Shown here: one piece after another, positions 1 through 64,000 of the stretch | How the letters are laid out: every line of letters begins with the position of its first letter | Numbering within the stretch: the stretch's first letter is position 1 | NCBI GenBank assembly: GCA_963836415.1 | Contig: CAWIJE010000004.1 | Span: 227,545 to 291,544 of the forward strand | Origin: an uncultured Solirubrobacterales bacterium | GTDB lineage: Bacteria; Actinomycetota; Thermoleophilia; Solirubrobacterales; 70-9 | Direction of reading: 5' to 3' | DNA length: 64,000 nucleotides | Made by a program: the position numbers and the translations under genes | Notes under the pieces: generated by a model | Told to the model about the DNA's origin: nothing | Databases searched by the model: none | What the model saw: only the letters and a program-made list of their open reading frames with translations

Positions 1-1246
1 CGTCGCCGGCGTTCGGCCCCTCGGCGAACTTGGGGTCGATCTCGGGCAGGTCGGCGGTGTCGGGAATGCGCCAGGGCTCGGAGGAGTTGGCGAGGAAGGT
101 GTCGCTGAGCAGGATCACCGGGGTGCGATAGCGGACCGCGACCCGCACGGCCTCGACCGCGGCGTCGAAGCAGCCGGCGGGGGTCGAGGCGGCGATCACC
201 GGCAGCGGCGACTCGCCATGGCGGCCGTGGATCGCCATCAGCAGGTCGGTCTGCTCGGTTTTGGTCGGCATCCCGGTCGAGGGCCCGGCGCGCTGCACGT
301 CGATGATCACCAGCGGCAGCTCGAGCATCGCCGCCAGCCCGATCGTCTCCGCCTTGAGGTCCATCCCGGGGCCGCTGGTCGCGGTGATCCCGAGGTGGCC
401 GGCGAAGGCGGCGCCGACCGCCATGTTGACCGCCGCGATCTCATCCTCGGCCTGAACGGTGCGGACGCCGAAGTTGTCGTGGCGGGCGAGGTGATGGAGG
501 ATCTCGGACGCCGGCGTGATCGGGTAGGTGGCGAAGAAGGGCTGCAGGCCGCTCTTGACGCTGGCGGCGATCAGGCCGAGCGAGAGCGCCGCGGTGCCGT
601 CGACGTTGCGGTACTCGCCGGGGTCGAGCGGCGCCGGCTCGATCTCGATCGGGGTAGTCGCCAGCTCGGCGGTCTCACCGAAGTTGTAACCCGCTTTGAA
701 GGAGGCGAGGTTCGCTTCCTTGATCGCCGGCATTTTCGCGAACTTGGTCTCCAGCCAGGAGATCGAGGCCTCGATCGGCCGGCCGTAGAGCCAGGAGAGG
801 AGGCCGAGGGCGAAGATGTTCTTGGTCCGCTGCCCCTCCGCCGGTTTCAGCCCCTCGATGTCTTCCGTGGCGCGGGTCGCGATCGACGTCATCGGCACGC
901 GGAAGAGCTGGTAGCCGTCGAGGGTGCCGTCGTCGAGCGGGTTCTCGTCGTAACCGGCCTTGCGCAGGTTGTTGTCGGTGAAGGCGTCCTCGTTGACGAT
1001 CACCGTGCCACCCGCCTCCAGCGTCCTCAGGTTCGCCTTCAGCGCCGCCGGGTTCATCGCGACCAGGGTGTTCGGGTGGTCGCCGGGGGTGAGGATGTCG
1101 CGCGAGGCGAAGTGGATCTGGAAGGCGGAGACGCCGTGCGGAGTGCCGGCCGGGGCGCGGATCTCGGCCGGGAAGTCGGGGAGCGTCGAGAGGTCGTTGC
1201 CGAGGGCCGCGGTGGCGGCGGTGAAACGGCCGCCGACGAGCTGCAT
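1..1246 (-). CDS. korA: 2-oxoglutarate/2-oxoacid:ferredoxin oxidoreductase alpha subunit with fused N-terminal gamma-like domain; C-terminus runs off the window edge
   Basis: Reverse-strand translation from the ATG at 1246 reads MQLVGG...VIIDVQRAGPSTGMPTKTEQTDL...ILLSDTFLANSSEPW, a typical PFOR/KorA TPP-binding domain. No stop codon occurs before position 1, which is why the ORF track omits it. The listed plus-strand ORFs in this region are GC-frame antisense artefacts. Confidence 0.8.
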   Translation of the reverse strand, partial: MQLVGGRFTAATAALGNDLSTLPDFPAEIRAPAGTPHGVSAFQIHFASRDILTPGDHPNTLVAMNPAALKANLRTLEAGGTVIVNEDAFTDNNLRKAGYDENPLDDGTLDGYQLFRVPMTSIATRATEDIEGLKPAEGQRTKNIFALGLLSWLYGRPIEASISWLETKFAKMPAIKEANLASFKAGYNFGETAELATTPIEIEPAPLDPGEYRNVDGTAALSLGLIAASVKSGLQPFFATYPITPASEILHHLARHDNFGVRTVQAEDEIAAVNMAVGAAFAGHLGITATSGPGMDLKAETIGLAAMLELPLVIIDVQRAGPSTGMPTKTEQTDLLMAIHGRHGESPLPVIAASTPAGCFDAAVEAVRVAVRYRTPVILLSDTFLANSSEPWRIPDTADLPEIDPKFAEGPNAGD

Positions 1247-1378
1247 GCCATCGCCTGAATCGCCGGCGAACCGGACGATTACCCTCTCTTGCTTCTTCCC
1301 TGTCGTCGCCACTTTTCAAGCCGGCGAATAAGTGGCCGGCCGAGGACTGACGGTAGCAGGCGCATAGGCTCCACCGCG

Positions 1379-2074
1379 ATGGCCCAACTCACCACCTACG
1401 AACTCGACTCAGGCGTCGCCACGATCAGGCTCGACGACGGCAAGGTCAACGCGCTCTCGATCCCGATGCTGGAGGCGCTTCACGCCGACCTCGACCGGGC
1501 CGAGAATGACGGGGCGGTCGTCGTCCTGACCGGCCGCGAGGGCTACTTCTCGGCCGGCTTCGACCTCAACGTCTTCCAGAACGAAGCGGAGCGGATCGTC
1601 GAGATGCTGACCCTCGGCGCCACTCTCTGCGAGCGCCTGCTCGCCTTCCCCCGGCCGGTGCTCGCCGCGGTCAGCGGCCACGCGATCGCGGCCGGCTCCT
1701 TCCTGCCGCTCTGCGCCGACCTGCGGATCGGCGTCGACGGCCCCTTCAAGCTCGGCCTCAACGAGGTCAAGATCGGCCTCACCGTCCCCCTCTTCGTGGT
1801 CGAGCTGGCGCGCCACCGCCTGCGGCCCGCCGACTTCGACCGTGCCCTCGGCACCGCGGCGATGTTCGAGCCGGCGGCCGCGGTCGAGGCCGGCTTCCTC
1901 GACCGTGTCGTCCCCGCCGAAGAGTTCCTGCGGGCGAGCGCCGTGGGGGCCGAGGAGCTCACCGGGCTCAACGCCGAGGCCCACGCGGCGACCAAGCTTC
2001 GGGTCCGCGGCAGGGCGATCGAGGCGGTGCGGACGGCGATCGAGGCCGAGCTCGAGCAACAGGGCTCGGGCTGA
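1379..2074 (+). CDS. enoyl-CoA hydratase/isomerase (crotonase family)
   Basis: MAQLTTYELDSGVATIRLDDGKVNALS...VLTGREGYFSAGFDL is a crotonase-fold signature. The ATG is at 1379; the upstream 30 codons of the listed ORF are R-rich and probably not translated. Confidence 0.8.
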   Translation: MAQLTTYELDSGVATIRLDDGKVNALSIPMLEALHADLDRAENDGAVVVLTGREGYFSAGFDLNVFQNEAERIVEMLTLGATLCERLLAFPRPVLAAVSGHAIAAGSFLPLCADLRIGVDGPFKLGLNEVKIGLTVPLFVVELARHRLRPADFDRALGTAAMFEPAAAVEAGFLDRVVPAEEFLRASAVGAEELTGLNAEAHAATKLRVRGRAIEAVRTAIEAELEQQGSG

Positions 2075-2503
2075 CTAATCCTTTTCGACCACTTCGACGG
2101 TGCCGTGCATCGTCGGGTGGATCTCGCAGTGGTAGGCGTAGGTCCCCGGCTCCTTGAAGGTTTCCGACTGGATCTTGCCTTCCTCAATCGTGCCGGTGTC
2201 GAAGCTGCCGTCGTCGGCGGTTGCCGTGTGCGGCGCCGCGTCCTCGTTCATCCAGATCACCTTGCCGCCTTCCTGGACCCGGACCGGATCGGGGTCGTAG
2301 GCGAAGTCGGCGATGTCGACCTTGACCGACCGCTCGACCTTTTCGCCGGCTTCGGCTTCGGTCGGCACCGTCGCCGGGGAAGCCTTGCCGCCGGCCTCCG
2401 CTTCGGTTTCGGTCGAGGTGCTGTCACCTCCACCGCCGCAGGAGGCGAGCGCGAAGGCACAGAGGACGGCGATCGGCAACAACAGGGCCCTCAAACTGGT
2501 CAT
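2075..2503 (-). CDS. cupredoxin-like blue copper lipoprotein (plastocyanin/pseudoazurin family)
   Basis: The signal peptide has an LASCGG lipobox. The C-terminal YHCEIHPTMHG is a type-1 copper Cys-x2-His-x4-Met ligand motif. Confidence 0.75.
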   Translation of the reverse strand: MTSLRALLLPIAVLCAFALASCGGGGDSTSTETEAEAGGKASPATVPTEAEAGEKVERSVKVDIADFAYDPDPVRVQEGGKVIWMNEDAAPHTATADDGSFDTGTIEEGKIQSETFKEPGTYAYHCEIHPTMHGTVEVVEKD

Positions 2504-2688
2504 GCCTGGACGCCTTTCGGTTGGTGGCTGAGCAGCCGGCCGGCGAGAAAGCCGGCGACGGCGCCGAGAGCGAGCAGGGTCGTCGAGCGCATCGGCGTGC
2601 GGGTGACCTTCGAGGCCGCGCCGCGCGCCGTGTGCTTGGCGGTGGTCTTGACCGCGCCGCGGGCGAGCTTCGATTTGATCGATGCCAT
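2500..2688 (-). CDS. small membrane protein, one C-terminal TM helix
   Basis: A 62-aa ORF with a basic N-terminus and a hydrophobic C-terminal segment (LLALGAVAGFLAGRLL). Its stop overlaps the start of the cupredoxin gene, suggesting coupling. Confidence 0.4.
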   Translation of the reverse strand: MASIKSKLARGAVKTTAKHTARGAASKVTRTPMRSTTLLALGAVAGFLAGRLLSHQPKGVQA

Positions 2689-2724
2689 AGCGGTCGAGTT
2701 ACCCGATCCGCTCGATCCGAACCG

Positions 2725-3729
2725 TCACCCGAGCAGCGACAGCACCTCGCGCTCGATCTTCGTGCGCTGGCGCGGGCCGAAGCTGCCGCCGCTCGCGGAG
2801 CGCGGCAGGGCGATCGTCGCCCCCTCGCGAAAGCAGTCGAGCAGCTTCGGGTCGATATAGGAGCTGCGGGCCACCGCCGGTGTGTTGCCAAGCGCCTCGG
2901 CGACGCTCTCGATCGCGGCGCGGATCGACCGCTCGGCGGCTGCCTTCGTCTCCGGCGGCCCGGCGACCGCGAGCTCGACCGCGGCCAGCACCGTGCCGTG
3001 CCAGGTGCGGAAGTCCTTGGCCGAGAACTCCTCGCCGATCCCTTCCTGGATGTACTCGTTGATCTCGGCGGAGCGGACGTCATGCCACTCGCGTCCGCTC
3101 TTGTAGACGAGCAGGCCGTCCGGGCCCGAGCGACGCCTGCGCATCGCTTCGATCGCCTCCCTGACCGCGGCGTCGCGAATCGACTGCACCCGGCGCTGTC
3201 CGCTCTTCGCCGGGAAGTCGAAGACGACCTCGCCATCGCCGATCGAGACGTGCTCGCGCAGCACGGTCGCCAGCCCGAAGCTCTCGTTCTCCTCGGCGTA
3301 GCGCTCGCCGCCGATCCGGAAGAAGCCGAGATCGAGCAGGCGCACGGCGCAGGCGAGGGCGCGCTCACGCGGCATCCCCTCGAGCTTCAGGTCGCGGGCG
3401 GCAACCCGGCGCAGCTTCTGCAGCCGGGCGGCGAAGGCACGGGTCGCCTCGAACTTGCGCGCCGCGGCCCGCTGCTGCCAACGCTCGTGGTAGAGGTACT
3501 GGGTGCGGCCGGCTTCATCGACGCCGGTCGCCTGGATGTGTCCGAGCGGGTCGGAGCAGACCCAGACCTCGCGCCAGGCAGGCGGGATCGCCAGCTCGGC
3601 GATCCGGGCCACCGTCTCCTCGTCCTCGATCCGCCTTCCCTCGGCGTCCTCGTAGGAGAAGCCACGGCCCCGGCCGCGGCGACGGATCCCGGGGCCGGAG
3701 CAGTCCGAGCGCTTCAAACGACCGCTCAC
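2725..3729 (-). CDS. bacterial type IB DNA topoisomerase (poxvirus-like TopIB)
   Basis: GFSYEDAEGRRIED...IAELAIPPAWREVWVC...AKDFRTWHGT...SSYIDP match the TopIB N-terminal and catalytic Tyr-region motifs. The listed ORF begins at 3951, but a GTG at 3729 is the likely start because the DUF4235 gene on the other strand starts at 3745. Confidence 0.78.
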   Translation of the reverse strand: MSGRLKRSDCSGPGIRRRGRGRGFSYEDAEGRRIEDEETVARIAELAIPPAWREVWVCSDPLGHIQATGVDEAGRTQYLYHERWQQRAAARKFEATRAFAARLQKLRRVAARDLKLEGMPRERALACAVRLLDLGFFRIGGERYAEENESFGLATVLREHVSIGDGEVVFDFPAKSGQRRVQSIRDAAVREAIEAMRRRRSGPDGLLVYKSGREWHDVRSAEINEYIQEGIGEEFSAKDFRTWHGTVLAAVELAVAGPPETKAAAERSIRAAIESVAEALGNTPAVARSSYIDPKLLDCFREGATIALPRSASGGSFGPRQRTKIEREVLSLLG

Positions 3730-3744
3730 GGGTAGCCTGCCCGC

Positions 3745-4029
3745 ATGAAGCTGATCTTCGCCCCGATCGGAATCGTCAGCGGCCTGCTCGCCGGCCTGAT
3801 CGCGCAGAAGGGCTTCGAGCGGCTCTGGGCCGCCTTCGACGAAGAGGACCCGCCCGAGCCCGACAACCGCGAGGTCTCCTGGCCGAAGCTGGTCGCCGCG
3901 CTGGCGGTCGAGGGCGCCGTCTTCCGTCTCGTCAAAGGGCTGGTCGACCACGGCGTGCGCAGCGGCTTCGCCAAGACCACCGGGACCTGGCCGGGCAAGG
4001 ACCCGGCCAAGGAAGAAGCCACCGGCTAG
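3745..4029 (+). CDS. DUF4235-like small membrane-associated protein
   Basis: MKLIFAPIGIVSGLLAGLIAQKGFERLWAAFDEEDPPEPDNREVSW resembles DUF4235 family proteins. Confidence 0.6.
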   Translation: MKLIFAPIGIVSGLLAGLIAQKGFERLWAAFDEEDPPEPDNREVSWPKLVAALAVEGAVFRLVKGLVDHGVRSGFAKTTGTWPGKDPAKEEATG

Positions 4030-4202
4030 CGCCTACTCCGAAGGACGCGCCGGCAATGATGTGCCGCTGGTGATCATGGCCTTCACTGCGGCGACTGCTA
4101 CCCGTGTTGCAGGCGGCGAATCCGTAGCGCTAGGATTTCGGCAGGATTCACCGCCTGGGGGCGGAATCCGGGAAGAGGACAACGCGAGACCGAGGAGTTG
4201 CC

Positions 4203-4541
4203 TTGGCTGCTGATCACGGGGCCTATGCCCCATCGAAACTCGAGACGCTGAGGTCGCGGGACGACCGCGGTGGCGAGCTGATCTCGCTGCGCGGCGAGCT
4301 CGATCTCGGCAACTGCGGCCCGTTTCAGACCGCGCTCGAGGAGGCCCTCGCCGCCGGCGGGCCGATCGTCATCGACATGCGGGAACTCGAGTTCATCGAC
4401 TCGACCGGGATCGCCCTGATCGTCTCCGCCCTGCGCGAGAGCGACGGTCGGATGCGCTTCCGGATGAGCGAGTCCGCGGCGGTCGCCCGCGTGCTCGAGC
4501 TGACCGGCATCACCGACAAGCTGCCGGTCGCCGACGCCTAG
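4203..4541 (+). CDS. STAS-domain anti-sigma factor antagonist
   Basis: The SpoIIAA-like STAS fold is indicated by LSLRGELDLGNCGPFQ...VIDMRELEFIDSTGIALIVSAL. Confidence 0.75.
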   Translation: MAADHGAYAPSKLETLRSRDDRGGELISLRGELDLGNCGPFQTALEEALAAGGPIVIDMRELEFIDSTGIALIVSALRESDGRMRFRMSESAAVARVLELTGITDKLPVADA

Positions 4542-4828
4542 CCGCTGCCGGCCTCCTCGCTCGGCGGCACGTCGCGGTCGGGGAAGCGATGCTGGTCGCC
4601 GTGCTCGGCGACATCCTCGAGCCGCCGCTCGGCCTGCTCGAAACCCTCCGACTCACCTTGACCGGCCTCTTCGAGCGGCTCCTGCGCCGGGTCGTCAGAG
4701 AGCGGCTCCACCTTGCCGCCGATCTCCCGGGCTTCCGCTTCCGCCGCCTCGGTCTCGCGCTCGTCCGCGTCGCGCTCGTCGACGCTGTCGCCTTCCTCGG
4801 GCACCTTCGACTCCTCGTTCACGCTCAC
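4538..4828 (-). CDS. acidic hypothetical protein
   Basis: A 96-aa Glu/Asp-rich ORF whose start overlaps the stop of the upstream oxidoreductase (4825-4828), suggesting translational coupling. Confidence 0.4.
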   Translation of the reverse strand: MSVNEESKVPEEGDSVDERDADERETEAAEAEAREIGGKVEPLSDDPAQEPLEEAGQGESEGFEQAERRLEDVAEHGDQHRFPDRDVPPSEEAGSG

Positions 4829-5754
4829 ACCTCCAGGACGGTCTTCTTATGAGGGCTCTGTCCCTCCCAGACCGAGTCGAGATCGCCCAGTGGGACGCGC
4901 TCGACCGGCACGCTCAGCTCGCCGGCGGCCGCATGGCGGCACATCGCCGCGAAGGCCTCCCGTTTCTGCTCCGCCGACGCCTTGAAGTTCGTGTGGCCGA
5001 TGATCCGCGCCAGCTTGTCGCGGAAGAGGCGGGCCGGGACCTCCGCCGTCGGCCCGGCCGAGTGGCCGACCTGGACCAGGCGGCCCTCCTGATTGAGGGC
5101 GCCGATCGCGGCCATCGCGCTCGCCCCCCAGATCGGGTCGATGACGACGTCGAAGCCGCCGCCTGCCGCATGCGCCAGCCGCTCCGAGAGGTCGTCACCG
5201 TCGTCGAGCTCGACGACGGCGTCGGCGCCGAGCTGCTCGCGGGCCCGGTCGAGCCCCTCCTCGCTGCGCGCCGCCGCCACCACCCGGCCGGCGCCGAGGA
5301 GGCGGGCGCCCTGGACCGCGATCTGGCCGACGACGCCGCTGGCGCCGAGCACGAGGACGCTTTCCCCCGGCTGCAGCTCGGCGCGCCAGGTCAGCGCAAG
5401 CCAGGCGGCGAGGCCGGAGATGCCGAAGCTGACGGCGAGGCCGTCGTCGACCCCGTCGGGGACCTCGATCGCGACCGCGGGATCGATTGCGGTCCACTCG
5501 GCCATCGATCCATAGGGCGGAATCGAAGCGTCGAAATAGACCCGGCGGCCGTCGATCGAGCCGACGCCCTCGAGCCCCGCGACCGAGGGCAGGGCCGGCT
5601 CGCGGTTAGGGAATTTGCCGGCCGCGATCGTCCTGTCGACCGGGTTGAGGCCGGCGACCGAGACCTCGACCAGGGAGCCCTGGGCCGGGGCGGGCTGCTC
5701 GAAGTCAGCGACCCGCGGCGGCTCGTCGAAGCTGTTGATGATGGCGGCCCTCAA
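4825..5754 (-). CDS. zinc-binding alcohol dehydrogenase / quinone oxidoreductase (MDR family)
   Basis: LRAAIINSFDEPP...VLVLGASGVVGQIAVQGARLLGAGRVVAAARS is the MDR Rossmann motif. The probable TTG start at 5754 lies 3 nt after the stop of the upstream F420 oxidoreductase. The upstream 290 codons of the listed ORF are R-rich junk overlapping that gene. Confidence 0.75.
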   Translation of the reverse strand: MRAAIINSFDEPPRVADFEQPAPAQGSLVEVSVAGLNPVDRTIAAGKFPNREPALPSVAGLEGVGSIDGRRVYFDASIPPYGSMAEWTAIDPAVAIEVPDGVDDGLAVSFGISGLAAWLALTWRAELQPGESVLVLGASGVVGQIAVQGARLLGAGRVVAAARSEEGLDRAREQLGADAVVELDDGDDLSERLAHAAGGGFDVVIDPIWGASAMAAIGALNQEGRLVQVGHSAGPTAEVPARLFRDKLARIIGHTNFKASAEQKREAFAAMCRHAAAGELSVPVERVPLGDLDSVWEGQSPHKKTVLEV

Positions 5755-5756
5755 CG

Positions 5757-6749
5757 CTAGCCGCGGCTCAGTGATCGAGTCAGCCGCGGCAGGACCTGGT
5801 GGCCGTAGACGTCGACCGCGGTGACCGGATCGGCGCCGGAGTTGTTCATCAGGGCCACGGTGGTCGCGCCGAGCTCTTCGACCTGGCGCACCCGCTCGGC
5901 GTGGAGGTCGGGGTCGGAGGAGATGATCATCGCCTCCTTCAGGTCGTCGTCGGAGACCTGCTTCTCGGCATGCTCGGACATCGCCGCCGGGTCGTGCCAG
6001 GCCTCGGTGTAGAACTCCTTCGGCTGCGCTCCCTTCCAGACCCGGGCCCCCTCGAGCGCGGCGTCGTCGTCCTCGGCCCAGGAGAAGGCCGCCTGCAGGA
6101 CGATCTCGCCGGGTGCCCGCCCGGCGTCGTCGGCGGCGCCACGGTAGGCATCGAGGATCGACGGCACCGTCTCCTGGTCGGCCAGCGTCCAGAGTCCGTC
6201 GCCCTGGCGCCCGGCGACCGCGGCGGCTTCGGGGCCGAAGGCGGATACGTAGATCGGAGGGCGCCGATCGGGCCGGGTGTGGAGCACCGCCCCGTCGGCG
6301 CTGAAATGCGCGCCCTCGCCGCTCACGGTCTTGCCCTCGAAGAGGACCTTGATCAGTTCCAGCGCCTCCTCCATGCGCTCGATCTGCTTCCCGGGGGGCG
6401 GCCACTCGGCCCCCAGCGGCGACTCGTTGAGCGACTCGCCGGAGCCGATGCCGAGGTAGGGCCGGCCCGGGAACAGCTGCTCCAGCGTCGCCCAGGCCTG
6501 CGCGATCAGAACCGGGTGGTAGCGAGGCCCGGCGGGCGTCACCGCGGTCCCCAGGGCGACGTCCTTGGTCGCGTGACCGGCGGCGCCGAGCCAGACCCAG
6601 GCCTGGCCGGACTCGCCGCCCTCCCACCAGGGCTGCAGATGATCGCTGCAGCCGATGCCGTCAAAGCCGACCGCTTCCGCCGCGACGGCCTGACGCAGCA
6701 GGTCCGCCGGCTCGAACTGCTCGTGCGCACAGATATGGAAGTAGCGCAT
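5757..6749 (-). CDS. LLM-class F420-dependent oxidoreductase (F420-dependent glucose-6-phosphate dehydrogenase-like)
   Basis: MRYFHICAHEQFEPADLLRQAVAAEAVGFDGIGCSDHLQPWW...LGIGSGESLNE closely parallels Fgd/luciferase-like monooxygenase sequences. The likely start is the M at 6749. Confidence 0.8.
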   Translation of the reverse strand: MRYFHICAHEQFEPADLLRQAVAAEAVGFDGIGCSDHLQPWWEGGESGQAWVWLGAAGHATKDVALGTAVTPAGPRYHPVLIAQAWATLEQLFPGRPYLGIGSGESLNESPLGAEWPPPGKQIERMEEALELIKVLFEGKTVSGEGAHFSADGAVLHTRPDRRPPIYVSAFGPEAAAVAGRQGDGLWTLADQETVPSILDAYRGAADDAGRAPGEIVLQAAFSWAEDDDAALEGARVWKGAQPKEFYTEAWHDPAAMSEHAEKQVSDDDLKEAMIISSDPDLHAERVRQVEELGATTVALMNNSGADPVTAVDVYGHQVLPRLTRSLSRG

Positions 6750-6792
6750 GGGTCGCGGATACCCCGTTTCAGGGGAGGACAATCGTCGCTCG

Positions 6793-7134
6793 TCAGCTGC
6801 TTGCGCCGGCCACCGCGTGTTGGAGTTGGGCCTTGCTCATCGACGAGCGCCCTTCGATGCCGAGCTTCTTGGCGTCGTTGTAGAGCTGGTCCCGGGTTCG
6901 CCCGCCGGGCCCGCTGCCGGAGCGCCTGCCTCCCCTGCTGCTCGCCGAGGCTCCCCTGGTCGAGCTGCGTGAGGACGTGCGCGACTCGCCCGCGCGCGCC
7001 TTTTCCTTGTTCACGGCCCGCGCCGCGATCTCCTCGGCGCGTTTCTCCGAGCGCCCCTCGCTCTTCTCGCTCGCCTTGATGTGCTCGTACTGACGAGCCC
7101 GCTTCGTCCCTTTTTTCACGCCTCGCGGTGGCAT
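6793..7134 (-). CDS. small basic protein with C-terminal Rho-N-like domain
   Basis: The C-terminal TRDQLYNDAKKLGIEGRSSMSKAQLQHAV resembles the Rho termination factor N-terminal helical domain. The N-terminus is Lys/Arg-rich. Confidence 0.5.
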   Translation of the reverse strand: MPPRGVKKGTKRARQYEHIKASEKSEGRSEKRAEEIAARAVNKEKARAGESRTSSRSSTRGASASSRGGRRSGSGPGGRTRDQLYNDAKKLGIEGRSSMSKAQLQHAVAGASS

Positions 7135-7254
7135 CCGTGTTCCTTTCCGGTCGACTGCGAACACGCTTCATTTACCCGCGGGCGGCGCACCTACGCATCG
7201 GAGGCGCGATTGCCAAAACGGTTTTGAGCGACCGGCGAGGGGTACCTCGCTGCC

Positions 7255-9078
7255 ATGCCAGGGGGTGAGGAGAAGACGATCGAGACGCGGATCCCGGCTC
7301 GCCTCGACCGGCTGCCCTGGTCCCGCTTCCACTGGATGATCGTGATCGGCCTGGGGACGGTCTGGATCCTCGACGGCCTCGAGGTGACGATCGTCGGCAG
7401 CATCAGCGGCCGCCTGACCGAATCCGGCAGCGGCCTGACGCTCGACCCCAGCCAGATCGGCACCGCCGCCGCCTTCTACGTCGCCGGCGCCTGCGTCGGG
7501 GCGCTCTTCTTCGGCCAGCTGACCGACCGCCTGGGCCGCAAGAAGCTCTTCCTCCTCACCCTCGGTGTCTACATCGCGGCGACGATCGCCACCGCCTTCT
7601 CCTTCTCGCCGCTCTACTTCTTCGTCGCCCGCTTCTTCACCGGGGCCGGGATCGGCGGCGAGTACGCAGCGATCAACTCGGCGATCGACGAGCTGATCCC
7701 GGCCCGCGTGCGCGGCCGTGTCGACCTGATCATCAACGGCAGCTACTGGGCCGGGGCGGCAGCCGGGGCGCTCGCCTCGATCGCCCTACTCGACACCGCG
7801 CTCTTCGCCGCCGACCTCGGCTGGCGCCTCGCCTTCATCATCGGCGCGACGCTCGGCGTCGGCATCCTCCTCGTCCGCCGCAACGTGCCGGAGAGCCCGC
7901 GCTGGCTCTTCATCCACGGCCGTGAGGACGAGGCCGAGGCGATCGTCGCCGAAATCGAGGACGAAGTCCGAGAGCAGACCGGCGAGGACCTCGAGGAGCC
8001 GGAGGGCTCGATCGAAGTCCACCCGCGCGAGCGGATCAGCTTTGGCGAGATCGCCCGCACGGCGGTCTCGAAATACCCGCGGCGGACGATTCTCGGCCTT
8101 TCCCTCTTCGTCGGCCAGGCCTTCCTCTACAACGCCGTCACCTTCGACCTCGGCACCCTGCTGACCGAATTCTTCGAGGTCTCCGCCGGCGCGGTCCCGA
8201 TCTACATAGCGATCTTCGCCTTCTCCAACTTCCTCGGCCCGCTCACCCTCGGCCGCCTCTTCGACACGGTCGGCCGCAAGCCGATGGTCACCGGCACCTA
8301 CCTCGGCTCGGCGGTGATCACGGCCGTGCTCGGCTTCTTCCTGCTCGACGGCAGCCTCACCACCTGGTCCTTCATGGCCTTCGTCCTGGCGATCTTCTTC
8401 CTCGCCTCGGCCGGCGCCAGCTCCGCCTACCTGACCGTCAGCGAGATCTTCCCGATGGAGTCGCGGGCGCTCTCGATCGCCTTTTTCTACGCGGTCGGCA
8501 CGGCGGCGGGCGGGATCGCCGGCCCGCTGCTCTTCGGTCACCTGATCAACACCGGCAGCGAAAGCCAGGTCGCGATCGGCTTCTTCATCGGCGCCGTGAC
8601 GATGGCGATCGGCGGCATCGCCGAGCTCTTCTTCGGCGTCAAGGCGGAGCAGCGCCCGCTCGAGGACATCGCCGAACCGCTGACCGCGACCGGCGAAGGC
8701 GACGGCGACTCGACGACGGCGGCCGACGAGGAGCGCGAGACGCCGCCCCCATCCGCTCGCCCGCCGCGGCGCTTTCGGCCCGGGCCGGGCTCGTCGCGCA
8801 CATCTCCGGGGATGCCGGTTTCGATGCCGCTCTGGGGCCCCGACACCGGGCGCGAGCGCGAGGTGGCGATGATCGACCGCGCTCTCCGCGAGCGCGGCAG
8901 CGCCGACCGGCGCGAGCTCGGCCGCCGGGTCGGCGCCCGCTACTGGGGACCGGGCCGCTACCGCGCCGCGCTGCGCGAGGCGGTCCTCGAGGGTCGCGCC
9001 AAGCGCCTGCGGGGCGGCGAGTACGCAGCCGCCGGCTCCGCTCCGGATGAGCCGCCTCCGACCCTCGGTCGGACCTAG
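7255..9078 (+). CDS. MFS transporter (metabolite:H+ symporter type) with ~150-aa C-terminal cytoplasmic extension
   Basis: Twelve predicted TM helices, the LTDRLGRKK loop 2-3 motif and PESPRWL. After about residue 460 comes a Pro/Arg-rich linker and then a helical segment, [48 protein letters not shown]. Confidence 0.85.
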
Positions 9079-9080
9079 CC

Positions 9081-9938
9081 ATGCACCGCACCGTCTCGGT
9101 CCTCAAGCAGACCCTCGCCCAATTCAAAGAAGACAACCTCTCGGACTGGGCGGCGGCCCTCACCTACTACGGCCTGCTGGCGCTGTTCCCGGCGCTGATC
9201 GCGCTGGTCTCGGTCATCGGCCTGGTCGGCGACGCCCAGACGACGACCCGCGAGGTGACCGAAGTGATCACCGAACTCGGCCCCAGCTCGGCGGCGGAAA
9301 CCTTCAAGGGTCCGGTCGAATCGATCGCCTCCAGCAGGGGCACGGCCGGCGTCGCCTTCGTCGTAGGCCTGCTCATCGCCCTCTGGTCGGCGTCGGGGTA
9401 CGTCGGCGCCTTCATCCGCGCCTCCAACGTCATCTACGGGGCCGAGGAGGAACGGCCCTTCTGGAAACTGCGGCCGCTGCAGATCGCGATCACCCTGGCG
9501 ATGGTCCTGCTGGCCGCGATGCTCGCCCTCGGCCTCGTCCTCACCGGGCCGATCGTCAACGCGATCGCCGGCCCGCTGGGGATCGGCTCGACCGCGGTCA
9601 CCCTCTGGGAGATCGTCAAGTGGCCGGTGATGGCGCTGATCTTCGTCCTCATGGTCAGCGTTCTCTATTACCTCTCGCCCGACGCCGAGCTGCGCGGCTT
9701 CCGCTGGGTGACGCCGGGCAGCCTGGTCGCGATCGTCGTCTGGGCGGTCGCCTCCGCCGCCTTCGCCTTCTACGTCGCCAACTTCGGCTCCTACGACAAG
9801 ACCTACGGCACCCTCGCCGGCCTGATCGCCCTGCTCGTCTGGCTCTGGATCACCAACCTGGCGATCCTCTTCGGCAACTCGCTCAACGCCCAGCTCGAAC
9901 GCGAGACAGGAGAGGCGCCTCCCTCGGCCGAGGCCTGA
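9081..9938 (+). CDS. YihY/BrkB family inner membrane protein
   Basis: DWAAALTYYGLLALFPALIALVSVIGL and the overall 6-TM architecture are typical of YihY/virulence factor BrkB. Confidence 0.8.
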   Translation: MHRTVSVLKQTLAQFKEDNLSDWAAALTYYGLLALFPALIALVSVIGLVGDAQTTTREVTEVITELGPSSAAETFKGPVESIASSRGTAGVAFVVGLLIALWSASGYVGAFIRASNVIYGAEEERPFWKLRPLQIAITLAMVLLAAMLALGLVLTGPIVNAIAGPLGIGSTAVTLWEIVKWPVMALIFVLMVSVLYYLSPDAELRGFRWVTPGSLVAIVVWAVASAAFAFYVANFGSYDKTYGTLAGLIALLVWLWITNLAILFGNSLNAQLERETGEAPPSAEA

Positions 9939-9947
9939 GGGCGGCGC

Positions 9948-11531
9948 TCACCAGGCGTCGACGAATCGCGGCCGCGGCTCGGGCACCGTGCCGGCCGCGG
10001 CGCGCAGGGTCGAGGCGATCAGCGGGCGGGTCTCGGCCGGGTCGATCACGTCGTCGAGCTCGAACAGCGCCGCCGCGTTCAGTGCCTTCGCGTTGTCTTC
10101 GGCCTGGGCGGTCAGCTCGCGCACCCGCTGCTCGCGCTCGTCCTCGTCGGCGATCGCCTCGAGCTCCTTGCGCAGGGCAAGGCGGACCGCCCCCTCGAGC
10201 CCCATCGGCCCGAGATGGGCGCTCGGCCAGGCGAGGCTGAGCAGCGGCTCGTGCAGGCCGCCGCCGACCATCGCCTGGGCGCCGAGCCCGTATCCGCGGC
10301 GGAGGACGACGGCGATCAGAGGCACCCGCAGGGCGGCGCCGGCGAGCAGCAGCCGCGAGCCGTGGCGGACGAGCCCGGTCGCCTCTGCCGCCGGGCCGAC
10401 CATCATCCCCGGCGTGTCGACCAGCGAGACGACGGGCAGGCCGAAGGCGTCGCAGAGCTGCAGGAAGCGGGCCGCCTTGTCGCCGGCGTCGCTGGTGATC
10501 GCGCCGGCCGTGTGGCGGGTGTCGTTGGCGATTAGGCCGACCGGCCGGCCCTCGATCCGGCAGAGCGCGGTGACCATCTCGGGGGCGAAGCGCTCGCGCA
10601 GGAAGGTGACCGACCCCTCGTCGGCGAGGGTCTCGACGATCGGCCGCACGTCGTAGGCGCGCCGCTGCCGCTCCGGCACCATCTCTCGCAGCGCCGCCTG
10701 GTCGGGGGCCGTGCCGGGCGCGGTGGCGCCCTGGAAGTAGCCGAGCAGCTTCCGCGTCGCCGCCGTCGCCTCGGCCTCGTCGGCGACGACCAGGTCGATG
10801 ACGCCGTTGGCGGACTGGACATCGACCGGGCCGACGTCGTCGGGGTCGACCTCGCCGAGGCCGCCGCCGGCGATCATCGCCGGCCCACCCATGCCGAGCG
10901 AGGCGTTCTCGGTGGCGACGATCAGGTCCGCGCAGCCGGCGATCACGGCGTTGCCGGCGAAACAACGGCCGGCGACGACGGCGATCCTCGGCACCAGTCC
11001 CGAGAGCTTCGCCCAGAGAGCGAAGGCGCGCACGTCGAGTGCCGAGACCACCGGGTAGTCGGTGTCGCCGGGCCGCCCTCCCCCGCCCTCGGCGTAGAAG
11101 ACGGTCGGCAGCCGCATCCGCTCGATCAGCTCGAAGAGCCGGTCCTTCTTCTTGTGGCCGAGAGCGCCCTGGGTGCCTGCCAGGACCGTGTAGTCGTAGG
11201 AGATCACCGCGCAGGCCGCCGCCTCGGCGCCGAAGAGATCGCCGTTGACGGTCGCCGTGCCGCCGATCATGCCGTCGGCCGGGGTCCGGGCGATCAGGTC
11301 CTCGAGCTCGCGCCGGCCGCGCTGGGCGGCGATCGCGAAGCGCCCGTACTCGACGAAGGTCCCGGCGTCGATCAGGTCCTCGATGTTCTCGCGGGCGGTC
11401 CGGCCGCCCGCGGCGTGGCGGCGCTCGGCCGCATCGGGCCGTGCCGCGTCCTCGGTCAGCGCCCGCCGCGCGAGCAGCTCGGCGAGGTCCTCGCGGCCCC
11501 CCTCCCCGCTTTTCGGCTCCCCGTCTGCCAC
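9948..11531 (-). CDS. acyl-CoA carboxylase carboxyltransferase (beta) subunit
   Basis: ENIEDLIDAGTFVEYG...TVFYAEGGGGRPGD...VSLVDTPGMMVGPAAE is the carboxyltransferase two-domain signature. The probable GTG start is at 11531; the listed ORF extends to 11636 through a low-complexity leader. Confidence 0.85.
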   Translation of the reverse strand: MADGEPKSGEGGREDLAELLARRALTEDAARPDAAERRHAAGGRTARENIEDLIDAGTFVEYGRFAIAAQRGRRELEDLIARTPADGMIGGTATVNGDLFGAEAAACAVISYDYTVLAGTQGALGHKKKDRLFELIERMRLPTVFYAEGGGGRPGDTDYPVVSALDVRAFALWAKLSGLVPRIAVVAGRCFAGNAVIAGCADLIVATENASLGMGGPAMIAGGGLGEVDPDDVGPVDVQSANGVIDLVVADEAEATAATRKLLGYFQGATAPGTAPDQAALREMVPERQRRAYDVRPIVETLADEGSVTFLRERFAPEMVTALCRIEGRPVGLIANDTRHTAGAITSDAGDKAARFLQLCDAFGLPVVSLVDTPGMMVGPAAEATGLVRHGSRLLLAGAALRVPLIAVVLRRGYGLGAQAMVGGGLHEPLLSLAWPSAHLGPMGLEGAVRLALRKELEAIADEDEREQRVRELTAQAEDNAKALNAAALFELDDVIDPAETRPLIASTLRAAAGTVPEPRPRFVDAW

Positions 11532-11601
11532 CGGGCGGGATGTTCCCAGATGGCCGCGGCCAGGAACGCCCCTCGTCGCGGGCAGGCTAGGCTGCGGGCC
11601 G

Positions 11602-12519
11602 GTGAACGTCCTGATCGCGGCGGACATGGAGGGCATCGCGGGGATCGACGATTACGGCGACTGCCTCCCCTCCCACCCGGGCGCCTACGCGCGGGGCCGG
11701 CGACTGATGACCGATGAGGTGCTGACCGCGATCGACGCCCTCGAGGCGGCGGGTGTCGAGCGGATCGTGGTCGGCGACTGGCACATGGTCGGCACCAACG
11801 TCGAACGCGACCGCATGCCGGCCGGGGTCGAGGTGCGGCCGATCGCCGACCTTGCCCTGGTCGAGTCCGAACCGTCCTTCACCAAGGCGGCCGGCGGGCC
11901 GCTCGACGCGGTCGTGATGATCGGCCACCACGCCCGCACCAAGAGCCCGCGCGGTTTCTCCTCGCACAGCTTCATCTGGGAGATGGAGGTGGCGCTCGAC
12001 GGCGAGCCGCTGAGCGAGGTCCAGGTCTACGCCCAGGGGCTCGCGGCGGAGGGGATCCCGGTCCTCGCCTGCGCCGGCGACAGCCACCTGCTCGACGAGC
12101 TCGGCGCCGATGAGCTGGGCGGCGCCCGGCTGGTGCCGACCAAGGAGGGGCTGGGCAGGGCCCGGGCCCGTTCCTACGGCCTCGCCGCGACCCGGGCCGC
12201 GATCGGCGAGGCGATCGGCGCGGCGCTCTCCGCCGAGCTGCGCCCGCCGCCGCCGCGCTCCTATCCCGCCGAGCTGCTGATCAGGCTCGAGGGCGAGGAG
12301 ATCGCCCGGGTCTCGATCGCCGAGCCCGGTGAGCTACTCAGCGCCGTCGCCGACGTCTTCCGCACCAGCGCCGCGGCGCGCGAGTACCGCCAGCTCGCCG
12401 CCCTCCTCCCCGCCGGACACGACTCGCTCCCGCGCGCCCTGCGGCGACGCTTCGGCAGCCTGCTGGCGACGCCGACGATGCGCTCCAAGGAGCGCGCCTG
12501 GATCGCCGCCGCGCCCTAG
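11602..12519 (+). CDS. M55 family D-aminopeptidase (DppA-like)
   Basis: VNVLIAADMEGIAGIDDYGD...VMIGHHARTKSPRGFSSHSF...LACAGDSHLLDE matches DppA. The GTG at 11602 is the likely start; the upstream 119 codons of the listed ORF are R/S-rich antisense of the carboxyltransferase gene. Confidence 0.75.
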   Translation: MNVLIAADMEGIAGIDDYGDCLPSHPGAYARGRRLMTDEVLTAIDALEAAGVERIVVGDWHMVGTNVERDRMPAGVEVRPIADLALVESEPSFTKAAGGPLDAVVMIGHHARTKSPRGFSSHSFIWEMEVALDGEPLSEVQVYAQGLAAEGIPVLACAGDSHLLDELGADELGGARLVPTKEGLGRARARSYGLAATRAAIGEAIGAALSAELRPPPPRSYPAELLIRLEGEEIARVSIAEPGELLSAVADVFRTSAAAREYRQLAALLPAGHDSLPRALRRRFGSLLATPTMRSKERAWIAAAP

Positions 12520-12526
12520 GCCCGAG

Positions 12527-12973
12527 TCAGTTCGCGCAGCGCGAGCAACGACCGCGGAGGACCACGTCGTGCTCGGAGATCTCGAAGGGGAGGTCGCCCT
12601 CGATCTTGTGGATCGCGCGCTCCAGGTCGCGATCCTCGAAGGCGACCATCCGCCCGCAGTCCCGGCAGATCGCGTGGTGGTGATGGTCCCCGCCGGGGTC
12701 GACGCGCTCGTAGCTCGCCGTCCCCCTGGAAGCCTCGAAGCGCTGCACCAGGCCGAGCTCCTCGAGCTGGTCGAGCGCCCGGTAGACGCTCGCCCTGCCG
12801 ACCGCGGCCCGCCGCCGGCGCAGCTCCTCGTCGATCTCGATCGCGGTCACCGCGCAGTCGTGGCGGGCGAGGGTCTCGACCACGGCGGTGCGGGCTCCGC
12901 CCCGTCGCAGGCCGGCGTCCTGGAGAGTTGCCAGGGCGTGCTCCGCCCAGCTCTTCTCAGCCGTTCTGGACAT
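12527..12973 (-). CDS. zur: Fur-family metalloregulator, probably Zur
   Basis: The Fur fold is indicated by RTAVVETLARHDC...HHHHAICRDCGRMVAFEDRDLE with a C-terminal CxxC. It sits immediately downstream of a Zn-type ABC importer in the same orientation. Confidence 0.75.
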   Translation of the reverse strand: MSRTAEKSWAEHALATLQDAGLRRGGARTAVVETLARHDCAVTAIEIDEELRRRRAAVGRASVYRALDQLEELGLVQRFEASRGTASYERVDPGGDHHHHAICRDCGRMVAFEDRDLERAIHKIEGDLPFEISEHDVVLRGRCSRCAN

Positions 12974-13763
12974 CGTTCGATCGTAGTTGGGCGAGCAGGT
13001 AGGCGGCGACGATCGCGATCGCGACCGAGGCGCCGCCGGCGGTTCCCGCGTAGTAGGAGAGGTAGAGGCCGGCGATGCCGGCGAGGATCGCGATCGCGAC
13101 CGAGAGCGCCAGCATCGGACCGATCCGGTCGGTGAGCTGGCGGGCGGCGGCGGCAGGGCCGACGAAGACGGCGACGACGAGCAGGTTGCCGAGGCCCTGG
13201 ACGGCGATCACGATCGCGATCGCGAGCAGGATGAAGAGCGCCGTTTCGGTGGCGGCGGGCGCGGCGCCGACACCGCGCGCGGCGGAGCGGTCGAAGCCGG
13301 TGGCGAGCAGGCGGCCGTGGAGGACGAACAAGGTCAGACCAGTCAGTGCGGCCAGCGCGGCGGCCGCCAGCAGGTCGCCGTCGGTGGCGCCGAGGACGTC
13401 GCCGAAGAGCAGCTCCTGCAGGCCGGGCGGCGAGTCGGCGGAGAGCGCCAGCAGCGCGCCGAGGCCGAAAAGAGTGGTGACGACGACGCCGACCGCGACC
13501 TCGCGGCTGATCCCCGGGACGCGGGCGACCAGCGCGATCGCCAGCGCCGCGACGAGCACCGCGGGGGCGCCGCCGAGGAGCAGCGGGACGCCTGCCAGCG
13601 CGGCCAGGACCAGCCCCGGGAAGATCGAGTGGGCGAGCGACTCGGCCGCGTAGGAGAGTCGGTAGAGGACGACCCAGCAGCCGATCGCGCCGCCGGCGAG
13701 GCCGACCAGGGCGACCTCGGCGATCGCCCGGCGCATGAACTCTTCGTGCAGTGGCTCGAGCAT
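12957..13763 (-). CDS. metal ABC transporter permease (ZnuB/TroD-like)
   Basis: MLEPLHEEFMRRAIAEVALVGLAGGAIGCWVVLYRLSY is a typical ABC-3 permease N-terminus. The start is the M at 13763, one nt after the ATPase stop. Confidence 0.85.
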   Translation of the reverse strand: MLEPLHEEFMRRAIAEVALVGLAGGAIGCWVVLYRLSYAAESLAHSIFPGLVLAALAGVPLLLGGAPAVLVAALAIALVARVPGISREVAVGVVVTTLFGLGALLALSADSPPGLQELLFGDVLGATDGDLLAAAALAALTGLTLFVLHGRLLATGFDRSAARGVGAAPAATETALFILLAIAIVIAVQGLGNLLVVAVFVGPAAAARQLTDRIGPMLALSVAIAILAGIAGLYLSYYAGTAGGASVAIAIVAAYLLAQLRSNDVQNG

Positions 13764-13764
13764 C

Positions 13765-14508
13765 TCAGTGGCTGTGGTGGGGTGGCAGGATCGCCTTGCC
13801 GGAGCCGGGGATCTCGACGATCTCGCCGCCGTAGGTGGCCTCGAGCACCGGCAGGTCGAGGACCTCATCCGGCGGCCCGACCGCGATCTGGCGTCGGTTG
13901 ACGCAGAGGACGCTGTCCCAGCGACGGGCCTGCTCGAGGTCGTGGGTGGCGATGATCAGCGCCCGGCCCTCCCCGGCCAGACGGCCGAGCAGCGACTCGA
14001 GCCGCTCAGAGCTCGGCCGGTCGAGCCCGGTGAAGGGCTCGTCGAGCAGCAGGACCCCCGCTTCCTGGACGAGGCAGCGGGCGATCAGCACGCGCTGGCG
14101 CTGGCCGCCAGAGAGACGGCCGAAGGTCTCCTCGGCGAGGTCGGCGAGGTCGACCTGGGCGAGCGCCTCGAGCGCCGCCCCCCGCTCGCGGCGGCCGGGC
14201 CGGCGCCACCACGGCAGCCGCGAGAGCGAACCCATCGCGGCGACGTCGAGGGCCGAGACCGGGTAGTCGAGCTGCGAGCGCTCGGTCTGCGGCACGGTCG
14301 CGCAGCGGGCGTCGACGACCAGCTCGCCGGCCAGCGCCGGCAGTTCGCCGAGCAGCGCCCGCAGCAGGGTCGTCTTGCCGCCGCCGTTGGGGCCGAGCAG
14401 GGCCATCGCCTCGCCCTCGTGGAGCTCGAACTCGAGCCCGGTGACCACGGTCTTGCCGCCGTAGCCGGCGCCCAGCCCGCGGGCCTCGATCAGAACCCGA
14501 GGCGGCAT
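13765..14508 (-). CDS. metal ABC transporter ATP-binding protein (ZnuC/TroB-like)
   Basis: Walker A GPNGGGKTT, ABC signature LSGGQRQR and Walker B LLLDEP. Confidence 0.85.
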   Translation of the reverse strand: MPPRVLIEARGLGAGYGGKTVVTGLEFELHEGEAMALLGPNGGGKTTLLRALLGELPALAGELVVDARCATVPQTERSQLDYPVSALDVAAMGSLSRLPWWRRPGRRERGAALEALAQVDLADLAEETFGRLSGGQRQRVLIARCLVQEAGVLLLDEPFTGLDRPSSERLESLLGRLAGEGRALIIATHDLEQARRWDSVLCVNRRQIAVGPPDEVLDLPVLEATYGGEIVEIPGSGKAILPPHHSH

Positions 14509-16232
14509 CGCCGGCGCCCTTCCGTGAAGCCGCGCACCATCGCATCGGCGTTGGCCTGCTCCATCTTCAGGTAGGTGGCGCCGGCCGAGCCGGCCGGGCC
14601 GAGGGTGTCGCCGTAGAGGGTGTAATCGGAGCTCGCCCCGGTCTGGGCGGCGATCGCGTCAGCCACCTTGGCGCTCAGCGAGCTCTCCGGGAAGACCGCC
14701 TTGACGCCGGCGGCTTCGATCGTCTTCGCCAGTTCGCTGAGGTCCTTGGCGGAGGGCTGCGCCTGGGTCGTCTGCGAGGGGATGACGGCGCCGATCACGT
14801 CGATCCCGTAGCGGGCGGCGAAGTAGCCGAAGGCGTCGTGGTCGGTGACCAGCTTGCGCCGGGCCCGGGGCACGGAGCCGACACAGCGGGCGATGCCGCG
14901 GTCGAGCGCCCGCAGTTCGGTCAGGTAGGCGGCCGCGTTGCGTTCGAAGAGGCGCCGTCGCGAGGGGTCGGCGGCGGCCAGTGCCCGCTCGATCGCCCGC
15001 ACCGCCGCCTCCGCGTTGCGCGGGTCATGCCACCAGTGAGGGTCGTACCTCGATGCCTCGGCGCCGCTGCTCTCGCCGGGCAGCCGGTCGGGGACGATCG
15101 CGCCGAGGTCGACGACGCGGGCATCGCTGCCGCTGTCGGAGACGACCTCGTCGACCCAGGCGTCGAGCTGGTCGCCGTTGGCGAAGACGAGCTTCGCGTC
15201 GGCGGCGCCGAGCACGTCCTGCGGCCGCGGTTCGTACTCGTGCGGGTCGGTGTTCGGCTGCAGGATCTGGTCGACCTCGACCGCGTTGCCGCCGACCTCG
15301 CGGACCAGGTCACCGAGCTGGGTGGTGGTCGCGACGACGTCGAGCCGGTCGCCGGAGTCGCCGCTGCCGCCGCAGCCGGTGGCAAGCAGGGCGATCGCGG
15401 CAAGCGCCGCGGCCGCCGAGACCAGGCGCGGCCGCCCGGCGAGCTCGCGGCCGGCGGCGACGAGAACGAAGACGGCGCCGGCGACGCAGGCGATCGTCGC
15501 CCCGGGAGGGGCGTTGGTCTCGACCGAGAGCCAGAGCCCGGCGACTCCCTCGAGCGCGACCAGGGCGATGCTGAGCAGCTGCCACGAGCGCAGCCGTTCG
15601 GTCAGCAGGCGGGCGGTCACCGCGGGCACGAGGAAGAGCGCGGTGACGAGCAGGGCGCCGACGACGCTGAGCGCGGCGACGCCGGCCAGGGCGACGAGGG
15701 CGAGAAGGATCGCGTCGAAGGTGCCGGCGCCCGGCCGCCTCGGGCCGGGCAGCGCCGGGTCGAAGCCGGTCCGCAGCCAGTGCTGGCCGATCAGGGCGCT
15801 GGCCAGCAGCGTGGCGGCGGCGGCCCCGGCGGCGAGCCAGAGGTCTCCGGAATCGATCAGGAGGAGGCTGCCGAAGAGCAGCGTCTCGATGTTCGAGCCG
15901 GAGCCGAAGACGTCGCTGGCGAGGATCACCCCGGCGGCGAGGCAGCCGACGAGAACCAGGGCCACCGCCGCGTCCTGCCCCGCCCGGCGCCCCCGCAGGG
16001 CCCAGGCGCCGCCGGCAAAGACGAGCGCCGCGCCGAAGGCGCCGAGCGGCGCGGCGAAGCCGAGGCCGTCGGCGAGCACCAGGCCGGGGAAGGAGGCGGT
16101 GCCGACCGCGTGCGAGAAGAAGGCGAGCCGGCGCAGGACGATCCAGGTCCCGAGCAGCCCGGCCGGGATCGAGAGGATCGCGATCTCGATCAGGCCGCGC
16201 TGGAAGAACGGGAGCTGGAAGGGCTCGAACAA
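14490..16232 (-). CDS. ABC-3 metal permease (TroC-like) fused in frame to a ZnuA/TroA-type metal-binding lipoprotein
   Basis: Residues 1-270 form a permease with about 8 TM helices. Residues 271-580 begin with a lipobox, LLATGCGGSG, followed by a TroA-like SBP (DPHEYEP...HWWHDP). There is no stop between the two halves. Confidence 0.7.
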   Translation of the reverse strand: MFEPFQLPFFQRGLIEIAILSIPAGLLGTWIVLRRLAFFSHAVGTASFPGLVLADGLGFAAPLGAFGAALVFAGGAWALRGRRAGQDAAVALVLVGCLAAGVILASDVFGSGSNIETLLFGSLLLIDSGDLWLAAGAAAATLLASALIGQHWLRTGFDPALPGPRRPGAGTFDAILLALVALAGVAALSVVGALLVTALFLVPAVTARLLTERLRSWQLLSIALVALEGVAGLWLSVETNAPPGATIACVAGAVFVLVAAGRELAGRPRLVSAAAALAAIALLATGCGGSGDSGDRLDVVATTTQLGDLVREVGGNAVEVDQILQPNTDPHEYEPRPQDVLGAADAKLVFANGDQLDAWVDEVVSDSGSDARVVDLGAIVPDRLPGESSGAEASRYDPHWWHDPRNAEAAVRAIERALAAADPSRRRLFERNAAAYLTELRALDRGIARCVGSVPRARRKLVTDHDAFGYFAARYGIDVIGAVIPSQTTQAQPSAKDLSELAKTIEAAGVKAVFPESSLSAKVADAIAAQTGASSDYTLYGDTLGPAGSAGATYLKMEQANADAMVRGFTEGRRRCRLGF

Positions 16233-16321
16233 AGTCCGCGGAGCTTAATGAGAATGACTCTTGTTTGCATCTTCACCCATGGCATGCGGCCCCGCCACGA
16301 GAACGCCGGTGGGCGTGGTGG

Positions 16322-19103
16322 CTAGCGTTTAGGGGGGGATGGCGGCACGAGCGTCGCGATGATCGTGCCGCTGCCGCCTTCCCCGCCTGGGACGCCGGCC
16401 TGAATAGAGACGTCGGCCTTGATCTTGTGCAGCGCCTTGAGTTTGGCCAGGCCCTTGGTCGAGAGCCTGCCGCTGACCGGGACTGCCTTGCCCGGCAGCA
16501 CCGTGACCGTCGTCGACCCGAGTCCGAGCTTCGCCTTCCTTTTCCTCTTCGGGACCAGGGCGCTCACGGCGACCGCGGCCGTGCATGGAGAGCGGCTCTC
16601 CGCCGGACATCCGATCGTCGAGGATTTGATCGTGAAGGTTCCGTTCCTCGCCACCTTCACCCTGCCGCCACGACCAAGCGCAAGGGATGCCCGCAGCCGG
16701 GCCGCCGGAAGCTGCAGATTCTGCACGGGTGTCGGCGCCGGGCAGTCGAGCCTGATGTCGAGGTTGGTCACCGGCGGCGGAATCGTCTGCACCTCGGTTT
16801 CAGTGAAGGCCTGCCCCGAGTTGCCCGGTGCGTGACAGCCATCCTTGGCGGCCTTCACCTTGTAGAAACCGGCGACCACGTCCCAGCCAAAGTGGCCGTC
16901 GGCTTCGCTGAGGTCGGGGTTCCTGCGGTTCATCGGCGACATCACGGCCGAGCCATCGGCGACCTGGGAAAACGGGCCGTTGAAGCTGTCTGACTGGAGC
17001 AGTGTCACCGTCGCTCCCGCAAGCGGAGCGCCGTCGACCGTGTGGACGAGCCCGCTCGGGTCGATGTAGATCGGGAAGGTGATTTCTTCGGGGCCGCCGC
17101 CCGGACCGCCGGGGCCTTCTTCTTCTTCTTCGTTTTCTTCTTCTTCTTCTTCGCGTTCTTCTTCTTCTTCTTCTTCTTCTTCGTCTTCTTCTTCGTTCTT
17201 CTTCTTCGTCTTCTTCTTCTTCTTCTTCTTCTTCTTCTTCGTCTTCTTCTTCTTCTTCTTCCGCTTCTTCTTCTTCCTGTTCTTTCTCTTCTTTTTCTTC
17301 TTCTTCTTTGCTCGCCGGGTGGCGGTCGATGATCGTCACCCGGGCGGCGCCGTGGTTCGGGAACAGCGGGTCGATGTGAAATTTGAAGATCCCGTTTTCA
17401 GGGTCATCGGGGCTCGGTTCGACCGGCTGGTCGGGCGCCACACGGAGGTCCAGGCCATCGGTGAATTCGACCTTCGCTTCGACTTCGTGATCGATCCCGG
17501 TTTCGTATTCGAGGACGAACGGTTCCTGCCAGTGCACCACCGGCACGCCTTCGGCCGACCTGCCACGCACCCCGGACCCGCTGAAGCCGACGCTCGGTGG
17601 TGGCAGCTCGGGAAGGGGGAGGACCACGTCCTGCCCGGTCTTCTCGACTTCGGGCCGGACCCGGGCGATCGTGGTCCGCGTGTGCGAGAGGGCTTTCGAT
17701 GAGGCGGGCGGGAAAGCGGTCACGCGGTATTTGCCAGAGATCGGGACCTGGAGTTTGTAGAAGCCGTTGGAGTCCGTGGTCGTCGATCGACACGGGGTGC
17801 CGCTGCGCTTGCAGACCTGGACCGACGCACCCGCGAGGGCATGGGCGGGCGCCGCCTCGTCCTCGTAGACGTGGCCGCTGATCGCGCCGGCGACGCTGCT
17901 CTCGGCCGAGTCCGTTTCACCTCCGGGGGCGGTGGCGGTGACGGTCACCTTCAGCGACTTGCCGGCATCGGCGGCGCTCGCCGTGTAGCTGGTCCCGGTG
18001 GCGCCGGCGATCGACTGACAGGCACCCTCGGGGCCACAGCGCGACCACTGGTAGGTGAACCCGCCGCTGCTCACTTCCCAGGCGCCGGGACTGGCCGTGA
18101 ACACCTCGCCGGCGCGCGGGCTTCCGGCGCCGGCCGAGAGGGTCGGTGGGGTGACGTTGATCGGTACCAGGGCCGGCGTACAACCGTCGGGGAGCCGAGT
18201 CGGGCTGCGCTCGCCGACGGGCCAGGTGGTCGCGTCGTAGAAGCAGAGGTACTCGACCTCGGAGAGGGGTGTCGTCCAACCGTTCGGCAGCGGCCGGTCG
18301 AGGCTGATTCCCGAGTTGTTCGAGCCCGACGAGCCGTCATAGTCGACGGTGATGCTGGCCGGGCCGACGTTGGCCGGGTCACGCCAGATCAGCAGGCCGG
18401 CGTTCGTGCTCGAGGCGTTGATCGCGAGCCACGATTCGTCCCAGTCTTTGCTGATGCAGACGTTGCAGATCCCTTCCGCCGGCGCCAGTTTCGTGCCGGT
18501 GGCGTCGGGGTGGATCTCCTGGTTGTAGGTGCCGTAGGAGAGGCGCGGCACGTAGGAGCGCATGCCCTGCACGATGTATGGCTCCTGGGTCGGCGCGAAC
18601 GACCAGCGGCGGACGATCCGAGCCGTGTTGGCGGAGGCGCCTTCGTCGAAGAAGGTGTAGCGGGTGCTGACCGGGATCGGGGGGTCGTCGCCCGAGCACG
18701 AAGGGGCCACCGACGTGATCTCCAGGGTGCGGGTGCTGCGCGCCTCCCATGACCCCCTGCTGCAGGCCACCACCGGGCCGGGCCCCTGCCCGTCGGCATT
18801 GCCGTAGGACTGCCCCCAGAACTCGGTCGCATTGACGCAGGTGCCGTTGTTCGCCGCCAGGTTGGGCCTGCTCGAGAACTCTTCGCTCGCCAGGACCCTC
18901 CATTTGACCGATTCGACGCACTCGACATCAGCGCTCGAATCACCGAAGTTCCATTCCAGCTTCGGGGTCGCCACCGTGTCACCGCCCTCGGTGATCGTGA
19001 TCGCCGCCGACGCCGAAGCGGCGCCGAGAGCGAGGACGGCGGCCACCGTAAGAGGCAGCAACAACCATGGACGATTTCTCGAACGTACTCCCCAATAAGC
19101 CAT
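16322..19103 (-). pseudogene. large secreted surface protein with YQW/PKD-like and carboxypeptidase-regulatory-like domains plus a poly-Glu linker; reading frame broken inside the GAA tract
   Basis: ATG at 19103 with signal peptide MAYWGVRSRNRPWLLLPLTVAAVLALGAASASA. The domains include ...FTYQWSRCGPEGAC... and DSNGFYKLQVPISGKYRV. A run of about 45 Glu follows, then the listed 844-aa ORF turns into poly-Arg junk. A plausible C-terminal domain continues in another frame as ORF 16322..17008. A single C interrupting the GAA repeat near 17194 accounts for the shift. Confidence 0.6.
17115..17312. repeat. (TTC)n/(GAA)n trinucleotide tract of about 65 units with sparse G/C interruptions
   Basis: The repeat is directly visible as ttcttcttc...gtc...cgc. 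It encodes poly-Glu on the minus strand. The poly-Phe and poly-Ser plus-strand ORFs 17042..17332 and 17079..17702 are artefacts of it. Confidence 0.9.
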
Positions 19104-19220
19104 TGTTTTCGACGCTATCACGACCCCCAAGGTCAAGATTCCCCTTCCTGTGGTGCCGGGGTCGACCGTTCGTCGGGATCGGCTAAAGCGGCTCGTCCCG
19201 GCGTCGATAATGGTCAGGTC

Positions 19221-20815
19221 GTGCGCGCCCGCCTCGCCCTCCTCGCAGTCACCCTCTCGGTCCTCGCCGCGGCGACCCCGGCCGCGGCCTCGGTCGAAGT
19301 GCCCTTCACGCCGCGCTTCTCGGCCAACGCGCACGGCGACGTCGCGATCGCCGCCAACACGCTGATGACCTGCCCCGACGGCGGCGGGGTCGAAACGGCC
19401 TGCCTGGAAGCGCGCGGGGGCGTCTCGGCGCCGTCACTCAATAACAACGGCTACAAAATGGGGACCGTCGACGTCGACTCCGACGCGACCACCTTCGACT
19501 CCTCGCAGGCGACCCTGAGCCTGCCGCCGGGGGCGAGCGTGCTCTTCGCCGGCCTCTACTACGGCGCCCGCACCAGCGCCGGCGAAGAAGGTGCGGCGGC
19601 GGCGGACCCCGCCGCCCGCGGCACCGTCCTGCTCCAGGCCCCCGGCGCCGCCAGCTACAGCTCGCTGGCGGCCGAAGTCGACGACAGCACCGCGATCAAA
19701 GGCTCCTACGTCGGCTTCGTCGACGTCACCCCGATCGTCGCCGCGGCCGGCGCCGGCGACTACCGCGTCGCCGACGTCCAGGCCGGCACCGGCAAAGACC
19801 GCTACGCGGGCTGGTCGCTGCTCGTCGCCTACGGCGATCCGGCGGCGCCACCCGCAGCCTGCGCGTCTACGACGGCCTGGCGGCGATCTCGCAGGGCGAG
19901 GAACCGCTGCAGATCGGGATCGCCGGGCTCGAGACGCCGAGCGAGGGCGAGGTCTCGGCCCGGGTCGGGCTGGTCGACTACGAGGGCGATCGGGGCTCAA
20001 CCGGGGACCGGCTGTCGCTCGCCGGCAAACCACTGTTCGACGCGGCCAACCCCGAAAAAAACATCTTCAACAGCTCGATCTCCGTCGGCGGCGTCGCCGC
20101 GAGCTCGAAGCTCCCCGACTACGTCAACCAGCTCGGCTTCAACGCCGACCTGATCAGCGCCGACGGCTTCCTCGCCAACGGGGCGACCTCGGCGACGCTG
20201 GAAGAGTCGACCTCGAACGAGCAGTACCTGACCGAGGCGGTCAGCGTCGCGATAGAGCTCGACCCCGAGGTGCTCGAACCGCCTGTCGTGCCACCGCCAC
20301 CGCCACCGCCACCACCCGCGTCGCCGGCGCCGACCGAGCCGGCGCCGCAGGAAAAGCCCAAGAAGGGCGACGGGGACAAGGCCGGCGACAAGGGCGGCGG
20401 CGACGAGGCGAAGATGGCGGTCGAGGTCGAAGCCGGCCCGACGGTCGCGCGCCCGACCGATGTCGTCGTCGTCCGCGTCACGGTCGAATCGAGTGGCAAT
20501 GCCACGCTCAAGGGCGTCAAGGCCTGCAACAGCCTCGAGCCCGGGCTCGAGCGGCTGACGGCGCCGGGCGCGACGGGCAAGGAGGCCACCACCTGCTGGC
20601 AGCTGGCGAAGCTGGCACCGGGCGGGACGCACACCTTCGTCACCACGGCCCGGGTCAAGGGCTCGGCCCACGGCTCGCTGCAGAGCAGGACGATCGTCCG
20701 TGCCGCCAACGCCAAGGCGCGTCGGGCCGTGACCCGGATCCGGGTCTCGCCGCTGCCGGACCTGCCCTGCGCCCGCGCGGCCTCGGCGGCGGCGGTCGCC
20801 CACGCCTCCTGCTGA
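19221..20815 (+). pseudogene. secreted protein with poly-Pro linker and C-terminal domain; frameshifted near 19860
   Basis: Signal peptide MRARLALLAVTLSVLAAATPAAAS, then a plausible domain through GWSLLVAYGDPAAPP at about 19860. The ORF then degenerates, while the +1 frame reads SLRVYDGLAAISQGEEPLQIG...PPVVPPPPPPPPPASPAP...VVVVRVTVESSGNATLKG... to the stop at 20815 (ORF 20270..20815). Confidence 0.6.
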
Positions 20816-20837
20816 GCGCCGGGCATATGCTGGCCGG

Positions 20838-21863
20838 GTGGCCGAGGCAGAGCAGAAGACCGTTCTCGTCAGCGGCGGCACCGGGTTTCTCGGCAGCTGG
20901 TGCGTGGTTGAGCTGCTGCGCGCGGGCTACGCGGTCCGCACCACCGTCCGCGACCTCGCCCGCGAGCCCGAGGTGCGGGCGGCGATCGGCGCCGAGGTCG
21001 AGGTCGGCGATCGGCTCGAGGTGCTCCCCGCCGACCTGCTCAGCGACGAGGGTTGGGACGCGGCGGCCAGGGGCTGCTCCCACATCCTGCACGTCGCCTC
21101 CCCCTTTCCCCGCGCCCAGCCGAAGGACCCCGACGAGCTGATCGTGCCGGCCCGCGAAGGCACCCTGCGGGTGCTGCGCGCGGGCCTCGACGCCGGCGTC
21201 GAGCGGGTCGTCGTCACCTCCTCGGTGGCGGCGATCGGCGGCGGCGCCGACCCCGCCGCCGGCCCGCTCGACGAGGGCGCCTGGACCGACCTCGACCACG
21301 CCGGCCTGACCCCCTACGCGCGCTCGAAGACGATCGCCGAGCAGGCCGCCTGGCAGCTGGTCGAGGAGCGGGGCGAGCGCGAGCGGCTCGCCGTGATCAA
21401 CCCGGGCGCGATCCTCGGCCCCGTCCTGACGGCGGGGCGCTCCTCCTCGCTGCAGCTGGTCGAACGCCTGCTCGGCGGGATGCCCGCGATTCCCCGGATC
21501 GGCTTCAGCCTGGTCGACGTGCGCGACGTCGCCACCCTTCAGCTGAGCGCGATGACGGCCTCGGAGGCGGGCGGCGAGCGCTTCATCGCGGTCTCCGAGT
21601 TCCTCTGGATGTCGGAAGTCGCCGCAGCCCTGCGCGAGCGGCTCGGCGAGGCAGGCAAGAAGATCCCGACCCGCACGATGCCCGACCTCCTGGTCCGCCT
21701 CGCCGGCGTCTTCGACCCGGGCATCCGCTCGGTCGTCGGCCAGCTCGGCCGCCATCAGGAGTACTCCAACGCGAAGGCGCGCGAGCGCCTCGGCTGGGCA
21801 CCGCGTCCGCCGCTCGACTCGGCCACCGACGCGGCCAAGAGCCTCATCTCCGATCCGGCCTGA
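20838..21863 (+). CDS. NAD-dependent epimerase/dehydratase family (SDR; aldehyde/flavonol reductase-like)
   Basis: VLVSGGTGFLGSW Rossmann motif, YARSK catalytic dyad region. Confidence 0.8.
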   Translation: MAEAEQKTVLVSGGTGFLGSWCVVELLRAGYAVRTTVRDLAREPEVRAAIGAEVEVGDRLEVLPADLLSDEGWDAAARGCSHILHVASPFPRAQPKDPDELIVPAREGTLRVLRAGLDAGVERVVVTSSVAAIGGGADPAAGPLDEGAWTDLDHAGLTPYARSKTIAEQAAWQLVEERGERERLAVINPGAILGPVLTAGRSSSLQLVERLLGGMPAIPRIGFSLVDVRDVATLQLSAMTASEAGGERFIAVSEFLWMSEVAAALRERLGEAGKKIPTRTMPDLLVRLAGVFDPGIRSVVGQLGRHQEYSNAKARERLGWAPRPPLDSATDAAKSLISDPA

Positions 21864-21881
21864 GCGCTCCGAGGAGCCCGC

Positions 21882-22439
21882 TCAGAGGCCGGCAGGATGG
21901 CGCGCCGCGAAGTTGCGCGGGTCGGCCATCTCCGGGTGCCAGCGGGGGCCGGAGACGCCGGAAGGGGCGTCGCGGGTGTCGTAGCGAAGGCCGGCGACGA
22001 CCATGTACACGTGGTGCCAGTTGGCGTAGACCGTGATCCAGCGCCCGGTTCCGGCATCGCCCCACTGTTCGAGCTGACCCGAGACCATCGTCGTGCTCAA
22101 CAGGTCTCCGCCATGCAGGGCGTAGCCGACCGCCCCCGAGCAGTCATAGCCGAAGCTGGTCCAGCCCAGGTGGCCGCCGCCCCAGACATAGGGGCGGCCG
22201 TCGATCCGGTTCGCCGCCGCGATCACGTCCTTGACCGACTGCGGCGCGTAGGGCGGCGCCAGCGCCCGGCCGTCGACGATCTGTGCCCCGCAGGTCGAGC
22301 TCGACCGTTCCACCCCTGCTTCGGCCATCTGGCATTCGTAGCGCCACGGGATCGGCCGGGCGGAAGCTGCGGTCGTGGAGGCCGCGAGAACTGCCGCCGC
22401 CATCGCCAAAACCGCCCCGAGTCTCCCTCTGCCGCGCAT
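21882..22439 (-). CDS. NlpC/P60 family secreted peptidase
   Basis: Signal peptide MRGRGRLGAVLAMAAAVLAAS. YVWGGG...GYDCSG (Cys) and WHHVYMVV (His) are the papain-like C40 motifs. Confidence 0.75.
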   Translation of the reverse strand: MRGRGRLGAVLAMAAAVLAASTTAASARPIPWRYECQMAEAGVERSSSTCGAQIVDGRALAPPYAPQSVKDVIAAANRIDGRPYVWGGGHLGWTSFGYDCSGAVGYALHGGDLLSTTMVSGQLEQWGDAGTGRWITVYANWHHVYMVVAGLRYDTRDAPSGVSGPRWHPEMADPRNFAARHPAGL

Positions 22440-22513
22440 CTCGGCCCAAAGCGTAGACGCAGCGCGGCTAGGCGCCCCCGGCATAGGATCGGGCACCGCC
22501 GAAAGGAGCCTGG

Positions 22514-23623
22514 ATGAAGATGCGTGCCGCGGTGCTGGAGGAGTTCGGAAAGCCGCTCGAGCTGCGGGAGGTCGACCTGGCCGAGCCGCGCTCGGGTGAG
22601 GTCCTGGTCCGGCTCCACGCCTGCGGCGTCTGCCACACGGACCTCTACACCGCCTCCGGCGCCGACCCCTCCGGCTACGCGCCGACCGTGCTCGGCCACG
22701 AGGGCGCCGGCGTGGTCGAGTCCGTCGGCCCCGACGTCGCCGACTTGGCGCCCGGCGATCACGTCGTCACCCTCTTCTCGCCGCAGTGCCGCGAGTGCGT
22801 CCACTGCCTCGACCCGCGGACCAATCTCTGCCTGGCGATCCGCGAGCAGCAGAACAAGGGCCTCCTTCCCGACGGCACGACCAGGATCTCGAGCGACGGT
22901 GAGGGCATCCGCAGCTTCATGGGCTGCTCGACCTTCGCCGAGTACACGGTGATGCCGGAGATCGCCCTCGCCCGGGTCAACCCCGAGGCGCCGTTCGAGG
23001 CTGCCTGCCTGTTCGCCTGCGGGCTCTCGACCGGCCTCGGCGCCGCGATCAACACCGCGACGGTGGCGCCGGGCAGCACCTGCGTCGTCTTCGGTGCCGG
23101 CATGGTCGGCCTCGGCGCGGTCGCCGGCTGCCGGCTGCAGGGCGCCGAGCGGATCGTCTGCGTCGACCTCTCGGCCGAGCGGCTCGAGCTCGCTCGCGGC
23201 CAGGGGGCGACCGAGGTGATGCAGGGCGGGCCGGACGCGGTCGAGCAGCTGCTCGAGATGACCGGCGGCTTCGGCGCCGACTACACCTTCGAGGCGACGG
23301 GCAACGTCGCCGTCATGCGCCAGGCGGTGGAATCGGCGCGCATGGGCTGGGGACTCTGCACAGTCGCCGGCGTCGCCGGCCGCGGCGAGACGCTCGACGT
23401 CATCCCGCGATTCCTGATCACCGGCCGGCGCATCGCCGGCTCATCCTTCGGCGGCGTCAAGGGCCGCGACCAGGTGCCGCAACTGGTCGAGCGCTATCTC
23501 GCCGGCGAGATCGACGTCGAGCCGTTCCTCTCGCACCGGATCGGCCTCGAGCAGGTCAACCACGGCTTCGAGCTGATGGAGGCCCAGGACGGGATCCGCA
23601 GCGTGATCACCCTGGCCGCCTGA
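22514..23623 (+). CDS. class III Zn-dependent alcohol dehydrogenase; likely S-(hydroxymethyl)mycothiol/formaldehyde dehydrogenase
   Basis: AAVLEEFGKPLELREVDLAEP...LHACGVCHTDL...GHEGAGVVESVG...VFGAGMVGL is the standard class III ADH profile. Confidence 0.8.
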   Translation: MKMRAAVLEEFGKPLELREVDLAEPRSGEVLVRLHACGVCHTDLYTASGADPSGYAPTVLGHEGAGVVESVGPDVADLAPGDHVVTLFSPQCRECVHCLDPRTNLCLAIREQQNKGLLPDGTTRISSDGEGIRSFMGCSTFAEYTVMPEIALARVNPEAPFEAACLFACGLSTGLGAAINTATVAPGSTCVVFGAGMVGLGAVAGCRLQGAERIVCVDLSAERLELARGQGATEVMQGGPDAVEQLLEMTGGFGADYTFEATGNVAVMRQAVESARMGWGLCTVAGVAGRGETLDVIPRFLITGRRIAGSSFGGVKGRDQVPQLVERYLAGEIDVEPFLSHRIGLEQVNHGFELMEAQDGIRSVITLAA

Positions 23624-23632
23624 CCCGGCGGC

Positions 23633-23927
23633 TCAGGCGCCCTTCTCGAGCAGGCCCGCGACCGCGCCCGCGATCCTCACCCCGCGGGGGGTCAGCGCGT
23701 ACTCGGTGTGCGGGGGCCGCCCGGCGACCAGCCGCCGCTCGACGATCCCGGCCTGCTCGAGCTGCTCGAGCCGGTCCGAGAGCGTCGTCGGCGAGACGCC
23801 CGGCAGCGACTGGCGGAACTCGTTGAAGCGGGCGGCGCCGCTGGCGCAGGCGTAGATCGTCGCCAGCGTCCAGCGGCGCTCGAGCAGGCTCGCCGCCGCC
23901 CTCAGGTCGGGCGGGACGGGAGCGCAG

Positions 23928-23947
<20 letters not shown>
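23633..23947 (-). CDS. HxlR-family winged-helix transcriptional regulator
   Basis: LLERRWTLATIYACASGAARFNEFRQSLPGVSPTTLSDRLEQLEQAGIVERR. Confidence 0.75.
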
Positions 23948-26243
<2,296 letters not shown>

Positions 26244-26310
26244 TTTCTGTAGTTAGTCGTTGAAGGGTAGCGCACGCCCCGCCTGCTGCCAAGACCGCTA
26301 CGGTGTGCGC

Positions 26311-26652
26311 ATGGATGCCGCCCGTGCCAAGGAGCTGCTCGATCGCGAGCGCGAGCAGATCGAGGCCGAGCTGGCCAGCGTCGAGCGCGACACGCCCGAG
26401 GAGGGCGACGAGCGCCGCGAGCCCGGGGACTTCAACTCCGAGGGCCTCTACCAGGACGAGTTCGACGCCGGCCGCGCCCAGGACCTGAAAGCACGGCTCG
26501 GCGCCGTCGAGCGGGCCGAGGCACGCCTCGCCGACGGCAGCTATGGCGTCTCGGTGCAGAGCGGCGAGACGATCCCCGACGAGCGCCTCGAGGCCCACCC
26601 GACCGCCGAGCTGACGGTCGCGGAGGAGGAGCGCGGAGGCCGACCGGCCTAA
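26311..26652 (+). CDS. DksA/TraR-family protein lacking the Cys4 zinc finger
   Basis: Coiled-coil N-terminus (LDREREQIEAELASVERD), then ...ARLADGSYGVSVQSGETIPDERLEAHP. Canonical DksA has C-x2-C...C-x2-C here, but the positions hold S, V and S. Confidence 0.55.
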   Translation: MDAARAKELLDREREQIEAELASVERDTPEEGDERREPGDFNSEGLYQDEFDAGRAQDLKARLGAVERAEARLADGSYGVSVQSGETIPDERLEAHPTAELTVAEEERGGRPA

Positions 26653-28550
26653 GCCGCTCCGGGCGCCGGCGCGATCGTCGAGCGCGCGCCCGCCTCCCGC
26701 ACCGCCGCCGAGAGGGTCTCGATGTCGTAGGCGCCCTCGTGGCGCCGCTCGTTGATGAAGAAGGTCGGTGTCCCGGTGACGCCGCTCGAGTCGGCGGAGT
26801 CGACGTCTTCCTCGATCCGCGGCGCGTGCTCGTGCCTGCGCATCTCGTCGTCGAAGCGCTCGAGGTCGAGCTCGAGCTGTTTGGCGTACCTGCGCAGGTC
26901 GCGGAAGCGGAGGTCGCCCTGATGGTCGAGGAGGAGGTCGTGCATCTCCCAGAAGGCACCCTGCGCGGCCGCCGCCTCGGCCGCCTCGGAAGCGGTGTCG
27001 GCGTTGGGGTGCACGTCGGAGAGCGGCAGGTGGCGCCAGACGTAGCGCACGTCGCCGAAGTCGCCGAGCAGCTCACGGATCACCGGCTCCGCCCGGCCGC
27101 AGTAGGGGCACTCGAAGTCGCCGTACTCGACCACCGTCACCGGCGCCTCGGCCGGCCCGCGCAGGTGGTCGCGCTGCGGGTCGACCGGCACCGCCAGGTC
27201 GGTCAGCCCCTCGGCTCCGGCCAGCATCGCCCTGATCCGGGCCCGGTTCGGCAGCAGCGAGGTCGCGCGCAGGACCAGCCAGGTCAGGGCCGAGGCGCAG
27301 ATGGCGGCGCTGAGCACGCCGAGCTTCGCCTCCTCGAGCTGCTCGCCGTGGAAGGCCAGGGCGGCGATCAGCAGCGAGACGGTGAAGCCGATGCCGGCGA
27401 TCGCCCCTCCCCCGGCCGTCGCCGCCCAGCCGACCGGCGGCCGCAGCCGGCCACCGCTGAGCTTGGTCGCCAGCCAGGCGGCGCCGGTTACGCCGACCGG
27501 CTTGCCGAGGACGTAGCCGAAGAGGATGCCGAGCGTGATCGGCGAGGTGTAGGCGCGGGCGAGGAAGTCGCCGTCGATCGCGATGCCGATGTTGGCGAGG
27601 GCGAAGAGCGGGACGATCACGTAGCTGGTCCACGGGTGGTAGAGCTGCAGCAGCCGGGCGTTCGGAGAGACCGCGGCGCGCAGCCCGACCCGGGCAGAGC
27701 GCTCGAGCTGCGGCGTCGGCTGCTCGCGGAAGTCGCGAAAGAGGTTGGTGGCGCGCTCGAGCTCGCTGCGCCCCGCCGGGTTGGCGCCGACGACGAGGCC
27801 GGTGGCGAGGCCGAGGATCACCGGGTCGAGCCCGGATTCGAAGAGCGCGACCCAGGCGACGATCGCCAGCAACAGGTAGACGACCCCCTCACGCACCGCG
27901 GCGATGCGGAGCCCCAACATGACGAGGAAGACACCGACCGCGATCAGCAGCGGCTCGAGCTCGACATGGCCGCTGTAGGCGACCGCGATAACGAGCAGGG
28001 CGACGACGTCGTCGACGACGATCGTGGTCAGCATGAAGCCGCGCAGCCGGTCGGGGAAGGCCGGGCCGACAAGCGCCAGCATGCCGAGCGCGAAGGCGGT
28101 GTCGGTCGACATCGCGACTCCCCAGCCGTGCGCCGAGGGGTCGCCGGCGTTGATCGCGAGGAAGATCGCGACCGGGACGAGCATGCCGCCGAGACCGGCC
28201 AGCACCGGCAGCGCCAGCCGGCGCCGCTCGCGCAGCTCGCCGACGTCGAACTCGCGCCGCACCTCGAGGCCGACGACGAAGAAGAAGAATGTCATCAGGC
28301 CGCTGTTGACCCAGTCCCGCAGGCTCTGTGAGAGGCCCGAGCCGCCGACGTCGATCGAGAGCCGGGTGTGCCAGACGCTCTCGTAGGAGGAGAGGTCGAC
28401 GTTGGCCCAGACCAGAGCCGCGGCGGCTGCGGCGAGCAGGATGCTGGCGCTGCCGGTCTCGGTGGTGAGGAAGTCGCGCAGCGGCGCCTGCAGGCTGCGC
28501 GCCCAGGCGGTACGGCCGCTGAAGGCAGATCTGAATCGGAAGAGGCTCAC
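26649..28550 (-). CDS. nhaA: Na+/H+ antiporter NhaA fused to C-terminal DsbA-like thioredoxin domain
   Basis: The NhaA TM core spans residues 1-430. The C-terminal ~200 aa carry VEYGDFECPYCGRAEPV (CPYC active site) and the DsbA fold. Confidence 0.85.
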   Translation of the reverse strand: MSLFRFRSAFSGRTAWARSLQAPLRDFLTTETGSASILLAAAAAALVWANVDLSSYESVWHTRLSIDVGGSGLSQSLRDWVNSGLMTFFFFVVGLEVRREFDVGELRERRRLALPVLAGLGGMLVPVAIFLAINAGDPSAHGWGVAMSTDTAFALGMLALVGPAFPDRLRGFMLTTIVVDDVVALLVIAVAYSGHVELEPLLIAVGVFLVMLGLRIAAVREGVVYLLLAIVAWVALFESGLDPVILGLATGLVVGANPAGRSELERATNLFRDFREQPTPQLERSARVGLRAAVSPNARLLQLYHPWTSYVIVPLFALANIGIAIDGDFLARAYTSPITLGILFGYVLGKPVGVTGAAWLATKLSGGRLRPPVGWAATAGGGAIAGIGFTVSLLIAALAFHGEQLEEAKLGVLSAAICASALTWLVLRATSLLPNRARIRAMLAGAEGLTDLAVPVDPQRDHLRGPAEAPVTVVEYGDFECPYCGRAEPVIRELLGDFGDVRYVWRHLPLSDVHPNADTASEAAEAAAAQGAFWEMHDLLLDHQGDLRFRDLRRYAKQLELDLERFDDEMRRHEHAPRIEEDVDSADSSGVTGTPTFFINERRHEGAYDIETLSAAVREAGARSTIAPAPGAA

Positions 28551-28565
28551 TCGCTCAGGAGCATT

Positions 28566-29483
28566 TCAACCGGGGCGTCCCGCCGCCCGCCAGTAGGCGC
28601 GGATACGGCGACGGAAGGCGGCGGGCTTCTCGGCGTAGACGCGGCGGCCGAGGTCGAGCGCGGCGCCGAGCAGCTGCTCCTGGCGCGCCCCGATCGCCGC
28701 CTCGAAAGCCGCCGTGTCGGAAGCGGCGAGGCCGCGCCGGTCGAGGTCCTCGCGCAGGACCTCGAGGTCCTGGTGCTCCCCCAGCAGGTCGCCGAGCTCG
28801 TGCAGGCGCCCGGCTGCCTCGGCGAGCGGCTCGGGCCAGAGCGAGTCGAGGATGCGGAGTTGGTGCCAGAGGTCCTTGGCCCGCTTGCGCCACTCGTGGA
28901 CCCGGACGGCATCGGAGCGGCGGCTCGAGCGCCGCATCGCCCGACGGCCGTCGCGGTAGGCGCGTCCGAGCCCTGCCTCGACCAGCGCCCAGGAGTCGTC
29001 GTGCAGCGGCCAACCGTCGATCCGCCGGCGCCCCGCCGCGACCGCGTCGGCGATCGCGGCGATCCCCTCCCCGTCGCGTCCTCGGGCGATCAGCCCGGCG
29101 GCCGCCTCGTCGCGCTCGAGGCCGAGGCCCCACTCTTCGAGGCCCTGCTCACTCGCCTCGACCTCGCGGGCGGCGAGTAGGGCCTCGAGCGCCTCGCTCT
29201 TGACCTGCGCGTCGCGGGTCGCCGAGAGCGCCCGGCCGGCGTCGCGGTAGCGCCGGCTCTCTCGCCTGTATGCCTTCTCGCCGAGCTCCGCGCGGCCGAG
29301 GCGCAGGACGCTGCGCAGCTTCTTCAGGTCCTTGCGCGCCTCGTGCACCGCGTCCTCGACCGACTCGCCGCGCGCCGCCCGGCGCATTTCCCGGACCGCC
29401 CGCTCGGCCCTGCCGGCAGCGATCCTCCGCAACCCGGTGGCGGCGGGCTCATCCTGCTTCAGTCGGTAGGCGCGGCCTCTCAT
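28566..29483 (-). CDS. CHAD domain protein
   Basis: Repeated helical His motifs, VHEARKDLKKLRSVLRL and VHEWRKRAKDLWHQLRIL, are typical of the conserved histidine alpha-helical domain. Confidence 0.75.
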   Translation of the reverse strand: MRGRAYRLKQDEPAATGLRRIAAGRAERAVREMRRAARGESVEDAVHEARKDLKKLRSVLRLGRAELGEKAYRRESRRYRDAGRALSATRDAQVKSEALEALLAAREVEASEQGLEEWGLGLERDEAAAGLIARGRDGEGIAAIADAVAAGRRRIDGWPLHDDSWALVEAGLGRAYRDGRRAMRRSSRRSDAVRVHEWRKRAKDLWHQLRILDSLWPEPLAEAAGRLHELGDLLGEHQDLEVLREDLDRRGLAASDTAAFEAAIGARQEQLLGAALDLGRRVYAEKPAAFRRRIRAYWRAAGRPG

Positions 29484-29580
29484 CAGGTGAACGACCCCTT
29501 GTCGAATTATTTACTCGATCTTGACGCCACCCGAAGGAGCCGAGGCGACGATTGTCGCTCACCCCCAAGGAGGCTTGCCA

Positions 29581-29819
29581 TGCCGCAGATCCTGATCGTC
29601 ACCGACTCCCCCAACCACATCACCAGAACGGTCGTCTACCGCGAGCGCGTCGACCACAGCGACCTCGAGTCGAACCACTTCTCCGGGCAGCTGGTCGAGC
29701 GGGTCGGCTGGGCGGTCGGCGACGCCGAGGCGCTGGAGCGGCGCAACCGCCTGCGCCGCGGTGACGGCCGCCGCCAGGACCCCGCCCACACCGAGTTCAA
29801 ACGCGTCTCCGCCCACTAG
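29581..29819 (+). CDS. hypothetical small protein
   Basis: A strong RBS (ccaaggagg) precedes the ATG at 29581. MPQILIVTDSPNHITRTVVYRERVDHSDLESNHFSGQLVERVGWAVGD is compositionally protein-like. The longer listed ORF starting at 29343 is probably leader. Confidence 0.45.
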
Positions 29820-29852
29820 GCGCGGCGCCCTCGGGCGGTTAGCCTGGGCGCG

Positions 29853-31345
29853 ATGCCAACGCCGAGCGACCACCCGACCGAACTGCTGATCGACGGCGAG
29901 CTCTGCGCCGGCGCGGGCGCCACGCTCGCGGTCGAGAACCCCTACTCGACCGCGACGATCGTCGAGCTGGCGGCCGCCTCGACGGAACAGGTCGACGCCG
30001 CCGCCGAGGCCGGCCGCCGGGCCTGGCCGGGATGGGCGCGGACGCCGGCGGGCGAGCGCTGCGAGCTCCTGCACGAGGTCGCGCGGCGGCTGCGCGAGGG
30101 CGCCGAGGGCCTGGCGCGGACGATGACCGCCGAGGGCGGCAAGCCTCTGCTCGAGAACCGCGACGAGCTCGAGTGGACCGCTGCCGCGTTCGACTACTAC
30201 GCCGAGATCGGCCGCGATCACGCCGGCCGCGTGATCCCGCCGATCGAGTCGACGCAGGTGGCGATGGTGGTCAAGGACCCACTCGGCGTCGTCGGCTGCA
30301 TCGTCCCCTGGAACTATCCGCTGCTGCTGCTCGCCTGGAAGGTGGCGCCGGCGCTGGCCGCCGGCAACTGCGTCGATCTGCAAGCCCTCCGAGCTGACAC
30401 CGCTCTCGACCCTGATGCTCAGCGACGCCTTCGGGCACCTGCCCGCCGGCGTCGTCAACCTGCTGGCCGGCGCCGGTGAGATCGGCGCCGCGATCGCCGC
30501 CCACCCCGAGGTCGACTGCGTCGCCTTCACCGGCTCGGTGGCCACCGGCAAGCGCGTCGCCGAGGCCTGCCTGCCGCGAATGGCGCGCGTCAACCTCGAG
30601 ATGGGCGGCAAGGACGCCTTCATCGTCTGCGCCGACGTCGCCGCCGAGATCGAGGTCGCGGCCCGCGGCGGCGCCTGGGCGGCGTTCCTCAACGCGGGCC
30701 AGGTCTGCACCTCGGCCGAGCGGTTCTACGTGCTGGACGAGGTCTACGACGCCTACGTCGATGCCTTCGTCGAGCACACCCTCGGCCTCGTCCTCGGCGA
30801 CCCCTTCGAGGTCTCGACCGACATCGGCCCGATGGTCTCCGACCCCCAGCGGGCCAAGGTCGTCGCCCAGCTCGAGGCGGCGAGCGCCGGCTGGCGCCGA
30901 GATCCTCGTCGGCGGCGACTCCGGAGGCCAGGAGCGGGGCCACTTCCTCTCCCCCGCGGTCGTCACCGGCGCCGCGCCCGACTCCGCGCTGCTCACCGAG
31001 GAGACCTTCGGGCCGGTTGCGCCGCTGGTCCGCGTCGGCTCGCTCGACGAGGCGATCGAGCTCGCCAACGGCACCGAGTTCGGGCTCGGCGCCAACGTCT
31101 ACACGGGGGAGCTCGAGAGCGCGGTGCGCTGCATGCGCGAGCTGCGCGCCGGCACGGTCTGGATCAACGACCCGTTGACCGACAACGACGCCGGGCCCTT
31201 CGGAGGCTTCAAGCAGTCCGGCCTCGGGCGCGAGCTCGGCCGCGAGGGACTCGAGGCCTTCCAGGAGACCAAGCACGTCCACATGGAGAGCAAGATCGAG
31301 CGCAAGGAATGGTGGTACCCCTACAGCGAGTACGGCAAGGCTTAG
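29853..31345 (+). pseudogene. NAD(P)-dependent aldehyde dehydrogenase split across three frames by two +1 frameshifts
   Basis: Frame 1 (29853..~30375) covers ...GCIVPWNYPLLLLAWKVAPALAAGNC. Frame 2 (~30385..~30890) covers KPSELTPLSTLMLSDAF...EMGGKDAFIV...GQVCTSAERFYV. Frame 3 (~30895..31345) covers GAEILVGGD...EETFGPVAPLVRV...PFGGFKQSGLGRELG. Together they make a complete ALDH. Confidence 0.8.
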
Positions 31346-31367
31346 GGGCGCCCCGGGCCGGTCCTGC

Positions 31368-32183
31368 TCAGCTCAGCGCGACCGCGGCCTCGGGCGTGAC
31401 GACGCGGAAGGTGAAGCTCTCCTCGAGATAGAGCTCGACCGCCTCGGCGGTCGTGAGCGGTCGTAGCCGATCGAGAGGTCCTCGCCCGACTCGAAGAGGA
31501 AGTCGCCGCCGCGCAGGCTCAGCACCACGGCGCCCTTCACGCCGGGCGCCCAGACCAGCGGGCCGCCGAGGATCTCGCGCAGGTGCTCGAGCAGCGGGTA
31601 GCCGCCGTGCTCGCTGGTCTCGAGCACGCGGGTGTACGGCGTCGGGGCCGAGCGCCAGGCCGTAAGGGCCCCTCGATGCCCGGCCGCGAGCAGCGCCTCG
31701 ACCGCGCTGGCGACGTGACTGCGGGTAGCGCTCGCAGTCCTCGCCGAGCGCGATCGGGTCGTGCGGAGCTCGACTCGACGCGATGCCGGCGATCCCGGCC
31801 GCGCTTCCAGCCGTGGAAGACGGCCGATGTTCTCGGCGATCGGCGAGCTGCTGCGCGGCCTCGTCGAGCGGGTCGAAGTCGACGTCCTCGGCGCCGCGGT
31901 CGACGTCGGCCAGCTCGCCGCGGGCGACCGTGAACGGGGCGCGCAGCTCGACCAGCGGCAGCACCTGGCGCTGCACCGCCTCGACGCCCTCGGCCGGGCG
32001 CGCTCGGCGACCTCGCCGCTTCGGCCGAGGTTGGTCGCCGGAGTGCTGCCAGCCGTGCGGGCCGGAGAAGTCGACGAGCCGGCGGGCGGCCAGCGCCGGC
32101 GTCAGCCGCTCGCGCGCCTCGTCGTCGAGCAGGTCCCAGCCGCGCTCGGTGATCGGGGCGTGCTCGCGCAGCAGGTGGCTCAT
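31368..32183 (-). pseudogene. family 1 encapsulin (Linocin M18-like) shell protein, interrupted by at least four frame changes
   Basis: MSHLLREHAPITERGWDLLDDEARERLTPALAARRLVDFSGPHGW is a canonical encapsulin N-terminus, and ...TAEAVELYLEESFTFRVVTPEAAVALS* a canonical C-terminus. The middle pieces (VASAVEALLAAG, GPYGLALGPDAV, EHGGYPLLEHLREILGGPLVWAPGVKGAVVLSLRGGDFLFESGEDLSIGYD) alternate between two frames around 31700, 31665, 31640 and 31460. Confidence 0.75.
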
Positions 32184-32574
32184 CGGCCCTGTCCCCTGAG
32201 GCTGCCGATGCCGAGCGACTCCGCCGCCGGCGAGCGGCGCGCCGCGCTCCGCCGCGCCCTCGGTGGCCGCCTCCTCGGCGGCCTCGCCGTGCTCGACGAT
32301 GTCGCCGTCCTGGAACAGGATGCCGGCGGCGATCTCGCGCCAGAGCGGCGTCCGCCGCAGCAGGAACTCGAGGTCCATGCAGAAGTGCTTGAACTCCTCG
32401 CCCTGGGCGTCGTGCATGATCGCCCGCGCCTCGCCGTCCTTCTCGACCGCCAGCCGCTGCTCGTACCAGCCGATCGCCTCGGCCTCCTCGGTCAGCGAGG
32501 CGCACAGCCGGGCGAAGGTCCGCGTCTCGTCGGGCAGCTCCTCGGGCGGCTCGTGGTACTGGTCGAATCCCACG
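32181..32574 (-). pseudogene. encapsulated ferritin-like cargo protein (EncFtn/Flp) with C-terminal targeting peptide; one frameshift before the targeting peptide
   Basis: HEPPEELPDETRTFARLCASLTEEAEAIGWYEQRLAVEKDGEARAIMHDAQGEEFKHFCMDLEFLLRR is an EncFtn-like four-helix motif. In the +1 frame the gene ends ...AAESLGIGSLRGQGR*, a family-1 cargo-loading peptide. Its TGA overlaps the shell ATG (ATGA). In the printed frame the ORF instead reads through into the shell gene. Confidence 0.7.
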
Positions 32575-32583
32575 GTCGACAGA

Positions 32584-33492
32584 CTAGCGCCGCCCGAGCT
32601 CGGCGGCGAAGCGATCCGCGGCCCCCTCACCATGGGCGAAGAACAGCGAGGGCTCGGTCAGCTCGACCTCCAGCACCATCGGCCCGGCCTCGGCCGAGGT
32701 GACGACGTCGACCCGCATGTAGGCGAGCGCGCCGAAGCGCGCGCCGATCGCCGCGACGGTCCGATCGGCGAGCGCCCGCTCGGCCGCCCTCGGCGTCCGC
32801 GGCTCGATCGTCTCGGCGGCGAAGAGCTCTTCGGTGGGCCCGGCGCCGGGCTCGAGCAGGGGGCCCTTGCGGATCGCGTGTGAGTAGGAGCCGCCGAAGT
32901 AGAGCAGCGCGGTCTCGCCCTCGGCGTCGACCGCGGAGACATAGGGCTGGACCATCGCCGTGCGGCCACTCGCGTGGATCGTGTGGACCAGCTCGAGCGC
33001 GGCGGAGCGCTGGTCGGGACGGCCCGGCGAATAGCGCGCGGTGTCCCTGGAGCCGGCCGAGACCGAGGGCTTGACCACGATTTCGCCCTGATGCGGCAGG
33101 GACCGTGGCGACGCGCCCGGCGCGACGAAGTCGGTCTCGACCACCGCCAGCCCGCCCGCTCCGAGCTCGCCGAGGTAGCGCTTGTCGGTGTTCCAGCGCA
33201 GGACCTCGACCGGGTTGAGCAAGGTCGGCACGCGCGCGGCCCAGTCGAGGAACTCCTCGCGGCGGTGCTGGTAGTCCCAGGTCGAGCGGATCAGGACGAG
33301 ATCGAAGGCGGCCCAGTCGAGGCCGGGCTCATCCCAGGCGTGCCAGGAGACCTCGACGCCGCGGGCGGCCAGCGCCGCGACCAGCAGCGCGTCGTCGGCG
33401 TCGCCCTCCGGCAGCGCGGCGCAGGTGGCGAAGGCAAGGCGCTGTCGAGGTGGGTCGTCGATGCGCGAAGTATCGCTCGCCCGCCCAGGCAC
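32584..33492 (-). CDS. ATP-grasp domain protein (RimK/glutathione-synthetase-like)
   Basis: A pre-ATP-grasp N-domain (CAALPEGDADDALLVAALAARGVEVSWHAWDEP...LIRSTWDY) and a central ATP-grasp fold (VVKPSVSAGSRDT...GGSYSHA). Confidence 0.6.
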   Translation of the reverse strand: MPGRASDTSRIDDPPRQRLAFATCAALPEGDADDALLVAALAARGVEVSWHAWDEPGLDWAAFDLVLIRSTWDYQHRREEFLDWAARVPTLLNPVEVLRWNTDKRYLGELGAGGLAVVETDFVAPGASPRSLPHQGEIVVKPSVSAGSRDTARYSPGRPDQRSAALELVHTIHASGRTAMVQPYVSAVDAEGETALLYFGGSYSHAIRKGPLLEPGAGPTEELFAAETIEPRTPRAAERALADRTVAAIGARFGALAYMRVDVVTSAEAGPMVLEVELTEPSLFFAHGEGAADRFAAELGRR

Positions 33493-33572
33493 GGCGTCGG
33501 TTTCGGCGCCCTGCTCCGGCCGTGATATCTGCGACAGTCGTTTCGTCGCACCCCATCCCCGAGGAGGAAGTC

Positions 33573-34288
33573 GTGAAGAAGAACATCCGAGGCAAGCTGA
33601 CCTACGCCAACGTGATGGCGACCCTGGGGGTGTTTCTGGCGCTCGGCGGCGGCGCGGCGTGGGCCGCCGGCAGCCTCGGCAAGAACGCCGTGAAGACGAA
33701 GAACATCGCGCCCAAGGCGGTCAAGTCGAAGAACATCGCGCCGAAGGCGGTCAAGAACAAGAACCTGGCGAAGAACGCGGTCAAGGAGGCGAACCTCGCC
33801 AAGAACGCGGTCACCGCCGCCAAGGTCAAAGCCGGCACGCTGACCCGGGCCCAGCCGCCGCCGGCACGATCGCCGGCACCCAGATCGCCGAATTCGGCTC
33901 GACCGTCACCCTCGGCAGCGACACGACGGCACCCCAGGCGCTGGCCGGGACGCCCAGCTTCACCCCCGCCGCCGGCAAGTCCTACCTGCTGCTCGCTGAA
34001 ATCCAGAGCAACGTCAGCGACGTCGACGGCGCTGGCGGCAGCTCCTGTTCCGCCTACGTCAACCTGCTCGTCAACGGCCACTACAGCGACAACAACTACC
34101 TGCACCTGCAGGCGGACAGCTCGAGCACGGACATCTTCGGGTTCGAGCCGTCGGACTCGCTGAGCACGGCGATCGGGCTGGTCGGAGCGGGAGCAGCGGT
34201 CACCATCACCGAGGTCACCGAAGGCGATGCCGATTGCGGCCCCGGCGCCACCGGCCAGCTGCGCGGGACGATCGTCGAACTCGGCTAG
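33573..34288 (+). pseudogene. membrane-anchored protein with Lys-rich KNAVK tandem repeats and C-terminal beta-rich domain; frameshift near 33855
   Basis: RBS gaggagga then GTG. VKKNIRGKLTYANVMATLGVFLALGGGAAWAAG is a TM helix, followed by five repeats, GKNAVKTKNIAP/KAVKSKNIAP/KAVKNKNLA/KNAVKEANLA/KNAVTAAKVKAG. The sequence then continues in the +2 frame as AAAGTIAGTQIAEFGSTVTLGSD...CGPGATGQLRGTIVELG* (ORF 33425..34288). Confidence 0.5.
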
Positions 34289-34296
34289 CGCGAGGC

Positions 34297-35058
34297 TCAG
34301 CCGATCGGGGTGCAGGGCAGGATGTGGATGCCCTGCAGCTCGGCGCCGCCGGCGAAGAGGATCTTGCCTTCGGTGTAGTAGGCGCCGGTCGGGCAGCCGG
34401 CGGCGAGGTAGGTCCGCTTCTTGCCGCGGAAGGTGAACCTGCGCCCGATCGTCAGGCTGGCGCGGGTCACCGATCCGGCGCCACCGGCGATCGACGGGAT
34501 CGTCGTCACCGAGTGGATGCCGTAGCGGCCGCGGTGGATGCGGCTGATCTTGACCGTCGCGACGACCGCGGTCGGCACCGGGACGGCGACGTAGGCGTGG
34601 GCGAAGAGAAGCGTGGTGCCGCCGTGGACGCCGCCGTTGAAGAGGACCAGCGGGCCCTTGGCGCTGAACGGGATCGATTCGGCGAAGGCGACTTCGACCT
34701 CCCCTCTCCGCTGCCGACGATCGCGTCGGGGCAGGCCTTCTTGGCGGCTGCCGTCGCGCGCGCCTCGAGGCTCCCCTCACGGCACGTGGGCAGCCCTTCG
34801 GCATCGAGCCGGATGCTCTTGTCGAAATCGATGTCGAGCGTCGTCACCGCTGGGGGGTGAGTGCCGTCGGTGGTGCCGATTTCGGCGTCGATCCGACCGG
34901 AGACCGGCGCCTGGCCGCGCTTCGGCAGGCGCGAGGGCGAGATGCCCCCGTCGTCCTTGAGGAAGAGGTTCCCGGCGCGGATGACGTGCGGCTTGGCGAA
35001 GGCGCTCGCGGCGAAGATCAGGGCGAATCCGAGGTATCAGGGCGGCGAGCCGGGTCAT
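34297..35058 (-). pseudogene. secreted hypothetical protein; two frameshifts at short homopolymer runs
   Basis: ATG at 35058: MTRLAALI then, after dropping one C in ...acctc..., LGFALIFAASAFAKPHVIRAGNLFLKDDGG...AVTTLDIDFDKSIRLDAEGLPTCREG...AIVGSGEG. After a G4 run near 34690, it continues EVEVAFAESIPFSAKGPLVLFNGGVHGG...GCPTGAYYTEGKILFAGGAELQGIHILPCTPIG*. Confidence 0.5.
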
Positions 35059-35147
35059 CGGCACGATCCTCTCCCCCGGCGGCCCCCGCCGCCTCCCCAA
35101 TGCGGGGACCCGCGCGGCCGCGAATCAGCAAAGCGGGAAGTCGGGCC

Positions 35148-36301
35148 TCAATCGTCGAGGCGCAGCGCGATCTCCAGCTCCGGCGCGACGTCCTTCAGCG
35201 GCCGCCCGTAGAGATCCTCGACCGCGCGCAGTCGGTTCGTCACCGTGCGGCGGTCGACCCCGAGCACGGCCGCGGTCGAGGAGACGTTGCGCTCGGCGGC
35301 GAAGTAGGCGCGCAGGGTCTCCCGTCCCGTCGCGCCGCCGTCCCGCGCGCCTTCGAGCGGCTCCAGGTAGAGCTTGCGCAACGAAGAAATGACCAGGTCG
35401 TCGCGGATAATCGACGCCAGCAGCGCGACGTCGGCGTAGCGGACGACGGCCTCCCCCTGCGCTCGGCGATCGGCAGCGCCGCCTTTGCCTGGCGGTGGCT
35501 GAAGCGCCAGCCCGCGAGGCCCTCGCCGGGCTCGCCGATCGTCGCCACCACCTGATTCGGTGAGATCTCGGCGAGCGCCGCCACCGCCTGCTCGGCGCCG
35601 AGGCGGTTGCGGCCGCCGAGCCAGCAGGCCCAGGTCAGCTCTTCCTCGCGCCGGACCGCGAGCAGGCGCCGGTCGAGTCGCGCCGCCAGCGCCCGCATCA
35701 CCTCCGGTGCCTCGTCGCCCTTGACCATCAGGGCGAGGTGGCGGCCGTCGAGGTCGTAGCCGAGCTCCGAGGAATCGACGAGCTCGCCGGCGAGCAGGCG
35801 CTTGACGCACTCGCGGCGGCGCTCCGCGGCGCTCCGCGGCCGGCTCGTCACCTCGGCCGCGTGCTCGGCACTGACCGCGGCGAGCAGCCGGTCGCCGATC
35901 GTCGCCTGCGCCGCGAGCAGCGGCCGCAGGGCCGAGCTCGGGACCTCGGCCCGCTCGGCCTCTTCGACCAGGAAGTCGCCGAACAGGGTGTTGCCGGCGA
36001 AGTAGCGGCGCAGGACGGTGTCGAGGGGGACGCCGTCGCGGGCGTCGAGACGAGCCTGGGCGATCAGCTCCGCCGGCACCGCCGGGGCCCGGCGCTCGCC
36101 GTCCTCCAGCACTGTGAGCCGGTAGTCGACGGCGGCGGCCAGGGCTACGTGGAGGCCCTCGAGATAAGCGGGGTCGGCGACGTCGTGCGGATCGGAGATC
36201 GCGTAGACGCGGGTCATGACCGCGGCTTGGATCTCGGGCAGACGCTCGCGCAGGCGCCTCGCGAGCGCGGCTCCGGCGTCATCCAAGCCACGCTTGCTCA
36301 C
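35148..36301 (-). pseudogene. PucR-family transcriptional regulator; frameshift at a C5/G5 run near 35457
   Basis: The N-terminal 280 aa (ORF 35240..36301) form a PucR-like ligand domain. The C-terminal HTH_30, TLRAYFAAERNVSSTAAVLGVDRRTVTNRLRAVEDLYGRPL, lies in a different frame (ORF 35148..35810). The junction is at ctccccctg. Confidence 0.6.
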
Positions 36302-36356
36302 GCGCTCACCTTAGCGCCGCGTCGCCCCGCCGAGGCGGGAGGACGAAGCCCCGGGT

Positions 36357-38705
<2,349 letters not shown>

Positions 38706-38804
38706 CTAGGCCCGCGGCTTCCGGGAGAAGGTGGGTTTCATGCCGGGGAGGCTAGGGAGTCGCCGATCGCGGCGGAGGACTCGGGCCGCGCTACCGTTTG
38801 AGCG

Positions 38805-40274
38805 GTGACATGGTCCGGGGCCGCTCGCCCGATCGCGATCGGAATTGCAAGCGCGGCGATCGCACTGCTCCTCCAAGCCGATTCGCCGGCCTTCGCCGCC
38901 GCGACCTGGGAGTCGAGGCAGGTCGAGGTCGGCACGCGCCCGGGCGACGGCCTCTACGGCGTCTCCTGCCCGACCGCCTCCAGCTGCGTCGCGGTCGGCA
39001 ACCGGGGAACCGTCGTCACCTCCGCGAACCCCGGCGGAGGGCCCGAGGCATGGCGGAGCGAGACCGTCGCGCCGGGGCCCTATGTCGGAACCGCCCGCGG
39101 CGAAGCCGACAGGACCTCGCCGGGCAGCTTTGACTCGGTCTCCTGCCCGACGGCGACGATGTGCGCCGCGGTCACCTATGCGGGCGATTTCTACGTCACC
39201 GGCAACCTCGGCGGCGGCGCCTCGACCTGGCGGGCGACCGACCTCGACGGAGACGGCGCCGACACCCACCTGACCGGAGTCTCCTGTCCCACGACCAGCT
39301 TCTGCCTGGCGGTCGCGGCCGCCGGCTCCGGCACGGAGGAAGCCGACAGCGGCGGCAAGCTCTTCGGCATCGGCGATCCGCTCGCGGCCGCGATCTCGCC
39401 GGTCGAGGTCCAGCTCGACCGATCGCTCGACCTGCAGGCGGCCTCCTGCCCGAGCGCCGCGCTTTGCCTCGCGGTAGCGAGCCGCGGCAGGGTCGTCGCC
39501 TCCGCCGACCCTGCCGCCGCGGACCCGGACTGGAGGGAGATCGGCTCCCCCGGCGGGCCGGGAGACCTGGAGTCGATCGATTGCCCGGCGACGACCCTGT
39601 GCCTGGCCGGCAACGCACGGGGTAACTTCCTCCTCAGCCCAGACCCGAGCGCCGCCGCGCCGAGCTGGCGCGAGGCGAACGGCGGCCGCTCGGTGCCGAT
39701 CACGGGGATCTCCTGCGCGACCGTCTCGCGCTGCGCCGCGGTCGACAACAACGGCGACGTGATCACCTCGACCGAACCGACCGAACCGACCGGTTCGTGG
39801 TCGGCGAGGAGCCTGATCCCCTTCCCTCCGGGCGGCAGCCAGGGCCTGCCGCTGAACGCCCTCTTCGGCGTCTCCTGCCCGAGCCTCGGCTTCTGCGCGG
39901 CGGTCGGCTCGAGGGGCCTGATCTTCACCAGCGCCGACCCCTTCGACGCCGCCGACGTCGGTGGCGAGAGGAGCGGCCGCGGGCCCAGGCGGCCGCGGAT
40001 GACGATTCTGCACGGCGACCACTTCGCCAGACAATCATCGACCCGGGGCGCCGGCAGCAGGGTCACTTTCCGGCTCCGCCCGTACGGCCGGGTCCGCGGC
40101 TTCGCCTGCAGCCTCGACCAGCGCCCGTTCCGCCGCTGCCGGTCGCCGCTGCGGATCTACGCGAAGCTCGGCCGCCACCTCCTGCGGGCGCGTGCAATCG
40201 GGATGACCGGCCTCAGGGGCCCGGTGGCGAGAGACAGATTCGTGATCCGCGGGCCCGCCAGAGGTCGTTTCTGA
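38805..40274 (+). CDS. secreted protein with seven Cys-x(4,5)-Cys repeats (putative disulfide-stapled beta-propeller) and basic C-terminal tail
   Basis: Signal peptide, then seven repeats of ...G(V/I)SCP(T/S)xxxC(A/L)AV...G.V..S.DP at regular ~45-55 aa spacing. The C-terminal ~90 aa are Arg-rich. The overlapping minus-strand ORFs are antisense junk. Confidence 0.6.
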   Translation: MTWSGAARPIAIGIASAAIALLLQADSPAFAAATWESRQVEVGTRPGDGLYGVSCPTASSCVAVGNRGTVVTSANPGGGPEAWRSETVAPGPYVGTARGEADRTSPGSFDSVSCPTATMCAAVTYAGDFYVTGNLGGGASTWRATDLDGDGADTHLTGVSCPTTSFCLAVAAAGSGTEEADSGGKLFGIGDPLAAAISPVEVQLDRSLDLQAASCPSAALCLAVASRGRVVASADPAAADPDWREIGSPGGPGDLESIDCPATTLCLAGNARGNFLLSPDPSAAAPSWREANGGRSVPITGISCATVSRCAAVDNNGDVITSTEPTEPTGSWSARSLIPFPPGGSQGLPLNALFGVSCPSLGFCAAVGSRGLIFTSADPFDAADVGGERSGRGPRRPRMTILHGDHFARQSSTRGAGSRVTFRLRPYGRVRGFACSLDQRPFRRCRSPLRIYAKLGRHLLRARAIGMTGLRGPVARDRFVIRGPARGRF

Positions 40275-40299
40275 CCCGCGGCATGACGCCCCGCGCGAG

Positions 40300-40682
<383 letters not shown>

Positions 40683-40686
<4 letters not shown>

Positions 40687-40967
40687 CCATCCTCCTGTCG
40701 TCGTCGCAGCCACTCGCCGGCGAGCCGGTCGAGTGGGCGCGGATCGAAATGGTGAAACCTGTAGCGGCCCTCGCGACGCGTCACCAGGAGCCCGGCCCCG
40801 ACGAGTACGTCGATGTGCTGCGAGACGGCCTGGCGCGAGGAAGCGAGGCGGTGCTTGGTCGCAAGCCGCGAGCAGATCTCGAACAGGGTTTGGTCATTGC
40901 GCTCATGCAACTCCTCCAGGATCGCTCGTCGTGTCGGGTCCGCCAGGGCCTTGAAGATGTCTCCCAT
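40683..40967 (-). CDS. ArsR/SmtB family transcriptional regulator
   Basis: FKALADPTRRAILEELHERNDQTLFEICSRLATKHRLASSRQAVSQHIDVLVGAGLL. Confidence 0.8.
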
Positions 40968-41098
40968 CGGCTCAGCAGCATACGCAAGTATCTACTTGCA
41001 TAACCATGAGCCTGGGCTGACTCGAATCCCGCTTGCCCGGGCGGCCTCATGGGTAGAGGCAGCCGAGAGGGCGCTTCCACGACCGAAGGAGACTCGAG

Positions 41099-41632
41099 AT
41101 GGGAAAGCTGATCGCGACGACCCAGGCGACTGTCGACGGCGTCATCGACCCGGTCGGCGAGTGGGTGCAGCCCGACGGGGATCACGGCGAGCACTCATTC
41201 GAACGCCAGGCCAGGTCCAGCGGCCTGGTACTGGGCCGCAAGACCTACGAGGGCCTGGCGGGCTACTGGCCGGACAAGACCGGCGAGTGGGCCGACATGG
41301 TCAACTCGATTCCGAAGTACGTCGGCTCGCAAACCCTGTCCGGGAATCTCGAGTGGAACGCGATTCTGCTCGAGGGGCAGCTCGAGGACTCGATCGCGAA
41401 GCTGAAAGGCGAGGTCGACGGCGACCTCTTCGTCCACGGTAGCGGTGAGTTCGCCTATGCCCTGGCCGAGAAGGGCCTGATCGACGAGTACGAGGTCTAC
41501 CTGAACCCCTTGGTCTGGGGCGAGGCGAACGTCCACGTGCTCGGCGACCGGGGCACGATCCGGATGGAGCTCGGCGACGTCAGGCGGTTCGACTCCGGGG
41601 TGGTGCTCCTCACCTACCTACCGGCGTCCTGA
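41099..41632 (+). CDS. dihydrofolate reductase-like (RibD C-terminal domain) family protein
   Basis: MGKLIATTQATVDGVIDP...LVLGRKTYEGL...LFVHGSGEFA. Confidence 0.75.
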   Translation: MGKLIATTQATVDGVIDPVGEWVQPDGDHGEHSFERQARSSGLVLGRKTYEGLAGYWPDKTGEWADMVNSIPKYVGSQTLSGNLEWNAILLEGQLEDSIAKLKGEVDGDLFVHGSGEFAYALAEKGLIDEYEVYLNPLVWGEANVHVLGDRGTIRMELGDVRRFDSGVVLLTYLPAS

Positions 41633-41721
41633 AACAGCTCGAATCTCGGACCTGCCACGTCTACCGATTGGACAACCAGAGGCCGACCAAAGCGGCCGCC
41701 CGCACCGAAAGGAAGCTAGCC

Positions 41722-42486
41722 ATGGCAACCAAGAAGACGATCGCCCTCGCCGGCGCGACCGGCCGTCTCGGCCGGCCCACCGTCGAGATCCTGCGCGAGC
41801 GCGGCCACCAGGTGGTCTCGATCTCGCGCGGTGAGGGAGTCGACGTGATCACCGGCGAGGGCCTCGCCGAGGCGCTCGAGGGAGTCGACCTGATCATCGA
41901 TGCCGCCACCGGCCCCTCGCCCGACCAGGCGGAGGCGACCGAGTTCTTCACCACCGCGGCGCACAACCTGCAGCAGGCCGGTGCCGAGCGCGGCGTCGAG
42001 GGCATCCTGCTCGTCTCGATCATCGGCACCGACCACTTCAACACCGGCTACAACGCCGCCAAGGTGGTCCAGGAGCGAGCCCACCTCGAGGGGCCGGTCC
42101 CCGCCCGCGTCCTGCGTGCGGCCCAGTTCCACGAGTTCGTCGCGCAGCTGGTCGAGTGGGCGACCCAGGGCGACACCGCCTACGTGCCGCCGATGCGGAC
42201 CCAGCTGGTCGCCGCCGGCAGCGTCGCCGAGGCGCTCGCCGACCTCGTCGACGAGGCGGACTCCGCCCCGCTGGGCAACCCGATCGCCGAAGTGGCCGGT
42301 CCCCGCGAGGAGAGCCTGCTCGAGGCCGCAACCCTCTTCGCCGGCAAGAACGGCAACGGCCTCAAGATCGAGAGCGGCGAGTTCTTCAACGACCCGGAAG
42401 GCCTCTATCCGGCCGGCGCCGTGCTGCCGGGCCCGGTCGCCAAGCTCGCCGGCCCGACCTACGAGGAGTGGCTCGACCACCAGTAG
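41722..42486 (+). CDS. NAD(P)H-binding NmrA-like/SDR family protein
   Basis: An RBS (gaaaggaag) precedes the ATG at 41722. KKTIALAGATGRLGRPTV is the Rossmann motif. Confidence 0.75.
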   Translation: MATKKTIALAGATGRLGRPTVEILRERGHQVVSISRGEGVDVITGEGLAEALEGVDLIIDAATGPSPDQAEATEFFTTAAHNLQQAGAERGVEGILLVSIIGTDHFNTGYNAAKVVQERAHLEGPVPARVLRAAQFHEFVAQLVEWATQGDTAYVPPMRTQLVAAGSVAEALADLVDEADSAPLGNPIAEVAGPREESLLEAATLFAGKNGNGLKIESGEFFNDPEGLYPAGAVLPGPVAKLAGPTYEEWLDHQ

Positions 42487-42525
42487 CGCCCTGCTGCGGG
42501 ATGACTGGAGATCGTTCGCAATCGT

Positions 42526-42966
42526 TCAGCCGAGCTCCTCGACCAGCCCGATGATGACGCCGGCGGGGCCGCGGACGTAGGCGTACTTGTAGATGTCCTC
42601 GTACTGCGCCACCTCGCCGACGAGCTCGGCGCCGTGCGGGCGCAGGCGGTCGAGGACGTCTTCGACCGCGTCGACGACGAAGGTGAGGCGAGGGATGCCC
42701 GGGGTGTTGACCGGCGCCCTCGGCGCATTTTCGCTCGCCAGGGGCGAATGGAACGTCGACAGCTCGACCCGGCCCTGGCCATCCGGAGTCCGCACGAAGG
42801 CGAGGTCCGCCCGGACGCCATCCAGGCCGATCAGCTGGTCGACCCATTCTCCCTCGACCGTCGTTTCGCCCTCCAGTTCGAGCCCCAACTCGACGAAGAA
42901 CGCGATGGCAGCCGCGAGATCCTCGACCACCACGCCGGCGTGATCCATCCTGATTCCGTTGCTCAT
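42526..42966 (-). CDS. VOC family protein (glyoxalase fold)
   Basis: MDHAGVVVEDLAAAIAFFVELGLELEGE...RVELSTFHSP. Confidence 0.7.
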   Translation of the reverse strand: MSNGIRMDHAGVVVEDLAAAIAFFVELGLELEGETTVEGEWVDQLIGLDGVRADLAFVRTPDGQGRVELSTFHSPLASENAPRAPVNTPGIPRLTFVVDAVEDVLDRLRPHGAELVGEVAQYEDIYKYAYVRGPAGVIIGLVEELG

Positions 42967-43090
42967 CCTGGCCTCCTCGTCTCTTGGGCCGCGCCCGTCG
43001 TAGCCCTTCACCTATTTGAGCGGAGCCGGTCGACGCTTCTCGACATGGAAGCGATGCCGGATCCGGATCACGGTTAGTTTGGGGGAAGCG

Positions 43091-43696
43091 ATGGCCGACA
43101 CCACCTGCCATATGTCGATCTCCCTCGACGGCTTCGTCGCCGGGCCGGATCAAAGCCGCGACGACCCGCTCGGCAAGCGCGGCCGCGAGCTTCACGGCTG
43201 GCACCTCGGCGACGAGCGCGCGAACGAGGCGGACGCCACCGCCGAGGGCCGCCTGCTGCGCCCCCGCGGCGCCTACGTCATGGGCCGCAACATGTTCGGC
43301 CCGATCCGCGGCGAGTGGGACGAGGAGTGGTCGGGCTGGTGGGGGCCCGAGCCGCCCTACCACGCGCCCGTGTTCGTCCTGACCCACCACCCCCACGCGC
43401 CGATCGAGATGGAGGGCGGAACCACGTTCCACTTCGTCACCGATGGCTTCGACGCCGCCTACGCCCAGGCCCTCGAGACCGCCGGCACGGACGGCATCGA
43501 CATCGCGGGCGGCGCCTCGACCGTCCGCCAGGCGCTGCTGGCCGGCGTCATCGACGAGCTCTGGCTCGACATCGCCCCCGTTCTACTCGGCTCCGGCGAG
43601 CGGATCTTCAACGGCGTCGCCGAGTTCGACCTCGAGCCCGACGAGGTCCTCCATTCGCCGCTGGCGACGCACATTCGTTACCGCCGAACCTACTGA
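43091..43696 (+). CDS. dihydrofolate reductase-like (RibD C-terminal domain) family protein
   Basis: MADTTCHMSISLDGFVAGPD...YVMGRNMFGP...ELWLDIAPVLLGSGERIF. This is a paralogue of the gene at 41099. Confidence 0.75.
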   Translation: MADTTCHMSISLDGFVAGPDQSRDDPLGKRGRELHGWHLGDERANEADATAEGRLLRPRGAYVMGRNMFGPIRGEWDEEWSGWWGPEPPYHAPVFVLTHHPHAPIEMEGGTTFHFVTDGFDAAYAQALETAGTDGIDIAGGASTVRQALLAGVIDELWLDIAPVLLGSGERIFNGVAEFDLEPDEVLHSPLATHIRYRRTY

Positions 43697-43735
43697 TCGA
43701 TTTTCGATAGATTCCTATCGACACTCGATAGGAGG

Positions 43736-44230
43736 ATGATGGGCAAGCTCACTGTGCAAACTCTGCGGGCCGTGCTCGCGGCGGTGCTGACCGGCTCCGT
43801 GCTGATCCAGGTGCTGATGGTGTGGACGCTGATCAGCGGCAACGACCCGGAGGACGGCTCGCTGCCGCTGACCGCGCTGCGCCTGATCACGATCGTGGGC
43901 ATCGTCACGATCCAGGTCGCCCTCGTCTGCGTCTGGCGACTGGTGACGATGGTGCGCCGCGGAACCGTGTTCTCCGACGCCGCCTTCCGCTACGTCGACA
44001 TCGTGATCGGCGCGATTGTGGCGGCCGCCCTCGTCTGGTTCTCGGTCACCGCGATCAACGCTCCCGACCAGCGCGATGACCCCGGCGTCACCTTGATCAT
44101 GGGCGGCATCGGCCTCGCCATCCTCGGCGTCGCCCTCATCGTCCTCGTGCTGCGGATGCTGCTCGCGCAGGCCGTCAGTCGCGAGGTCGAAGCGACGCGG
44201 CTGAAGGCCGAGCTGAACGAGGTGATCTGA
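43736..44230 (+). CDS. DUF2975 family membrane protein
   Basis: A 4-TM small protein. It is followed immediately (ATGA overlap) by an XRE HTH gene, the usual DUF2975/YozG pairing. Confidence 0.65.
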   Translation: MMGKLTVQTLRAVLAAVLTGSVLIQVLMVWTLISGNDPEDGSLPLTALRLITIVGIVTIQVALVCVWRLVTMVRRGTVFSDAAFRYVDIVIGAIVAAALVWFSVTAINAPDQRDDPGVTLIMGGIGLAILGVALIVLVLRMLLAQAVSREVEATRLKAELNEVI

Positions 44231-44505
44231 TGCCGATCGCAGTCGACATCGACGTCATGCTGGCCCGGCGCAAGATGTCCGTCGGCGAGCTCGCGGACCG
44301 CGTGGGGATCACGCCCGCGAACCTGGCGGTCCTCAAGAACGGCCGCGCCAAGGCGGTGCGCTTCGCAACCCTCGCCGCGCTCTGCGAGGCCCTCGAGTGC
44401 CAGCCGGGCGACCTGCTGCGCTGGGAAGCCGTGACGCGGCGCCCCACCGGGGCCGAGGTCCGGAGCAAAGAAAAAGGCCCCGTTGTCCAGGGCCTCTCTC
44501 AATAG
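44230..44505 (+). CDS. XRE-family helix-turn-helix transcriptional regulator
   Basis: IDVMLARRKMSVGELADRVGITPANLAVLKNGRAKAVRFATLAALCEALECQPGDLL. Confidence 0.75.
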   Translation: MPIAVDIDVMLARRKMSVGELADRVGITPANLAVLKNGRAKAVRFATLAALCEALECQPGDLLRWEAVTRRPTGAEVRSKEKGPVVQGLSQ

Positions 44506-44701
44506 CGGGGGCGACGACGGTGTCAAAAACACTCCGGATCGCAGCCATTCTGGTCGGAGCCGTAGTCGCGGTCTTCTGCGCCTGGATGCTGGTCTGGTTT
44601 TTGGGCCTGGCGCTTGACCTTTGGGATCCCGCCTGACCGATTGGTGCCAGCGCGGATTTTCGGTCAGTGGCCCACAACGCGAAAGACCCGCCGTGGCGGG
44701 C

Positions 44702-44775
<74 letters not shown>

Positions 44776-44840
44776 TCCACCCCGCGGCGTGCGCCCATGC
44801 TAGCAACGCGAGGCCTCTCGACAAATAGAGTGCCGCGTCC

Positions 44841-45779
44841 GTGCAAGCCAGCCCGACAAGAGTCGCGGTCGTCGACATCGGCACCAACTCGACCCGCCTG
44901 CTGGTCGCCGACGTCGCCGACGGGGCGGTCGCCGAGGTCGAGCGGCGCAGCACCGTCACCCGCCTCGGCCGCGGCGTCGACCTCAGCGGCCAGCTCGCGG
45001 CGGAGGCGATCGAGGACGCCTGTGAGGCGATCGCCGGCTACGTCTCCCTATATAAGGACGCCGGCGCCGGGCCGGTGCTCGCGATCGCGACCAGCGCCGT
45101 GCGCGACGCCGGCAACGGCGACGCCTTCGTCGCCGAGCTGCGCGAGCGCTTCGCCCTCTCGGCCCGCGTCCTCAGCGGCGAGCAGGAGGCGCGGCTCACC
45201 TACCTCGGCGCGACGATGGAGCAGCTGCCGAGCACAGCGACCCTGGTCGTCGACATCGGCGGCGGCTCGACCGAGCTGATCGTCGGCAGCCGCGCCGAGA
45301 TCGACTTCCACACCTCGCTGCAGACCGGGGTCGTGCGCCAGACCGAGCGCCACCTGGCCTCGGACCCGCCGACGACAGTAGAGCTCGAGGCGCTCGCCGC
45401 GGACGTCCGCGGCCCGATCGAGAAGGCCGCCGCCGAGCTGGGCGGCGCGATGCCGAGGGCGGCGATCGCGGTCGCCGGCACGCCGACCTCGCTGGCGGCG
45501 ATCGAGCTCGAGCTCGATCCCTACGACTCGACCCGGGTCCACGGGCACCTCCTCACCCTGGGCTCGATCCAGCAACTGCTCTCGAGACTCGCCTCCTCCA
45601 CCCTCGCCCAACGGCAGCAGATCGTCGGCCTGCACCCCGAGCGGGCGCCGACGATCGTCGCCGGGGTCGTGATCCTGGTCGAGACGATGCGGGCCTTCGG
45701 CCTCGACCGGGTGACCGCCTCCGAGCACGACATCCTCTACGGCGCTGCCATTTCGGCGGCCGCGGAGGCCACCGGGTAG
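44841..45779 (+). CDS. Ppx/GppA family exopolyphosphatase/guanosine pentaphosphate phosphohydrolase
   Basis: RVAVVDIGTNSTRLLVAD...LVVDIGGGSTELIVG is the ASKHA/Ppx-GppA motif. Confidence 0.85.
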   Translation: MQASPTRVAVVDIGTNSTRLLVADVADGAVAEVERRSTVTRLGRGVDLSGQLAAEAIEDACEAIAGYVSLYKDAGAGPVLAIATSAVRDAGNGDAFVAELRERFALSARVLSGEQEARLTYLGATMEQLPSTATLVVDIGGGSTELIVGSRAEIDFHTSLQTGVVRQTERHLASDPPTTVELEALAADVRGPIEKAAAELGGAMPRAAIAVAGTPTSLAAIELELDPYDSTRVHGHLLTLGSIQQLLSRLASSTLAQRQQIVGLHPERAPTIVAGVVILVETMRAFGLDRVTASEHDILYGAAISAAAEATG

Positions 45780-46107
45780 CGGGCCCCCGGCGCGGCGCTA
45801 CAGATCGTCACCAGACCCATTTGGACAACAGCCCTGCCCTGACAGGCCGGAGAGGCAAAAGATGAGGTCGAACCTTCAAAAGTCAGTAGAGGCTCTGTAC
45901 GATTTATAAGTAGGCGTGTTTCCGCCTGACTAGACGTATCGGATAGTCAGGCAGATAATCGCCGTACTGGGGAAAACGGCGGGACACAACCCCGTCGTCG
46001 AACCGGTAAAGGGTTCCAGGCGATTGCCGCATCATGGCGCCTCCCGCCGTCTGGGCCCACCACATAACTGGTCCCTTTAAGACGTACCCCTGCCCGTCCT
46101 GGGGGGC

Positions 46108-46140
46108 CAAATTTGAATCGGCCGCCTTCGGGCGGCCGAT
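46108..46140. terminator. GC-rich hairpin, probable bidirectional intrinsic terminator
   Basis: aatcggccgcc-ttcg-ggcggccgatt is a perfect 11-bp stem with a tetraloop, sitting right after the stop of the minus-strand TPP-enzyme gene. No strong U-tract follows. Confidence 0.4.
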
Positions 46141-46165
46141 TCATTTGCGAGACAGGCCGGCGCGG

Positions 46166-47782
46166 TCAGGCCAGGTTCGACTTGCGCGGGTAGACGACCT
46201 CAGGATCGGTGAGGACGTTGACCAGGGTCGGCCGCCCGGACTCGAAGGCTCGCTCCAGCGCCGGCCGCAGCTCCCCGGGCTCGCGGACCAGGATGCCGTC
46301 GCAGCCGAGTGCCTCCACCATCTGCTCGTAGCGGGTCTCGGGTCGCAGCTCGGCCGCCACCGAGTAGCCATAGAGGAACTTCATCGGATGGTGCTCGAGC
46401 GCCCAGATCCCGTTGTTGCCGATCACGCCGACGACGCCGAGGCCGTGGCGCGCCATCGTGTCGAACTCCATTCCGGCGAAGCCGAAGGCGCCATCGCCGA
46501 GCAGCAGGCAGACCTGCCGGTCGGGATTCGCGAGCTTGGCGCCGATCGCCTGGCCGGGGCCGGCCCCGAGACAGCCGAACGGGCCCGGGTCCATCCAGCA
46601 GCCAGGCTCATAGGTGTCGATGAAACGGCCTGCGTAGGAGACGAAGTCACCGCCGTCGCCGACGACGACGGCGTCGCGCTCGAGCACTTCGCCGAGGCCC
46701 CGATAGACCCGCACCGGGTGCAGCGGCGCCCGCGGGTCGTCGAGCTCGACGCGCTCGGCCTCGCGCTTCTCGACCTCGACCTCACGCAGCTGCTCGACCC
46801 AGCGCCGGGTCCCACCCGAGCCCTCACCCGCCAGCTCGCGAAGCGCGGCCAGGCCGGCGGCGACGTCGCCGACCAGGTCGACCTGTGGCGCGCGGTTGGC
46901 GCTGAGCGCGTTGGGGGCCGCGTCGAGCCTGATCAGCTTCGTCTCCTCGCCGAAGCTGGCGCCGAAGCCGAGGCGAAAGTCGAGCGGCACGCCGATCACG
47001 AGGGCGACGTCGGCGCCCTGCAACCCGGTGCCGCGGGCGCGGCTGAAGCAGAGCTCGTGATCCGCAGGCAGGCAGCCGCGGCCGAGGCCGTTGAGGAAAA
47101 CCGGGATGCCGAGCGCCTCGGCGAGGCGGCGCAGCTCTCCCTCGCCCCGACCCCAGTAGAGGCCGCTGCCGGCCATCACCACCGGTCGCTCGGCGGCGGC
47201 GAGCAGGGCCGCCGCCTCCTCGACGCCCTCGGCGGGCTCGGCGACGGGGGTGGCGGCGAGCGCCGGAACCTCAACCTCGGCCTCGCTGAAGACGACGTCG
47301 AGCGGATAGTCGACGAAGGTCGGGCCCGAAGGGGCCTGCAGCGCCAGGTCGAGCGCCGCGGCCGTGCCGGCGGCGATCCCCGCCGGGTCCTTGATCGTCA
47401 GCGCCGACTTGACCAGCGACTCGACCACGGGGATGTGGTCGAACTCCTGGAGCGAGCCGGACCCCCAGCGCATCTCCGGCGCGCGGCCGCCGAGAACGCA
47501 TACCGGTGAGCCGTTGGCCTGCGAGCCGGCGAGGGCGCTGACGCCATTGGTGACGCCCGGCCCCGCGGTCAAAGCGGCGACGCCGACCCCGCGGGTCGCC
47601 TTGGCGAAGCCCTCGGCGGCGAAGGCGGCGCTCTGCTCGTGGCGGACGTCGACGATCTCGATCCCCTCGGCTTTACAGCCGTCGTAGATCGAGAACAGGT
47701 GCCCGCCCGAGAGCGTGAAGAGGTGGCTGACGCCCCGCGACTTCAGGACCTTCGCGACTATCCGCCCCCCGTGCTCGGCCAT
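46166..47782 (-). CDS. thiamine-pyrophosphate-dependent enzyme (acetolactate synthase large subunit-like)
   Basis: TPP N-terminal (GVSHLFTLSGGHL), central and C-terminal domains with GDG-x24-NN (LLGDGAFGFAGMEFDTMARHGLGVVGVIGNN). Confidence 0.85.
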   Translation of the reverse strand: MAEHGGRIVAKVLKSRGVSHLFTLSGGHLFSIYDGCKAEGIEIVDVRHEQSAAFAAEGFAKATRGVGVAALTAGPGVTNGVSALAGSQANGSPVCVLGGRAPEMRWGSGSLQEFDHIPVVESLVKSALTIKDPAGIAAGTAAALDLALQAPSGPTFVDYPLDVVFSEAEVEVPALAATPVAEPAEGVEEAAALLAAAERPVVMAGSGLYWGRGEGELRRLAEALGIPVFLNGLGRGCLPADHELCFSRARGTGLQGADVALVIGVPLDFRLGFGASFGEETKLIRLDAAPNALSANRAPQVDLVGDVAAGLAALRELAGEGSGGTRRWVEQLREVEVEKREAERVELDDPRAPLHPVRVYRGLGEVLERDAVVVGDGGDFVSYAGRFIDTYEPGCWMDPGPFGCLGAGPGQAIGAKLANPDRQVCLLLGDGAFGFAGMEFDTMARHGLGVVGVIGNNGIWALEHHPMKFLYGYSVAAELRPETRYEQMVEALGCDGILVREPGELRPALERAFESGRPTLVNVLTDPEVVYPRKSNLA

Positions 47783-47823
47783 CGGCCGGAGCCTACGGGA
47801 ATTGCCGGGCTACCATCGGCCGT

Positions 47824-47909
47824 GCCCGGGTGGCGAAACTGGCAAAAGCGGCGCCCTTAAAAGGCGCTGCCCCCTCGGGGGCTTGCGGGTTCGAGTCCCG
47901 CCCCGGGCA
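47824..47909 (+). tRNA. tRNA-Leu (TAA), type II with long variable arm
   Basis: GCCCGGG-UG-...-GCGCC-CUUAAAA-GGCGC-UGCCCCCUCGGGGGCUU-GCGGG-UUCGAGU-CCCGC-CCCGGGC-A. Anticodon loop with U33 and A37, extended variable stem-loop. CCA is not encoded. Confidence 0.75.
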
Positions 47910-47989
47910 TTGCGCCACGAAATACGCGAAAGGGATCATAAATTCGCACTAAATAGTGACGTTCGAAGCGCAACTACTCCGCTGGTACG

Positions 47990-49522
47990 GTGTCTCATAA
48001 GTTGCACCAGCAACTACGCCTTCCCTGGAGAGATAGCTTGGAGGCTTCCGCACTAACCCACGCCAGTCAACGCGGACTGCTCGCCCGGCGGTCCCCCCTG
48101 CTCAAACTGCAGGGCGACGAACGCCTGATCGCGATGGTCCGCAGCGGCAACGCCGGCGCCTTCGAGACGATCGTCGATCGTTACCAGGGCCGGCTGCTCG
48201 GCTTCTGCCGGCAGATGCTCGGCTCGACCGAGGACGCCGAAGACGTCCTGCAGGAGGTCTTCGTCAACGCCTACCGCGCGATGCTCGCCGACGAGCGCGA
48301 GATCAACCTGCGGCCATGGCTCTACCGGATCGCCCGCAACCGCTGCCTCAACCACCTGCGCAAACCGACCGCGGACGCGCAGGAATCGATGGACATGGTG
48401 CCGATGGTCGAGGCCGCCTCGACCGCGGAGAAGGTCCACAACCGCGAGGAGTTCCGTCAGCTCCTCAGCGACGTCGGCAAGCTTCCCGAGACCCAGCGCT
48501 CGGCTCTGCTCCTGCGCGAGATGGACGCCATGTCCTACGAGGAAATCGCCCAGGCGATGGACACCAGCGTCCCCTCCGTCAAGTCGCTTCTGGTCCGTGC
48601 CCGGATCTCGCTGGCCGAGGCCAGCCAGGCGCGGCAGCTCACCTGTGGCGAGGTTCGGCTCGAGCTGGCCGAGGCCGCCGAGGGCCTGCGCAAGGTCTCG
48701 GCCCCGGTCCGGCGCCACGTCCGCGACTGCGACGAATGCTCTGACTTCCGCGCCCAGGTCCGCTCCAACGACAAGGTGCTCGCCGCCCTCTTCCCGGTCG
48801 GCCCCCTCCTCGCCTTCAAAGGCTTCCTCGCCGGCAAGCTCGGCCTCAGCGGCGCTTCCGGCGGAGCCGGAGCGAGCGCTGCCGGCGCCGGTGCCGGGAC
48901 CGCCGCGACCGGAGCCGTGGGCAGCGTAGGAGCCGCCCTCGGCGGCTCCGGAGCAGCCGGAGGACTGGGCGCCGTCGGCGGCGCGATCGGCACCAAGGCC
49001 GCGGTCGGAGCCGTTGCCGCGGCCGTCCTCACCGCCGGCGCGGTCGAGGTCAAACAACAGGTCGACCCGACCCCGGCAGGCCCGCCCGCATCGATTTCGC
49101 GCGTCGCCCCCAGGGTGACGGCACCGAAGATCGCGACCGCCCGCCCGGCCGAAGCTCAGGCCGAAGTCGCCGCCGTGATCCCGACCGCCACCGAGGCGCC
49201 CGTGGCAGCCGCGCCGCCGGCCGAATCCGCTCCGGTCGAGCCCGAACTGGCCCCCACCCCGGTCGCCGATGACGCCGGCTCCTCGACCGTCACGGTCGAA
49301 AGCGCCGACGTTCCGACCGGCTCCAAAGACACGCCGGCGCTGACCGACGCCACCGCGCAGACTCCGACCACCGCCGCCCCTCCGACCATCGTCGTCGTCG
49401 TCGGCGGTACCACCACCGAAGCGCCGCCGGCGCCGCCCGCCGAAGCGACTCCGCCGCCGCCGCCCGCCGAAATGCCGGTCGAAGCGCCGGCCGAAGGCAC
49501 CTCGGCGACTCCCGAAGGCTGA
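47990..49522 (+). CDS. ECF sigma factor fused to zf-HC2 anti-sigma domain with a long Gly/Ala- then Pro/Thr/Ala-rich C-terminal tail
   Basis: The GTG is at 47990. Sigma-70 region 2 (EDVLQEVFVNAYRAM...PWLYRIARNRCLNHLR) and region 4 (SYEEIAQAMDTSVPSVKSLLVRAR) are present. An HC2 zinc-finger follows directly (CGEVRLELAEAAEGL...VRRHVRDCDECSDFRA), then a hydrophobic stretch and 250 aa of low-complexity tail. Confidence 0.75.
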   Translation: MSHKLHQQLRLPWRDSLEASALTHASQRGLLARRSPLLKLQGDERLIAMVRSGNAGAFETIVDRYQGRLLGFCRQMLGSTEDAEDVLQEVFVNAYRAMLADEREINLRPWLYRIARNRCLNHLRKPTADAQESMDMVPMVEAASTAEKVHNREEFRQLLSDVGKLPETQRSALLLREMDAMSYEEIAQAMDTSVPSVKSLLVRARISLAEASQARQLTCGEVRLELAEAAEGLRKVSAPVRRHVRDCDECSDFRAQVRSNDKVLAALFPVGPLLAFKGFLAGKLGLSGASGGAGASAAGAGAGTAATGAVGSVGAALGGSGAAGGLGAVGGAIGTKAAVGAVAAAVLTAGAVEVKQQVDPTPAGPPASISRVAPRVTAPKIATARPAEAQAEVAAVIPTATEAPVAAAPPAESAPVEPELAPTPVADDAGSSTVTVESADVPTGSKDTPALTDATAQTPTTAAPPTIVVVVGGTTTEAPPAPPAEATPPPPPAEMPVEAPAEGTSATPEG

Positions 49523-49538
49523 GTAGTCCCGGTCTCCC

Positions 49539-50468
49539 TCAGGAGAGGCCGATTACTTTGAGGCGGCGCATCAGGCTGGTGCCGGCGAACGCCCGGGTGT
49601 CGGCGAGCGTGTAGCCGAACAGCTCCCATTCGTCTTCATCCTGCGGCGCCCACGGTGGGGTCAGGACCCCGTCGGCGACGGGCAGGACTTCCTCCAGCGT
49701 GCGCTGGATCGCCTGCTTGTAGCGATCGTCCTCGGCGGCCTTCTCACGCAGGAAGACCGAGCCGAAGGCGACGTGGCGGTGCTCGTCGCGGGCGACGTTC
49801 TGGAAGCCCTCGACGAAGCCCGGCAGGGTCCCTTCCTTTTCGTTGAAGTCCATGATGAAGTGCTGCCCGGTGAGGGCCAGCATTCCCTCGATCACCATGT
49901 GGTAGATCGTCACCGCCTCGACCAGCGCCTCGCCGTCGTCGGGGGCGACCGAGAGCCGGTCGGTGCGCTGCTTGAGCATCTCGTCGAAGAGGCGGCCGAA
50001 GTTCTCATTGAGGTGCTCGGAGGTCTGCTCGAGCATCTGTGAGAGCTCCGCCGACTCGAGCACCCCGACCTCGCGGTAGAAGCGCTCGAAGAAGCGCACG
50101 TGGCGGGCCTCGTCGGCGATCTGCGTGCAGAGGAAGATTTTCTGGTCCTCGGTCGGGGCGGCCCGCATGATCGGCCCCAGCTCCTCCGCGACCTTCTGCT
50201 CGCCGATGAAGAACGAGGAGAGCCCGTACATGCGCTGGAAGCGCTCCTCCTCGGGGATCCGCTCGTGCCAATCGACCCGGTCCTGGCTGAAGTCGAGCTC
50301 CTGGGTCTGCCACTGCTGGCGCTCCCAGAGCAGATAGAGCTCCTCGTAGGTGAGGAGCTTCACCTCCGAGGTGCGATCGGCGTCCTTGTTGAGCGCCGGG
50401 TCGGCGGTCGCCTGGTAGTCCTCGCGCTCAGTCCTCGACTGCGTTCCGGTCGCCTCTTTGGCCTCCAT
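49539..50468 (-). CDS. ferritin-like di-metal carboxylate protein (R2-like ligand-binding oxidase / RNR beta-like)
   Basis: Two E-x2-H motifs, IADEARHVRFFERFY and NVARDEHRHVAFG, at the spacing expected for R2lox or class I RNR small subunits. Confidence 0.7.
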   Translation of the reverse strand: MEAKEATGTQSRTEREDYQATADPALNKDADRTSEVKLLTYEELYLLWERQQWQTQELDFSQDRVDWHERIPEEERFQRMYGLSSFFIGEQKVAEELGPIMRAAPTEDQKIFLCTQIADEARHVRFFERFYREVGVLESAELSQMLEQTSEHLNENFGRLFDEMLKQRTDRLSVAPDDGEALVEAVTIYHMVIEGMLALTGQHFIMDFNEKEGTLPGFVEGFQNVARDEHRHVAFGSVFLREKAAEDDRYKQAIQRTLEEVLPVADGVLTPPWAPQDEDEWELFGYTLADTRAFAGTSLMRRLKVIGLS

Positions 50469-50529
50469 CGCATGCCCTCCTGGCTAGGAATCCCTGAGTG
50501 CGGGCGAGCCTAACACGGCATTTGGCCAG

Positions 50530-51246
50530 TCAGCCAGTTTCGTGGCTCTGTCCCGGCGCGAGGACGACGACCCGCGAGGAGGTCTTCGACTCGACCTCGG
50601 CCTTGAAGGCCTCGGCGTCGGTCTCGATCGGGGGGAAGGTGTCGTAGTGCATCGGGATCACGGTCCCGGCGCCGACGAACTCGGCCGCGACCACGGCGTC
50701 GTGGCGATCCATCGTGTAGTGGCCGCCGATCGGCAGCAGCGCGACGTCGACCGGGTTGCGCTCGGCGATCAGCTTCATGTCGGAGAAGAGGCAGGTGTCG
50801 CCGGCGTGGTAGACGGTGACGCCGCCGATGTTGATCACGAGGCCGGCCGGAGGGCCGAGGACGATCCCGTGCTCGGCGCTGAACGGCGCCTCTTCGGAGC
50901 CGGGCAGGGTGTTGGTGTGCCAGGCCGGGACGATCTTGACCCAGCCCCAGTCGAACTCGACGGTGCCACCGAAGTTGGGGTCGCTGACCGCGTCGACGCC
51001 CTGGCCTTTGAGCCATTCGGCGAGCTCGACGATGCCGATGCAGTGGGCGCCGGTGCGCTTCGCCACCGGCACCGCGTCGGCCATGTGGTCGGCGTGGCCG
51101 TGGGAGATGGCTATGTGGGTCGGCTCGACTTCATCGCCGGTGTGAACGGCGATCGGGTTGTTCGGCTTCAGGAACGGGTCGACGAGCAGCGTCGCCTTCC
51201 CATCGCTGAGCTCGAAGCACGACTGGCCGTGGAACTTGATCTCCAT
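50530..51246 (-). CDS. metal-dependent hydrolase, MBL fold (UPF0173 family)
   Basis: MEIKFHGQSCFEL...LLVDPFL...IAISHGHADH. Confidence 0.8.
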   Translation of the reverse strand: MEIKFHGQSCFELSDGKATLLVDPFLKPNNPIAVHTGDEVEPTHIAISHGHADHMADAVPVAKRTGAHCIGIVELAEWLKGQGVDAVSDPNFGGTVEFDWGWVKIVPAWHTNTLPGSEEAPFSAEHGIVLGPPAGLVINIGGVTVYHAGDTCLFSDMKLIAERNPVDVALLPIGGHYTMDRHDAVVAAEFVGAGTVIPMHYDTFPPIETDAEAFKAEVESKTSSRVVVLAPGQSHETG

Positions 51247-51250
51247 CGCT

Positions 51251-51577
51251 TCAATCCTCTCCTTGGTCCTCTTGATCGTTGAGCTCGTCATTCAAAGCCC
51301 AGCCGACGGCGACGCCGACCATCATCGACATCCTCGCCTCCTCGGCGAGCAGCGACTGGACCGCGGCGATCCGCTCGTCCGCGTCGGGCACGGTCGCCGC
51401 CTTGAGCGCCTCCGAGCGGTGCGACTCGCCGAACCAGCCGCCCTCGGCCAGGGCCGTGGCGAGGACCCGCTGCAGCTGAGGGGCGGCCCGCGAGACGATC
51501 CGCTCCGCCGCGGCGAAGCGCTCCGAGTCGGTGAGTCGCTCGACCGCCGCCTCGAGTCGCTCGTCGCTGGGGTCCAT
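51251..51577 (-). CDS. hypothetical protein
   Basis: A 108-aa ORF with balanced composition, tightly spaced ahead of the MBL gene. Confidence 0.4.
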   Translation of the reverse strand: MDPSDERLEAAVERLTDSERFAAAERIVSRAAPQLQRVLATALAEGGWFGESHRSEALKAATVPDADERIAAVQSLLAEEARMSMMVGVAVGWALNDELNDQEDQGED

Positions 51578-51629
51578 TCGAAGACCCTAGCCGTCCCCTC
51601 TTCCCGAGTCCGAGTAAGCCGGCGCTTTA

Positions 51630-52397
51630 TTACTCGGAACGGAGGGTGGCGGCGACGAGGCCGGCGAGACCGCCGATGGCGCCGCCGGCGATGCCGGCGA
51701 AGACGTTCGCGGTCGAGTCGAAGATCGGCAGCGCGAGGAGCACGGCGGCGGCCACCGCGACGCCGATCTTGTCGTAGTCCTGGTCGATCGCCGAGTGGGT
51801 TTCGGCGCGGCGGATCGTGAACCAGGCGGCGACCGCGCCCAGCGCCAGCCCGTTGCCGCCGGCGATCAGGTGGAAGCCGTCCTGGCCGCCGGCGATGCCG
51901 TTCGCCGCCAGCATGCCGAGCGAGCCGCAGGCGATGAAGAGGATCGCGGTCGCCGTCGTGCCGAGGCGGCGCTCGAGGCCGACGCCGAAGATCGCCATCG
52001 CGATCGCGACGACGAAGAGGTAGCCGACGTCGACGTAGGCGTAGGGCGCGCTCAGCACCCGCCAGAGCTGATCGGCGAGCGGGACTTCGATTCCCCCGAC
52101 TTCTGCCAGGGAGGCGCCCGTCGCCTTCTGTACGAGCAGCACCAGGGCCGAGCCGCCGACGACGGCCAGCGTCGCGTAGGGGCGCTCGGCGCCGGTGGTC
52201 GCCGCCAGCTTGCGCAGGCGGCCGCCGAGCCTGCCCCCGGGCCGGCGCCGGGGCGTCGCCTCGAGGCCGTCGCCGCGCCGCTCCAGCTTCGGCGCCCGCT
52301 TGCGCAGCCTGGCGCCGCAGTAGGGGCACTCCGTCACGTAGGGACTGACCTCGGAACCGCAGTTCTTGCAGATGACGCTGAGCTCAGTCTCGCTCAT
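51630..52397 (-). CDS. rhomboid family intramembrane serine protease with N-terminal zinc-ribbon
   Basis: MSETELSVICKNCGSEVSPYVTECPYCGARL is a CxxC...CxxC ribbon. Six TM helices follow, with the rhomboid GxSG-like region (ACGSLGMLAA) and a downstream His. Confidence 0.7.
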   Translation of the reverse strand: MSETELSVICKNCGSEVSPYVTECPYCGARLRKRAPKLERRGDGLEATPRRRPGGRLGGRLRKLAATTGAERPYATLAVVGGSALVLLVQKATGASLAEVGGIEVPLADQLWRVLSAPYAYVDVGYLFVVAIAMAIFGVGLERRLGTTATAILFIACGSLGMLAANGIAGGQDGFHLIAGGNGLALGAVAAWFTIRRAETHSAIDQDYDKIGVAVAAAVLLALPIFDSTANVFAGIAGGAIGGLAGLVAATLRSE

Positions 52398-52488
52398 GGT
52401 CAAACGAGGATAACCGCAGGCCCCGGCCCGCTGATCGCCGCGCCCCGGTGGCATACTCCCCGGACCCAAGATTCCGAGGAGGAAACGC

Positions 52489-53409
52489 GTGGCTGTCGAC
52501 ACCCTGACCGAGCAGAAATCCCTTCTTGCCGAGCTCGCCCCCGGCAAACGGACCCGCCTGCGGCGACTGCTTTTCGAGTTCGGCCCGGGCAACGGCACGC
52601 TGATGCTGCTGCCGATCGACCAGGGGATCGAGCACGGACCGCGTGATTTCTTCCCCAACCCGGCCTCGAAGGACCCCGACTACCAGTTCCGGCTCGCCGC
52701 CGAGGCCGGTTACTCGGCCCTCGCCTGCCAGATCGGGCTGGCCAGCAAGTACTACCCCGACTACGCCGGCCAGGTGCCGCTGATCCTCAAGGTCAACGGC
52801 AAGACCGACCTGCCGTCGTCGGCCGCGGCCTTCTCGAGCTGCAACGCCAGCGTCGAGGACGGCGTCAGGCTCGGCGCCGACGCGATCGGCTACACGCTCT
52901 ACGTCGGCTCGCCGCGCCAGGACGAGGACCTCGCCCAGCTGCGCCAGGTCCGCGAGGACTGCGACCGCTTCGGCATGCCGCTGATCGTCTGGTCCTACCC
53001 GCGCGGCGAAGCGGTCGAGGCCAAGGGCGGCCAGAACTCCTTCTACGCGATCGACTACGCGGCGCGGATGGCGATGGAGATGGGCGCCGACGTGGTCAAG
53101 CTCAACATGCCGAAGATCGATGCGGCCAAGGACAAGGACGCGCCGGCCCCCTACAACGAGCTCGAGGTCACCCAGGAGGAGGCGATCCAGCACTGCGTAG
53201 CCTCCGCCGGGCGTGCCCTGGTCGTCCTCTCCGGCGGCTCCAAGGTCGACGACGAGACCGTCCTCGGCCACACCCGCGAGATCATGCAGGCGGGCGGCTC
53301 GGGCGTGATCTTCGGCCGCAACGTCTGGCAGCGCGAGTGGAACGAGGCGGTCGAGATCGTCAGCCAGATCAAAGAGACGCTGCTCTCCAGCGTCACCCGC
53401 ATTCCCTGA
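52489..53409 (+). CDS. class I fructose-bisphosphate aldolase, DhnA/FbaB (DeoC/LacD) family
   Basis: GTLMLLPIDQGIEHGP...ADVVKLNMPK (Schiff-base Lys region) match DhnA-type aldolases. Confidence 0.75.
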   Translation: MAVDTLTEQKSLLAELAPGKRTRLRRLLFEFGPGNGTLMLLPIDQGIEHGPRDFFPNPASKDPDYQFRLAAEAGYSALACQIGLASKYYPDYAGQVPLILKVNGKTDLPSSAAAFSSCNASVEDGVRLGADAIGYTLYVGSPRQDEDLAQLRQVREDCDRFGMPLIVWSYPRGEAVEAKGGQNSFYAIDYAARMAMEMGADVVKLNMPKIDAAKDKDAPAPYNELEVTQEEAIQHCVASAGRALVVLSGGSKVDDETVLGHTREIMQAGGSGVIFGRNVWQREWNEAVEIVSQIKETLLSSVTRIP

Positions 53410-53437
53410 GCATTTCCCACCGCTCCCGCCTTAGGGG

Positions 53438-53947
53438 GTGATGAGGAGGGGCTCGATCGGAAGCGCGGCGCTGCTCGTCATCGTCGCGCTGCTGATCCTG
53501 CGCCCCTGGGAAGGCGGCGGCGGGCCGGCCTCGGGCCCGGCCTCGGTCACGGCGACCGTCGCCCGGGTGGTCGACGGCGACACGGTCGAGATCGAGTCCG
53601 GGGGACGGCGCGAGGACCTGCGGCTGATCGGGGTCGACACGCCGGAGACGGTGAAGCCGGGAACGCCGGTGCAGTGCTTCGGCCCGCGTGCCTCCTCCTT
53701 CACCCACCGGCGGCTCGAGGGGCGCCGCGTGCGGGTCGACTTCGGCGTCGAGCGACACGACGTCTACGGCCGCCTGCTCGGCTACCTGCGCCTCGGCCGC
53801 GAGATGTTCAACGCGACCCTGGTCCGGCGCGGCCTGGCGCGCTCGCTGACGATTCCTCCCAACGACCGCTACGCGCCGCTCTTCCGGCGGCTCGAGCTGG
53901 CGGCGGCGCGGTCTGGGCGCGGCCTCTGGGGCGCCTGCCCGCCCTGA
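53438..53947 (+). CDS. thermonuclease (staphylococcal nuclease-like) family secreted nuclease
   Basis: Signal/TM segment, then VVDGDTVEI...RLIGVDTPET...DVYGRLLGY SNase motifs. Confidence 0.75.
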   Translation: MMRRGSIGSAALLVIVALLILRPWEGGGGPASGPASVTATVARVVDGDTVEIESGGRREDLRLIGVDTPETVKPGTPVQCFGPRASSFTHRRLEGRRVRVDFGVERHDVYGRLLGYLRLGREMFNATLVRRGLARSLTIPPNDRYAPLFRRLELAAARSGRGLWGACPP

Positions 53948-54038
53948 GCGTCGTGTGACGCTTGCCACATCGACCGCCTGCAAGCCTCCTTGCAGCTTTG
54001 CTACGGTCCGGCGCAGCCCTCCGGGGCACCCCCCACCT

Positions 54039-54278
54039 ATGCGAATGCGCCAAAGCATCTCCCAGTTCGAGTCGGCCTTCGAACAGGAGACCTCACTCGA
54101 GCGCCGCCGCCGAGAGCAGCTCCGGCGCCGCGCCGCCAACCGCTCCCGCGAGCGCCGCATCACCCGCACCGAGCAGGAGAGCAAGGTGCGATTCAGCGTC
54201 CTCGCCGTCTGCCTTACGGTGACCGTCGTCGTCGTGGTGGTGGCGATGTTCGAGGCGCTCGCCTTCCTGATGGCCTAG
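54039..54278 (+). CDS. small membrane protein
   Basis: MRMRQSISQFESAFEQETSLERRRREQLRRRAANRSRERRI... followed by a C-terminal TM helix (VLAVCLTVTVVVVVVAMF). Confidence 0.4.
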   Translation: MRMRQSISQFESAFEQETSLERRRREQLRRRAANRSRERRITRTEQESKVRFSVLAVCLTVTVVVVVVAMFEALAFLMA

Positions 54279-54322
54279 TGGCCCAGCCGTCGACCCCCTG
54301 GGTTGAATAGACTCGCGCGCCG

Positions 54323-54895
54323 ATGCCCAGAAGGTCACTGAAGCCGCAGCTGAACCAGATCCGCGCCTGGGTGCGCCAGGGTCGGACCGACGCCTGGATC
54401 GCGCACCAGCTCGAGGTCAGCACCACCGAACTGCGCGAGTTCCGCAAGCAGCACGGCTTCGAGCCCGACGCGGACGACCCCGGCACCGGCGAAGTCGACC
54501 TGCGCGATGAGATCGAGGCCGAGATCGAGGCGGCCACTGCCGAGGAGCTCGCGGCCAAGGAGGACGACGAGGAGTCCGACGAGGCCGAGGACGCCGACGG
54601 CGGCGACGAGGCGGATGACGACGACGACGACGGCGAGGAGCGGCCGAAACGGCGGCGGCGGCGCGGGCGGCGCGGCGGCCGCGGGCGGCGCAAAGAGCTC
54701 GAGGCGACTTTCGATCACGGCGAAACCGACGGCTACGGGCTCTGGCTCGACCCGGCGGTCAAAGACAATCCTGTCTACAGCGAGCACTGGGCCGGCCAGC
54801 GCGAGGTCACCGTGCGGATCGACGCCGATCAGATCGTGATCAAGCGCGCCGGCGCCGGCGAGGCCGCCGGCGAGGACGAAGACTCAGAGGGCTAG
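54323..54895 (+). CDS. HTH-domain protein with acidic linker and basic patch
   Basis: The N-terminus, LNQIRAWVRQGRTDAWIAHQLEVSTTELREFRKQHG, is a probable HTH. Next come about 50 aa of D/E, then RPKRRRRRGRRGGRGRRK, then a small C-terminal domain. Confidence 0.5.
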   Translation: MPRRSLKPQLNQIRAWVRQGRTDAWIAHQLEVSTTELREFRKQHGFEPDADDPGTGEVDLRDEIEAEIEAATAEELAAKEDDEESDEAEDADGGDEADDDDDDGEERPKRRRRRGRRGGRGRRKELEATFDHGETDGYGLWLDPAVKDNPVYSEHWAGQREVTVRIDADQIVIKRAGAGEAAGEDEDSEG

Positions 54896-55210
54896 CCGCC
54901 CGCCGGCGAAATCGCCGGCGCGACGGAGGAAGACCCAGAAGGCGGCGTCGGCGAGGGCCTGCGCTTCGCCGATCAGGCCAGGCGACGTCTCCATCGTCAC
55001 CTGTAGGCACCACTCGGTCCCCCGCCCGTAGAGCTCGGCCAGCTCGGCCGCGGTGAAGGTGACCCCGATCCGCCGCCGCAGCTCGTCGTGGATCGCGGCG
55101 ATCACGCGGTCGGCCTGGCGACGGGTCGCCGGGTCCTCGGCGAGCGCCTCGTAGGCGCGCGATCCGTCTTCCCACTGGAAACGGGCATTCTCGAGTGGGT
55201 AGCTACTCAT
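54884..55210 (-). CDS. hypothetical protein
   Basis: A 108-aa ORF with protein-like composition (MSSYPLENARFQWEDGSRAYEALAEDPATRRQADRVIAAIHDELRRRIGVTFTAAELAELYGRG...). Confidence 0.45.
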   Translation of the reverse strand: MSSYPLENARFQWEDGSRAYEALAEDPATRRQADRVIAAIHDELRRRIGVTFTAAELAELYGRGTEWCLQVTMETSPGLIGEAQALADAAFWVFLRRAGDFAGGRLAL

Positions 55211-57389
55211 CCGAGCCGGGAGAGTCGGGGACCTGGCGCAGCGGCGCCTGTGAGGGGCCGCAGCGGGTCGACAGCGGCTCGCGGACGCGCCAGACCGTCA
55301 CCGGGCCGCTGCGCCGCACCGCGACGACCTGACGGGCCCTGACGGCCGCTCGCAGCCAGCGCGCCTCCGGCGAGGGGATCGGCTCGTCGCTGTGGATGAA
55401 GTTGAGGAAGGGGGCGGTCACCAGGTAATCGAGGTCGGCGTCGCGGGCCGCCGCCAGGAAACGACGGCAGGAGGGAATCGGCAGGAAGGCGCCGTGCGGG
55501 CCCTCTTCGCCGAGGTAGACGACGTGGTTGGAGAGGTCGGTGCCGTAGAAGCCGTAGCCGAGGAAGCCGGCCGTCGTGCCCGCCAGCCCGATCCGAGAGT
55601 CCTCGATGCCGCGCGCCCAGCTGTAGGCAGAATCGAAATCGAGTCCCGGGATCCGTTCGTCGGCGGGCAGGTCGTTGGCGAAGCGCGCCTCGAGGTAGTC
55701 ACGCTGGACCGGGTACCCGATCGCGACCAGGACGACCCCGAGCAGGCCGAGCCCTGCCGCCAGCGCCGGCCCCGGCAGGCCGCGGCGGCGCCAGAGGTAG
55801 AGGGCGGCGGGAACGAGGACGAGCAGGATCGCGAGCGCCGCGCCGAAGACGCGCGAGGGATCGCGCAGGGCGGCGTCGGAGCGGTCGGTGACGACGAGGA
55901 CGAGGACCAGCGCCGCCAACAGGACGAGCTGCGGCCGGCGGCCGTCTAGCCGCCGAGGCAGGGGCAGCAGCGCCAACGCCGCCAGCAGGGCCGGCACCAC
56001 GTAGCGGAGGTTGATCGCGAAGGCTTCCGGGGCGCCCTCGGCGCCGGCGGCGCTGAGCGGCGCGAAGGGGTAGGCGAGCATGCCGAAGAGGGCGACGCCG
56101 CCGAGCCAGCGCACGGCGCGGTTGCGGCCCCAGCCGACGGCGAGGATCGCGGCCAGGATCGCGGCGCCGATGACCAGCGGCCAGAGGGCGCCGAACTGCT
56201 CGTGCAGGCCGGGCAGGAAGTAATGGCGCCAGACGTCGGTGTCGGTCGCGTAGTGGGCGATGTTGAAGTCCGGCCTCGCCGTCTGCAGGCGCTCGGGATG
56301 GGGCAGGGAGATCGGGCCGAGGTGGGCGACCTCGGGCAGTGGATTGCCGACGACGAAGAGGTTGCGCAGGAACCAGTAGCCGCCGCCGAGCAGGGCCGGG
56401 ACGAACCACCAGGCGGCGGCCGCCCACCGGCGCCCGGTCGGCGCGAGGACGAGGACGGCGAGGCTGAGCGCCGCCGCCATCGCCAGCACGGTCAGCTTGG
56501 TGCCCGCCGCCATGCCGACCGCGAGGCCGGCCGCGGCGAGCGGCCAGCCGACTGGCAACGAGCCCCTCTCCCCCTCCTCTCCGGCCCGCCAGGCGGCGAT
56601 CACCAGCGCCACCGCGGCCAGCACCAGGGCGGCCGCCATCAGGTCGTTCTTGGCGGCCCCCGGCTCGCGCACGACCAGCGTGTGGCACTCGAGCACGATC
56701 GCGACGGCGACGACGCTGAGGTGGCCACGGCCGAAGGGCCTGCCGATCACCCAGGCCGAGAGGAAGGCGATCGCGAGCCAGCCCAGGTTGATGAAGAGCG
56801 AGAGCGTGTCGCGGTGGACGAAGAGGATGCCGACCGCGTGCAGCAGCTCCGAGTTCTGTGGGTAGAACCAGTTGGTGAAGACCGTCTCCGTGTGGTGGAG
56901 GCCGGTGACCGAGTGGCTCTGGGCGATGTCCGCGGCGAACGGCATGTGGTACCAGAGCGAGTCGAAGTTGAAGATGCCGCGGTCGAGGGCGCTGTCGATG
57001 GTCAGGCCCCAGTGGGCGACGACCAGGGCGATGACGGCGAACATCACGACCATCTCCCAGAGCCCAGGGCCCGACACGCCCGAGCCACGGGTCCTGCCGC
57101 CGGAGTCGGCGCGGGGAGCGGCTGAGGGACGGGTCCACCAGGCGATCGCGCCGGCCAGCAGTAGGGCTGAAGCGAACAGCGTGGACGCGTAGAGGGCCGA
57201 AAAGGTGCCGAGGAGCTCGCTCAGCCAGAGGAGGAGGGCTATGGCGAGGAGGGACTCGACCAGGCGGGCGGGAGAGCCGGACCAGGTCGGGATCAGGCGG
57301 GCGCGGAGGCGGTAGGCGCTGAAGCCGAGGGCGAGGGCGAGGGCCGCCAGGCCGGCGGCGGCGAGCAGATACGAGCCGACGCTGATCAT
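55203..57389 (-). CDS. polytopic membrane protein, GT-C-like glycosyltransferase fold (putative lipid-linked sugar transferase)
   Basis: A 728-aa protein with about 14 TM helices and a large periplasmic loop, the architecture of PMT/ArnT/arabinosyltransferase-like GT-C enzymes. No confident family match from sequence alone. Confidence 0.55.
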   Translation of the reverse strand: MISVGSYLLAAAGLAALALALGFSAYRLRARLIPTWSGSPARLVESLLAIALLLWLSELLGTFSALYASTLFASALLLAGAIAWWTRPSAAPRADSGGRTRGSGVSGPGLWEMVVMFAVIALVVAHWGLTIDSALDRGIFNFDSLWYHMPFAADIAQSHSVTGLHHTETVFTNWFYPQNSELLHAVGILFVHRDTLSLFINLGWLAIAFLSAWVIGRPFGRGHLSVVAVAIVLECHTLVVREPGAAKNDLMAAALVLAAVALVIAAWRAGEEGERGSLPVGWPLAAAGLAVGMAAGTKLTVLAMAAALSLAVLVLAPTGRRWAAAAWWFVPALLGGGYWFLRNLFVVGNPLPEVAHLGPISLPHPERLQTARPDFNIAHYATDTDVWRHYFLPGLHEQFGALWPLVIGAAILAAILAVGWGRNRAVRWLGGVALFGMLAYPFAPLSAAGAEGAPEAFAINLRYVVPALLAALALLPLPRRLDGRRPQLVLLAALVLVLVVTDRSDAALRDPSRVFGAALAILLVLVPAALYLWRRRGLPGPALAAGLGLLGVVLVAIGYPVQRDYLEARFANDLPADERIPGLDFDSAYSWARGIEDSRIGLAGTTAGFLGYGFYGTDLSNHVVYLGEEGPHGAFLPIPSCRRFLAAARDADLDYLVTAPFLNFIHSDEPIPSPEARWLRAAVRARQVVAVRRSGPVTVWRVREPLSTRCGPSQAPLRQVPDSPGSDE

Positions 57390-57414
57390 CGCAGGGGCGC
57401 CACCCCCGGGCAGG

Positions 57415-57780
57415 CTAGCGGGCGACGGGATGGACCACGTACGGCGTCTCTTCGGCGGCGATCATGCCCTGGTTGCGAGCCATTTCGTCGAGGGCGATGG
57501 GATCGCCGGAGCGCTGTACGCGGCGATGCAGGCGCTTGTTTTCCTTGAGCGCTTCGTGGAAGGTGACCTTCGCCTCGCTGGTCTGTCGATAGGTGTTGAC
57601 GAAGTCGAGCGCCGGGTGCAGGTAGGAGTAGAGGACGGCGGCGAGGACCAGGGTGAGGGCGACGCGGCCGACTTTGTCCCACTGGACCCGGCTGGCGCCG
57701 CGGGGACCGGCCGGACGGCGGGCGGGCCGCCTTCGAGGCGTGCGGGAACTGCTTCTCGCGGCCTTCCGGCTTGCTGCCAT
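57415..57780 (-). CDS. septum formation initiator (FtsB/DivIC-like)
   Basis: A basic N-terminus, one TM (RVALTLVLAAVLYSYL) and a coiled-coil ectodomain, located immediately downstream of eno as in many actinobacteria. Confidence 0.65.
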   Translation of the reverse strand: MAASRKAARSSSRTPRRRPARRPAGPRGASRVQWDKVGRVALTLVLAAVLYSYLHPALDFVNTYRQTSEAKVTFHEALKENKRLHRRVQRSGDPIALDEMARNQGMIAAEETPYVVHPVAR

Positions 57781-57816
57781 GCCCGGACCTACGCGGCCGG
57801 GCCCGGCATTCCTTCA

Positions 57817-59112
<1,296 letters not shown>

Positions 59113-60552
59113 TCAGGGAGCGGAGGTGGGCGGGGCGGTCGTCACTCCGGGAGGCAGGCCTTCGAGGCTGGGCACGCCTTCACCGGCTTCTTCGAGGCCG
59201 GGCGGGTATGGCCGCTGGGCGAGCGCTTCGCCTTTCGGCGTGACGATGCTGACCGTCCCGGGCAGCGCCGGTTTCGCCTGGGTGATCGGCGCCGGGCAGC
59301 CTTCAGGGGCTTTTTTCGGGTTCGCTTCGTAACAGGCGGGGTCGGCTTCCGCCGGGCGCCCGTCGCTCTTGAAGTTGGAGCATTTTTCGATCTTGTAGCC
59401 GTCGGCGCAGAAGGTCCGCGAGCGCCAGAGGCTCTGGAAGTTGCCGACGAAGGAGTTGAAGACCGCTTCCTGCTGCTGCTGGCCGAGCTGCGACTTGATC
59501 TGCGCTTCGGCTTCCCCGAGCGGCTGGGTTTTTTCGGGGTTGAGTTTTTCGACCTCGAAGACGACGTAGCCGGCGGTGGTGTATTTCAGCGGCCCTTCGA
59601 TCACGTGCAGGGGCGCCGAGAACATCGCTTCGCCGACCGGGCCCGCGTACTGTTCTTCGCTGACTTTTTCCTGCAGGCCACCGGTTTTCGCGGTTGCCGC
59701 CGATTCCGAATATTTTTTGATCGCCGCTTTCCAGGAGTCTTCGGAGGCGTCTTTTTCGAGCGCCGCCTTGGCGGCTTCGGCGTCCGCCTTCTTTTTCGTG
59801 ATCAGGATGCGGATGTCGCGGCTGGGCGGCGTCGTGAACTGGGTCGCCTTTGCTTCTTCATAGAATTCTTCGACTTCCGATTTGCTCGGTTTGGACGCTT
59901 CTTCGGCGAGCTGTTCCTGGATCTTTTTGCTCAGCGCCTGGATCTTCACCCGTTCGTTGACGTCCTGCGTCGTGTAGTGGGAGGTCTTCAAGAATTTCTG
60001 GAATTCGGCAGGCGTTTTGAAGGTCTGTTCTTTGATTTTTTCCAGTTCTTCTTCGACTTCTTTTTCGTTGACGGAGATTCCCTTTTCCGCCGCCAGACCC
60101 TGGATCCAGATCGTTTCCAGCATGCTGCTCAAGGTCGTTTCTTTGAGTTCGGCGTACTGTTTGTCGCCCGGTTTCGGGACTTTTTTGAGGCCCGAGGCGG
60201 CGACGACCTGCTCGAAGGCGCAGTCGAACTCGGGTTTGGTGATCTCACCGAGGTCCTGGCTGACTTTTTCGCCCTTGCAGTTGGTGAAGGGCTTGTCGAA
60301 GGGAGCGGTCGCGTCGGCGGGAACGCCCTCGACCACCGCGACCGAGCCGGAGGGAATGCTCGGCGGGCCGAGGCCCTCGGCGATGGCAAAGCCGACGAAG
60401 AGGCCGATGAAGAGAACGCCGAAGACGGCGAGGCCGAGACGGCGCACCTCGAGCCGGCCGGGCCCACGGCCCTTCGGAGCGCCTTTTGCGCCTTTCGCTT
60501 TCGACCCGCCCCCACCACGGCTCGCGGCCCTCTGTCCCTTGCTCGGACTCAC
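59113..60552 (-). CDS. membrane-anchored parvulin-type peptidyl-prolyl isomerase (SurA/PrsA-like)
   Basis: N-terminal TM, a long Lys/Glu-rich chaperone-like region, and a PpiC domain (TPPSRDIRILITKKKADAEAAKAAL...GPVGEAMFSAPLHVIEGPLKYTTAGYVVFEVEKL). Confidence 0.75.
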   Translation of the reverse strand: MSPSKGQRAASRGGGGSKAKGAKGAPKGRGPGRLEVRRLGLAVFGVLFIGLFVGFAIAEGLGPPSIPSGSVAVVEGVPADATAPFDKPFTNCKGEKVSQDLGEITKPEFDCAFEQVVAASGLKKVPKPGDKQYAELKETTLSSMLETIWIQGLAAEKGISVNEKEVEEELEKIKEQTFKTPAEFQKFLKTSHYTTQDVNERVKIQALSKKIQEQLAEEASKPSKSEVEEFYEEAKATQFTTPPSRDIRILITKKKADAEAAKAALEKDASEDSWKAAIKKYSESAATAKTGGLQEKVSEEQYAGPVGEAMFSAPLHVIEGPLKYTTAGYVVFEVEKLNPEKTQPLGEAEAQIKSQLGQQQQEAVFNSFVGNFQSLWRSRTFCADGYKIEKCSNFKSDGRPAEADPACYEANPKKAPEGCPAPITQAKPALPGTVSIVTPKGEALAQRPYPPGLEEAGEGVPSLEGLPPGVTTAPPTSAP

Positions 60553-63500
60553 GAAGCGGGCAGCATATCCGCTTCTGCGCTCGGAGACCCCTTCGCCTCC
60601 CGCAGGCCTTTAGCCACCGTTAAGACTGCCGCCAGCCGCGGCTCGGGATCGTCGGGCACGCGGACCGACACGGTCTTCTCCCGCCACTCGTAGAGAGCGC
60701 CCTCTACCTGCTCGGAGAGCAGCCCCGATTGCTCGGAGTCGAGCTCGATCCCGGTGACGCTGAGCCGGCCGCCGCGCAGCTCGACCCCGGCGGCACCGGC
60801 GAGGCCGAGTTCGATCCGCGCGCGCTGCAGCGCCAGCAGGTTCTCGGCCTCGGGCGGCGGCGGGCCGAAGCGGTCATCGAGCTCGTCGCGGATCGCCCGC
60901 AGCTGACCCGGCTCGCGGGCGCCGGCGATGCGCCGGTGGACGTCGATCTTGGCTGCCTCGAAGGGGATGTAGGAGGCCGGGATATAGGCGTCGACCGGGA
61001 CGTCGAGCCGGACCGGTTCCGGCGCCTCCTCCCCATCGCCCTCCGCCCCCGCCGCCTCGGCGACCGCCTCGTCGATCATCTGGCAGTAGAGCTCGAAGCC
61101 GACCGCGGCGACGTGGCCCGACTGCTCCTCGCCGAGCAGGTCGCCGGCGCCGCGAATGTCGAGGTCGCGCATCGCGATCTTGAAGCCGGAGCCGAGCTCG
61201 GTGTGGTCGGCGAGGGTTGCCAGGCGGGCGGCCGCGTCCTCGGTCAGCGAGTCGACCGAGGGGTAGAGCAGATAGGCGAATGCGCGCTCCTTCGAGCGCC
61301 CGACCCGGCCGCGGATCTGGTAGGCCTGGGAGAGGCCGAGCTGGTCGGAGCGCTCGACGATCAGGGTGTTGGCCGAGGGGATGTCGAGCCCCGACTCGAT
61401 GATCGTCGTCGTCACCAGGCAATCGGCGCCGCCGCGCATGAAGTCGAGCATCGTCTCCTCGAGCCGGCCCTCGTCCATCTGGCCGTGGGCTTCGGCGAAG
61501 CGCGCTTTCGGCACCAGCCCGCGCAGGCGCTCGATCACCTCGGGCAGCGAGTCGATCCGGTTGTGGAGGAAGAAGGCCTGGCCGCCGCGCTCGAGCTCGC
61601 GCTCGATCGAGTGGCGGACGAGGTCCTCGTCATAGGGGCCGACGTAGGTCCGCACCGGGCGCCGGCCCTCGGGCGGCGTCTCGATCACCGAGATGTCGCG
61701 CAGCCCGGCGAGGCTCATCTGCAGGGTGCGCGGGATCGGCGTGGCGGAGAGCGAGAGGACGTCGACTTTGAGCTTCAGCTGGCGCAGCAGCTCCTTCTGT
61801 TTGACCCCGAAGCGCTGCTCCTCGTCGACGATGACGAGGCCGAGGTCGCCGACGCGGACGTCGCGCGAGAGCAACCGGTGCGTCCCGATCAGGATGTCCA
61901 CCGAGCCGGCCTCGAAGCCGGCGAGCACGGCTTTCACCTCGGCCGGCTTGCGTAGCCTCGAGACGCCCTCGACGACGAAGGGCAGGTCGGCCAGCCGCTC
62001 GCGAAAGGTGCCGAGGTGCTGCTGGGCGAGGATCGTCGTCGGCACCAGCATCAGCACCTGCTTGCCGTCGGAGGCCGCCTTGACCGCGGCCCGCAGCGCG
62101 ACCTCGGTCTTGCCGAAGCCGACGTCGCCGCAGACCAGCCTGTCCATCGGCTGCTCGGCTTCCATGTCGCCCTTGACCGCCTCGATCGCTTCCAGCTGGT
62201 CGGCGGTCTCGCGGTAGGGGAAGGAGGTCTCCATCGCGATCTGCCATTCGCCGTCGGGGGCGAAGGGGTGGCCGCGGCGGGTGCGCCGCTCGGCGTAGAG
62301 GTTGATCAGCTCGCCGGCCAGCGCCCCGGCGGCGCGGCGCGCCCGCGCCTTCATGTTCTGCCAGCGTTTGCCGCCGAGGGCGGAGAGCGCCGGCGAGCCG
62401 CCGGCGCCGACGTAGCGGCTCAGCTTCGCGAGCTGGTCGGTGGGGACGTAGACGCGGTCCTCGCCTTTGTATTCGAGGTAGAGGTAATCGCGGGTGACGC
62501 CGCCGACCTCGCGGGTCTCGAAGCCGGCGAAGCGGGCGACGCCGTGGTCCTCGTGGACGACGTGATCGCCGACCCGCAGGTCGCTGAAGGCGAGCCTGCC
62601 CCGGCCGGCCCCCGGGGCGCGCTCCTCGGCGCGTTTGCGGCGGTGGACGAGCCGCCGGAAGGGGTAGACCGCGAGTTTCAGCTCGGGGCTGACGAAGCCC
62701 TCGCGCAGCCGCGCCTCGGCGAAGGCGAGGCCGGGCTTGGGAGAGAGGCGGCCGCCGTCGAGGATCGAGACGTCGAGGCGGTCGATCCCGTAGCGGCTGC
62801 GCTCGGCCTCGCCCATGCTGTCGAAGGCGACGACGGTGCGATAGCCGGAGCGGACCAGTTTGTCGAGCTCGCCCTCGGCCTCTTTGATGCTGCGGGCCGG
62901 CGACTCGGCGCGCGAGGCGCGGAAGGCGTCCTCGTCGTCCTCCCCGGCCCCGGTCAGGGCGAGGGCGGCGCGCGCCTCGAGCGGCTCGGCGACGTCGACG
63001 TAGAGGTGGCGGGCGTCGTCGGCGTGCATCGAGGTCGTCGCGTCCTCCCAGTGGTCGCGCAGGGCGGGCTCGATCTCCTCCGGGGCGACGAGGACGACCG
63101 CGGCCTCCTCAGGGACGAGGTCGAGCGGCGGCCCGAAGCGGTCGACCGGCAGGACCTCGGCGAGACCGGGAGCCTCGCGACCCTCCTCGGCGGCCTCCAT
63201 CGCCGCCAGCTCGGCGAGCTCGCGGTGCTCGACGTCGAGCTCGGCCGCGGGCGCCAGCTCGACCGCCTCGGCATCGCCGAGCGAGCGCTGGGTGAAGGTC
63301 GAGAACCAGCGCATCGACTCGATCTCGTCGCCGAAGAGCTCGATCCGGACCGCCCGCTCCTCGGTCGCCGGGAAGACGTCGAGAATGCCGCCGCGCAGGG
63401 CGAACTGACCGCGCTCCTCGACCTGCTCGACCCGCGCGTAACCGGCGGCGACCAGGCCCCGGGCAACGGCCTCGAGGTCGATCTCCTCGCCGAGGGCGAG

Positions 63501-63953
63501 CGAGAAGCCGGCCGGGCGCAGTGAGGCGTCGGGGACCGCCTCGGCGAGCGCCGTGGCGCCGGCGACGACGATCGCCGGCTCCCCGGCGCGCTGGTCGGAG
63601 AGCGCGTCGAGGGCGTCGATGCGGAGGCCGACCAGGTGCGGCGGCGGCGTCACGTGGGAGGCGTAGCCGGTGCCGCGCGAGGGGTAGAAGCGGACCCGGC
63701 GCGGAGCCAGGTAGGCGCGCAGGTCGGCGGCGAGGTCACGGGCGGAGCGGTCGTCGGGGCTGATCACCAGCGCCGGCAGGCCGGCCAGGCCCCGGTCGTC
63801 CTCGAGCAGCGCCGCCAGCAGCAGCGGGCGCAGCGTGGCGGAGACCCGGGCGCTCGCCTTCGAGCCTCCCTTGGCGGCCGCCCGCGCCTCGGAGCTGAGC
63901 GCGTGCAGGCGCTCGTTGTCGGCGGCGATCTCGATCAGCGGGCGAAGACTCAT
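60549..63953 (-). CDS. mfd: transcription-repair coupling factor Mfd
   Basis: An 1134-aa protein with UvrB-homology N-terminal modules, the RecG-like SF2 helicase (GDVGFGKTEVALRA, DEEQRFGV) and the TRG motif. Confidence 0.95.
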   Translation of the reverse strand: MSLRPLIEIAADNERLHALSSEARAAAKGGSKASARVSATLRPLLLAALLEDDRGLAGLPALVISPDDRSARDLAADLRAYLAPRRVRFYPSRGTGYASHVTPPPHLVGLRIDALDALSDQRAGEPAIVVAGATALAEAVPDASLRPAGFSLALGEEIDLEAVARGLVAAGYARVEQVEERGQFALRGGILDVFPATEERAVRIELFGDEIESMRWFSTFTQRSLGDAEAVELAPAAELDVEHRELAELAAMEAAEEGREAPGLAEVLPVDRFGPPLDLVPEEAAVVLVAPEEIEPALRDHWEDATTSMHADDARHLYVDVAEPLEARAALALTGAGEDDEDAFRASRAESPARSIKEAEGELDKLVRSGYRTVVAFDSMGEAERSRYGIDRLDVSILDGGRLSPKPGLAFAEARLREGFVSPELKLAVYPFRRLVHRRKRAEERAPGAGRGRLAFSDLRVGDHVVHEDHGVARFAGFETREVGGVTRDYLYLEYKGEDRVYVPTDQLAKLSRYVGAGGSPALSALGGKRWQNMKARARRAAGALAGELINLYAERRTRRGHPFAPDGEWQIAMETSFPYRETADQLEAIEAVKGDMEAEQPMDRLVCGDVGFGKTEVALRAAVKAASDGKQVLMLVPTTILAQQHLGTFRERLADLPFVVEGVSRLRKPAEVKAVLAGFEAGSVDILIGTHRLLSRDVRVGDLGLVIVDEEQRFGVKQKELLRQLKLKVDVLSLSATPIPRTLQMSLAGLRDISVIETPPEGRRPVRTYVGPYDEDLVRHSIERELERGGQAFFLHNRIDSLPEVIERLRGLVPKARFAEAHGQMDEGRLEETMLDFMRGGADCLVTTTIIESGLDIPSANTLIVERSDQLGLSQAYQIRGRVGRSKERAFAYLLYPSVDSLTEDAAARLATLADHTELGSGFKIAMRDLDIRGAGDLLGEEQSGHVAAVGFELYCQMIDEAVAEAAGAEGDGEEAPEPVRLDVPVDAYIPASYIPFEAAKIDVHRRIAGAREPGQLRAIRDELDDRFGPPPPEAENLLALQRARIELGLAGAAGVELRGGRLSVTGIELDSEQSGLLSEQVEGALYEWREKTVSVRVPDDPEPRLAAVLTVAKGLREAKGSPSAEADMLPAS

Positions 63954-64000
63954 TTGCCCGCCCAGGCTACGCTGCGGGCATGCTCCGCCGTCCCTTCGCC

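Follow-up and report, generated by a model that had tools for sequence, protein, structure and literature searches.

Surface proteins of the staphylococcal Sdr/Clf type carry an acidic, low-complexity Ser-Asp stalk between their ligand-binding domains and their wall anchor. The locus analyzed here lies in a 64,000-nt stretch of DNA from an uncultured Solirubrobacterales bacterium (the window). Its predicted product is alike in outline, with N-terminal binding modules, Ig-like or Cna-B/transthyretin-like domains and a long acidic spacer. It also gives an SdrD_B signal (PF17210) of 23.0 bits, below the Pfam cut-off of 29.7. Unlike the Sdr/Clf proteins, however, it carries no LPXTG sortase signal, its repeat is poly-Glu rather than Ser-Asp, and where those proteins have a wall-spanning anchor after the repeat, it has a basic Ig-like domain.

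Another relevant group is the carbohydrate-active enzymes with a galactose-mutarotase-like fold, including GH174 endo-1,3-fucanases (8jd7, 9k1g), aldose-1-epimerases and the PL4 rhamnogalacturonan lyase (1nkg). The N-terminal domain of the protein studied here is predicted to share this fold. Like these enzymes, it appears to be a modular secreted protein whose accessory domains are beta-sandwiches, and its conserved residues are aromatic, acidic or Arg. Yet identity to these enzymes is just 6–12%, with no family match at the sequence level. In the GH174 enzyme Fun174A, the catalytic acid residues are D119, E120 and E218 (PMC11943901).

Contingency loci based on simple sequence repeats (SSRs), as in Neisseria, Haemophilus and Campylobacter, resemble this locus in having a long repeat within the coding sequence, a surface or secreted product and a repeat length that varies between lineages. 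But the repeat unit here is 3 nt, so linker length changes and the frame does not, and what breaks the frame is a point indel within the repeat, as opposed to gain or loss of whole units. Slippage of multiple-of-three tracts has been reported as length variation (PMC5953494). Finally, assemblies built from long reads or at low coverage contain indel consensus errors that artificially fragment genes (PMC12007338). The window is similar in that single-base indels occur in ORFs that are otherwise fully conserved, in many genes of one stretch, and are unaccompanied by nonsense mutations or decay. It differs in the strong clustering of the lesions and in that most of them are +1 and fall outside homopolymers.

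A single base separates two halves of one gene

On the minus strand, an ORF that encodes a signal peptide begins at ATG 19103 and enters a GAA-rich tract. Its translation is genuine protein as far as ...DEEEE and poly-Arg nonsense from there to the stop at 16800–16802. Past a lone C in the tract, a second frame (EEEDEEEEEEEEEREEEEEENEEEEEGPGGPGGGPEEITFPIYIDPSG...) continues to a stop at 16322–16324. Deletion of the lone C in silico yields one continuous protein of 926 aa. The first-pass annotation had described a secreted N-terminal ORF and a C-terminal region split by one C, and removal of that base indeed joins the two. It had also called the poly-Phe and poly-Ser ORFs on the opposite strand spurious, correctly, as these are shadows of the tract. 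The features that define the reading frames are as follows.

16322–19103, minus strand: whole gene; 926-aa coding sequence plus stop once the base at 17195 is removed; homologous to a full-length family
17195–17195, minus strand: stray base, read as C on the minus strand and as G on the plus strand, within gaagaa-C-gaagaa; +1 frame lesion
16800–17194, minus strand: continuation of the N-terminal ORF out of frame; poly-Arg nonsense over 132 codons, with 22 AGA and 11 CGA
17042–17702, plus strand: spurious opposite-strand ORFs; poly-Phe, poly-Ser and poly-Leu from the TTC array (17042–17332 and 17079–17702); not genes

In the 16 intact genes of the window, AGA accounts for 1 and CGA for 14 of 642 Arg codons. 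The earliest possible start for the C-terminal half is GTG 17008, which falls within a folded domain (C-terminal domain 1, below) and would provide no signal peptide. The lesion can be read equally well as an insertion of 1 nt or as a GAC codon that has lost its GA (a 2-nt deletion). With the base at 17195 removed, the linker is 258 nt long, inside the family range of 243–276 nt. On this evidence from the sequence, the region 16322–19103 is one gene, for a predicted secreted multi-domain protein of ∼926 aa.

Domain organization

The repaired protein would run, in order, from a signal peptide through galactose-mutarotase-like, Ig-like and transthyretin-like domains to a further beta domain, followed by the Glu-rich linker and Gly/Pro hinge, a second transthyretin-like domain and a strongly basic Ig-like end.

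19005–19103, minus strand: Sec-type signal peptide, MAYWGVRSRNRPWLLLPLTVAAVLALGAASASA/AI; no lipobox Cys; segment pI 11.7; model helix at residues 15–27
18159–19004, minus strand: N-terminal all-beta domain of ∼280 aa; galactose-mutarotase-like supersandwich fold (predicted)
17889–18158, minus strand: Ig-like domain with a YQW motif, residues ∼316–405; weak Pfam SCAB-Ig match (E = 0.15); model beta strands
17604–17888, minus strand: carboxypeptidase-regulatory-like (transthyretin-like) domain; Pfam PF13620 at residues 408–468
17325–17603, minus strand: fourth beta domain, residues ∼501–593; model strands 505–577 at pLDDT 82–96; family alignment
17117–17324, minus strand: GAA-encoded acidic linker; ∼69 residues with 55 Glu, net charge ∼–52 (repaired)
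17090–17116, minus strand: Gly/Pro hinge GPGGPGGGP, directly after the linker
16739–17098, minus strand: C-terminal domain 1; transthyretin/Cna-B-like beta-sandwich that starts at the invariant FPIYIDPSG motif
16325–16738, minus strand: C-terminal domain 2; Ig-like beta-sandwich, very basic (pI ∼11.9, charge ∼+19.5)

Searches of the N-terminal domain against Pfam and NCBIfam returned no matches, and a 55-member family profile compared with the PDB returned none at E ≤ 1. Fold comparison alone was informative for this domain, at 6–12% identity. The model indicates a galactose-mutarotase-like fold, which many carbohydrate-active enzymes use; this is a likeness at the level of the fold. Residues conserved in the family include R148, Y149, R162, R165, W221, W225, E282, E284, D290 and W294, of which E282, E284 and D290 are invariant.

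The carboxypeptidase-regulatory-like domain noted in the first-pass annotation was confirmed by Pfam: PF13620 (CarboxypepD_reg) matches in two stretches and scores 40.2 bits against a gathering cut-off of 32.3 (E = 4.5e-10). The second stretch lies in C-terminal domain 1, together with a weak Dioxygenase_C match (residues 683–741). The fourth beta domain closes with a conserved ...PNHGAARVTI motif directly ahead of the linker. AlphaFold2 (AF2) gave pLDDT values of 91.1 for the C-terminal half and 85.7 for the N-terminal half. The C-terminal region, which had been suspected to be Ig-like, folds confidently in this model into Ig-like beta-sandwiches, and Foldseek matches for C-terminal domain 2 are pilin, cadherin and arrestin-type sandwiches. 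Inspection of the C-terminal end (...IIATLVPPSPPKR) showed no LPXTG motif, transmembrane segment or anchor.

A linker built almost entirely from GAA codons

Tandem Repeats Finder detects an array of period 3 at 17116–17308, with 64 copies, 83% matches and a plus-strand consensus of CTT. The GC content of the tract is 0.42, versus 0.71 for the window. Its codons are GAA 53 : GAG 1, compared with GAA 61 : GAG 598 in the 16 intact window genes (Fisher p ∼1e-46). The long GAA-encoded poly-Glu linker that had been described is thus present, but not as ∼45 consecutive Glu: the 55 Glu are spread over ∼69 residues, the longest run is 10, and interruptions occur in the order GAC, GAC, [C], GAC, CGC and AAC.

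Homologous linkers share these properties. They are 243–276 nt long, span 60–90 residues, are all in frame and contain GAA 47–63 : GAG 0–2 each; the family-wide ratio is 478:4. Elsewhere the genomes of this family (70% GC) use GAG for ∼85–90% of Glu codons. Interruptions are positionally conserved across species, and Glu runs are purer in the window copy and in one relative (L004) than in most others. As judged from the sequences, members of this Solirubrobacterales family with an acidic linker conserve its GAA coding and always keep it in frame. Among the loci fetched, no Glu runs of four or more were found outside this family.

We considered whether an all-GAA linker might reflect avoidance of GAGGAG strings, which resemble the Shine–Dalgarno sequence. 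In other genes, the frequency of GAG-GAG among Glu-Glu pairs is 0.729, compared with 0.724 expected, and EEE runs elsewhere have GAG 126 : GAA 15. Moreover, CAG-GAA, which likewise creates AGGA, is used freely in the linkers. Such avoidance was therefore rejected as a general rule.

Homologues encode both halves in one frame

More than 50 full-length homologues (∼800–950 aa) were found in uncultured Solirubrobacterales, with both halves contiguous, in agreement with the earlier proposal that the two ORFs belong to a single secreted protein and flank its acidic linker. One of them is P0001 (1263 bits, 69% identity over the N-terminal half), a 937-aa orthologue encoded by the closest relative, which is syntenic (L001; OY969912.1, MFD09368.bin.1.80). 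In tblastn, residues 34–596 of this orthologue align to 19001–17310 in frame –3, and residues 672–930 to 17098–16346 in frame –1 at 63% identity. Collinearity between the window and L001 extends from 9951 to 28550, save for a ∼3.7-kb segment present in L001 alone, and the shared neighborhood contains a divergent DUF11 protein, an epimerase and znu genes. The target protein is 63–69% identical to its L001 orthologue, versus 82–97% for neighbor proteins.

The first-pass annotation had called for a search for homologues with the same halves in one frame across an acidic linker, and such homologues exist. At all nine measurable homologous loci with an acidic linker (9/9), the halves share one frame, whereas in the window the frames differ by 1. 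The nine include short-read k141 contigs (L005, L007), JGI sequences (L077/L078) and Nanopore MFD MAGs. Linker-length differences between species are all multiples of 3. Exact-protein look-ups recovered no sequence from the same species, and in a scan of GTDB representatives all matches came from other species, none above 69% identity. When JGI metagenomes were scanned for exact 32-nt linker flanks, three contigs were recovered, from other species at ∼76% nucleotide identity; their linkers are built from GAA, and where the linker is complete (L077/L078) it stays in frame. Many distant matches cover just 8–13% of the query, namely the YQW Ig-like domain, and carry PF23197/PF16709.

The window copy has the same domain order as the other members of this unnamed family of hypothetical proteins from Solirubrobacterales and Thermoleophilia (P0001 and JGI entries). 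It shares with them the acidic GAA linker, the Gly/Pro hinge and the motifs EFWGQSYG, DYDGSSGSNNSG, PNHGAARV, FPIYIDPSG and GHFGWDV, and differs by one extra linker base. Compared with 12 homologues, it keeps 55 of 55 family-invariant columns in the C-terminal half and 111 of 113 in the N-terminal half. More distant members vary in the linker: P0012 has no acidic linker, and P0040 and L013 have a Pro/Asp linker.

Similar lesions occur in unrelated genes of the window

Because permissible intervals of 240–1000 nt make stop-codon bracketing uninformative at 71% GC, we located frame lesions by a codon-model survey and homology. At least 16 further single-base lesions were found in unrelated genes: 10 in an encapsulin gene, 1 in the encapsulin cargo, 2 in an aldehyde dehydrogenase, 1 in a PucR-type regulator, 1 in the DUF11 neighbor and one more that is probable. 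Stray +1 bases make up 12 of the 17 lesions and have the same form as the target C.

The affected proteins are readily recognized. The type-1 encapsulin can be reassembled from 11 fragments that alternate in frame, implying 10 lesions in ∼800 nt, and the joined product aligns end to end (1–272) with PDB 9ry4 (E = 2.5e-71). In the encapsulin cargo gene, the targeting peptide is encoded out of frame. For the aldehyde dehydrogenase, a single Pfam match (profile positions 158–461) bridges the junction at 30892, and another +1 lesion lies at 30375. The L001 orthologue of the DUF11 neighbor aligns over 1–206 in frame 3 and over 208–348 in frame 2. As these lesions are indels only, over intact protein sequence, they are unlike gene decay.

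The lesions cluster at 17.2–19.8 kb and 30.4–35.5 kb; none was detected at 9.9–17 kb or 20–28.5 kb, in the stretch compared with L001. Sites outside the target include 19839, 30375, 30892, 31457–32230, ∼33850 and ∼35455. In the first cluster, the two lesions fall in neighboring genes that both encode surface proteins and evolve fast. The stray C lies outside any homopolymer, as do several other +1 lesions; one lesion is in a G-run and two are at short G/C runs. Homopolymers are the classic context of long-read errors. No clear common sequence motif surrounds the stray +1 bases.

Origin of the stray C

Since at least 16 other lesions lie in unrelated genes, there is nothing unusual about the target lesion, and a sequence error is its most likely source. 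We consider it probable, from the sequence evidence above, that the C at 17195 is a consensus or assembly indel error, one of many in the window. The 17 or more lesions show the pattern expected of consensus errors in an assembly that is error-prone and probably based on long reads or low coverage. A MAG set sequenced by Nanopore alone and polished once with Medaka is the source of the nearest relatives (PMC12313526). A genuine and very recent frameshift, making the gene a null allele or young pseudogene in the sampled strain, perhaps together with the DUF11 neighbor, appears unlikely. The target and its divergent DUF11 neighbor are the sole broken genes in the 18.6 kb collinear with L001, genes that evolve as fast as the target are often lost or inactivated, and low-complexity repeats are true mutational hot spots. 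Clustering of the lesions, with the first cluster in two fast-evolving genes, could reflect relaxed selection or strain heterogeneity. The target has no other type of lesion, with nonsense codons, deletions and loss of conserved residues all absent. While this lack of decay fits a very recent event, at least 15 further indels, 10 of them in ∼800 nt of the encapsulin gene, interrupt genes of a housekeeping type with protein sequences that are otherwise intact, so the window sequence itself is unreliable for indels. To make the product as encoded, the cell would also have to translate 22 AGA codons, although AGA is hardly ever used in its genome.

That the frameshift is functional, as a repeat-driven, phase-variable switch of the C-terminal domains or as programmed +1 recoding at hungry CGA/AGA codons, is highly improbable. 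Long pure repeats do vary in length, as the 243–276-nt range between species and the purer runs of the window copy and L004 illustrate. But SSR phase variation involves a unit that is not a multiple of 3 or a repeat in the promoter; here the period is 3, the tract lies in the coding sequence and slippage preserves the existing frame. The earlier suggestion that the interrupting C or the array length acts as an on/off switch is thus not supported: changes of 3 nt keep the frame, the C, as a point indel, has no means of reverting at high frequency, and the homologous loci in other species are all ‘on’, with 9/9 measurable loci free of a shift. As for recoding, rare codons are a context able to promote +1 shifting, and CGA and AGA, which directly follow the C, belong to the rarest Arg codons of the window. 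Ribosomes would stall there and shift +1, and the linker would tune the amount of C-terminally complete protein, which would possibly be retained at the envelope; we give this scenario very little credence. No homologue conserves a shift, at 17195 or elsewhere, and no orthologue needs one. Reasoning from the sequence, tRNA-Glu at GAA-GAA-C-GAA would face AAC as its +1 codon, so the P-site codon does not allow re-pairing. Look-alike stray bases in many unrelated genes of the window, and the absence of a start for the C-terminal half ahead of GTG 17008, likewise argue against a functional shift. Even a genuine C would amount to a simple null frameshift rather than a switch, since slippage of trinucleotides can neither change nor restore the frame.

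Implications for the family

Given the many single-base indels in this window, calls of split genes, pseudogenes or switches made from its sequence should be distrusted until reads are checked. The protein family is uncharacterized, and the window gene adds one member. The linker is most likely an extended spacer, as its charges suggest, and the role of flexible spacer given to it by the first-pass annotation is plausible. Self-repulsion would keep the linker extended, between N-terminal modules that would bind or process glycans and the basic C-terminal domain. The latter, given its charge, may tether the protein to the cell envelope, which is anionic, or to a substrate.

Codon choice in the linker is a curiosity independent of the frameshift. 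In a milder version of the recoding idea, the near-exclusive use of rare GAA (478:4) would have been selected as a translational pause between exported domains. If the GAA bias does reflect selection at synonymous sites, whether through translation pausing or through the behavior of repeat DNA, this family of secreted proteins, widespread in soil Solirubrobacterales, would provide a neat natural case.

A single base separates the two halves of a secreted protein

On the minus strand, the ORF that begins at ATG 19103 starts with a Sec-type signal peptide and is protein-like as far as ...KEEEEKEEKEQEEEEAEEEEEEDEEEEEEEEEEDEEEE, then runs into poly-Arg and stops at 16800. At the same point, the +1 frame resumes as EEEDEEEEEEEEEREEEEEENEEEEEGPGGPGGGPEEITFPIYIDPSG... 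and reaches a stop at 16322-16324. One base lies between the two frames, within a repeat array of GC 0.42 (versus 0.709 window-wide):

17116-17308, CTT on the plus strand, period-3 array, 64 copies, 83% matches (Tandem Repeats Finder)
17195, minus strand, stray base C, context gaagaa-C-gaagaa

Deletion of this C yields a 926-aa protein, whose parts before and after the acidic linker are termed here the N-half and C-half. These features lie where the first-pass annotation had placed them, and its description of a signal peptide, halves put in different frames by one C, and an N-terminal ORF that decays to poly-Arg is borne out. So is its view that opposite-strand ORFs are spurious, since the tract itself gives rise to the poly-Phe, poly-Ser and poly-Leu ORFs of the plus strand. 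Its figure of ~45 consecutive Glu needs correction: the linker comprises about 69 residues, 55 of them Glu, with a longest pure run of 10. The other interruptions of the window linker all end in C (GAC, GAC, GAC, CGC and AAC), so the lone C may equally be a GAC codon that has lost GA.

Homologues carry both halves in one frame

A search with both halves joined and the linker left out returned 126 proteins, including >50 full-length relatives (about 800–950 aa) with N-half and C-half on one polypeptide. Between ...PNHGAARVTI... and ...FPIYIDPSG..., relatives have an acidic linker of variable length; some distant members have no such linker (P0012), and others have a Pro/Asp linker instead (P0040). 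The closest relative is P0001, a 937-aa orthologue encoded on a 3.09-Mb contig from an uncultured Solirubrobacterales MAG (L001, OY969912.1). The window is collinear with this contig, with 82–97% protein identity for neighbouring genes. P0001 is less similar to the target (69% identity for the N-half, 63% for the C-half), and its parts match the window in two different frames.

Linker DNA was extracted from related loci, nine of which had a measurable acidic linker: seven GTDB-representative loci, among them L005 and L007 from short-read k141 assemblies, and two JGI contigs with identical linkers (L077 and L078). Homologues with an acidic linker joining both halves in frame, as the first-pass annotation had envisaged, were found at 9/9 of these loci, with linkers of 243–276 nt. 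The window linker measures 259 nt, or 258 nt without the stray C. The target region is one gene, not two.

The locus next to the target was also compared:

14490-16232, minus strand, ABC-3 type metal-transport permease fused to a ZnuA-like solute-binding protein, single ORF

The same fusion (548 aa) is present in L001 and is therefore natural, not another artefact. Between target and fusion lies an indel of about 3.7 kb, adjoining the fast-evolving surface-protein gene. L001 carries there, at 12815-16744, a response regulator gene and four small ORFs, five genes that the window lacks at the corresponding place (about 16233-16321).

Similar lesions elsewhere in the window

A codon-usage survey of the window, followed by homology checks, was used to detect single-base frame-breaking indels (lesions). 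Several genes besides the target are affected:

19221-20815, plus strand, DUF11/CLIPPER-type protein, secreted, containing a proline-rich segment, divergent neighbour of the target
19839-40, plus strand, frame lesion in the DUF11/CLIPPER gene, 1-nt loss, GATCC·GGCGGC
29853-31345, plus strand, aldehyde dehydrogenase, three frames, two stray +1 bases
30375, plus strand, stray +1 base in aldehyde dehydrogenase, gtc-G-atc, within the canonical G-N-x4-K-P (GNxxxxKP) motif
30892, plus strand, stray +1 base in aldehyde dehydrogenase, ggc-T-ggc
31371-32573, minus strand, encapsulin operon, ferritin-like cargo and shell
32183 to 31371, minus strand, type-1 encapsulin shell gene, stitched together from 11 pieces whose frames alternate
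about 33549-34285, plus strand, repeat-rich gene (KNAVK repeats), frame change near 33850 by codon statistics only
35148-36301, minus strand, PucR-type regulator (GGDEF_2 + HTH_30), 1-nt loss in a G-run near 35455

The DUF11/CLIPPER orthologue in L001 is intact (529 aa), with residues 1-206 corresponding to one frame and 208-348 to another. For the aldehyde dehydrogenase, a single continuous Pfam match (profile 158-461) crosses the junction at 30892. Stitched encapsulin aligns end to end (1-272) with a solved encapsulin, PDB 9ry4 (E = 2.5e-71), and its 11 pieces imply ten lesions within about 800 nt. At its C-terminus, the ferritin-like (EncFtn-like) cargo has a canonical targeting peptide, AAESLGIGSLRGQGR, followed by a stop that overlaps the shell ATG; this peptide (SLGIGSLRG...) sits in a shifted frame, with one lesion between 32235 and 32227. 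The KNAVK-repeat gene is probably broken near 33850.

Including the target's and this probable case, lesions total 17: 12 stray +1 bases, like that of the target, and five –1. They group at 17.2–19.8 kb and 30.4–35.5 kb. None was detected at 9.9–17 and 20–28.5 kb, regions collinear with L001, whose orthologues there each align as one segment. This clustering suggests that the consensus is poor in places (through low depth, strain mixture or gap filling) rather than that errors occur at a uniform rate. It would be explained by low local coverage or by heterogeneity of strains in the metagenome, but real inactivation of a surface-gene pair could explain it too.

Origin of the split

The split of the target is probably an assembly error. 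We infer this rather than see it directly, because no same-species sequence was found. Of four lines of evidence that the break is probably not biological (the 3-base repeat unit, the unshifted homologues, the unrelaxed C-half and lesions of the same kind in other genes of the window), the last is decisive for us. Ten indels over the otherwise pristine amino-acid sequence of encapsulin resemble indel-type consensus error, which is documented to produce false pseudogenes in long-read assemblies (PMC12007338), and are unlike gene decay. The nearest relatives of the window genome belong to a set of MAGs sequenced by Nanopore alone and polished once with Medaka (PMC12313526); the window's own technology may differ. 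The stranded C-half shows no relaxation: it keeps 55/55 columns invariant in 12 homologues, equalling any intact member, and its model has a pLDDT of 91.1. Both the encapsulin pattern and this lack of relaxation weigh against a genuine, trivial recent null mutation in the target. We regard such a mutation as unlikely, yet retain it because the clustering also fits real inactivation of a gene pair, the two lesions of the first cluster falling in two adjacent fast-evolving surface-protein genes.

If genuine, the C at 17195 would be a null allele, not an alternative state. The N-terminal ORF as encoded has 22 AGA and 11 CGA codons to read, AGA being rare in this genome (1/642 Arg codons in 16 intact genes of the window), and the first available start codon of the C-half is inside a domain, without a signal peptide. 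A functional frameshift is highly improbable, given that no shift was found in any homologue (homologous proteins and measured linker loci). Multiple-of-three tracts at contingency loci have been treated as length-variable (PMC5953494). With a 3-base unit, gain or loss of units never changes or restores frame, and interspecies differences in linker length are all multiples of three. The earlier interpretation is thus partly supported: its reading of a single gene, split and carrying an acidic linker, stands, whereas the suggested on/off switch does not, considering the 3-nt unit, the unshifted homologues and the similar lesions in unrelated genes of the window.

GAA codon bias of the linker

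The GAA bias of the linker is a real side observation. In the linker DNA considered (window 17117-17324; L001, L002, L004-L007, L015, L077/L078), Glu codons are GAA 478 : GAG 4 over nine loci from different species of 68–71% GC. Intact genes of the window use GAA 61 : GAG 598, and the genomes of these loci otherwise favour GAG about 6–10 to 1. Non-Glu linker codons keep the genomic GC3 bias (CAG 19:1, GAC 43:0, AAC 11:1). The preference is not general to Glu runs: EEE elsewhere is GAG 126 : GAA 15, and no avoidance of GAG-GAG was seen in Glu-Glu pairs elsewhere. Shine–Dalgarno avoidance is therefore not supported as a cause. The target gene outside the tract is also GAA-enriched (23:20, p = 5e-12), with GC below that of its neighbours. 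Possible explanations are ongoing slippage with homogenisation, in line with the purest runs being in the window and L004; selection for a rare-codon pause; and some property that GAA·TTC tracts have as DNA or RNA. Several interruptions occupy the same positions across species, and the tract is thus not just a microsatellite of recent origin.

Predicted nature of the protein

Pfam recovers the carboxypeptidase-regulatory-like domain of the first-pass annotation (40.2 bits versus a cut-off of 32.3), and the Ig-like C-terminal region it proposed corresponds to two sandwiches in the C-half, one transthyretin-like and one Ig-like. An NCBIfam search of the target protein gave no significant match. 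AF2 modelled the N-half at pLDDT 85.7, with an N-terminal domain (about 280 aa) that is all-beta and whose family-invariant residues are aromatic, acidic and Arg. This domain appears galactose-mutarotase-like in fold alone; with a profile built from 55 family members, no PDB sequence was matched at E <= 1. Net charge is about –52 in the linker and about +19.5 in the last 136 residues (pI 11.9). No LPXTG motif, lipobox or transmembrane anchor was found in the target protein.

The poly-Glu segment may act as an extended, self-repelling spacer, akin to the Ser-Asp stalk of staphylococcal Sdr proteins, although the target lies outside that family. The basic C-terminal domain could mediate association with an anionic surface, either cell envelope or substrate. 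In our working model, the protein would be secreted and bind or process glycans.

Follow-up and report, generated by a model that had tools for sequence, protein, structure and literature searches.

A dense cluster of single-base frame breaks around an EncFtn-encapsulin operon in a Solirubrobacterales contig, very probably left by the assembly

Genes and frame breaks of the interval

The window analysed here is a stretch of 64,000 nucleotides from an uncultured Solirubrobacterales bacterium and, between positions 16322 and 36301, it carries eight genes that need single-base corrections of their frame to be read at full length. The features of this interval are the following (surplus bases in square brackets, missing ones as a hyphen).

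16322-19103, minus strand: S2, a secreted protein of ~930 aa; one extra base at ~17195 in (GAA)n, GAAGAA[C]GAAGAA
17116-17308: (CTT)64 trinucleotide repeat
19221-20815, plus strand: S1, a secreted DUF3344/DUF11 protein, 531 aa when joined; one base missing at ~19853 in a CCC run, where CCACCC-GCAGC should read CCC CGC
20836-29800: block of intact genes (epimerase, NlpC/P60-like, Zn-ADH, HxlR, Lon, DksA-like, NhaA and CHAD)
29853-31345, plus strand: aldehyde dehydrogenase; one extra base at 30375, GTC[G]ATC, and one at ~30890, GGC[T]GGC
31368-32183, minus strand: family 1 encapsulin shell gene; 12 one-base insertions, no deletion
32182-32633, minus strand: EncFtn cargo gene; an extra G at ~32222, GGCGGC[G]GAG
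33573-34288, plus strand: KNAVK-repeat membrane-anchored protein of ~238 aa; one base missing at ~33855, CAGC-CGCC
34297-35058, minus strand: X, a small secreted protein; one base missing in GGGG at ~34704, and one extra at ~35035, ATA[C]CTC, in the signal peptide
35148-36301, minus strand: PucR-family regulator; one base missing at ~35459 in a G5 run (C5 on the plus strand)

The breaks are seen as switches of frame in the middle of ORFs, with the strand unchanged, both in the GC3 frame plot and in a Viterbi segmentation by codon usage, and were located by frameshift-aware protein-to-DNA alignment against intact homologues. The eight genes hold 21 such events, 17 one-base insertions and four one-base deletions, and the encapsulin gene alone, only 0.8 kb long, takes 12 of the 17 insertions. 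All 21 fall within 31% of the window (chance P ~2e-11) and 15 of them are packed into 1.85 kb, whereas ORFs and coding signal give no frame break at 1-16.3, 20.8-29.8 and 36.3-64 kb. Suspected further breaks at 2.1-2.7, 4.2-4.9, 40.3-41.0 and 41.6 kb turned out to be separate intact genes (cupredoxin, STAS, and ArsR plus VOC) or short ORFs of weak signal. In the block between S1 and the aldehyde dehydrogenase, ORFs coincide with the coding signal, Pfam domains are of full length, and Lon shares 84-89% identity, across residues 1-767, with 80 relatives; Lon, NhaA, the UvrA-like protein, Mfd, the MFS protein and every other ORF outside the interval are intact.

The individual breaks are each supported by intact homologues. 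S2 consists of a signal peptide, a CarboxypepD_reg-like domain, a poly-Glu linker and a C-terminal domain; the linker is encoded by (CTT)64, in coding orientation (GAA)n, and it is there that the frame breaks. An intact protein of 919 aa (P0368) matches both fragments, the N-terminal one over residues 35-599 at 57% identity and the C-terminal one over residues 672-916. Joined S1 matches intact homologues of 515-570 aa across 93-100% of its length, and its frameshift-aware alignment to one homologue (P0121) gives a single -1. The Aldedh profile is found by Pfam in three frames (profile positions 7-157, 180-328 and 330-461), and either side of the junctions the aldehyde dehydrogenase is 83-90% identical to its homologue in L066 (tblastn and frameshift-aware alignment). 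For the KNAVK-repeat protein, the homologues in L007 and L034 are too divergent to place the break, and a database search was used instead; it gave intact homologues (P0241 and P0242, 81-82% identity at 100% coverage, and about 270 others), against which the gene shows a single -1. Homologues of X in L034 and L018 align over both of its junctions. Homologues of the PucR regulator in L034 and L014 (407-413 aa) align to it in two frames, with GGDEF_2 in the N-terminal piece and the PucR helix-turn-helix in the other (NF050824 positions 303-397 of 404).

Once corrected, all eight genes match intact homologues from end to end. Homology and codon bias run on in the shifted frame past each break, GC3 staying at ~0.9-1.0 in every shifted fragment, and the frameshift-aware alignments show neither nonsense codons nor larger deletions in any of the eight corrected genes, nor any loss of several codons. 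The broken forms are those of the public record: three called proteins of the window's source, a public contig of 1,457,512 bp (NCBI, ENA), are exactly the broken fragments, P0361 being identical to 16322-17008 of S2, P0159 to 19221-20150 of S1 (310/310 residues, out-of-frame tail included) and P0243 to the C-terminal piece of the KNAVK-repeat protein. No sequence of the same species was found in the collections searched, where the best matches reach 80% for the encapsulin and 89% for Lon.

These results bear out the shifts that an earlier note on this DNA had read from the sequence, namely a disruption in each of two secreted proteins (here S2, +1, and S1, -1), two shifts in the aldehyde dehydrogenase and one each in EncFtn, the KNAVK-repeat protein and the PucR regulator, the last at a C5 run; the two shifts it gave for X, at CC and GGGG, correspond exactly to the +1 and the -1 listed above. 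Its ‘four or more’ shifts in the encapsulin gene become 12 separate one-base insertions, the outermost at 31449 and 32039, and its remark that the long core genes are intact, including Lon and NhaA inside the interval, agrees with the coincidence of ORFs and coding signal.

The same note had called the events homopolymer-type, which suits the four deletions, all in short G/C runs (C3/C4, G4, G5 and a C3G3C3 context), but not the 17 insertions, all 12 of the encapsulin gene included, whose surroundings are for the most part free of repeats (GTC[G]ATC, GGC[T]GGC and AAC[A]TCG, for instance). Overall, about five of the 21 events belong to G/C runs. G/C homopolymers are no denser in the interval than in the rest of the window, at 1.5-2.2 runs of at least five per kb throughout. 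By eye, the listed contexts of the insertions share no sequence or methylation-like motif, and Tandem Repeats Finder and a repeat search, run for long direct or inverted repeats that might cause mis-assembly, returned only the (CTT)64 tract, also seen in the codon listing.

The EncFtn-encapsulin operon

As deposited, neither the EncFtn nor the encapsulin ORF is intact. The raw sequence fuses the cargo and the shell into one ORF of 421 aa (31368-32633), in which Pfam finds both EncFtn-like and Linocin_M18, the Linocin_M18 profile being placed in two frames. The extra G at ~32222, supported by alignment to the EncFtn of L007 and L034, throws the C-terminal targeting peptide of EncFtn, ESLGIGSLRGQGR, out of frame. 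The insertions of the shell gene lie at 32039, 32002, 31992, 31841, 31828, 31803, 31721, 31681, 31671, 31637, 31456 and 31449; they were placed by DNA alignment to four intact relatives, and profile-guided dynamic programming gives exactly 12 skips. It is only after the removal of these 13 extra bases that a full-length Linocin_M18 shell appears beside an EncFtn with its targeting peptide, and the TGA stop of the latter then overlaps the ATG of the shell (ATGA), as in relatives. Both genes are intact, each in one frame, in five relatives.

The corrected shell protein has 267 aa and aligns at 100% coverage with 120 homologues, all of them intact and 265-268 aa long. In columns where conservation across the 120 is 97% or more it does not deviate once, the homologues themselves having a median of one deviation and a maximum of six. 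Its private substitutions are 19 non-synonymous and 11 synonymous, against 12 and 14 in L007, a difference that is not significant and in which some of the changes adjoin indels. The gene carries its 12 extra bases in 813 nt with these conserved residues in place.

Origin of the frame breaks

The frame breaks are very probably consensus errors, rather than part of the organism's DNA, in a segment that a long-read metagenome assembly left under-polished or with poor support; the low local read support and the sequencing platform of the source are both inferred. In the organism itself all eight genes are most likely intact, and with them a normal EncFtn-encapsulin operon for iron storage. In such a segment the consensus would have rested on reads that were too scarce or in conflict, possibly because of a dip in coverage, an uncommon arrangement specific to one strain or the loss of reads to the contig of a sister strain, and this could leave residual single-base insertions, at ~1.5% at the worst point (30.4-32.2 kb), together with scattered deletions at short homopolymers in the flanks. 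A patch of raw reads, a polisher artefact and a mixture of strains are candidates for the error process. What favours an artefact over natural decay is that the indels come without substitutions and are biased towards insertions, that there are no nonsense codons and that codon bias is kept. The class of explanation proposed in the earlier note, an error or an extremely recent change and not long-decayed pseudogenes, is upheld, by the indel-only damage and the lack of nonsense codons as much as by the conserved columns of the corrected encapsulin and the retained GC3; and the most economical cause is the one that it suspected, a segment that was assembled differently from its surroundings or on poor support.

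The closest relatives are largely Nanopore-only metagenome-assembled genomes, assembled with Flye, polished once with Medaka and not polished with short reads (PMC12313526), and bins of low Nanopore coverage are known to require polishing, their gene calls being fragmented by indels (PMC9262707). Residual long-read indels weigh more heavily where coverage is low and short-read polishing is lacking (PMC9262707; proovframe preprint, 10.1101/2021.08.23.457338). An independent comparator is L075 (MFD02159.bin.2.83, CAVRVU010000003.1), a metagenome-assembled Nanopore genome from a relative: at 3.9-8.5 kb of its locus, a stretch of ~4.5 kb, at least 17 frame breaks of a single base fall in three genes unrelated to those here, which are 82% identical to homologues once corrected. 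It came from an all-against-all frameshift scan of 80 loci, from which only multi-site clusters such as this were used; sites with single support were mostly false, arising from stop-to-stop ORF queries and natural gene fusions (CHAD fusions, locus ~13.6-15.2 kb).

If the indels were real, they would mean that in this lineage a very recent burst of pseudogenisation inactivated the EncFtn-encapsulin operon and the genes around it, which we consider improbable. They are, admittedly, part of the deposited sequence itself and did not arise with the window; the genes that they hit have accessory roles (secreted proteins, a regulator, an iron-storage compartment), with housekeeping Lon, NhaA and UvrA intact; and gene order around Lon varies between related species, so that the region is plastic. 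Against this, 12 independent insertions in 813 nt with no conserved residue changed need a ratio of indels to substitutions of ~1:1 or higher. Neutral decay in bacteria is said, after Mira, Ochman and Moran in 2001 and Kuo and Ochman in 2009, to be dominated by substitutions and biased towards deletions, and a bias towards deletions is the opposite of the 17 insertions and four deletions observed. Real decay also sits badly with the missing nonsense codons and larger deletions and with the retained GC3, and no substitutions at conserved sites, raised dN/dS or loss of codon bias speak for relaxed selection. Moreover, once a frameshift had broken the gene, selection gives no reason why eleven more should strike it whilst the adjacent 9 kb stay clean, and a like cluster occurs in different genes of L075, itself a long-read metagenome-assembled genome. 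Taken as real, the 21 indels would have to be an insertion-biased and substitution-free burst over a few kb, for instance through a local event of error-prone repair or synthesis, which had just inactivated the operon and its neighbours in a wild soil actinobacterium, and this we hold to be very improbable indeed. Expression of the broken genes through programmed ribosomal frameshifting or transcriptional slippage has practically no probability. The fragments do keep their coding signal and homology past each shift, as a recoded gene would, but the 21 sites are spread over eight unrelated genes, 12 of them in one gene of 0.8 kb, they have neither a slippery motif in common nor a long homopolymer, of A/T or otherwise, and the same proteins are read in a single frame in five relatives. 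The heterogeneous contexts of the sites effectively refute recoding, and no system is known to decode single extra bases at such density.

A more specific form of the artefact, namely that reads of two strains were merged and both alleles written side by side, is conceivable though rather unlikely. It would account for insertions without mismatches, and many of the insertions can indeed be read as two alternative bases, such as [G][A]TC (Val/Ile), GG[C][T], AT[A][C], CC[C][T] and GA[A][C]. In collapsed assemblies, nearby allelic variants are known to shift read alignments and so to produce INDEL errors and false frameshifts, which are gone after phasing (PMC8445201). The resemblance to two bases carries no weight alone, however, because any one-base insertion can be so read, and random single-base insertions simulated into the corrected encapsulin gene reproduce the observed pattern. 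Both alternative deletions are synonymous in five of the 12 encapsulin events, against 0.39-0.49 under the null (binomial p = 0.23-0.54, Mann-Whitney p = 0.17), whereas sites made up mostly of synonymous SNPs between strains would predict a higher fraction.

Consequences and comparison with known systems

The frame-break cluster is, in all probability, not a genuine biological feature, and its main value is that of a quality warning. Annotation of this contig will show broken or falsely fused genes, such as a 421-aa ‘EncFtn-encapsulin fusion’, an aldehyde dehydrogenase in three pieces and a split PucR regulator, and public protein collections already hold the broken fragments P0159, P0243 and P0361. 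Patches of this sort will enter surveys of pseudogenes, gene fusions and ‘novel’ short proteins in long-read metagenome-assembled genomes. As the errors form dense local blocks and are mostly insertions outside homopolymers, they would be missed by whole-genome quality scores and by homopolymer-aware fixes. Should the indels be real after all, they would point to an unusual localised process that generates insertions, of which L075 would be a second case; the evidence opposes this.

The corrected operon resembles known family 1 encapsulins with EncFtn cargo, with a 267-aa Linocin_M18/HK97-fold shell and, directly upstream, an EncFtn-like protein ending in ESLGIGSLRGQGR, and its layout, ATGA overlap included, is common to the five relatives. 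The 421-aa raw ORF is superficially like the natural fusions of EncFtn to the shell, but it is a product of the extra bases. Genuine pseudogene clusters, as in Mycobacterium leprae and recent host-restricted pathogens, are similar in that several neighbouring genes are frameshifted with the core genes intact; genuine decay, however, also gives substitutions at conserved sites, nonsense codons, larger deletions, a bias towards deletions and loss of codon bias, none of which is seen here.

Collapsed allelic variants (PMC8445201) would explain the locality and the insertion bias, but they were documented in a diploid eukaryote, and here the simulation lends no support beyond chance to the retention of both alleles. 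There is a likeness, too, to the residual indel errors of long reads, where single-base indels also split well-conserved genes and leave predicted proteins shorter than their homologues. The textbook error profile of Nanopore is one of homopolymer deletions, which does not fit pure insertions outside homopolymers without detectable mismatches. Classic errors of this type are, moreover, spread genome-wide, unlike the present ones, of which 17 in 21 are insertions, mostly non-homopolymer, gathered in a few kb with tens of kb clean on either side. A local cluster of the same kind is what the related Nanopore genome L075 has.

Frame changes between 16.3 and 36.3 kb

The G+C of the window is ~72%, and since GC3 is ~0.95 in such a genome, composition directly reveals the true frame. 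Both a three-phase GC plot and a Viterbi segmentation on codon usage (training set: the long intact genes) show the coding signal switching frame, on the same strand, at nine gene positions from 16.3 to 36.3 kb, each time in mid-ORF and with neither stop nor start at the switch. When coding segments are set against their enclosing stop-to-stop ORFs, the signal within 16322-36301 often stops hundreds of bases short of the ORF's stop, or starts without a start codon, whilst outside this interval signal and ORFs agree. The few ambiguous spots outside it are separate intact genes (cupredoxin, TopIB, STAS, Zn-ADH, luciferase-like, ArsR and VOC).

Frame analysis and homology confirm in every case the cluster of frame-disrupted genes reported here by the earlier note. 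There are 21 events in eight genes (17 insertions, 4 deletions), all of them inside the interval (P ~2e-11 under uniformity) and 15 within 30375-32222. Lon and NhaA are intact as claimed, lying in a 9-kb block (20.8-29.8 kb) in which no frame break was found. G/C homopolymer density is equal in all segments of the window, and the label 'homopolymer-type', given earlier to the errors, fits the four deletions and only those.

Disrupted genes besides that of the encapsulin shell (+1, one extra base; -1, one missing base)
16322-19103: S2, a single secreted protein of ~930 aa; extra base within a (GAA)n poly-Glu tract
19221-20815: S1, a secreted DUF3344/DUF11 protein; one -1 in a C run at ~19853
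30375 and ~30890: aldehyde dehydrogenase; two +1; Aldedh (Pfam) profile positions 7-157, 180-328 and 330-461 in three frames
~32222: EncFtn; one extra G, which shifts the targeting peptide ESLGIGSLRGQGR into another frame and joins EncFtn to the shell ORF
33573-34288, + strand: KNAVK-repeat protein; a single -1 at ~33855
34297-35058: secreted protein; -1 in GGGG at ~34704 and +1 (ATA[C]CTC) at ~35035
~35459: PucR regulator; one -1 in a G5 run, based on 407-413-aa homologues in two related loci (L034, L014)

Both fragments of S2 are matched by an intact 919-aa homologue (P0368), the joined S1 is matched over 93-100% of its length by homologues of 515-570 aa, and the joined KNAVK protein is 100% covered by intact homologues at 81-82% identity. 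The aldehyde dehydrogenase of L066, another related locus, is 83-90% identical either side of both junctions, and the C-terminal piece of the PucR regulator matches the C-terminal helix-turn-helix of a PucR-family model. For the secreted protein at 34297-35058, homology places the two changes exactly at the CC and GGGG where they had been noted.

The S2 tract, (CTT)64 on the + strand (17116-17308), encodes ~64 residues, nearly all Glu, that join two domains of the protein; around it (16-19 kb) G+C is lower (0.65) and AT skew strong compared with the remaining window.

The encapsulin locus

The worst-hit gene is that of the encapsulin shell, where the '4 or more' shifts of the earlier note proved an understatement: it carries 12 individual one-base insertions, and not one deletion, in 813 nt, a count on which DNA alignment with four intact relatives and profile-guided alignment agree. 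Minus the extra bases, the predicted product is an ordinary family 1 shell protein of 267 aa, and 120 intact homologues (265-268 aa) align with 100% of it. It departs nowhere from the consensus at columns at least 97% conserved among these homologues, which themselves depart at up to 6 such columns (median 1). Its lineage-private substitutions show no significant non-synonymous enrichment relative to the similarly deep branch of locus L007.

As deposited, 31368-32633 (- strand) reads as a 421-aa ORF with both EncFtn and encapsulin shell Pfam domains, which resembles a natural cargo-shell fusion but owes its existence to 13 extra bases. Once the frame is corrected, ESLGIGSLRGQGR forms the end of EncFtn, whose TGA overlaps the ATG of the shell gene. 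The gene next upstream of EncFtn, also on the - strand, encodes an intact ATP-grasp protein (32587-33492), which matches positions 3-295 of 298 of the D-cycloserine synthetase DcsG model at 257 bits, below the 360-bit cut-off.

Several other features of the window were recorded. The KNAVK protein (~238 aa) combines a membrane anchor at its N-terminus with 30-nt tandem repeats (33674-33813), which encode KNAVK-like decapeptides, and with a C-terminal domain that is conserved; neither Pfam nor NCBIfam has a match for it, and its ~270 homologues of ~239 aa (Solirubrobacterales wherever a source is named) form an uncharacterised family. A 490-aa ORF (38802-40274, +), with no Pfam match, carries five diverged Cys-containing repeats of ~86 nt each (SCPS...C.AVG-like). 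ARAGORN and Rfam alike support tRNA-Met (44713-44786) and tRNA-Leu (47823-47910), whilst the tRNA-Ala(GGC) called by ARAGORN at 52867-52945 (-), which falls within a coding ORF (52435-53409, +), is likely to be a false positive, since Rfam does not report it at gathering score.

Origin of the frame breaks

Three public-collection proteins are identical to broken fragments, out-of-frame tails included: P0159 (19221-20150, 310/310), P0243 (C-terminal piece of the KNAVK protein, 100%) and P0361 (ORF 16322-17008, 100%). The indels therefore belong to the deposited record, where P0159 and P0243 lie on a 1,457,512-bp contig (NCBI, ENA); contigs of such length are typical of long-read MAGs. The breaks are real in the sequence, and very probably absent from the organism.

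Neutral decay in bacteria proceeds mainly by substitution, with a bias towards deletions. Here the opposite is seen: in the shell gene twelve independent indels accompany essentially no substitutions, and insertions outnumber deletions 17:4 overall; after frame correction no nonsense codon or larger deletion is found in any of the eight genes, and GC3 is high in every fragment. Programmed recoding is ruled out because the sites are too many and too varied in context, and because five relatives encode the genes in a single frame. There is a low residual probability that the indels are genuine, the product of a very recent mutational burst biased towards insertion.

The best-supported reading is that the consensus is probably under-polished or poorly supported locally, possibly through a drop in coverage, a rare strain-specific arrangement or diversion of reads to a sister contig. 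In one specific form of this reading, a possible but unsupported one, both alleles of strain polymorphisms would have been written side by side, giving insertion-only errors: many sites look so by eye, but simulated random insertions yield a like picture (p = 0.17-0.54). The neighbourhood of Lon is rearrangement-prone, gene order there (window 21000-38700) varying among related species (L007, L014, L028, L034, L066), which is consistent with an under-supported consensus. L034, L014 and L028 have the EncFtn-encapsulin pair downstream of Lon, and L007 has it inverted; in the window it is set apart from Lon by NhaA, CHAD and the aldehyde dehydrogenase. Flye assembly and a single round of Medaka polishing, with no short reads, produced the related Microflora Danica MAGs (PMC12313526); low-coverage Nanopore bins require further polishing, and indels break up gene calls (PMC9262707).

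The practical value of this result is a warning, as such patches feed false pseudogenes, false fusions and fragment proteins into databases. The Lon of the window is 84-89% identical to that of 80 Solirubrobacterales/Thermoleophilia MAG loci, many on Mb-scale contigs of the Nanopore-only Microflora Danica project, and these loci were scanned for adjacent matches to one protein in different frames. One of them, L075 (MFD02159.bin.2.83, CAVRVU010000003.1), a long-read MAG of the same clade, has a dense block at 3900-8500, with at least 17 single-base frame breaks all within ~4.5 kb: a 0.8-kb gene has at least ten, the adjoining gene has four +1 near its end and a third gene has three, whilst the Lon of L075, 2 kb off, is intact. 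The genes affected (a 720-750-aa protein, glutamate-decarboxylase-like and MBL-fold-like), which after correction yield proteins 82% identical to homologues, have no relation to the encapsulin locus; such dense local blocks of one-base indels are therefore a property of this kind of assembly, not of the genes. Loci from short-read assemblies show isolated sites only, several of them natural gene fusions.

Follow-up and report, generated by a model that had tools for sequence, protein, structure and literature searches.

The reading frames of an encapsulin locus in an uncultured soil Solirubrobacterales bacterium are broken at many points. Were they broken in the organism or in the assembly? 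The locus lies in the window, which is the whole 64-kb stretch of DNA analysed here. An earlier reading made from the sequence alone had proposed a family-1 encapsulin system with an EncFtn cargo and a SLGIGSL-type C-terminal peptide; this identification held in every test. The frame disruptions most likely arose as consensus errors where a long-read metagenome assembly is locally of poor quality (~30.4-35.5 kb). The whole explanation, an ordinary EncFtn-encapsulin operon with consensus-error insertions and a bystander ATP-grasp gene beside it, is probably correct.

Operon layout and cargo gene

By sequence, the locus can be assigned as a canonical two-gene family-1 encapsulin operon with EncFtn cargo, from Solirubrobacterales (Thermoleophilia) (Table 1). 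The operon type is already known: it is common and already annotated in Solirubrobacterales, and the operon logic of EncFtn-encapsulin pairs has been described (PMC8346489; PMC11202242). The EncFtn systems of Haliangium ochraceum and Rhodospirillum rubrum likewise place the cargo gene directly upstream of the shell gene in a two-gene operon. The EncFtn stop codon (TGA, 32182-32180) overlaps the start codon of the Linocin_M18-type shell (ATG, 32183-32181) as ATGA; the overlap proposed earlier is thus seen at 32183-32180. Of 84 related loci, 83 have EncFtn immediately upstream of the shell, and the identical 4-nt overlap occurs in 72 of 83.

Table 1. Features of the encapsulin locus and its neighbours (window coordinates)
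Feature	Position	Strand	Basis or remark
DcsG-like ATP-grasp ligase gene (predicted)	32584..33492	-	intact 302-aa ORF, 10 nt upstream of EncFtn
EncFtn cargo gene	32180..32573	-	PF22277; GTG start 32573, stop TGA 32182-32180
Inserted base in EncFtn, GGCGGC[G]GAG	32222	-	alignments against four orthologues and DNA alignment
Targeting (cargo-loading) peptide ESLGIGSLRGQGR	32183..32221	-	translation; motif also in orthologues
Family-1 encapsulin shell gene	31368..32183	-	PF04454 (two pieces), NF041155 encap_f1
Span with 12 frameshifting inserted bases in shell	31450..32041	-	81-sequence DNA alignment, frameshift-aware alignments
Convergent aldehyde dehydrogenase (ALDH) gene, split	29853..31345	+	Pfam Aldedh in pieces

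EncFtn is a protein of 130 aa once one inserted base is removed. The match to PF22277 (EncFtn-like) covers the whole model (72.1 bits, cut-off 27, positions 1-85 of 85). The NCBIfam model TIGR04535 scores 87.6 bits, under its cut-off of 125; the protein is therefore a member of a divergent actinobacterial subgroup. EncFtn matches solved EncFtns over its full length. Two stretches of it, LTEEAEAIGWYEQR and GEEFKH, appear to correspond to the EE..WY and EExEH stretches of solved EncFtns, with which they align. In R. rubrum the ferroxidase-centre residues are Glu32, Tyr39, Glu62 and His65, with an EXXH motif (PMC11202242); the window EncFtn carries putative counterparts, at the level of sequence.

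The cargo-loading tail is also recognisable. The +1 frame of the ferritin-like ORF ends in AAESLGIGSLRGQGR followed by the stop codon, as the sequence-only reading had stated. In the alignment, the counterparts of the peptide ESLGIGSLRGQGR are the tails SLGIGSLKG and SLGIGSLRQ of solved EncFtns, which have both this type of C-terminal peptide and the EExxH stretch in common with the window protein. [quoted passage not shown] All orthologues examined have the peptide in frame; in the window sequence it is out of frame with the ferritin domain and is read in the +1 frame after the G at ~32222. Frameshift-aware alignments place the inserted base there, and EncFtn needs exactly the one frame change that had been anticipated.

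Shell gene and related cassettes

After removal of 12 inserted bases, the shell is a protein of 267 aa ending in FTFRVVTPEAAVALS at 31368. The sequence-only reading had suggested profile searches with the frame-corrected proteins; EncFtn matches PF22277 at 72 bits, and the frame-corrected shell matches NF041155 encap_f1 at 304 bits (cut-off 100, positions 1-261 of 261). PF04454 (Linocin_M18) matches the uncorrected shell frames in two separate hits (105 and 71 bits; cut-off 24.3). A protein search returned 7827 shell homologues at E<=1e-10; the shell is ~80% identical, over 100% coverage, to 266-aa Solirubrobacterales encapsulins, and this search contained no shell more than 81% identical to it. 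Shell residues 1-266 align to the solved T=1 shells 9ry4, 7boj (Cfp29), 7odw and 3dkt (E 7e-75 to 5e-48), which suggests a shell of the same kind; the Cfp29-type shell of M. tuberculosis resembles the ~265-aa Linocin_M18/encap_f1 shell of the window in this end-to-end alignment with T=1 shells.

By homology, EncFtn would form decamers bearing ferroxidase centres, and its C-terminal ESLGIGSLRG would dock the cargo inside the shell. The ~266-residue HK97-fold shell protein would self-assemble into a small icosahedral compartment that oxidises and stores iron.

Comparable cassettes are found in metagenome-assembled genomes (MAGs) of uncultured Solirubrobacterales and Gaiellales: OY969912.1 (L009), ERZ25039534 contig_8244 (L084) and DASSHI010000034.1 (L003/L010). 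As in the window, these have gene lengths of 130-132 and 266 aa, the ATGA overlap and the GGESLGIGSLRG tail. Shell identity to the window is 77-81%; EncFtn identity is 92-93%, including to the L009 and L084 orthologues. L009 and L084, the closest syntenic relatives, have the flanking genes in common with the window as well (ATP-grasp, ALDH, CHAD, NhaA-DsbA and Lon). The EncFtn and shell copies in the MAG cassettes, L009 and L084 among them, are intact, whereas those of the window are split. The window differs from known Flp/EncFtn systems in the 13 inserted bases, which break both frames, and in the TIGR04535 score below cut-off, and in nothing else.

Number and position of the frame changes

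One of the 13 inserted bases is in EncFtn and 12 are in the shell. The shell as given is spread over three frames, with insertions at 11 sites: 32041, 32003-32002, 31841, 31825, 31803, 31720, 31681, 31672, 31639, 31456 and 31450 (81-sequence DNA alignment). In the same alignment the shell has no deletions, and a further insertion, of 3 nt at 31771-31769, keeps the frame; a frameshift-aware alignment of the shell resolves 10 events. The sequence-only reading had the shell frame-broken, which is correct, but at least four changes between 31460 and 31710 understates damage that amounts to 12 inserted bases over 32041-31450. Its statement that every gene was frame-disrupted is true of EncFtn and the shell but not of the ATP-grasp gene, which is one intact ORF.

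Frame changes are also found outside the operon, including in ALDH, PucR and two secreted-protein genes. ALDH has inserted bases at ~30375 and ~30889 (frameshift-aware alignment; 87% identity to L009). Candidate frameshifts across the 64-kb window were called with two Viterbi frame trackers, which replaced a GC3 frame plot too noisy for strand assignment; 17 of 18 fall within 30374-35461. Besides the operon, frameshifts in this zone strike five unrelated genes on both strands, each 75-87% identical to its orthologues.

Error or decay

The 13 inserted bases are most likely absent from the organism's own DNA; they could plausibly have arisen when polishing collapsed reads that came from divergent strains or alleles. 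All 12 frameshifting shell changes are insertions, and among 81 aligned shell genes they occur in the window alone; in the DNA alignment, the other 80 include none with an indel of its own whose length is not divisible by three. Ten of the 12 inserted bases adjoin a site that is polymorphic in relatives for the inserted and the neighbouring base (null mean 4.85, P=0.003). By mean identity to its family, the frame-corrected shell is 12th of 76. The earlier view that the disruptions reflect recent damage or sequencing error, not an old pseudogene, is borne out; private insertions, conserved residues and clustering favour error, and the broken shell frame is judged a probable assembly artefact.

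The window was probably sequenced on a long-read platform. Its closest relatives are soil MAGs: L009 is marked as a Microflora Danica MAG, and L084 is probably from the same project. The Microflora Danica project assembled Nanopore reads alone, using Flye followed by a single round of Medaka, and acknowledges that indels and microdiversity remain (PMC12313526). L084 has split ALDH and PucR genes of its own.

Some observations count against error. Firstly, long genes elsewhere in the window are error-free, as is the ATP-grasp gene inside the zone; an error process would therefore have to be very local. Secondly, Nanopore errors are usually deletion-biased in homopolymers, whereas the shell has insertions only and five of 12 are not homopolymer extensions. 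Thirdly, dN/dS on the window's shell branch is ~0.74-0.91, against 0.2-0.3 on sister branches, which alone fits relaxed selection.

This elevated dN/dS also speaks for the rival reading that the insertions are real and that the lineage has recently lost the encapsulin and its neighbours by frameshift, leaving a young pseudogene cluster. The many frame changes in the shell, with more in ALDH, PucR and the two secreted-protein genes, fit such a loss, as do the 19-26 window-unique shell residues (7-11 in L084). Loss of this kind is nevertheless unlikely. The corrected shell has no changes at 101 near-invariant columns (>=97% conserved), where ~38% of random nonsynonymous changes on the branch would be expected. 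At 31 positions it differs from both syntenic relatives; at 18 of these the window has the residue commoner in the family, and it is L009 and L084 that share rare derived states. Rare residues common to those two relatives and lacking in the window shell are P30, C49, V50, P100, A106, F171 and Q196; despite this, flanking genes place the window sister to L084. Away from frameshift junctions only ~2 shell residues are absent from the family. The corrected gene has GC1/2/3 of 0.79/0.47/0.98 and no in-frame stops. Bacterial mutation is usually deletion-biased, in contrast to the 12 insertions and no deletions found here. Finally, decay would have to account for damage, confined to a single 5-kb zone, in genes of either strand that have no functional relation to each other.

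Real insertions would mean a burst of a dozen +1 changes in the shell, accompanied by hardly any substitutions at conserved sites, through an unusual local process or very recent inactivation; in a weaker variant, the DcsG-like ATP-grasp enzyme would be a new EncFtn-encapsulin accessory. These readings are improbable. A search of metagenome contigs for an independent assembly of the species, with a pattern across the 31639 insertion and a variable gap, gave no match. A chimera of a sampled lineage was considered: a sliding best-hit comparison with 80 shell genes found no near-identical segment (best 0.80-0.94), and thus no direct proof of one.

The ATP-grasp neighbour

The gene upstream of EncFtn was correctly recognised as an ATP-grasp gene. 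Its protein matches the NCBIfam DcsG model NF058666 over nearly full length (257.4 bits, E 1.5e-76, model positions 3-295 of 298). The score is below the equivalog cut-off of 360; the product is therefore a predicted DcsG-like paralogue and not DcsG itself. A local Pfam search of the gene gave no match; the family assignment came from NCBIfam and from the precomputed PF27100 (DcsG_N) annotation on P0121, a protein 100% identical to that of the window, and on homologues. The protein is similar to D-cycloserine synthetase DcsG (NF058666; PF27100) over its full length, but its conserved neighbour is an aldehyde dehydrogenase and not a cycloserine gene cluster.

Could this gene be a functional accessory of the encapsulin, co-transcribed with it and perhaps modifying the cargo or making an iron-handling metabolite? 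It is on the same strand as EncFtn, from which it is separated by 10 nt here and by 3 nt in L009; the window, L084 and L009 all keep this arrangement, and their orthologues align end to end with no frameshift. These three are close relatives and shared ancestry explains the arrangement. The ATP-grasp gene is found at one of 83 encapsulin loci, being missing at 82 of 83 others. No C-terminal SLGIGSL motif was found in the protein; it is therefore not a predicted cargo. In the more distant relatives L085, L087 and L088, the orthologous ATP-grasp and ALDH genes are convergent and overlap by 4 nt, and no encapsulin is there. An accessory role is accordingly very improbable, and the sequence-only reading was right that this is not a standard encapsulin partner. 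The ATP-grasp gene is a bystander of the encapsulin operon, its adjacency is lineage-specific, and ALDH is its ancestral direct neighbour. The EncFtn-shell cassette sits between two genes that adjoin directly in more distant relatives.

The 421-aa open frame

One frame is open from 32633 to 31368, giving a 421-aa ORF that begins upstream of EncFtn and ends with the stop codon of the shell; it stays open because the inserted bases sum to 12. Programmed frameshifting does not work through ten or more motif-less slippage sites, and the shell would require at least 10 such sites without a shared motif. A genuine EncFtn-shell fusion, for which the open frame and the Flp-fusion encapsulins known in Archaea (PMC8346489) might speak, is likewise rejected and has almost no chance of being right: the 421-aa frame reads correctly only four shell islands (~154 of 266 residues), leaving the other segments out of frame, and loses the targeting peptide; at 75% GC, frames other than the coding one are expected to be open; and the two genes are separate in 83 of 83 relatives.

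Implications

Were the insertions real, some unusual process that generates insertions locally might be at work, or the iron-storage nanocompartment might have been inactivated very recently along with its neighbours. The biological importance of the locus is small; EncFtn-encapsulin operons are well characterised and have thousands of close homologues in soil Actinomycetota. It does call for caution: a locally degraded long-read MAG consensus can mimic a pseudogene cluster and yield a 421-aa 'fusion' ORF that is spurious. This genome would be misread by gene callers and by surveys of how encapsulins are distributed or turn into pseudogenes. That the cassette lies between two genes which otherwise adjoin illustrates, in a small way, how mobile family-1 encapsulin cassettes are.

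The encapsulin operon

The window is ~72% G+C, and a 421-aa minus-strand open reading frame (32633-31368) spans two gene-like regions within it. Three-frame translation gives an EncFtn-like protein (encapsulated ferritin cargo) with its body in one frame and its tail, ending in ...GGESLGIGSLRGQGR, in the next; the tail's TGA shares bases with the start codon (ATG) of a Linocin_M18-type shell protein, whose C-terminal end is ...FTFRVVTPEAAVALS. The shell matches Pfam Linocin_M18 (PF04454) in two pieces, at profile positions 1-151 and 152-238. Once the inserted bases are removed, it aligns across 100% of its length, at 80% identity, with 266-aa proteins from MAGs of Solirubrobacterales and Gaiellales, and some of these proteins carry the annotation 'family 1 encapsulin nanocompartment shell protein'; it has 7827 homologues at E<=1e-10.

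An EncFtn cargo with a family-1 shell had been proposed in the sequence-only reading, which called for profile searches on the frame-corrected proteins. These bear the proposal out: the shell scores 304 bits against NCBIfam encap_f1 (cut-off 100), while EncFtn, which matches the EncFtn-like family PF22277 (72 bits) even before correction, falls under the cut-off of the narrower model TIGR04535 (87.6 bits; cut-off 125). The shell can be aligned end to end with solved T=1 shells, among them Cfp29 and those of H. ochraceum and T. maritima. Corrected EncFtn can be aligned with solved encapsulated ferritins, including the EE..WY and EExxH ferroxidase stretches (roles of these residues: PMC11202242) and the SLGIGSL(K/R) localisation sequence; the consensus targeting peptide of family-1 encapsulins is SDGSLGIGSLKRS (PMC8346489). 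Of 84 related loci, 83 have EncFtn immediately before the shell gene, and 72 of these 83 share the 4-nt overlap seen in the window. Together, the profile matches, the alignments with solved structures and the gene order in relatives identify the locus as a conventional family-1 Flp/EncFtn encapsulin operon. The operon is real but ordinary, and the locus is not novel.

Frame disruptions in and around the operon

A frameshift-aware protein-to-DNA alignment was written for the purpose and run against four orthologues. It finds one +1 event in EncFtn, as the sequence-only reading had it, and ten events in the shell (eight one-base and two two-base), all of them insertions since no residues are lost. 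The private inserted bases were placed with an 81-sequence shell DNA alignment, in which any private indel of another sequence has a length divisible by three. The earlier count of at least four shell changes within 31460-31710 is thus replaced by 12 inserted bases over a wider range. Because the insertions total 12, the beginning and the end of the shell gene are in one frame; this explains why the 421-aa reading frame is open.

Features of the disrupted zone and of related loci, with frame events
Feature	Position	Strand	Frame events
Aldehyde dehydrogenase (ALDH)	29853-31345	+	two inserted bases, ~30375 and ~30889
Family-1 shell	32183-31368	-	12 private inserted bases: 32041, 32003-32002, 31841, 31825, 31803, 31720, 31681, 31672, 31639, 31456, 31450; in-frame 3-nt insertion: 31771-31769
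EncFtn	32573-32180	-	+1 event, ~32222
ATP-grasp (DcsG-like)	33492-32584	-	none
KNAV-repeat membrane protein	33573-34285	+	deletion, ~33856
Secreted protein	35058-34300	-	insertion, ~35034; deletion, ~34705
PucR-like regulator			1-nt deletion, ~35451
Convergent ATP-grasp/ALDH pair	L085 5001-7366; L087 and L088 5001-7369		

Clustered frameshifts between 30374 and 35461 hit unrelated genes on both strands. A codon-usage Viterbi tracker, applied to all 64 kb to look for changes of frame with no stop codon in the vicinity, finds them almost only in this zone. Below 33.8 kb the events are exclusively insertions; beyond it, three of four are 1-nt deletions. Contrary to the earlier claim, not every gene is disrupted: the ATP-grasp gene lies in mid-zone, and the frameshift-aware alignment finds no frameshift in it. 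Long genes elsewhere in the window are unbroken (e.g. 26649-28550, 36357-38705 and 60549-63998). The single solid frameshift candidate outside 30.4-35.5 kb is at ~19840, where a secreted protein passes from …YAGWSLLVAYGDPAAPP to RSLRVYDGLAAI… with no stop codon close by.

The window ALDH is 87% identical to its orthologue in L009, which with L084 is the closest syntenic relative. ALDH and shell overlap by 4 nt in both relatives; the ~26-nt spacer between their convergent stops (31346-31370) is private to the window. The membrane-anchored protein carries tandem KNAVK/KNIAPKAVK repeats, two units more than the L084 orthologue. The minus-strand gene at 26649-28550 encodes a 633-aa protein in which an NhaA Na+/H+ antiporter is fused to a DsbA/thioredoxin domain at the C-terminus (83-93% identity in L009, L084 and the related locus L024). 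In this genome of 72% G+C, a minus-strand coding run (~19047-16745) contains a (CTT)64/(GAA)n tract (17116-17308). The tract would be translated as a long poly-Glu or acidic linker, and the frame apparently slips inside it, near 17190.

Assembly error or gene decay

The frame disruptions are best explained, with good confidence, as a local consensus artefact. Ten of the 12 inserted bases adjoin a site at which relatives vary between precisely the inserted base and the base beside it (null mean 4.85, P=0.003), and seven extend a homopolymer. A consensus caller that writes two alleles in tandem would be expected to leave insertions beside polymorphic sites.

The main rival, genuine recent pseudogenisation, is improbable. 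In its favour, the window shell branch has a dN/dS of ~0.74-0.91 versus 0.2-0.3 in sister branches (three-taxon Nei-Gojobori); the rise persists when codons within four of a junction are dropped, and no comparable asymmetry is found in other genes. However, the corrected shell differs at none of 101 near-invariant columns (>=97% conserved in 75 relatives; relatives differ at 0-7), has a GC3 of 0.98 and contains no in-frame stop codon. Its mean identity ranks 12th of 76. The intact conserved columns also uphold the earlier view of recent damage or sequencing error and not an old pseudogene.

The extra shell differences of the window are not random. At 31 positions L084 and L009 agree and the window differs; in 18 of these the window has the commoner family residue (e.g. 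A30 91%, A49 99%, T50 96%, D106 96%, Y171 96%) and the states common to L084 and L009 are rare and derived, which also argues against pseudogenisation. Only five window residues are unseen in the family, three of them at frameshift junctions. By the flanking genes ATP-grasp, CHAD, NhaA-DsbA and Lon, the window is sister to L084. The shell therefore has a discordant history and is consensus-like, not decayed.

EncFtn and shell are intact in both L009 (OY969912.1), a Microflora Danica MAG (MFD09368.bin.1.80), and L084 (ENA ERZ25039534 contig_8244), which is likely to be of the same origin. Microflora Danica assemblies are built from Nanopore reads alone, with Flye and a single Medaka round, and microdiversity is reported to limit them (PMC12313526). 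The window presumably comes from an assembly similar to those of its relatives, and sporadic indel errors are suggested in the L084 assembly too. In L084, ALDH and PucR are split (ALDH into 128 + 377 aa, the PucR-like regulator into RsbRD_N + HTH_30; L084 12127-13624 and 5145-6369).

The ATP-grasp neighbour

The ATP-grasp gene is DcsG-like (NF058666, E 1.5e-76, under the equivalog cut-off); its precomputed Pfam family is PF27100 DcsG_N, and its protein contains no targeting peptide. It had been described as not a standard encapsulin partner, and it is found in one of 83 encapsulin loci (L009). L084 also has it beside the encapsulin but was retrieved via the ATP-grasp gene itself. Co-conservation thus holds for L009 and L084 and fails in the other 82 of 83 encapsulin loci and in four ATP-grasp loci (L085, L087, L088 and L089).

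In the more distant relatives L085, L087 and L088, ATP-grasp and the orthologous ALDH form a conserved pair: they converge directly and overlap by 4 nt, and these loci contain no encapsulin. The L089 gene has neither ALDH nor encapsulin as neighbour. The adjacency of ATP-grasp and ALDH in distant relatives therefore means that, in this one clade, the EncFtn-shell cassette separates two genes that were ancestrally neighbours. Such a position agrees with the differing surroundings of the cassette in the related loci L001 and L003, and with the frequent horizontal transfer that family-1 encapsulin operons are reported to undergo (PMC8346489).
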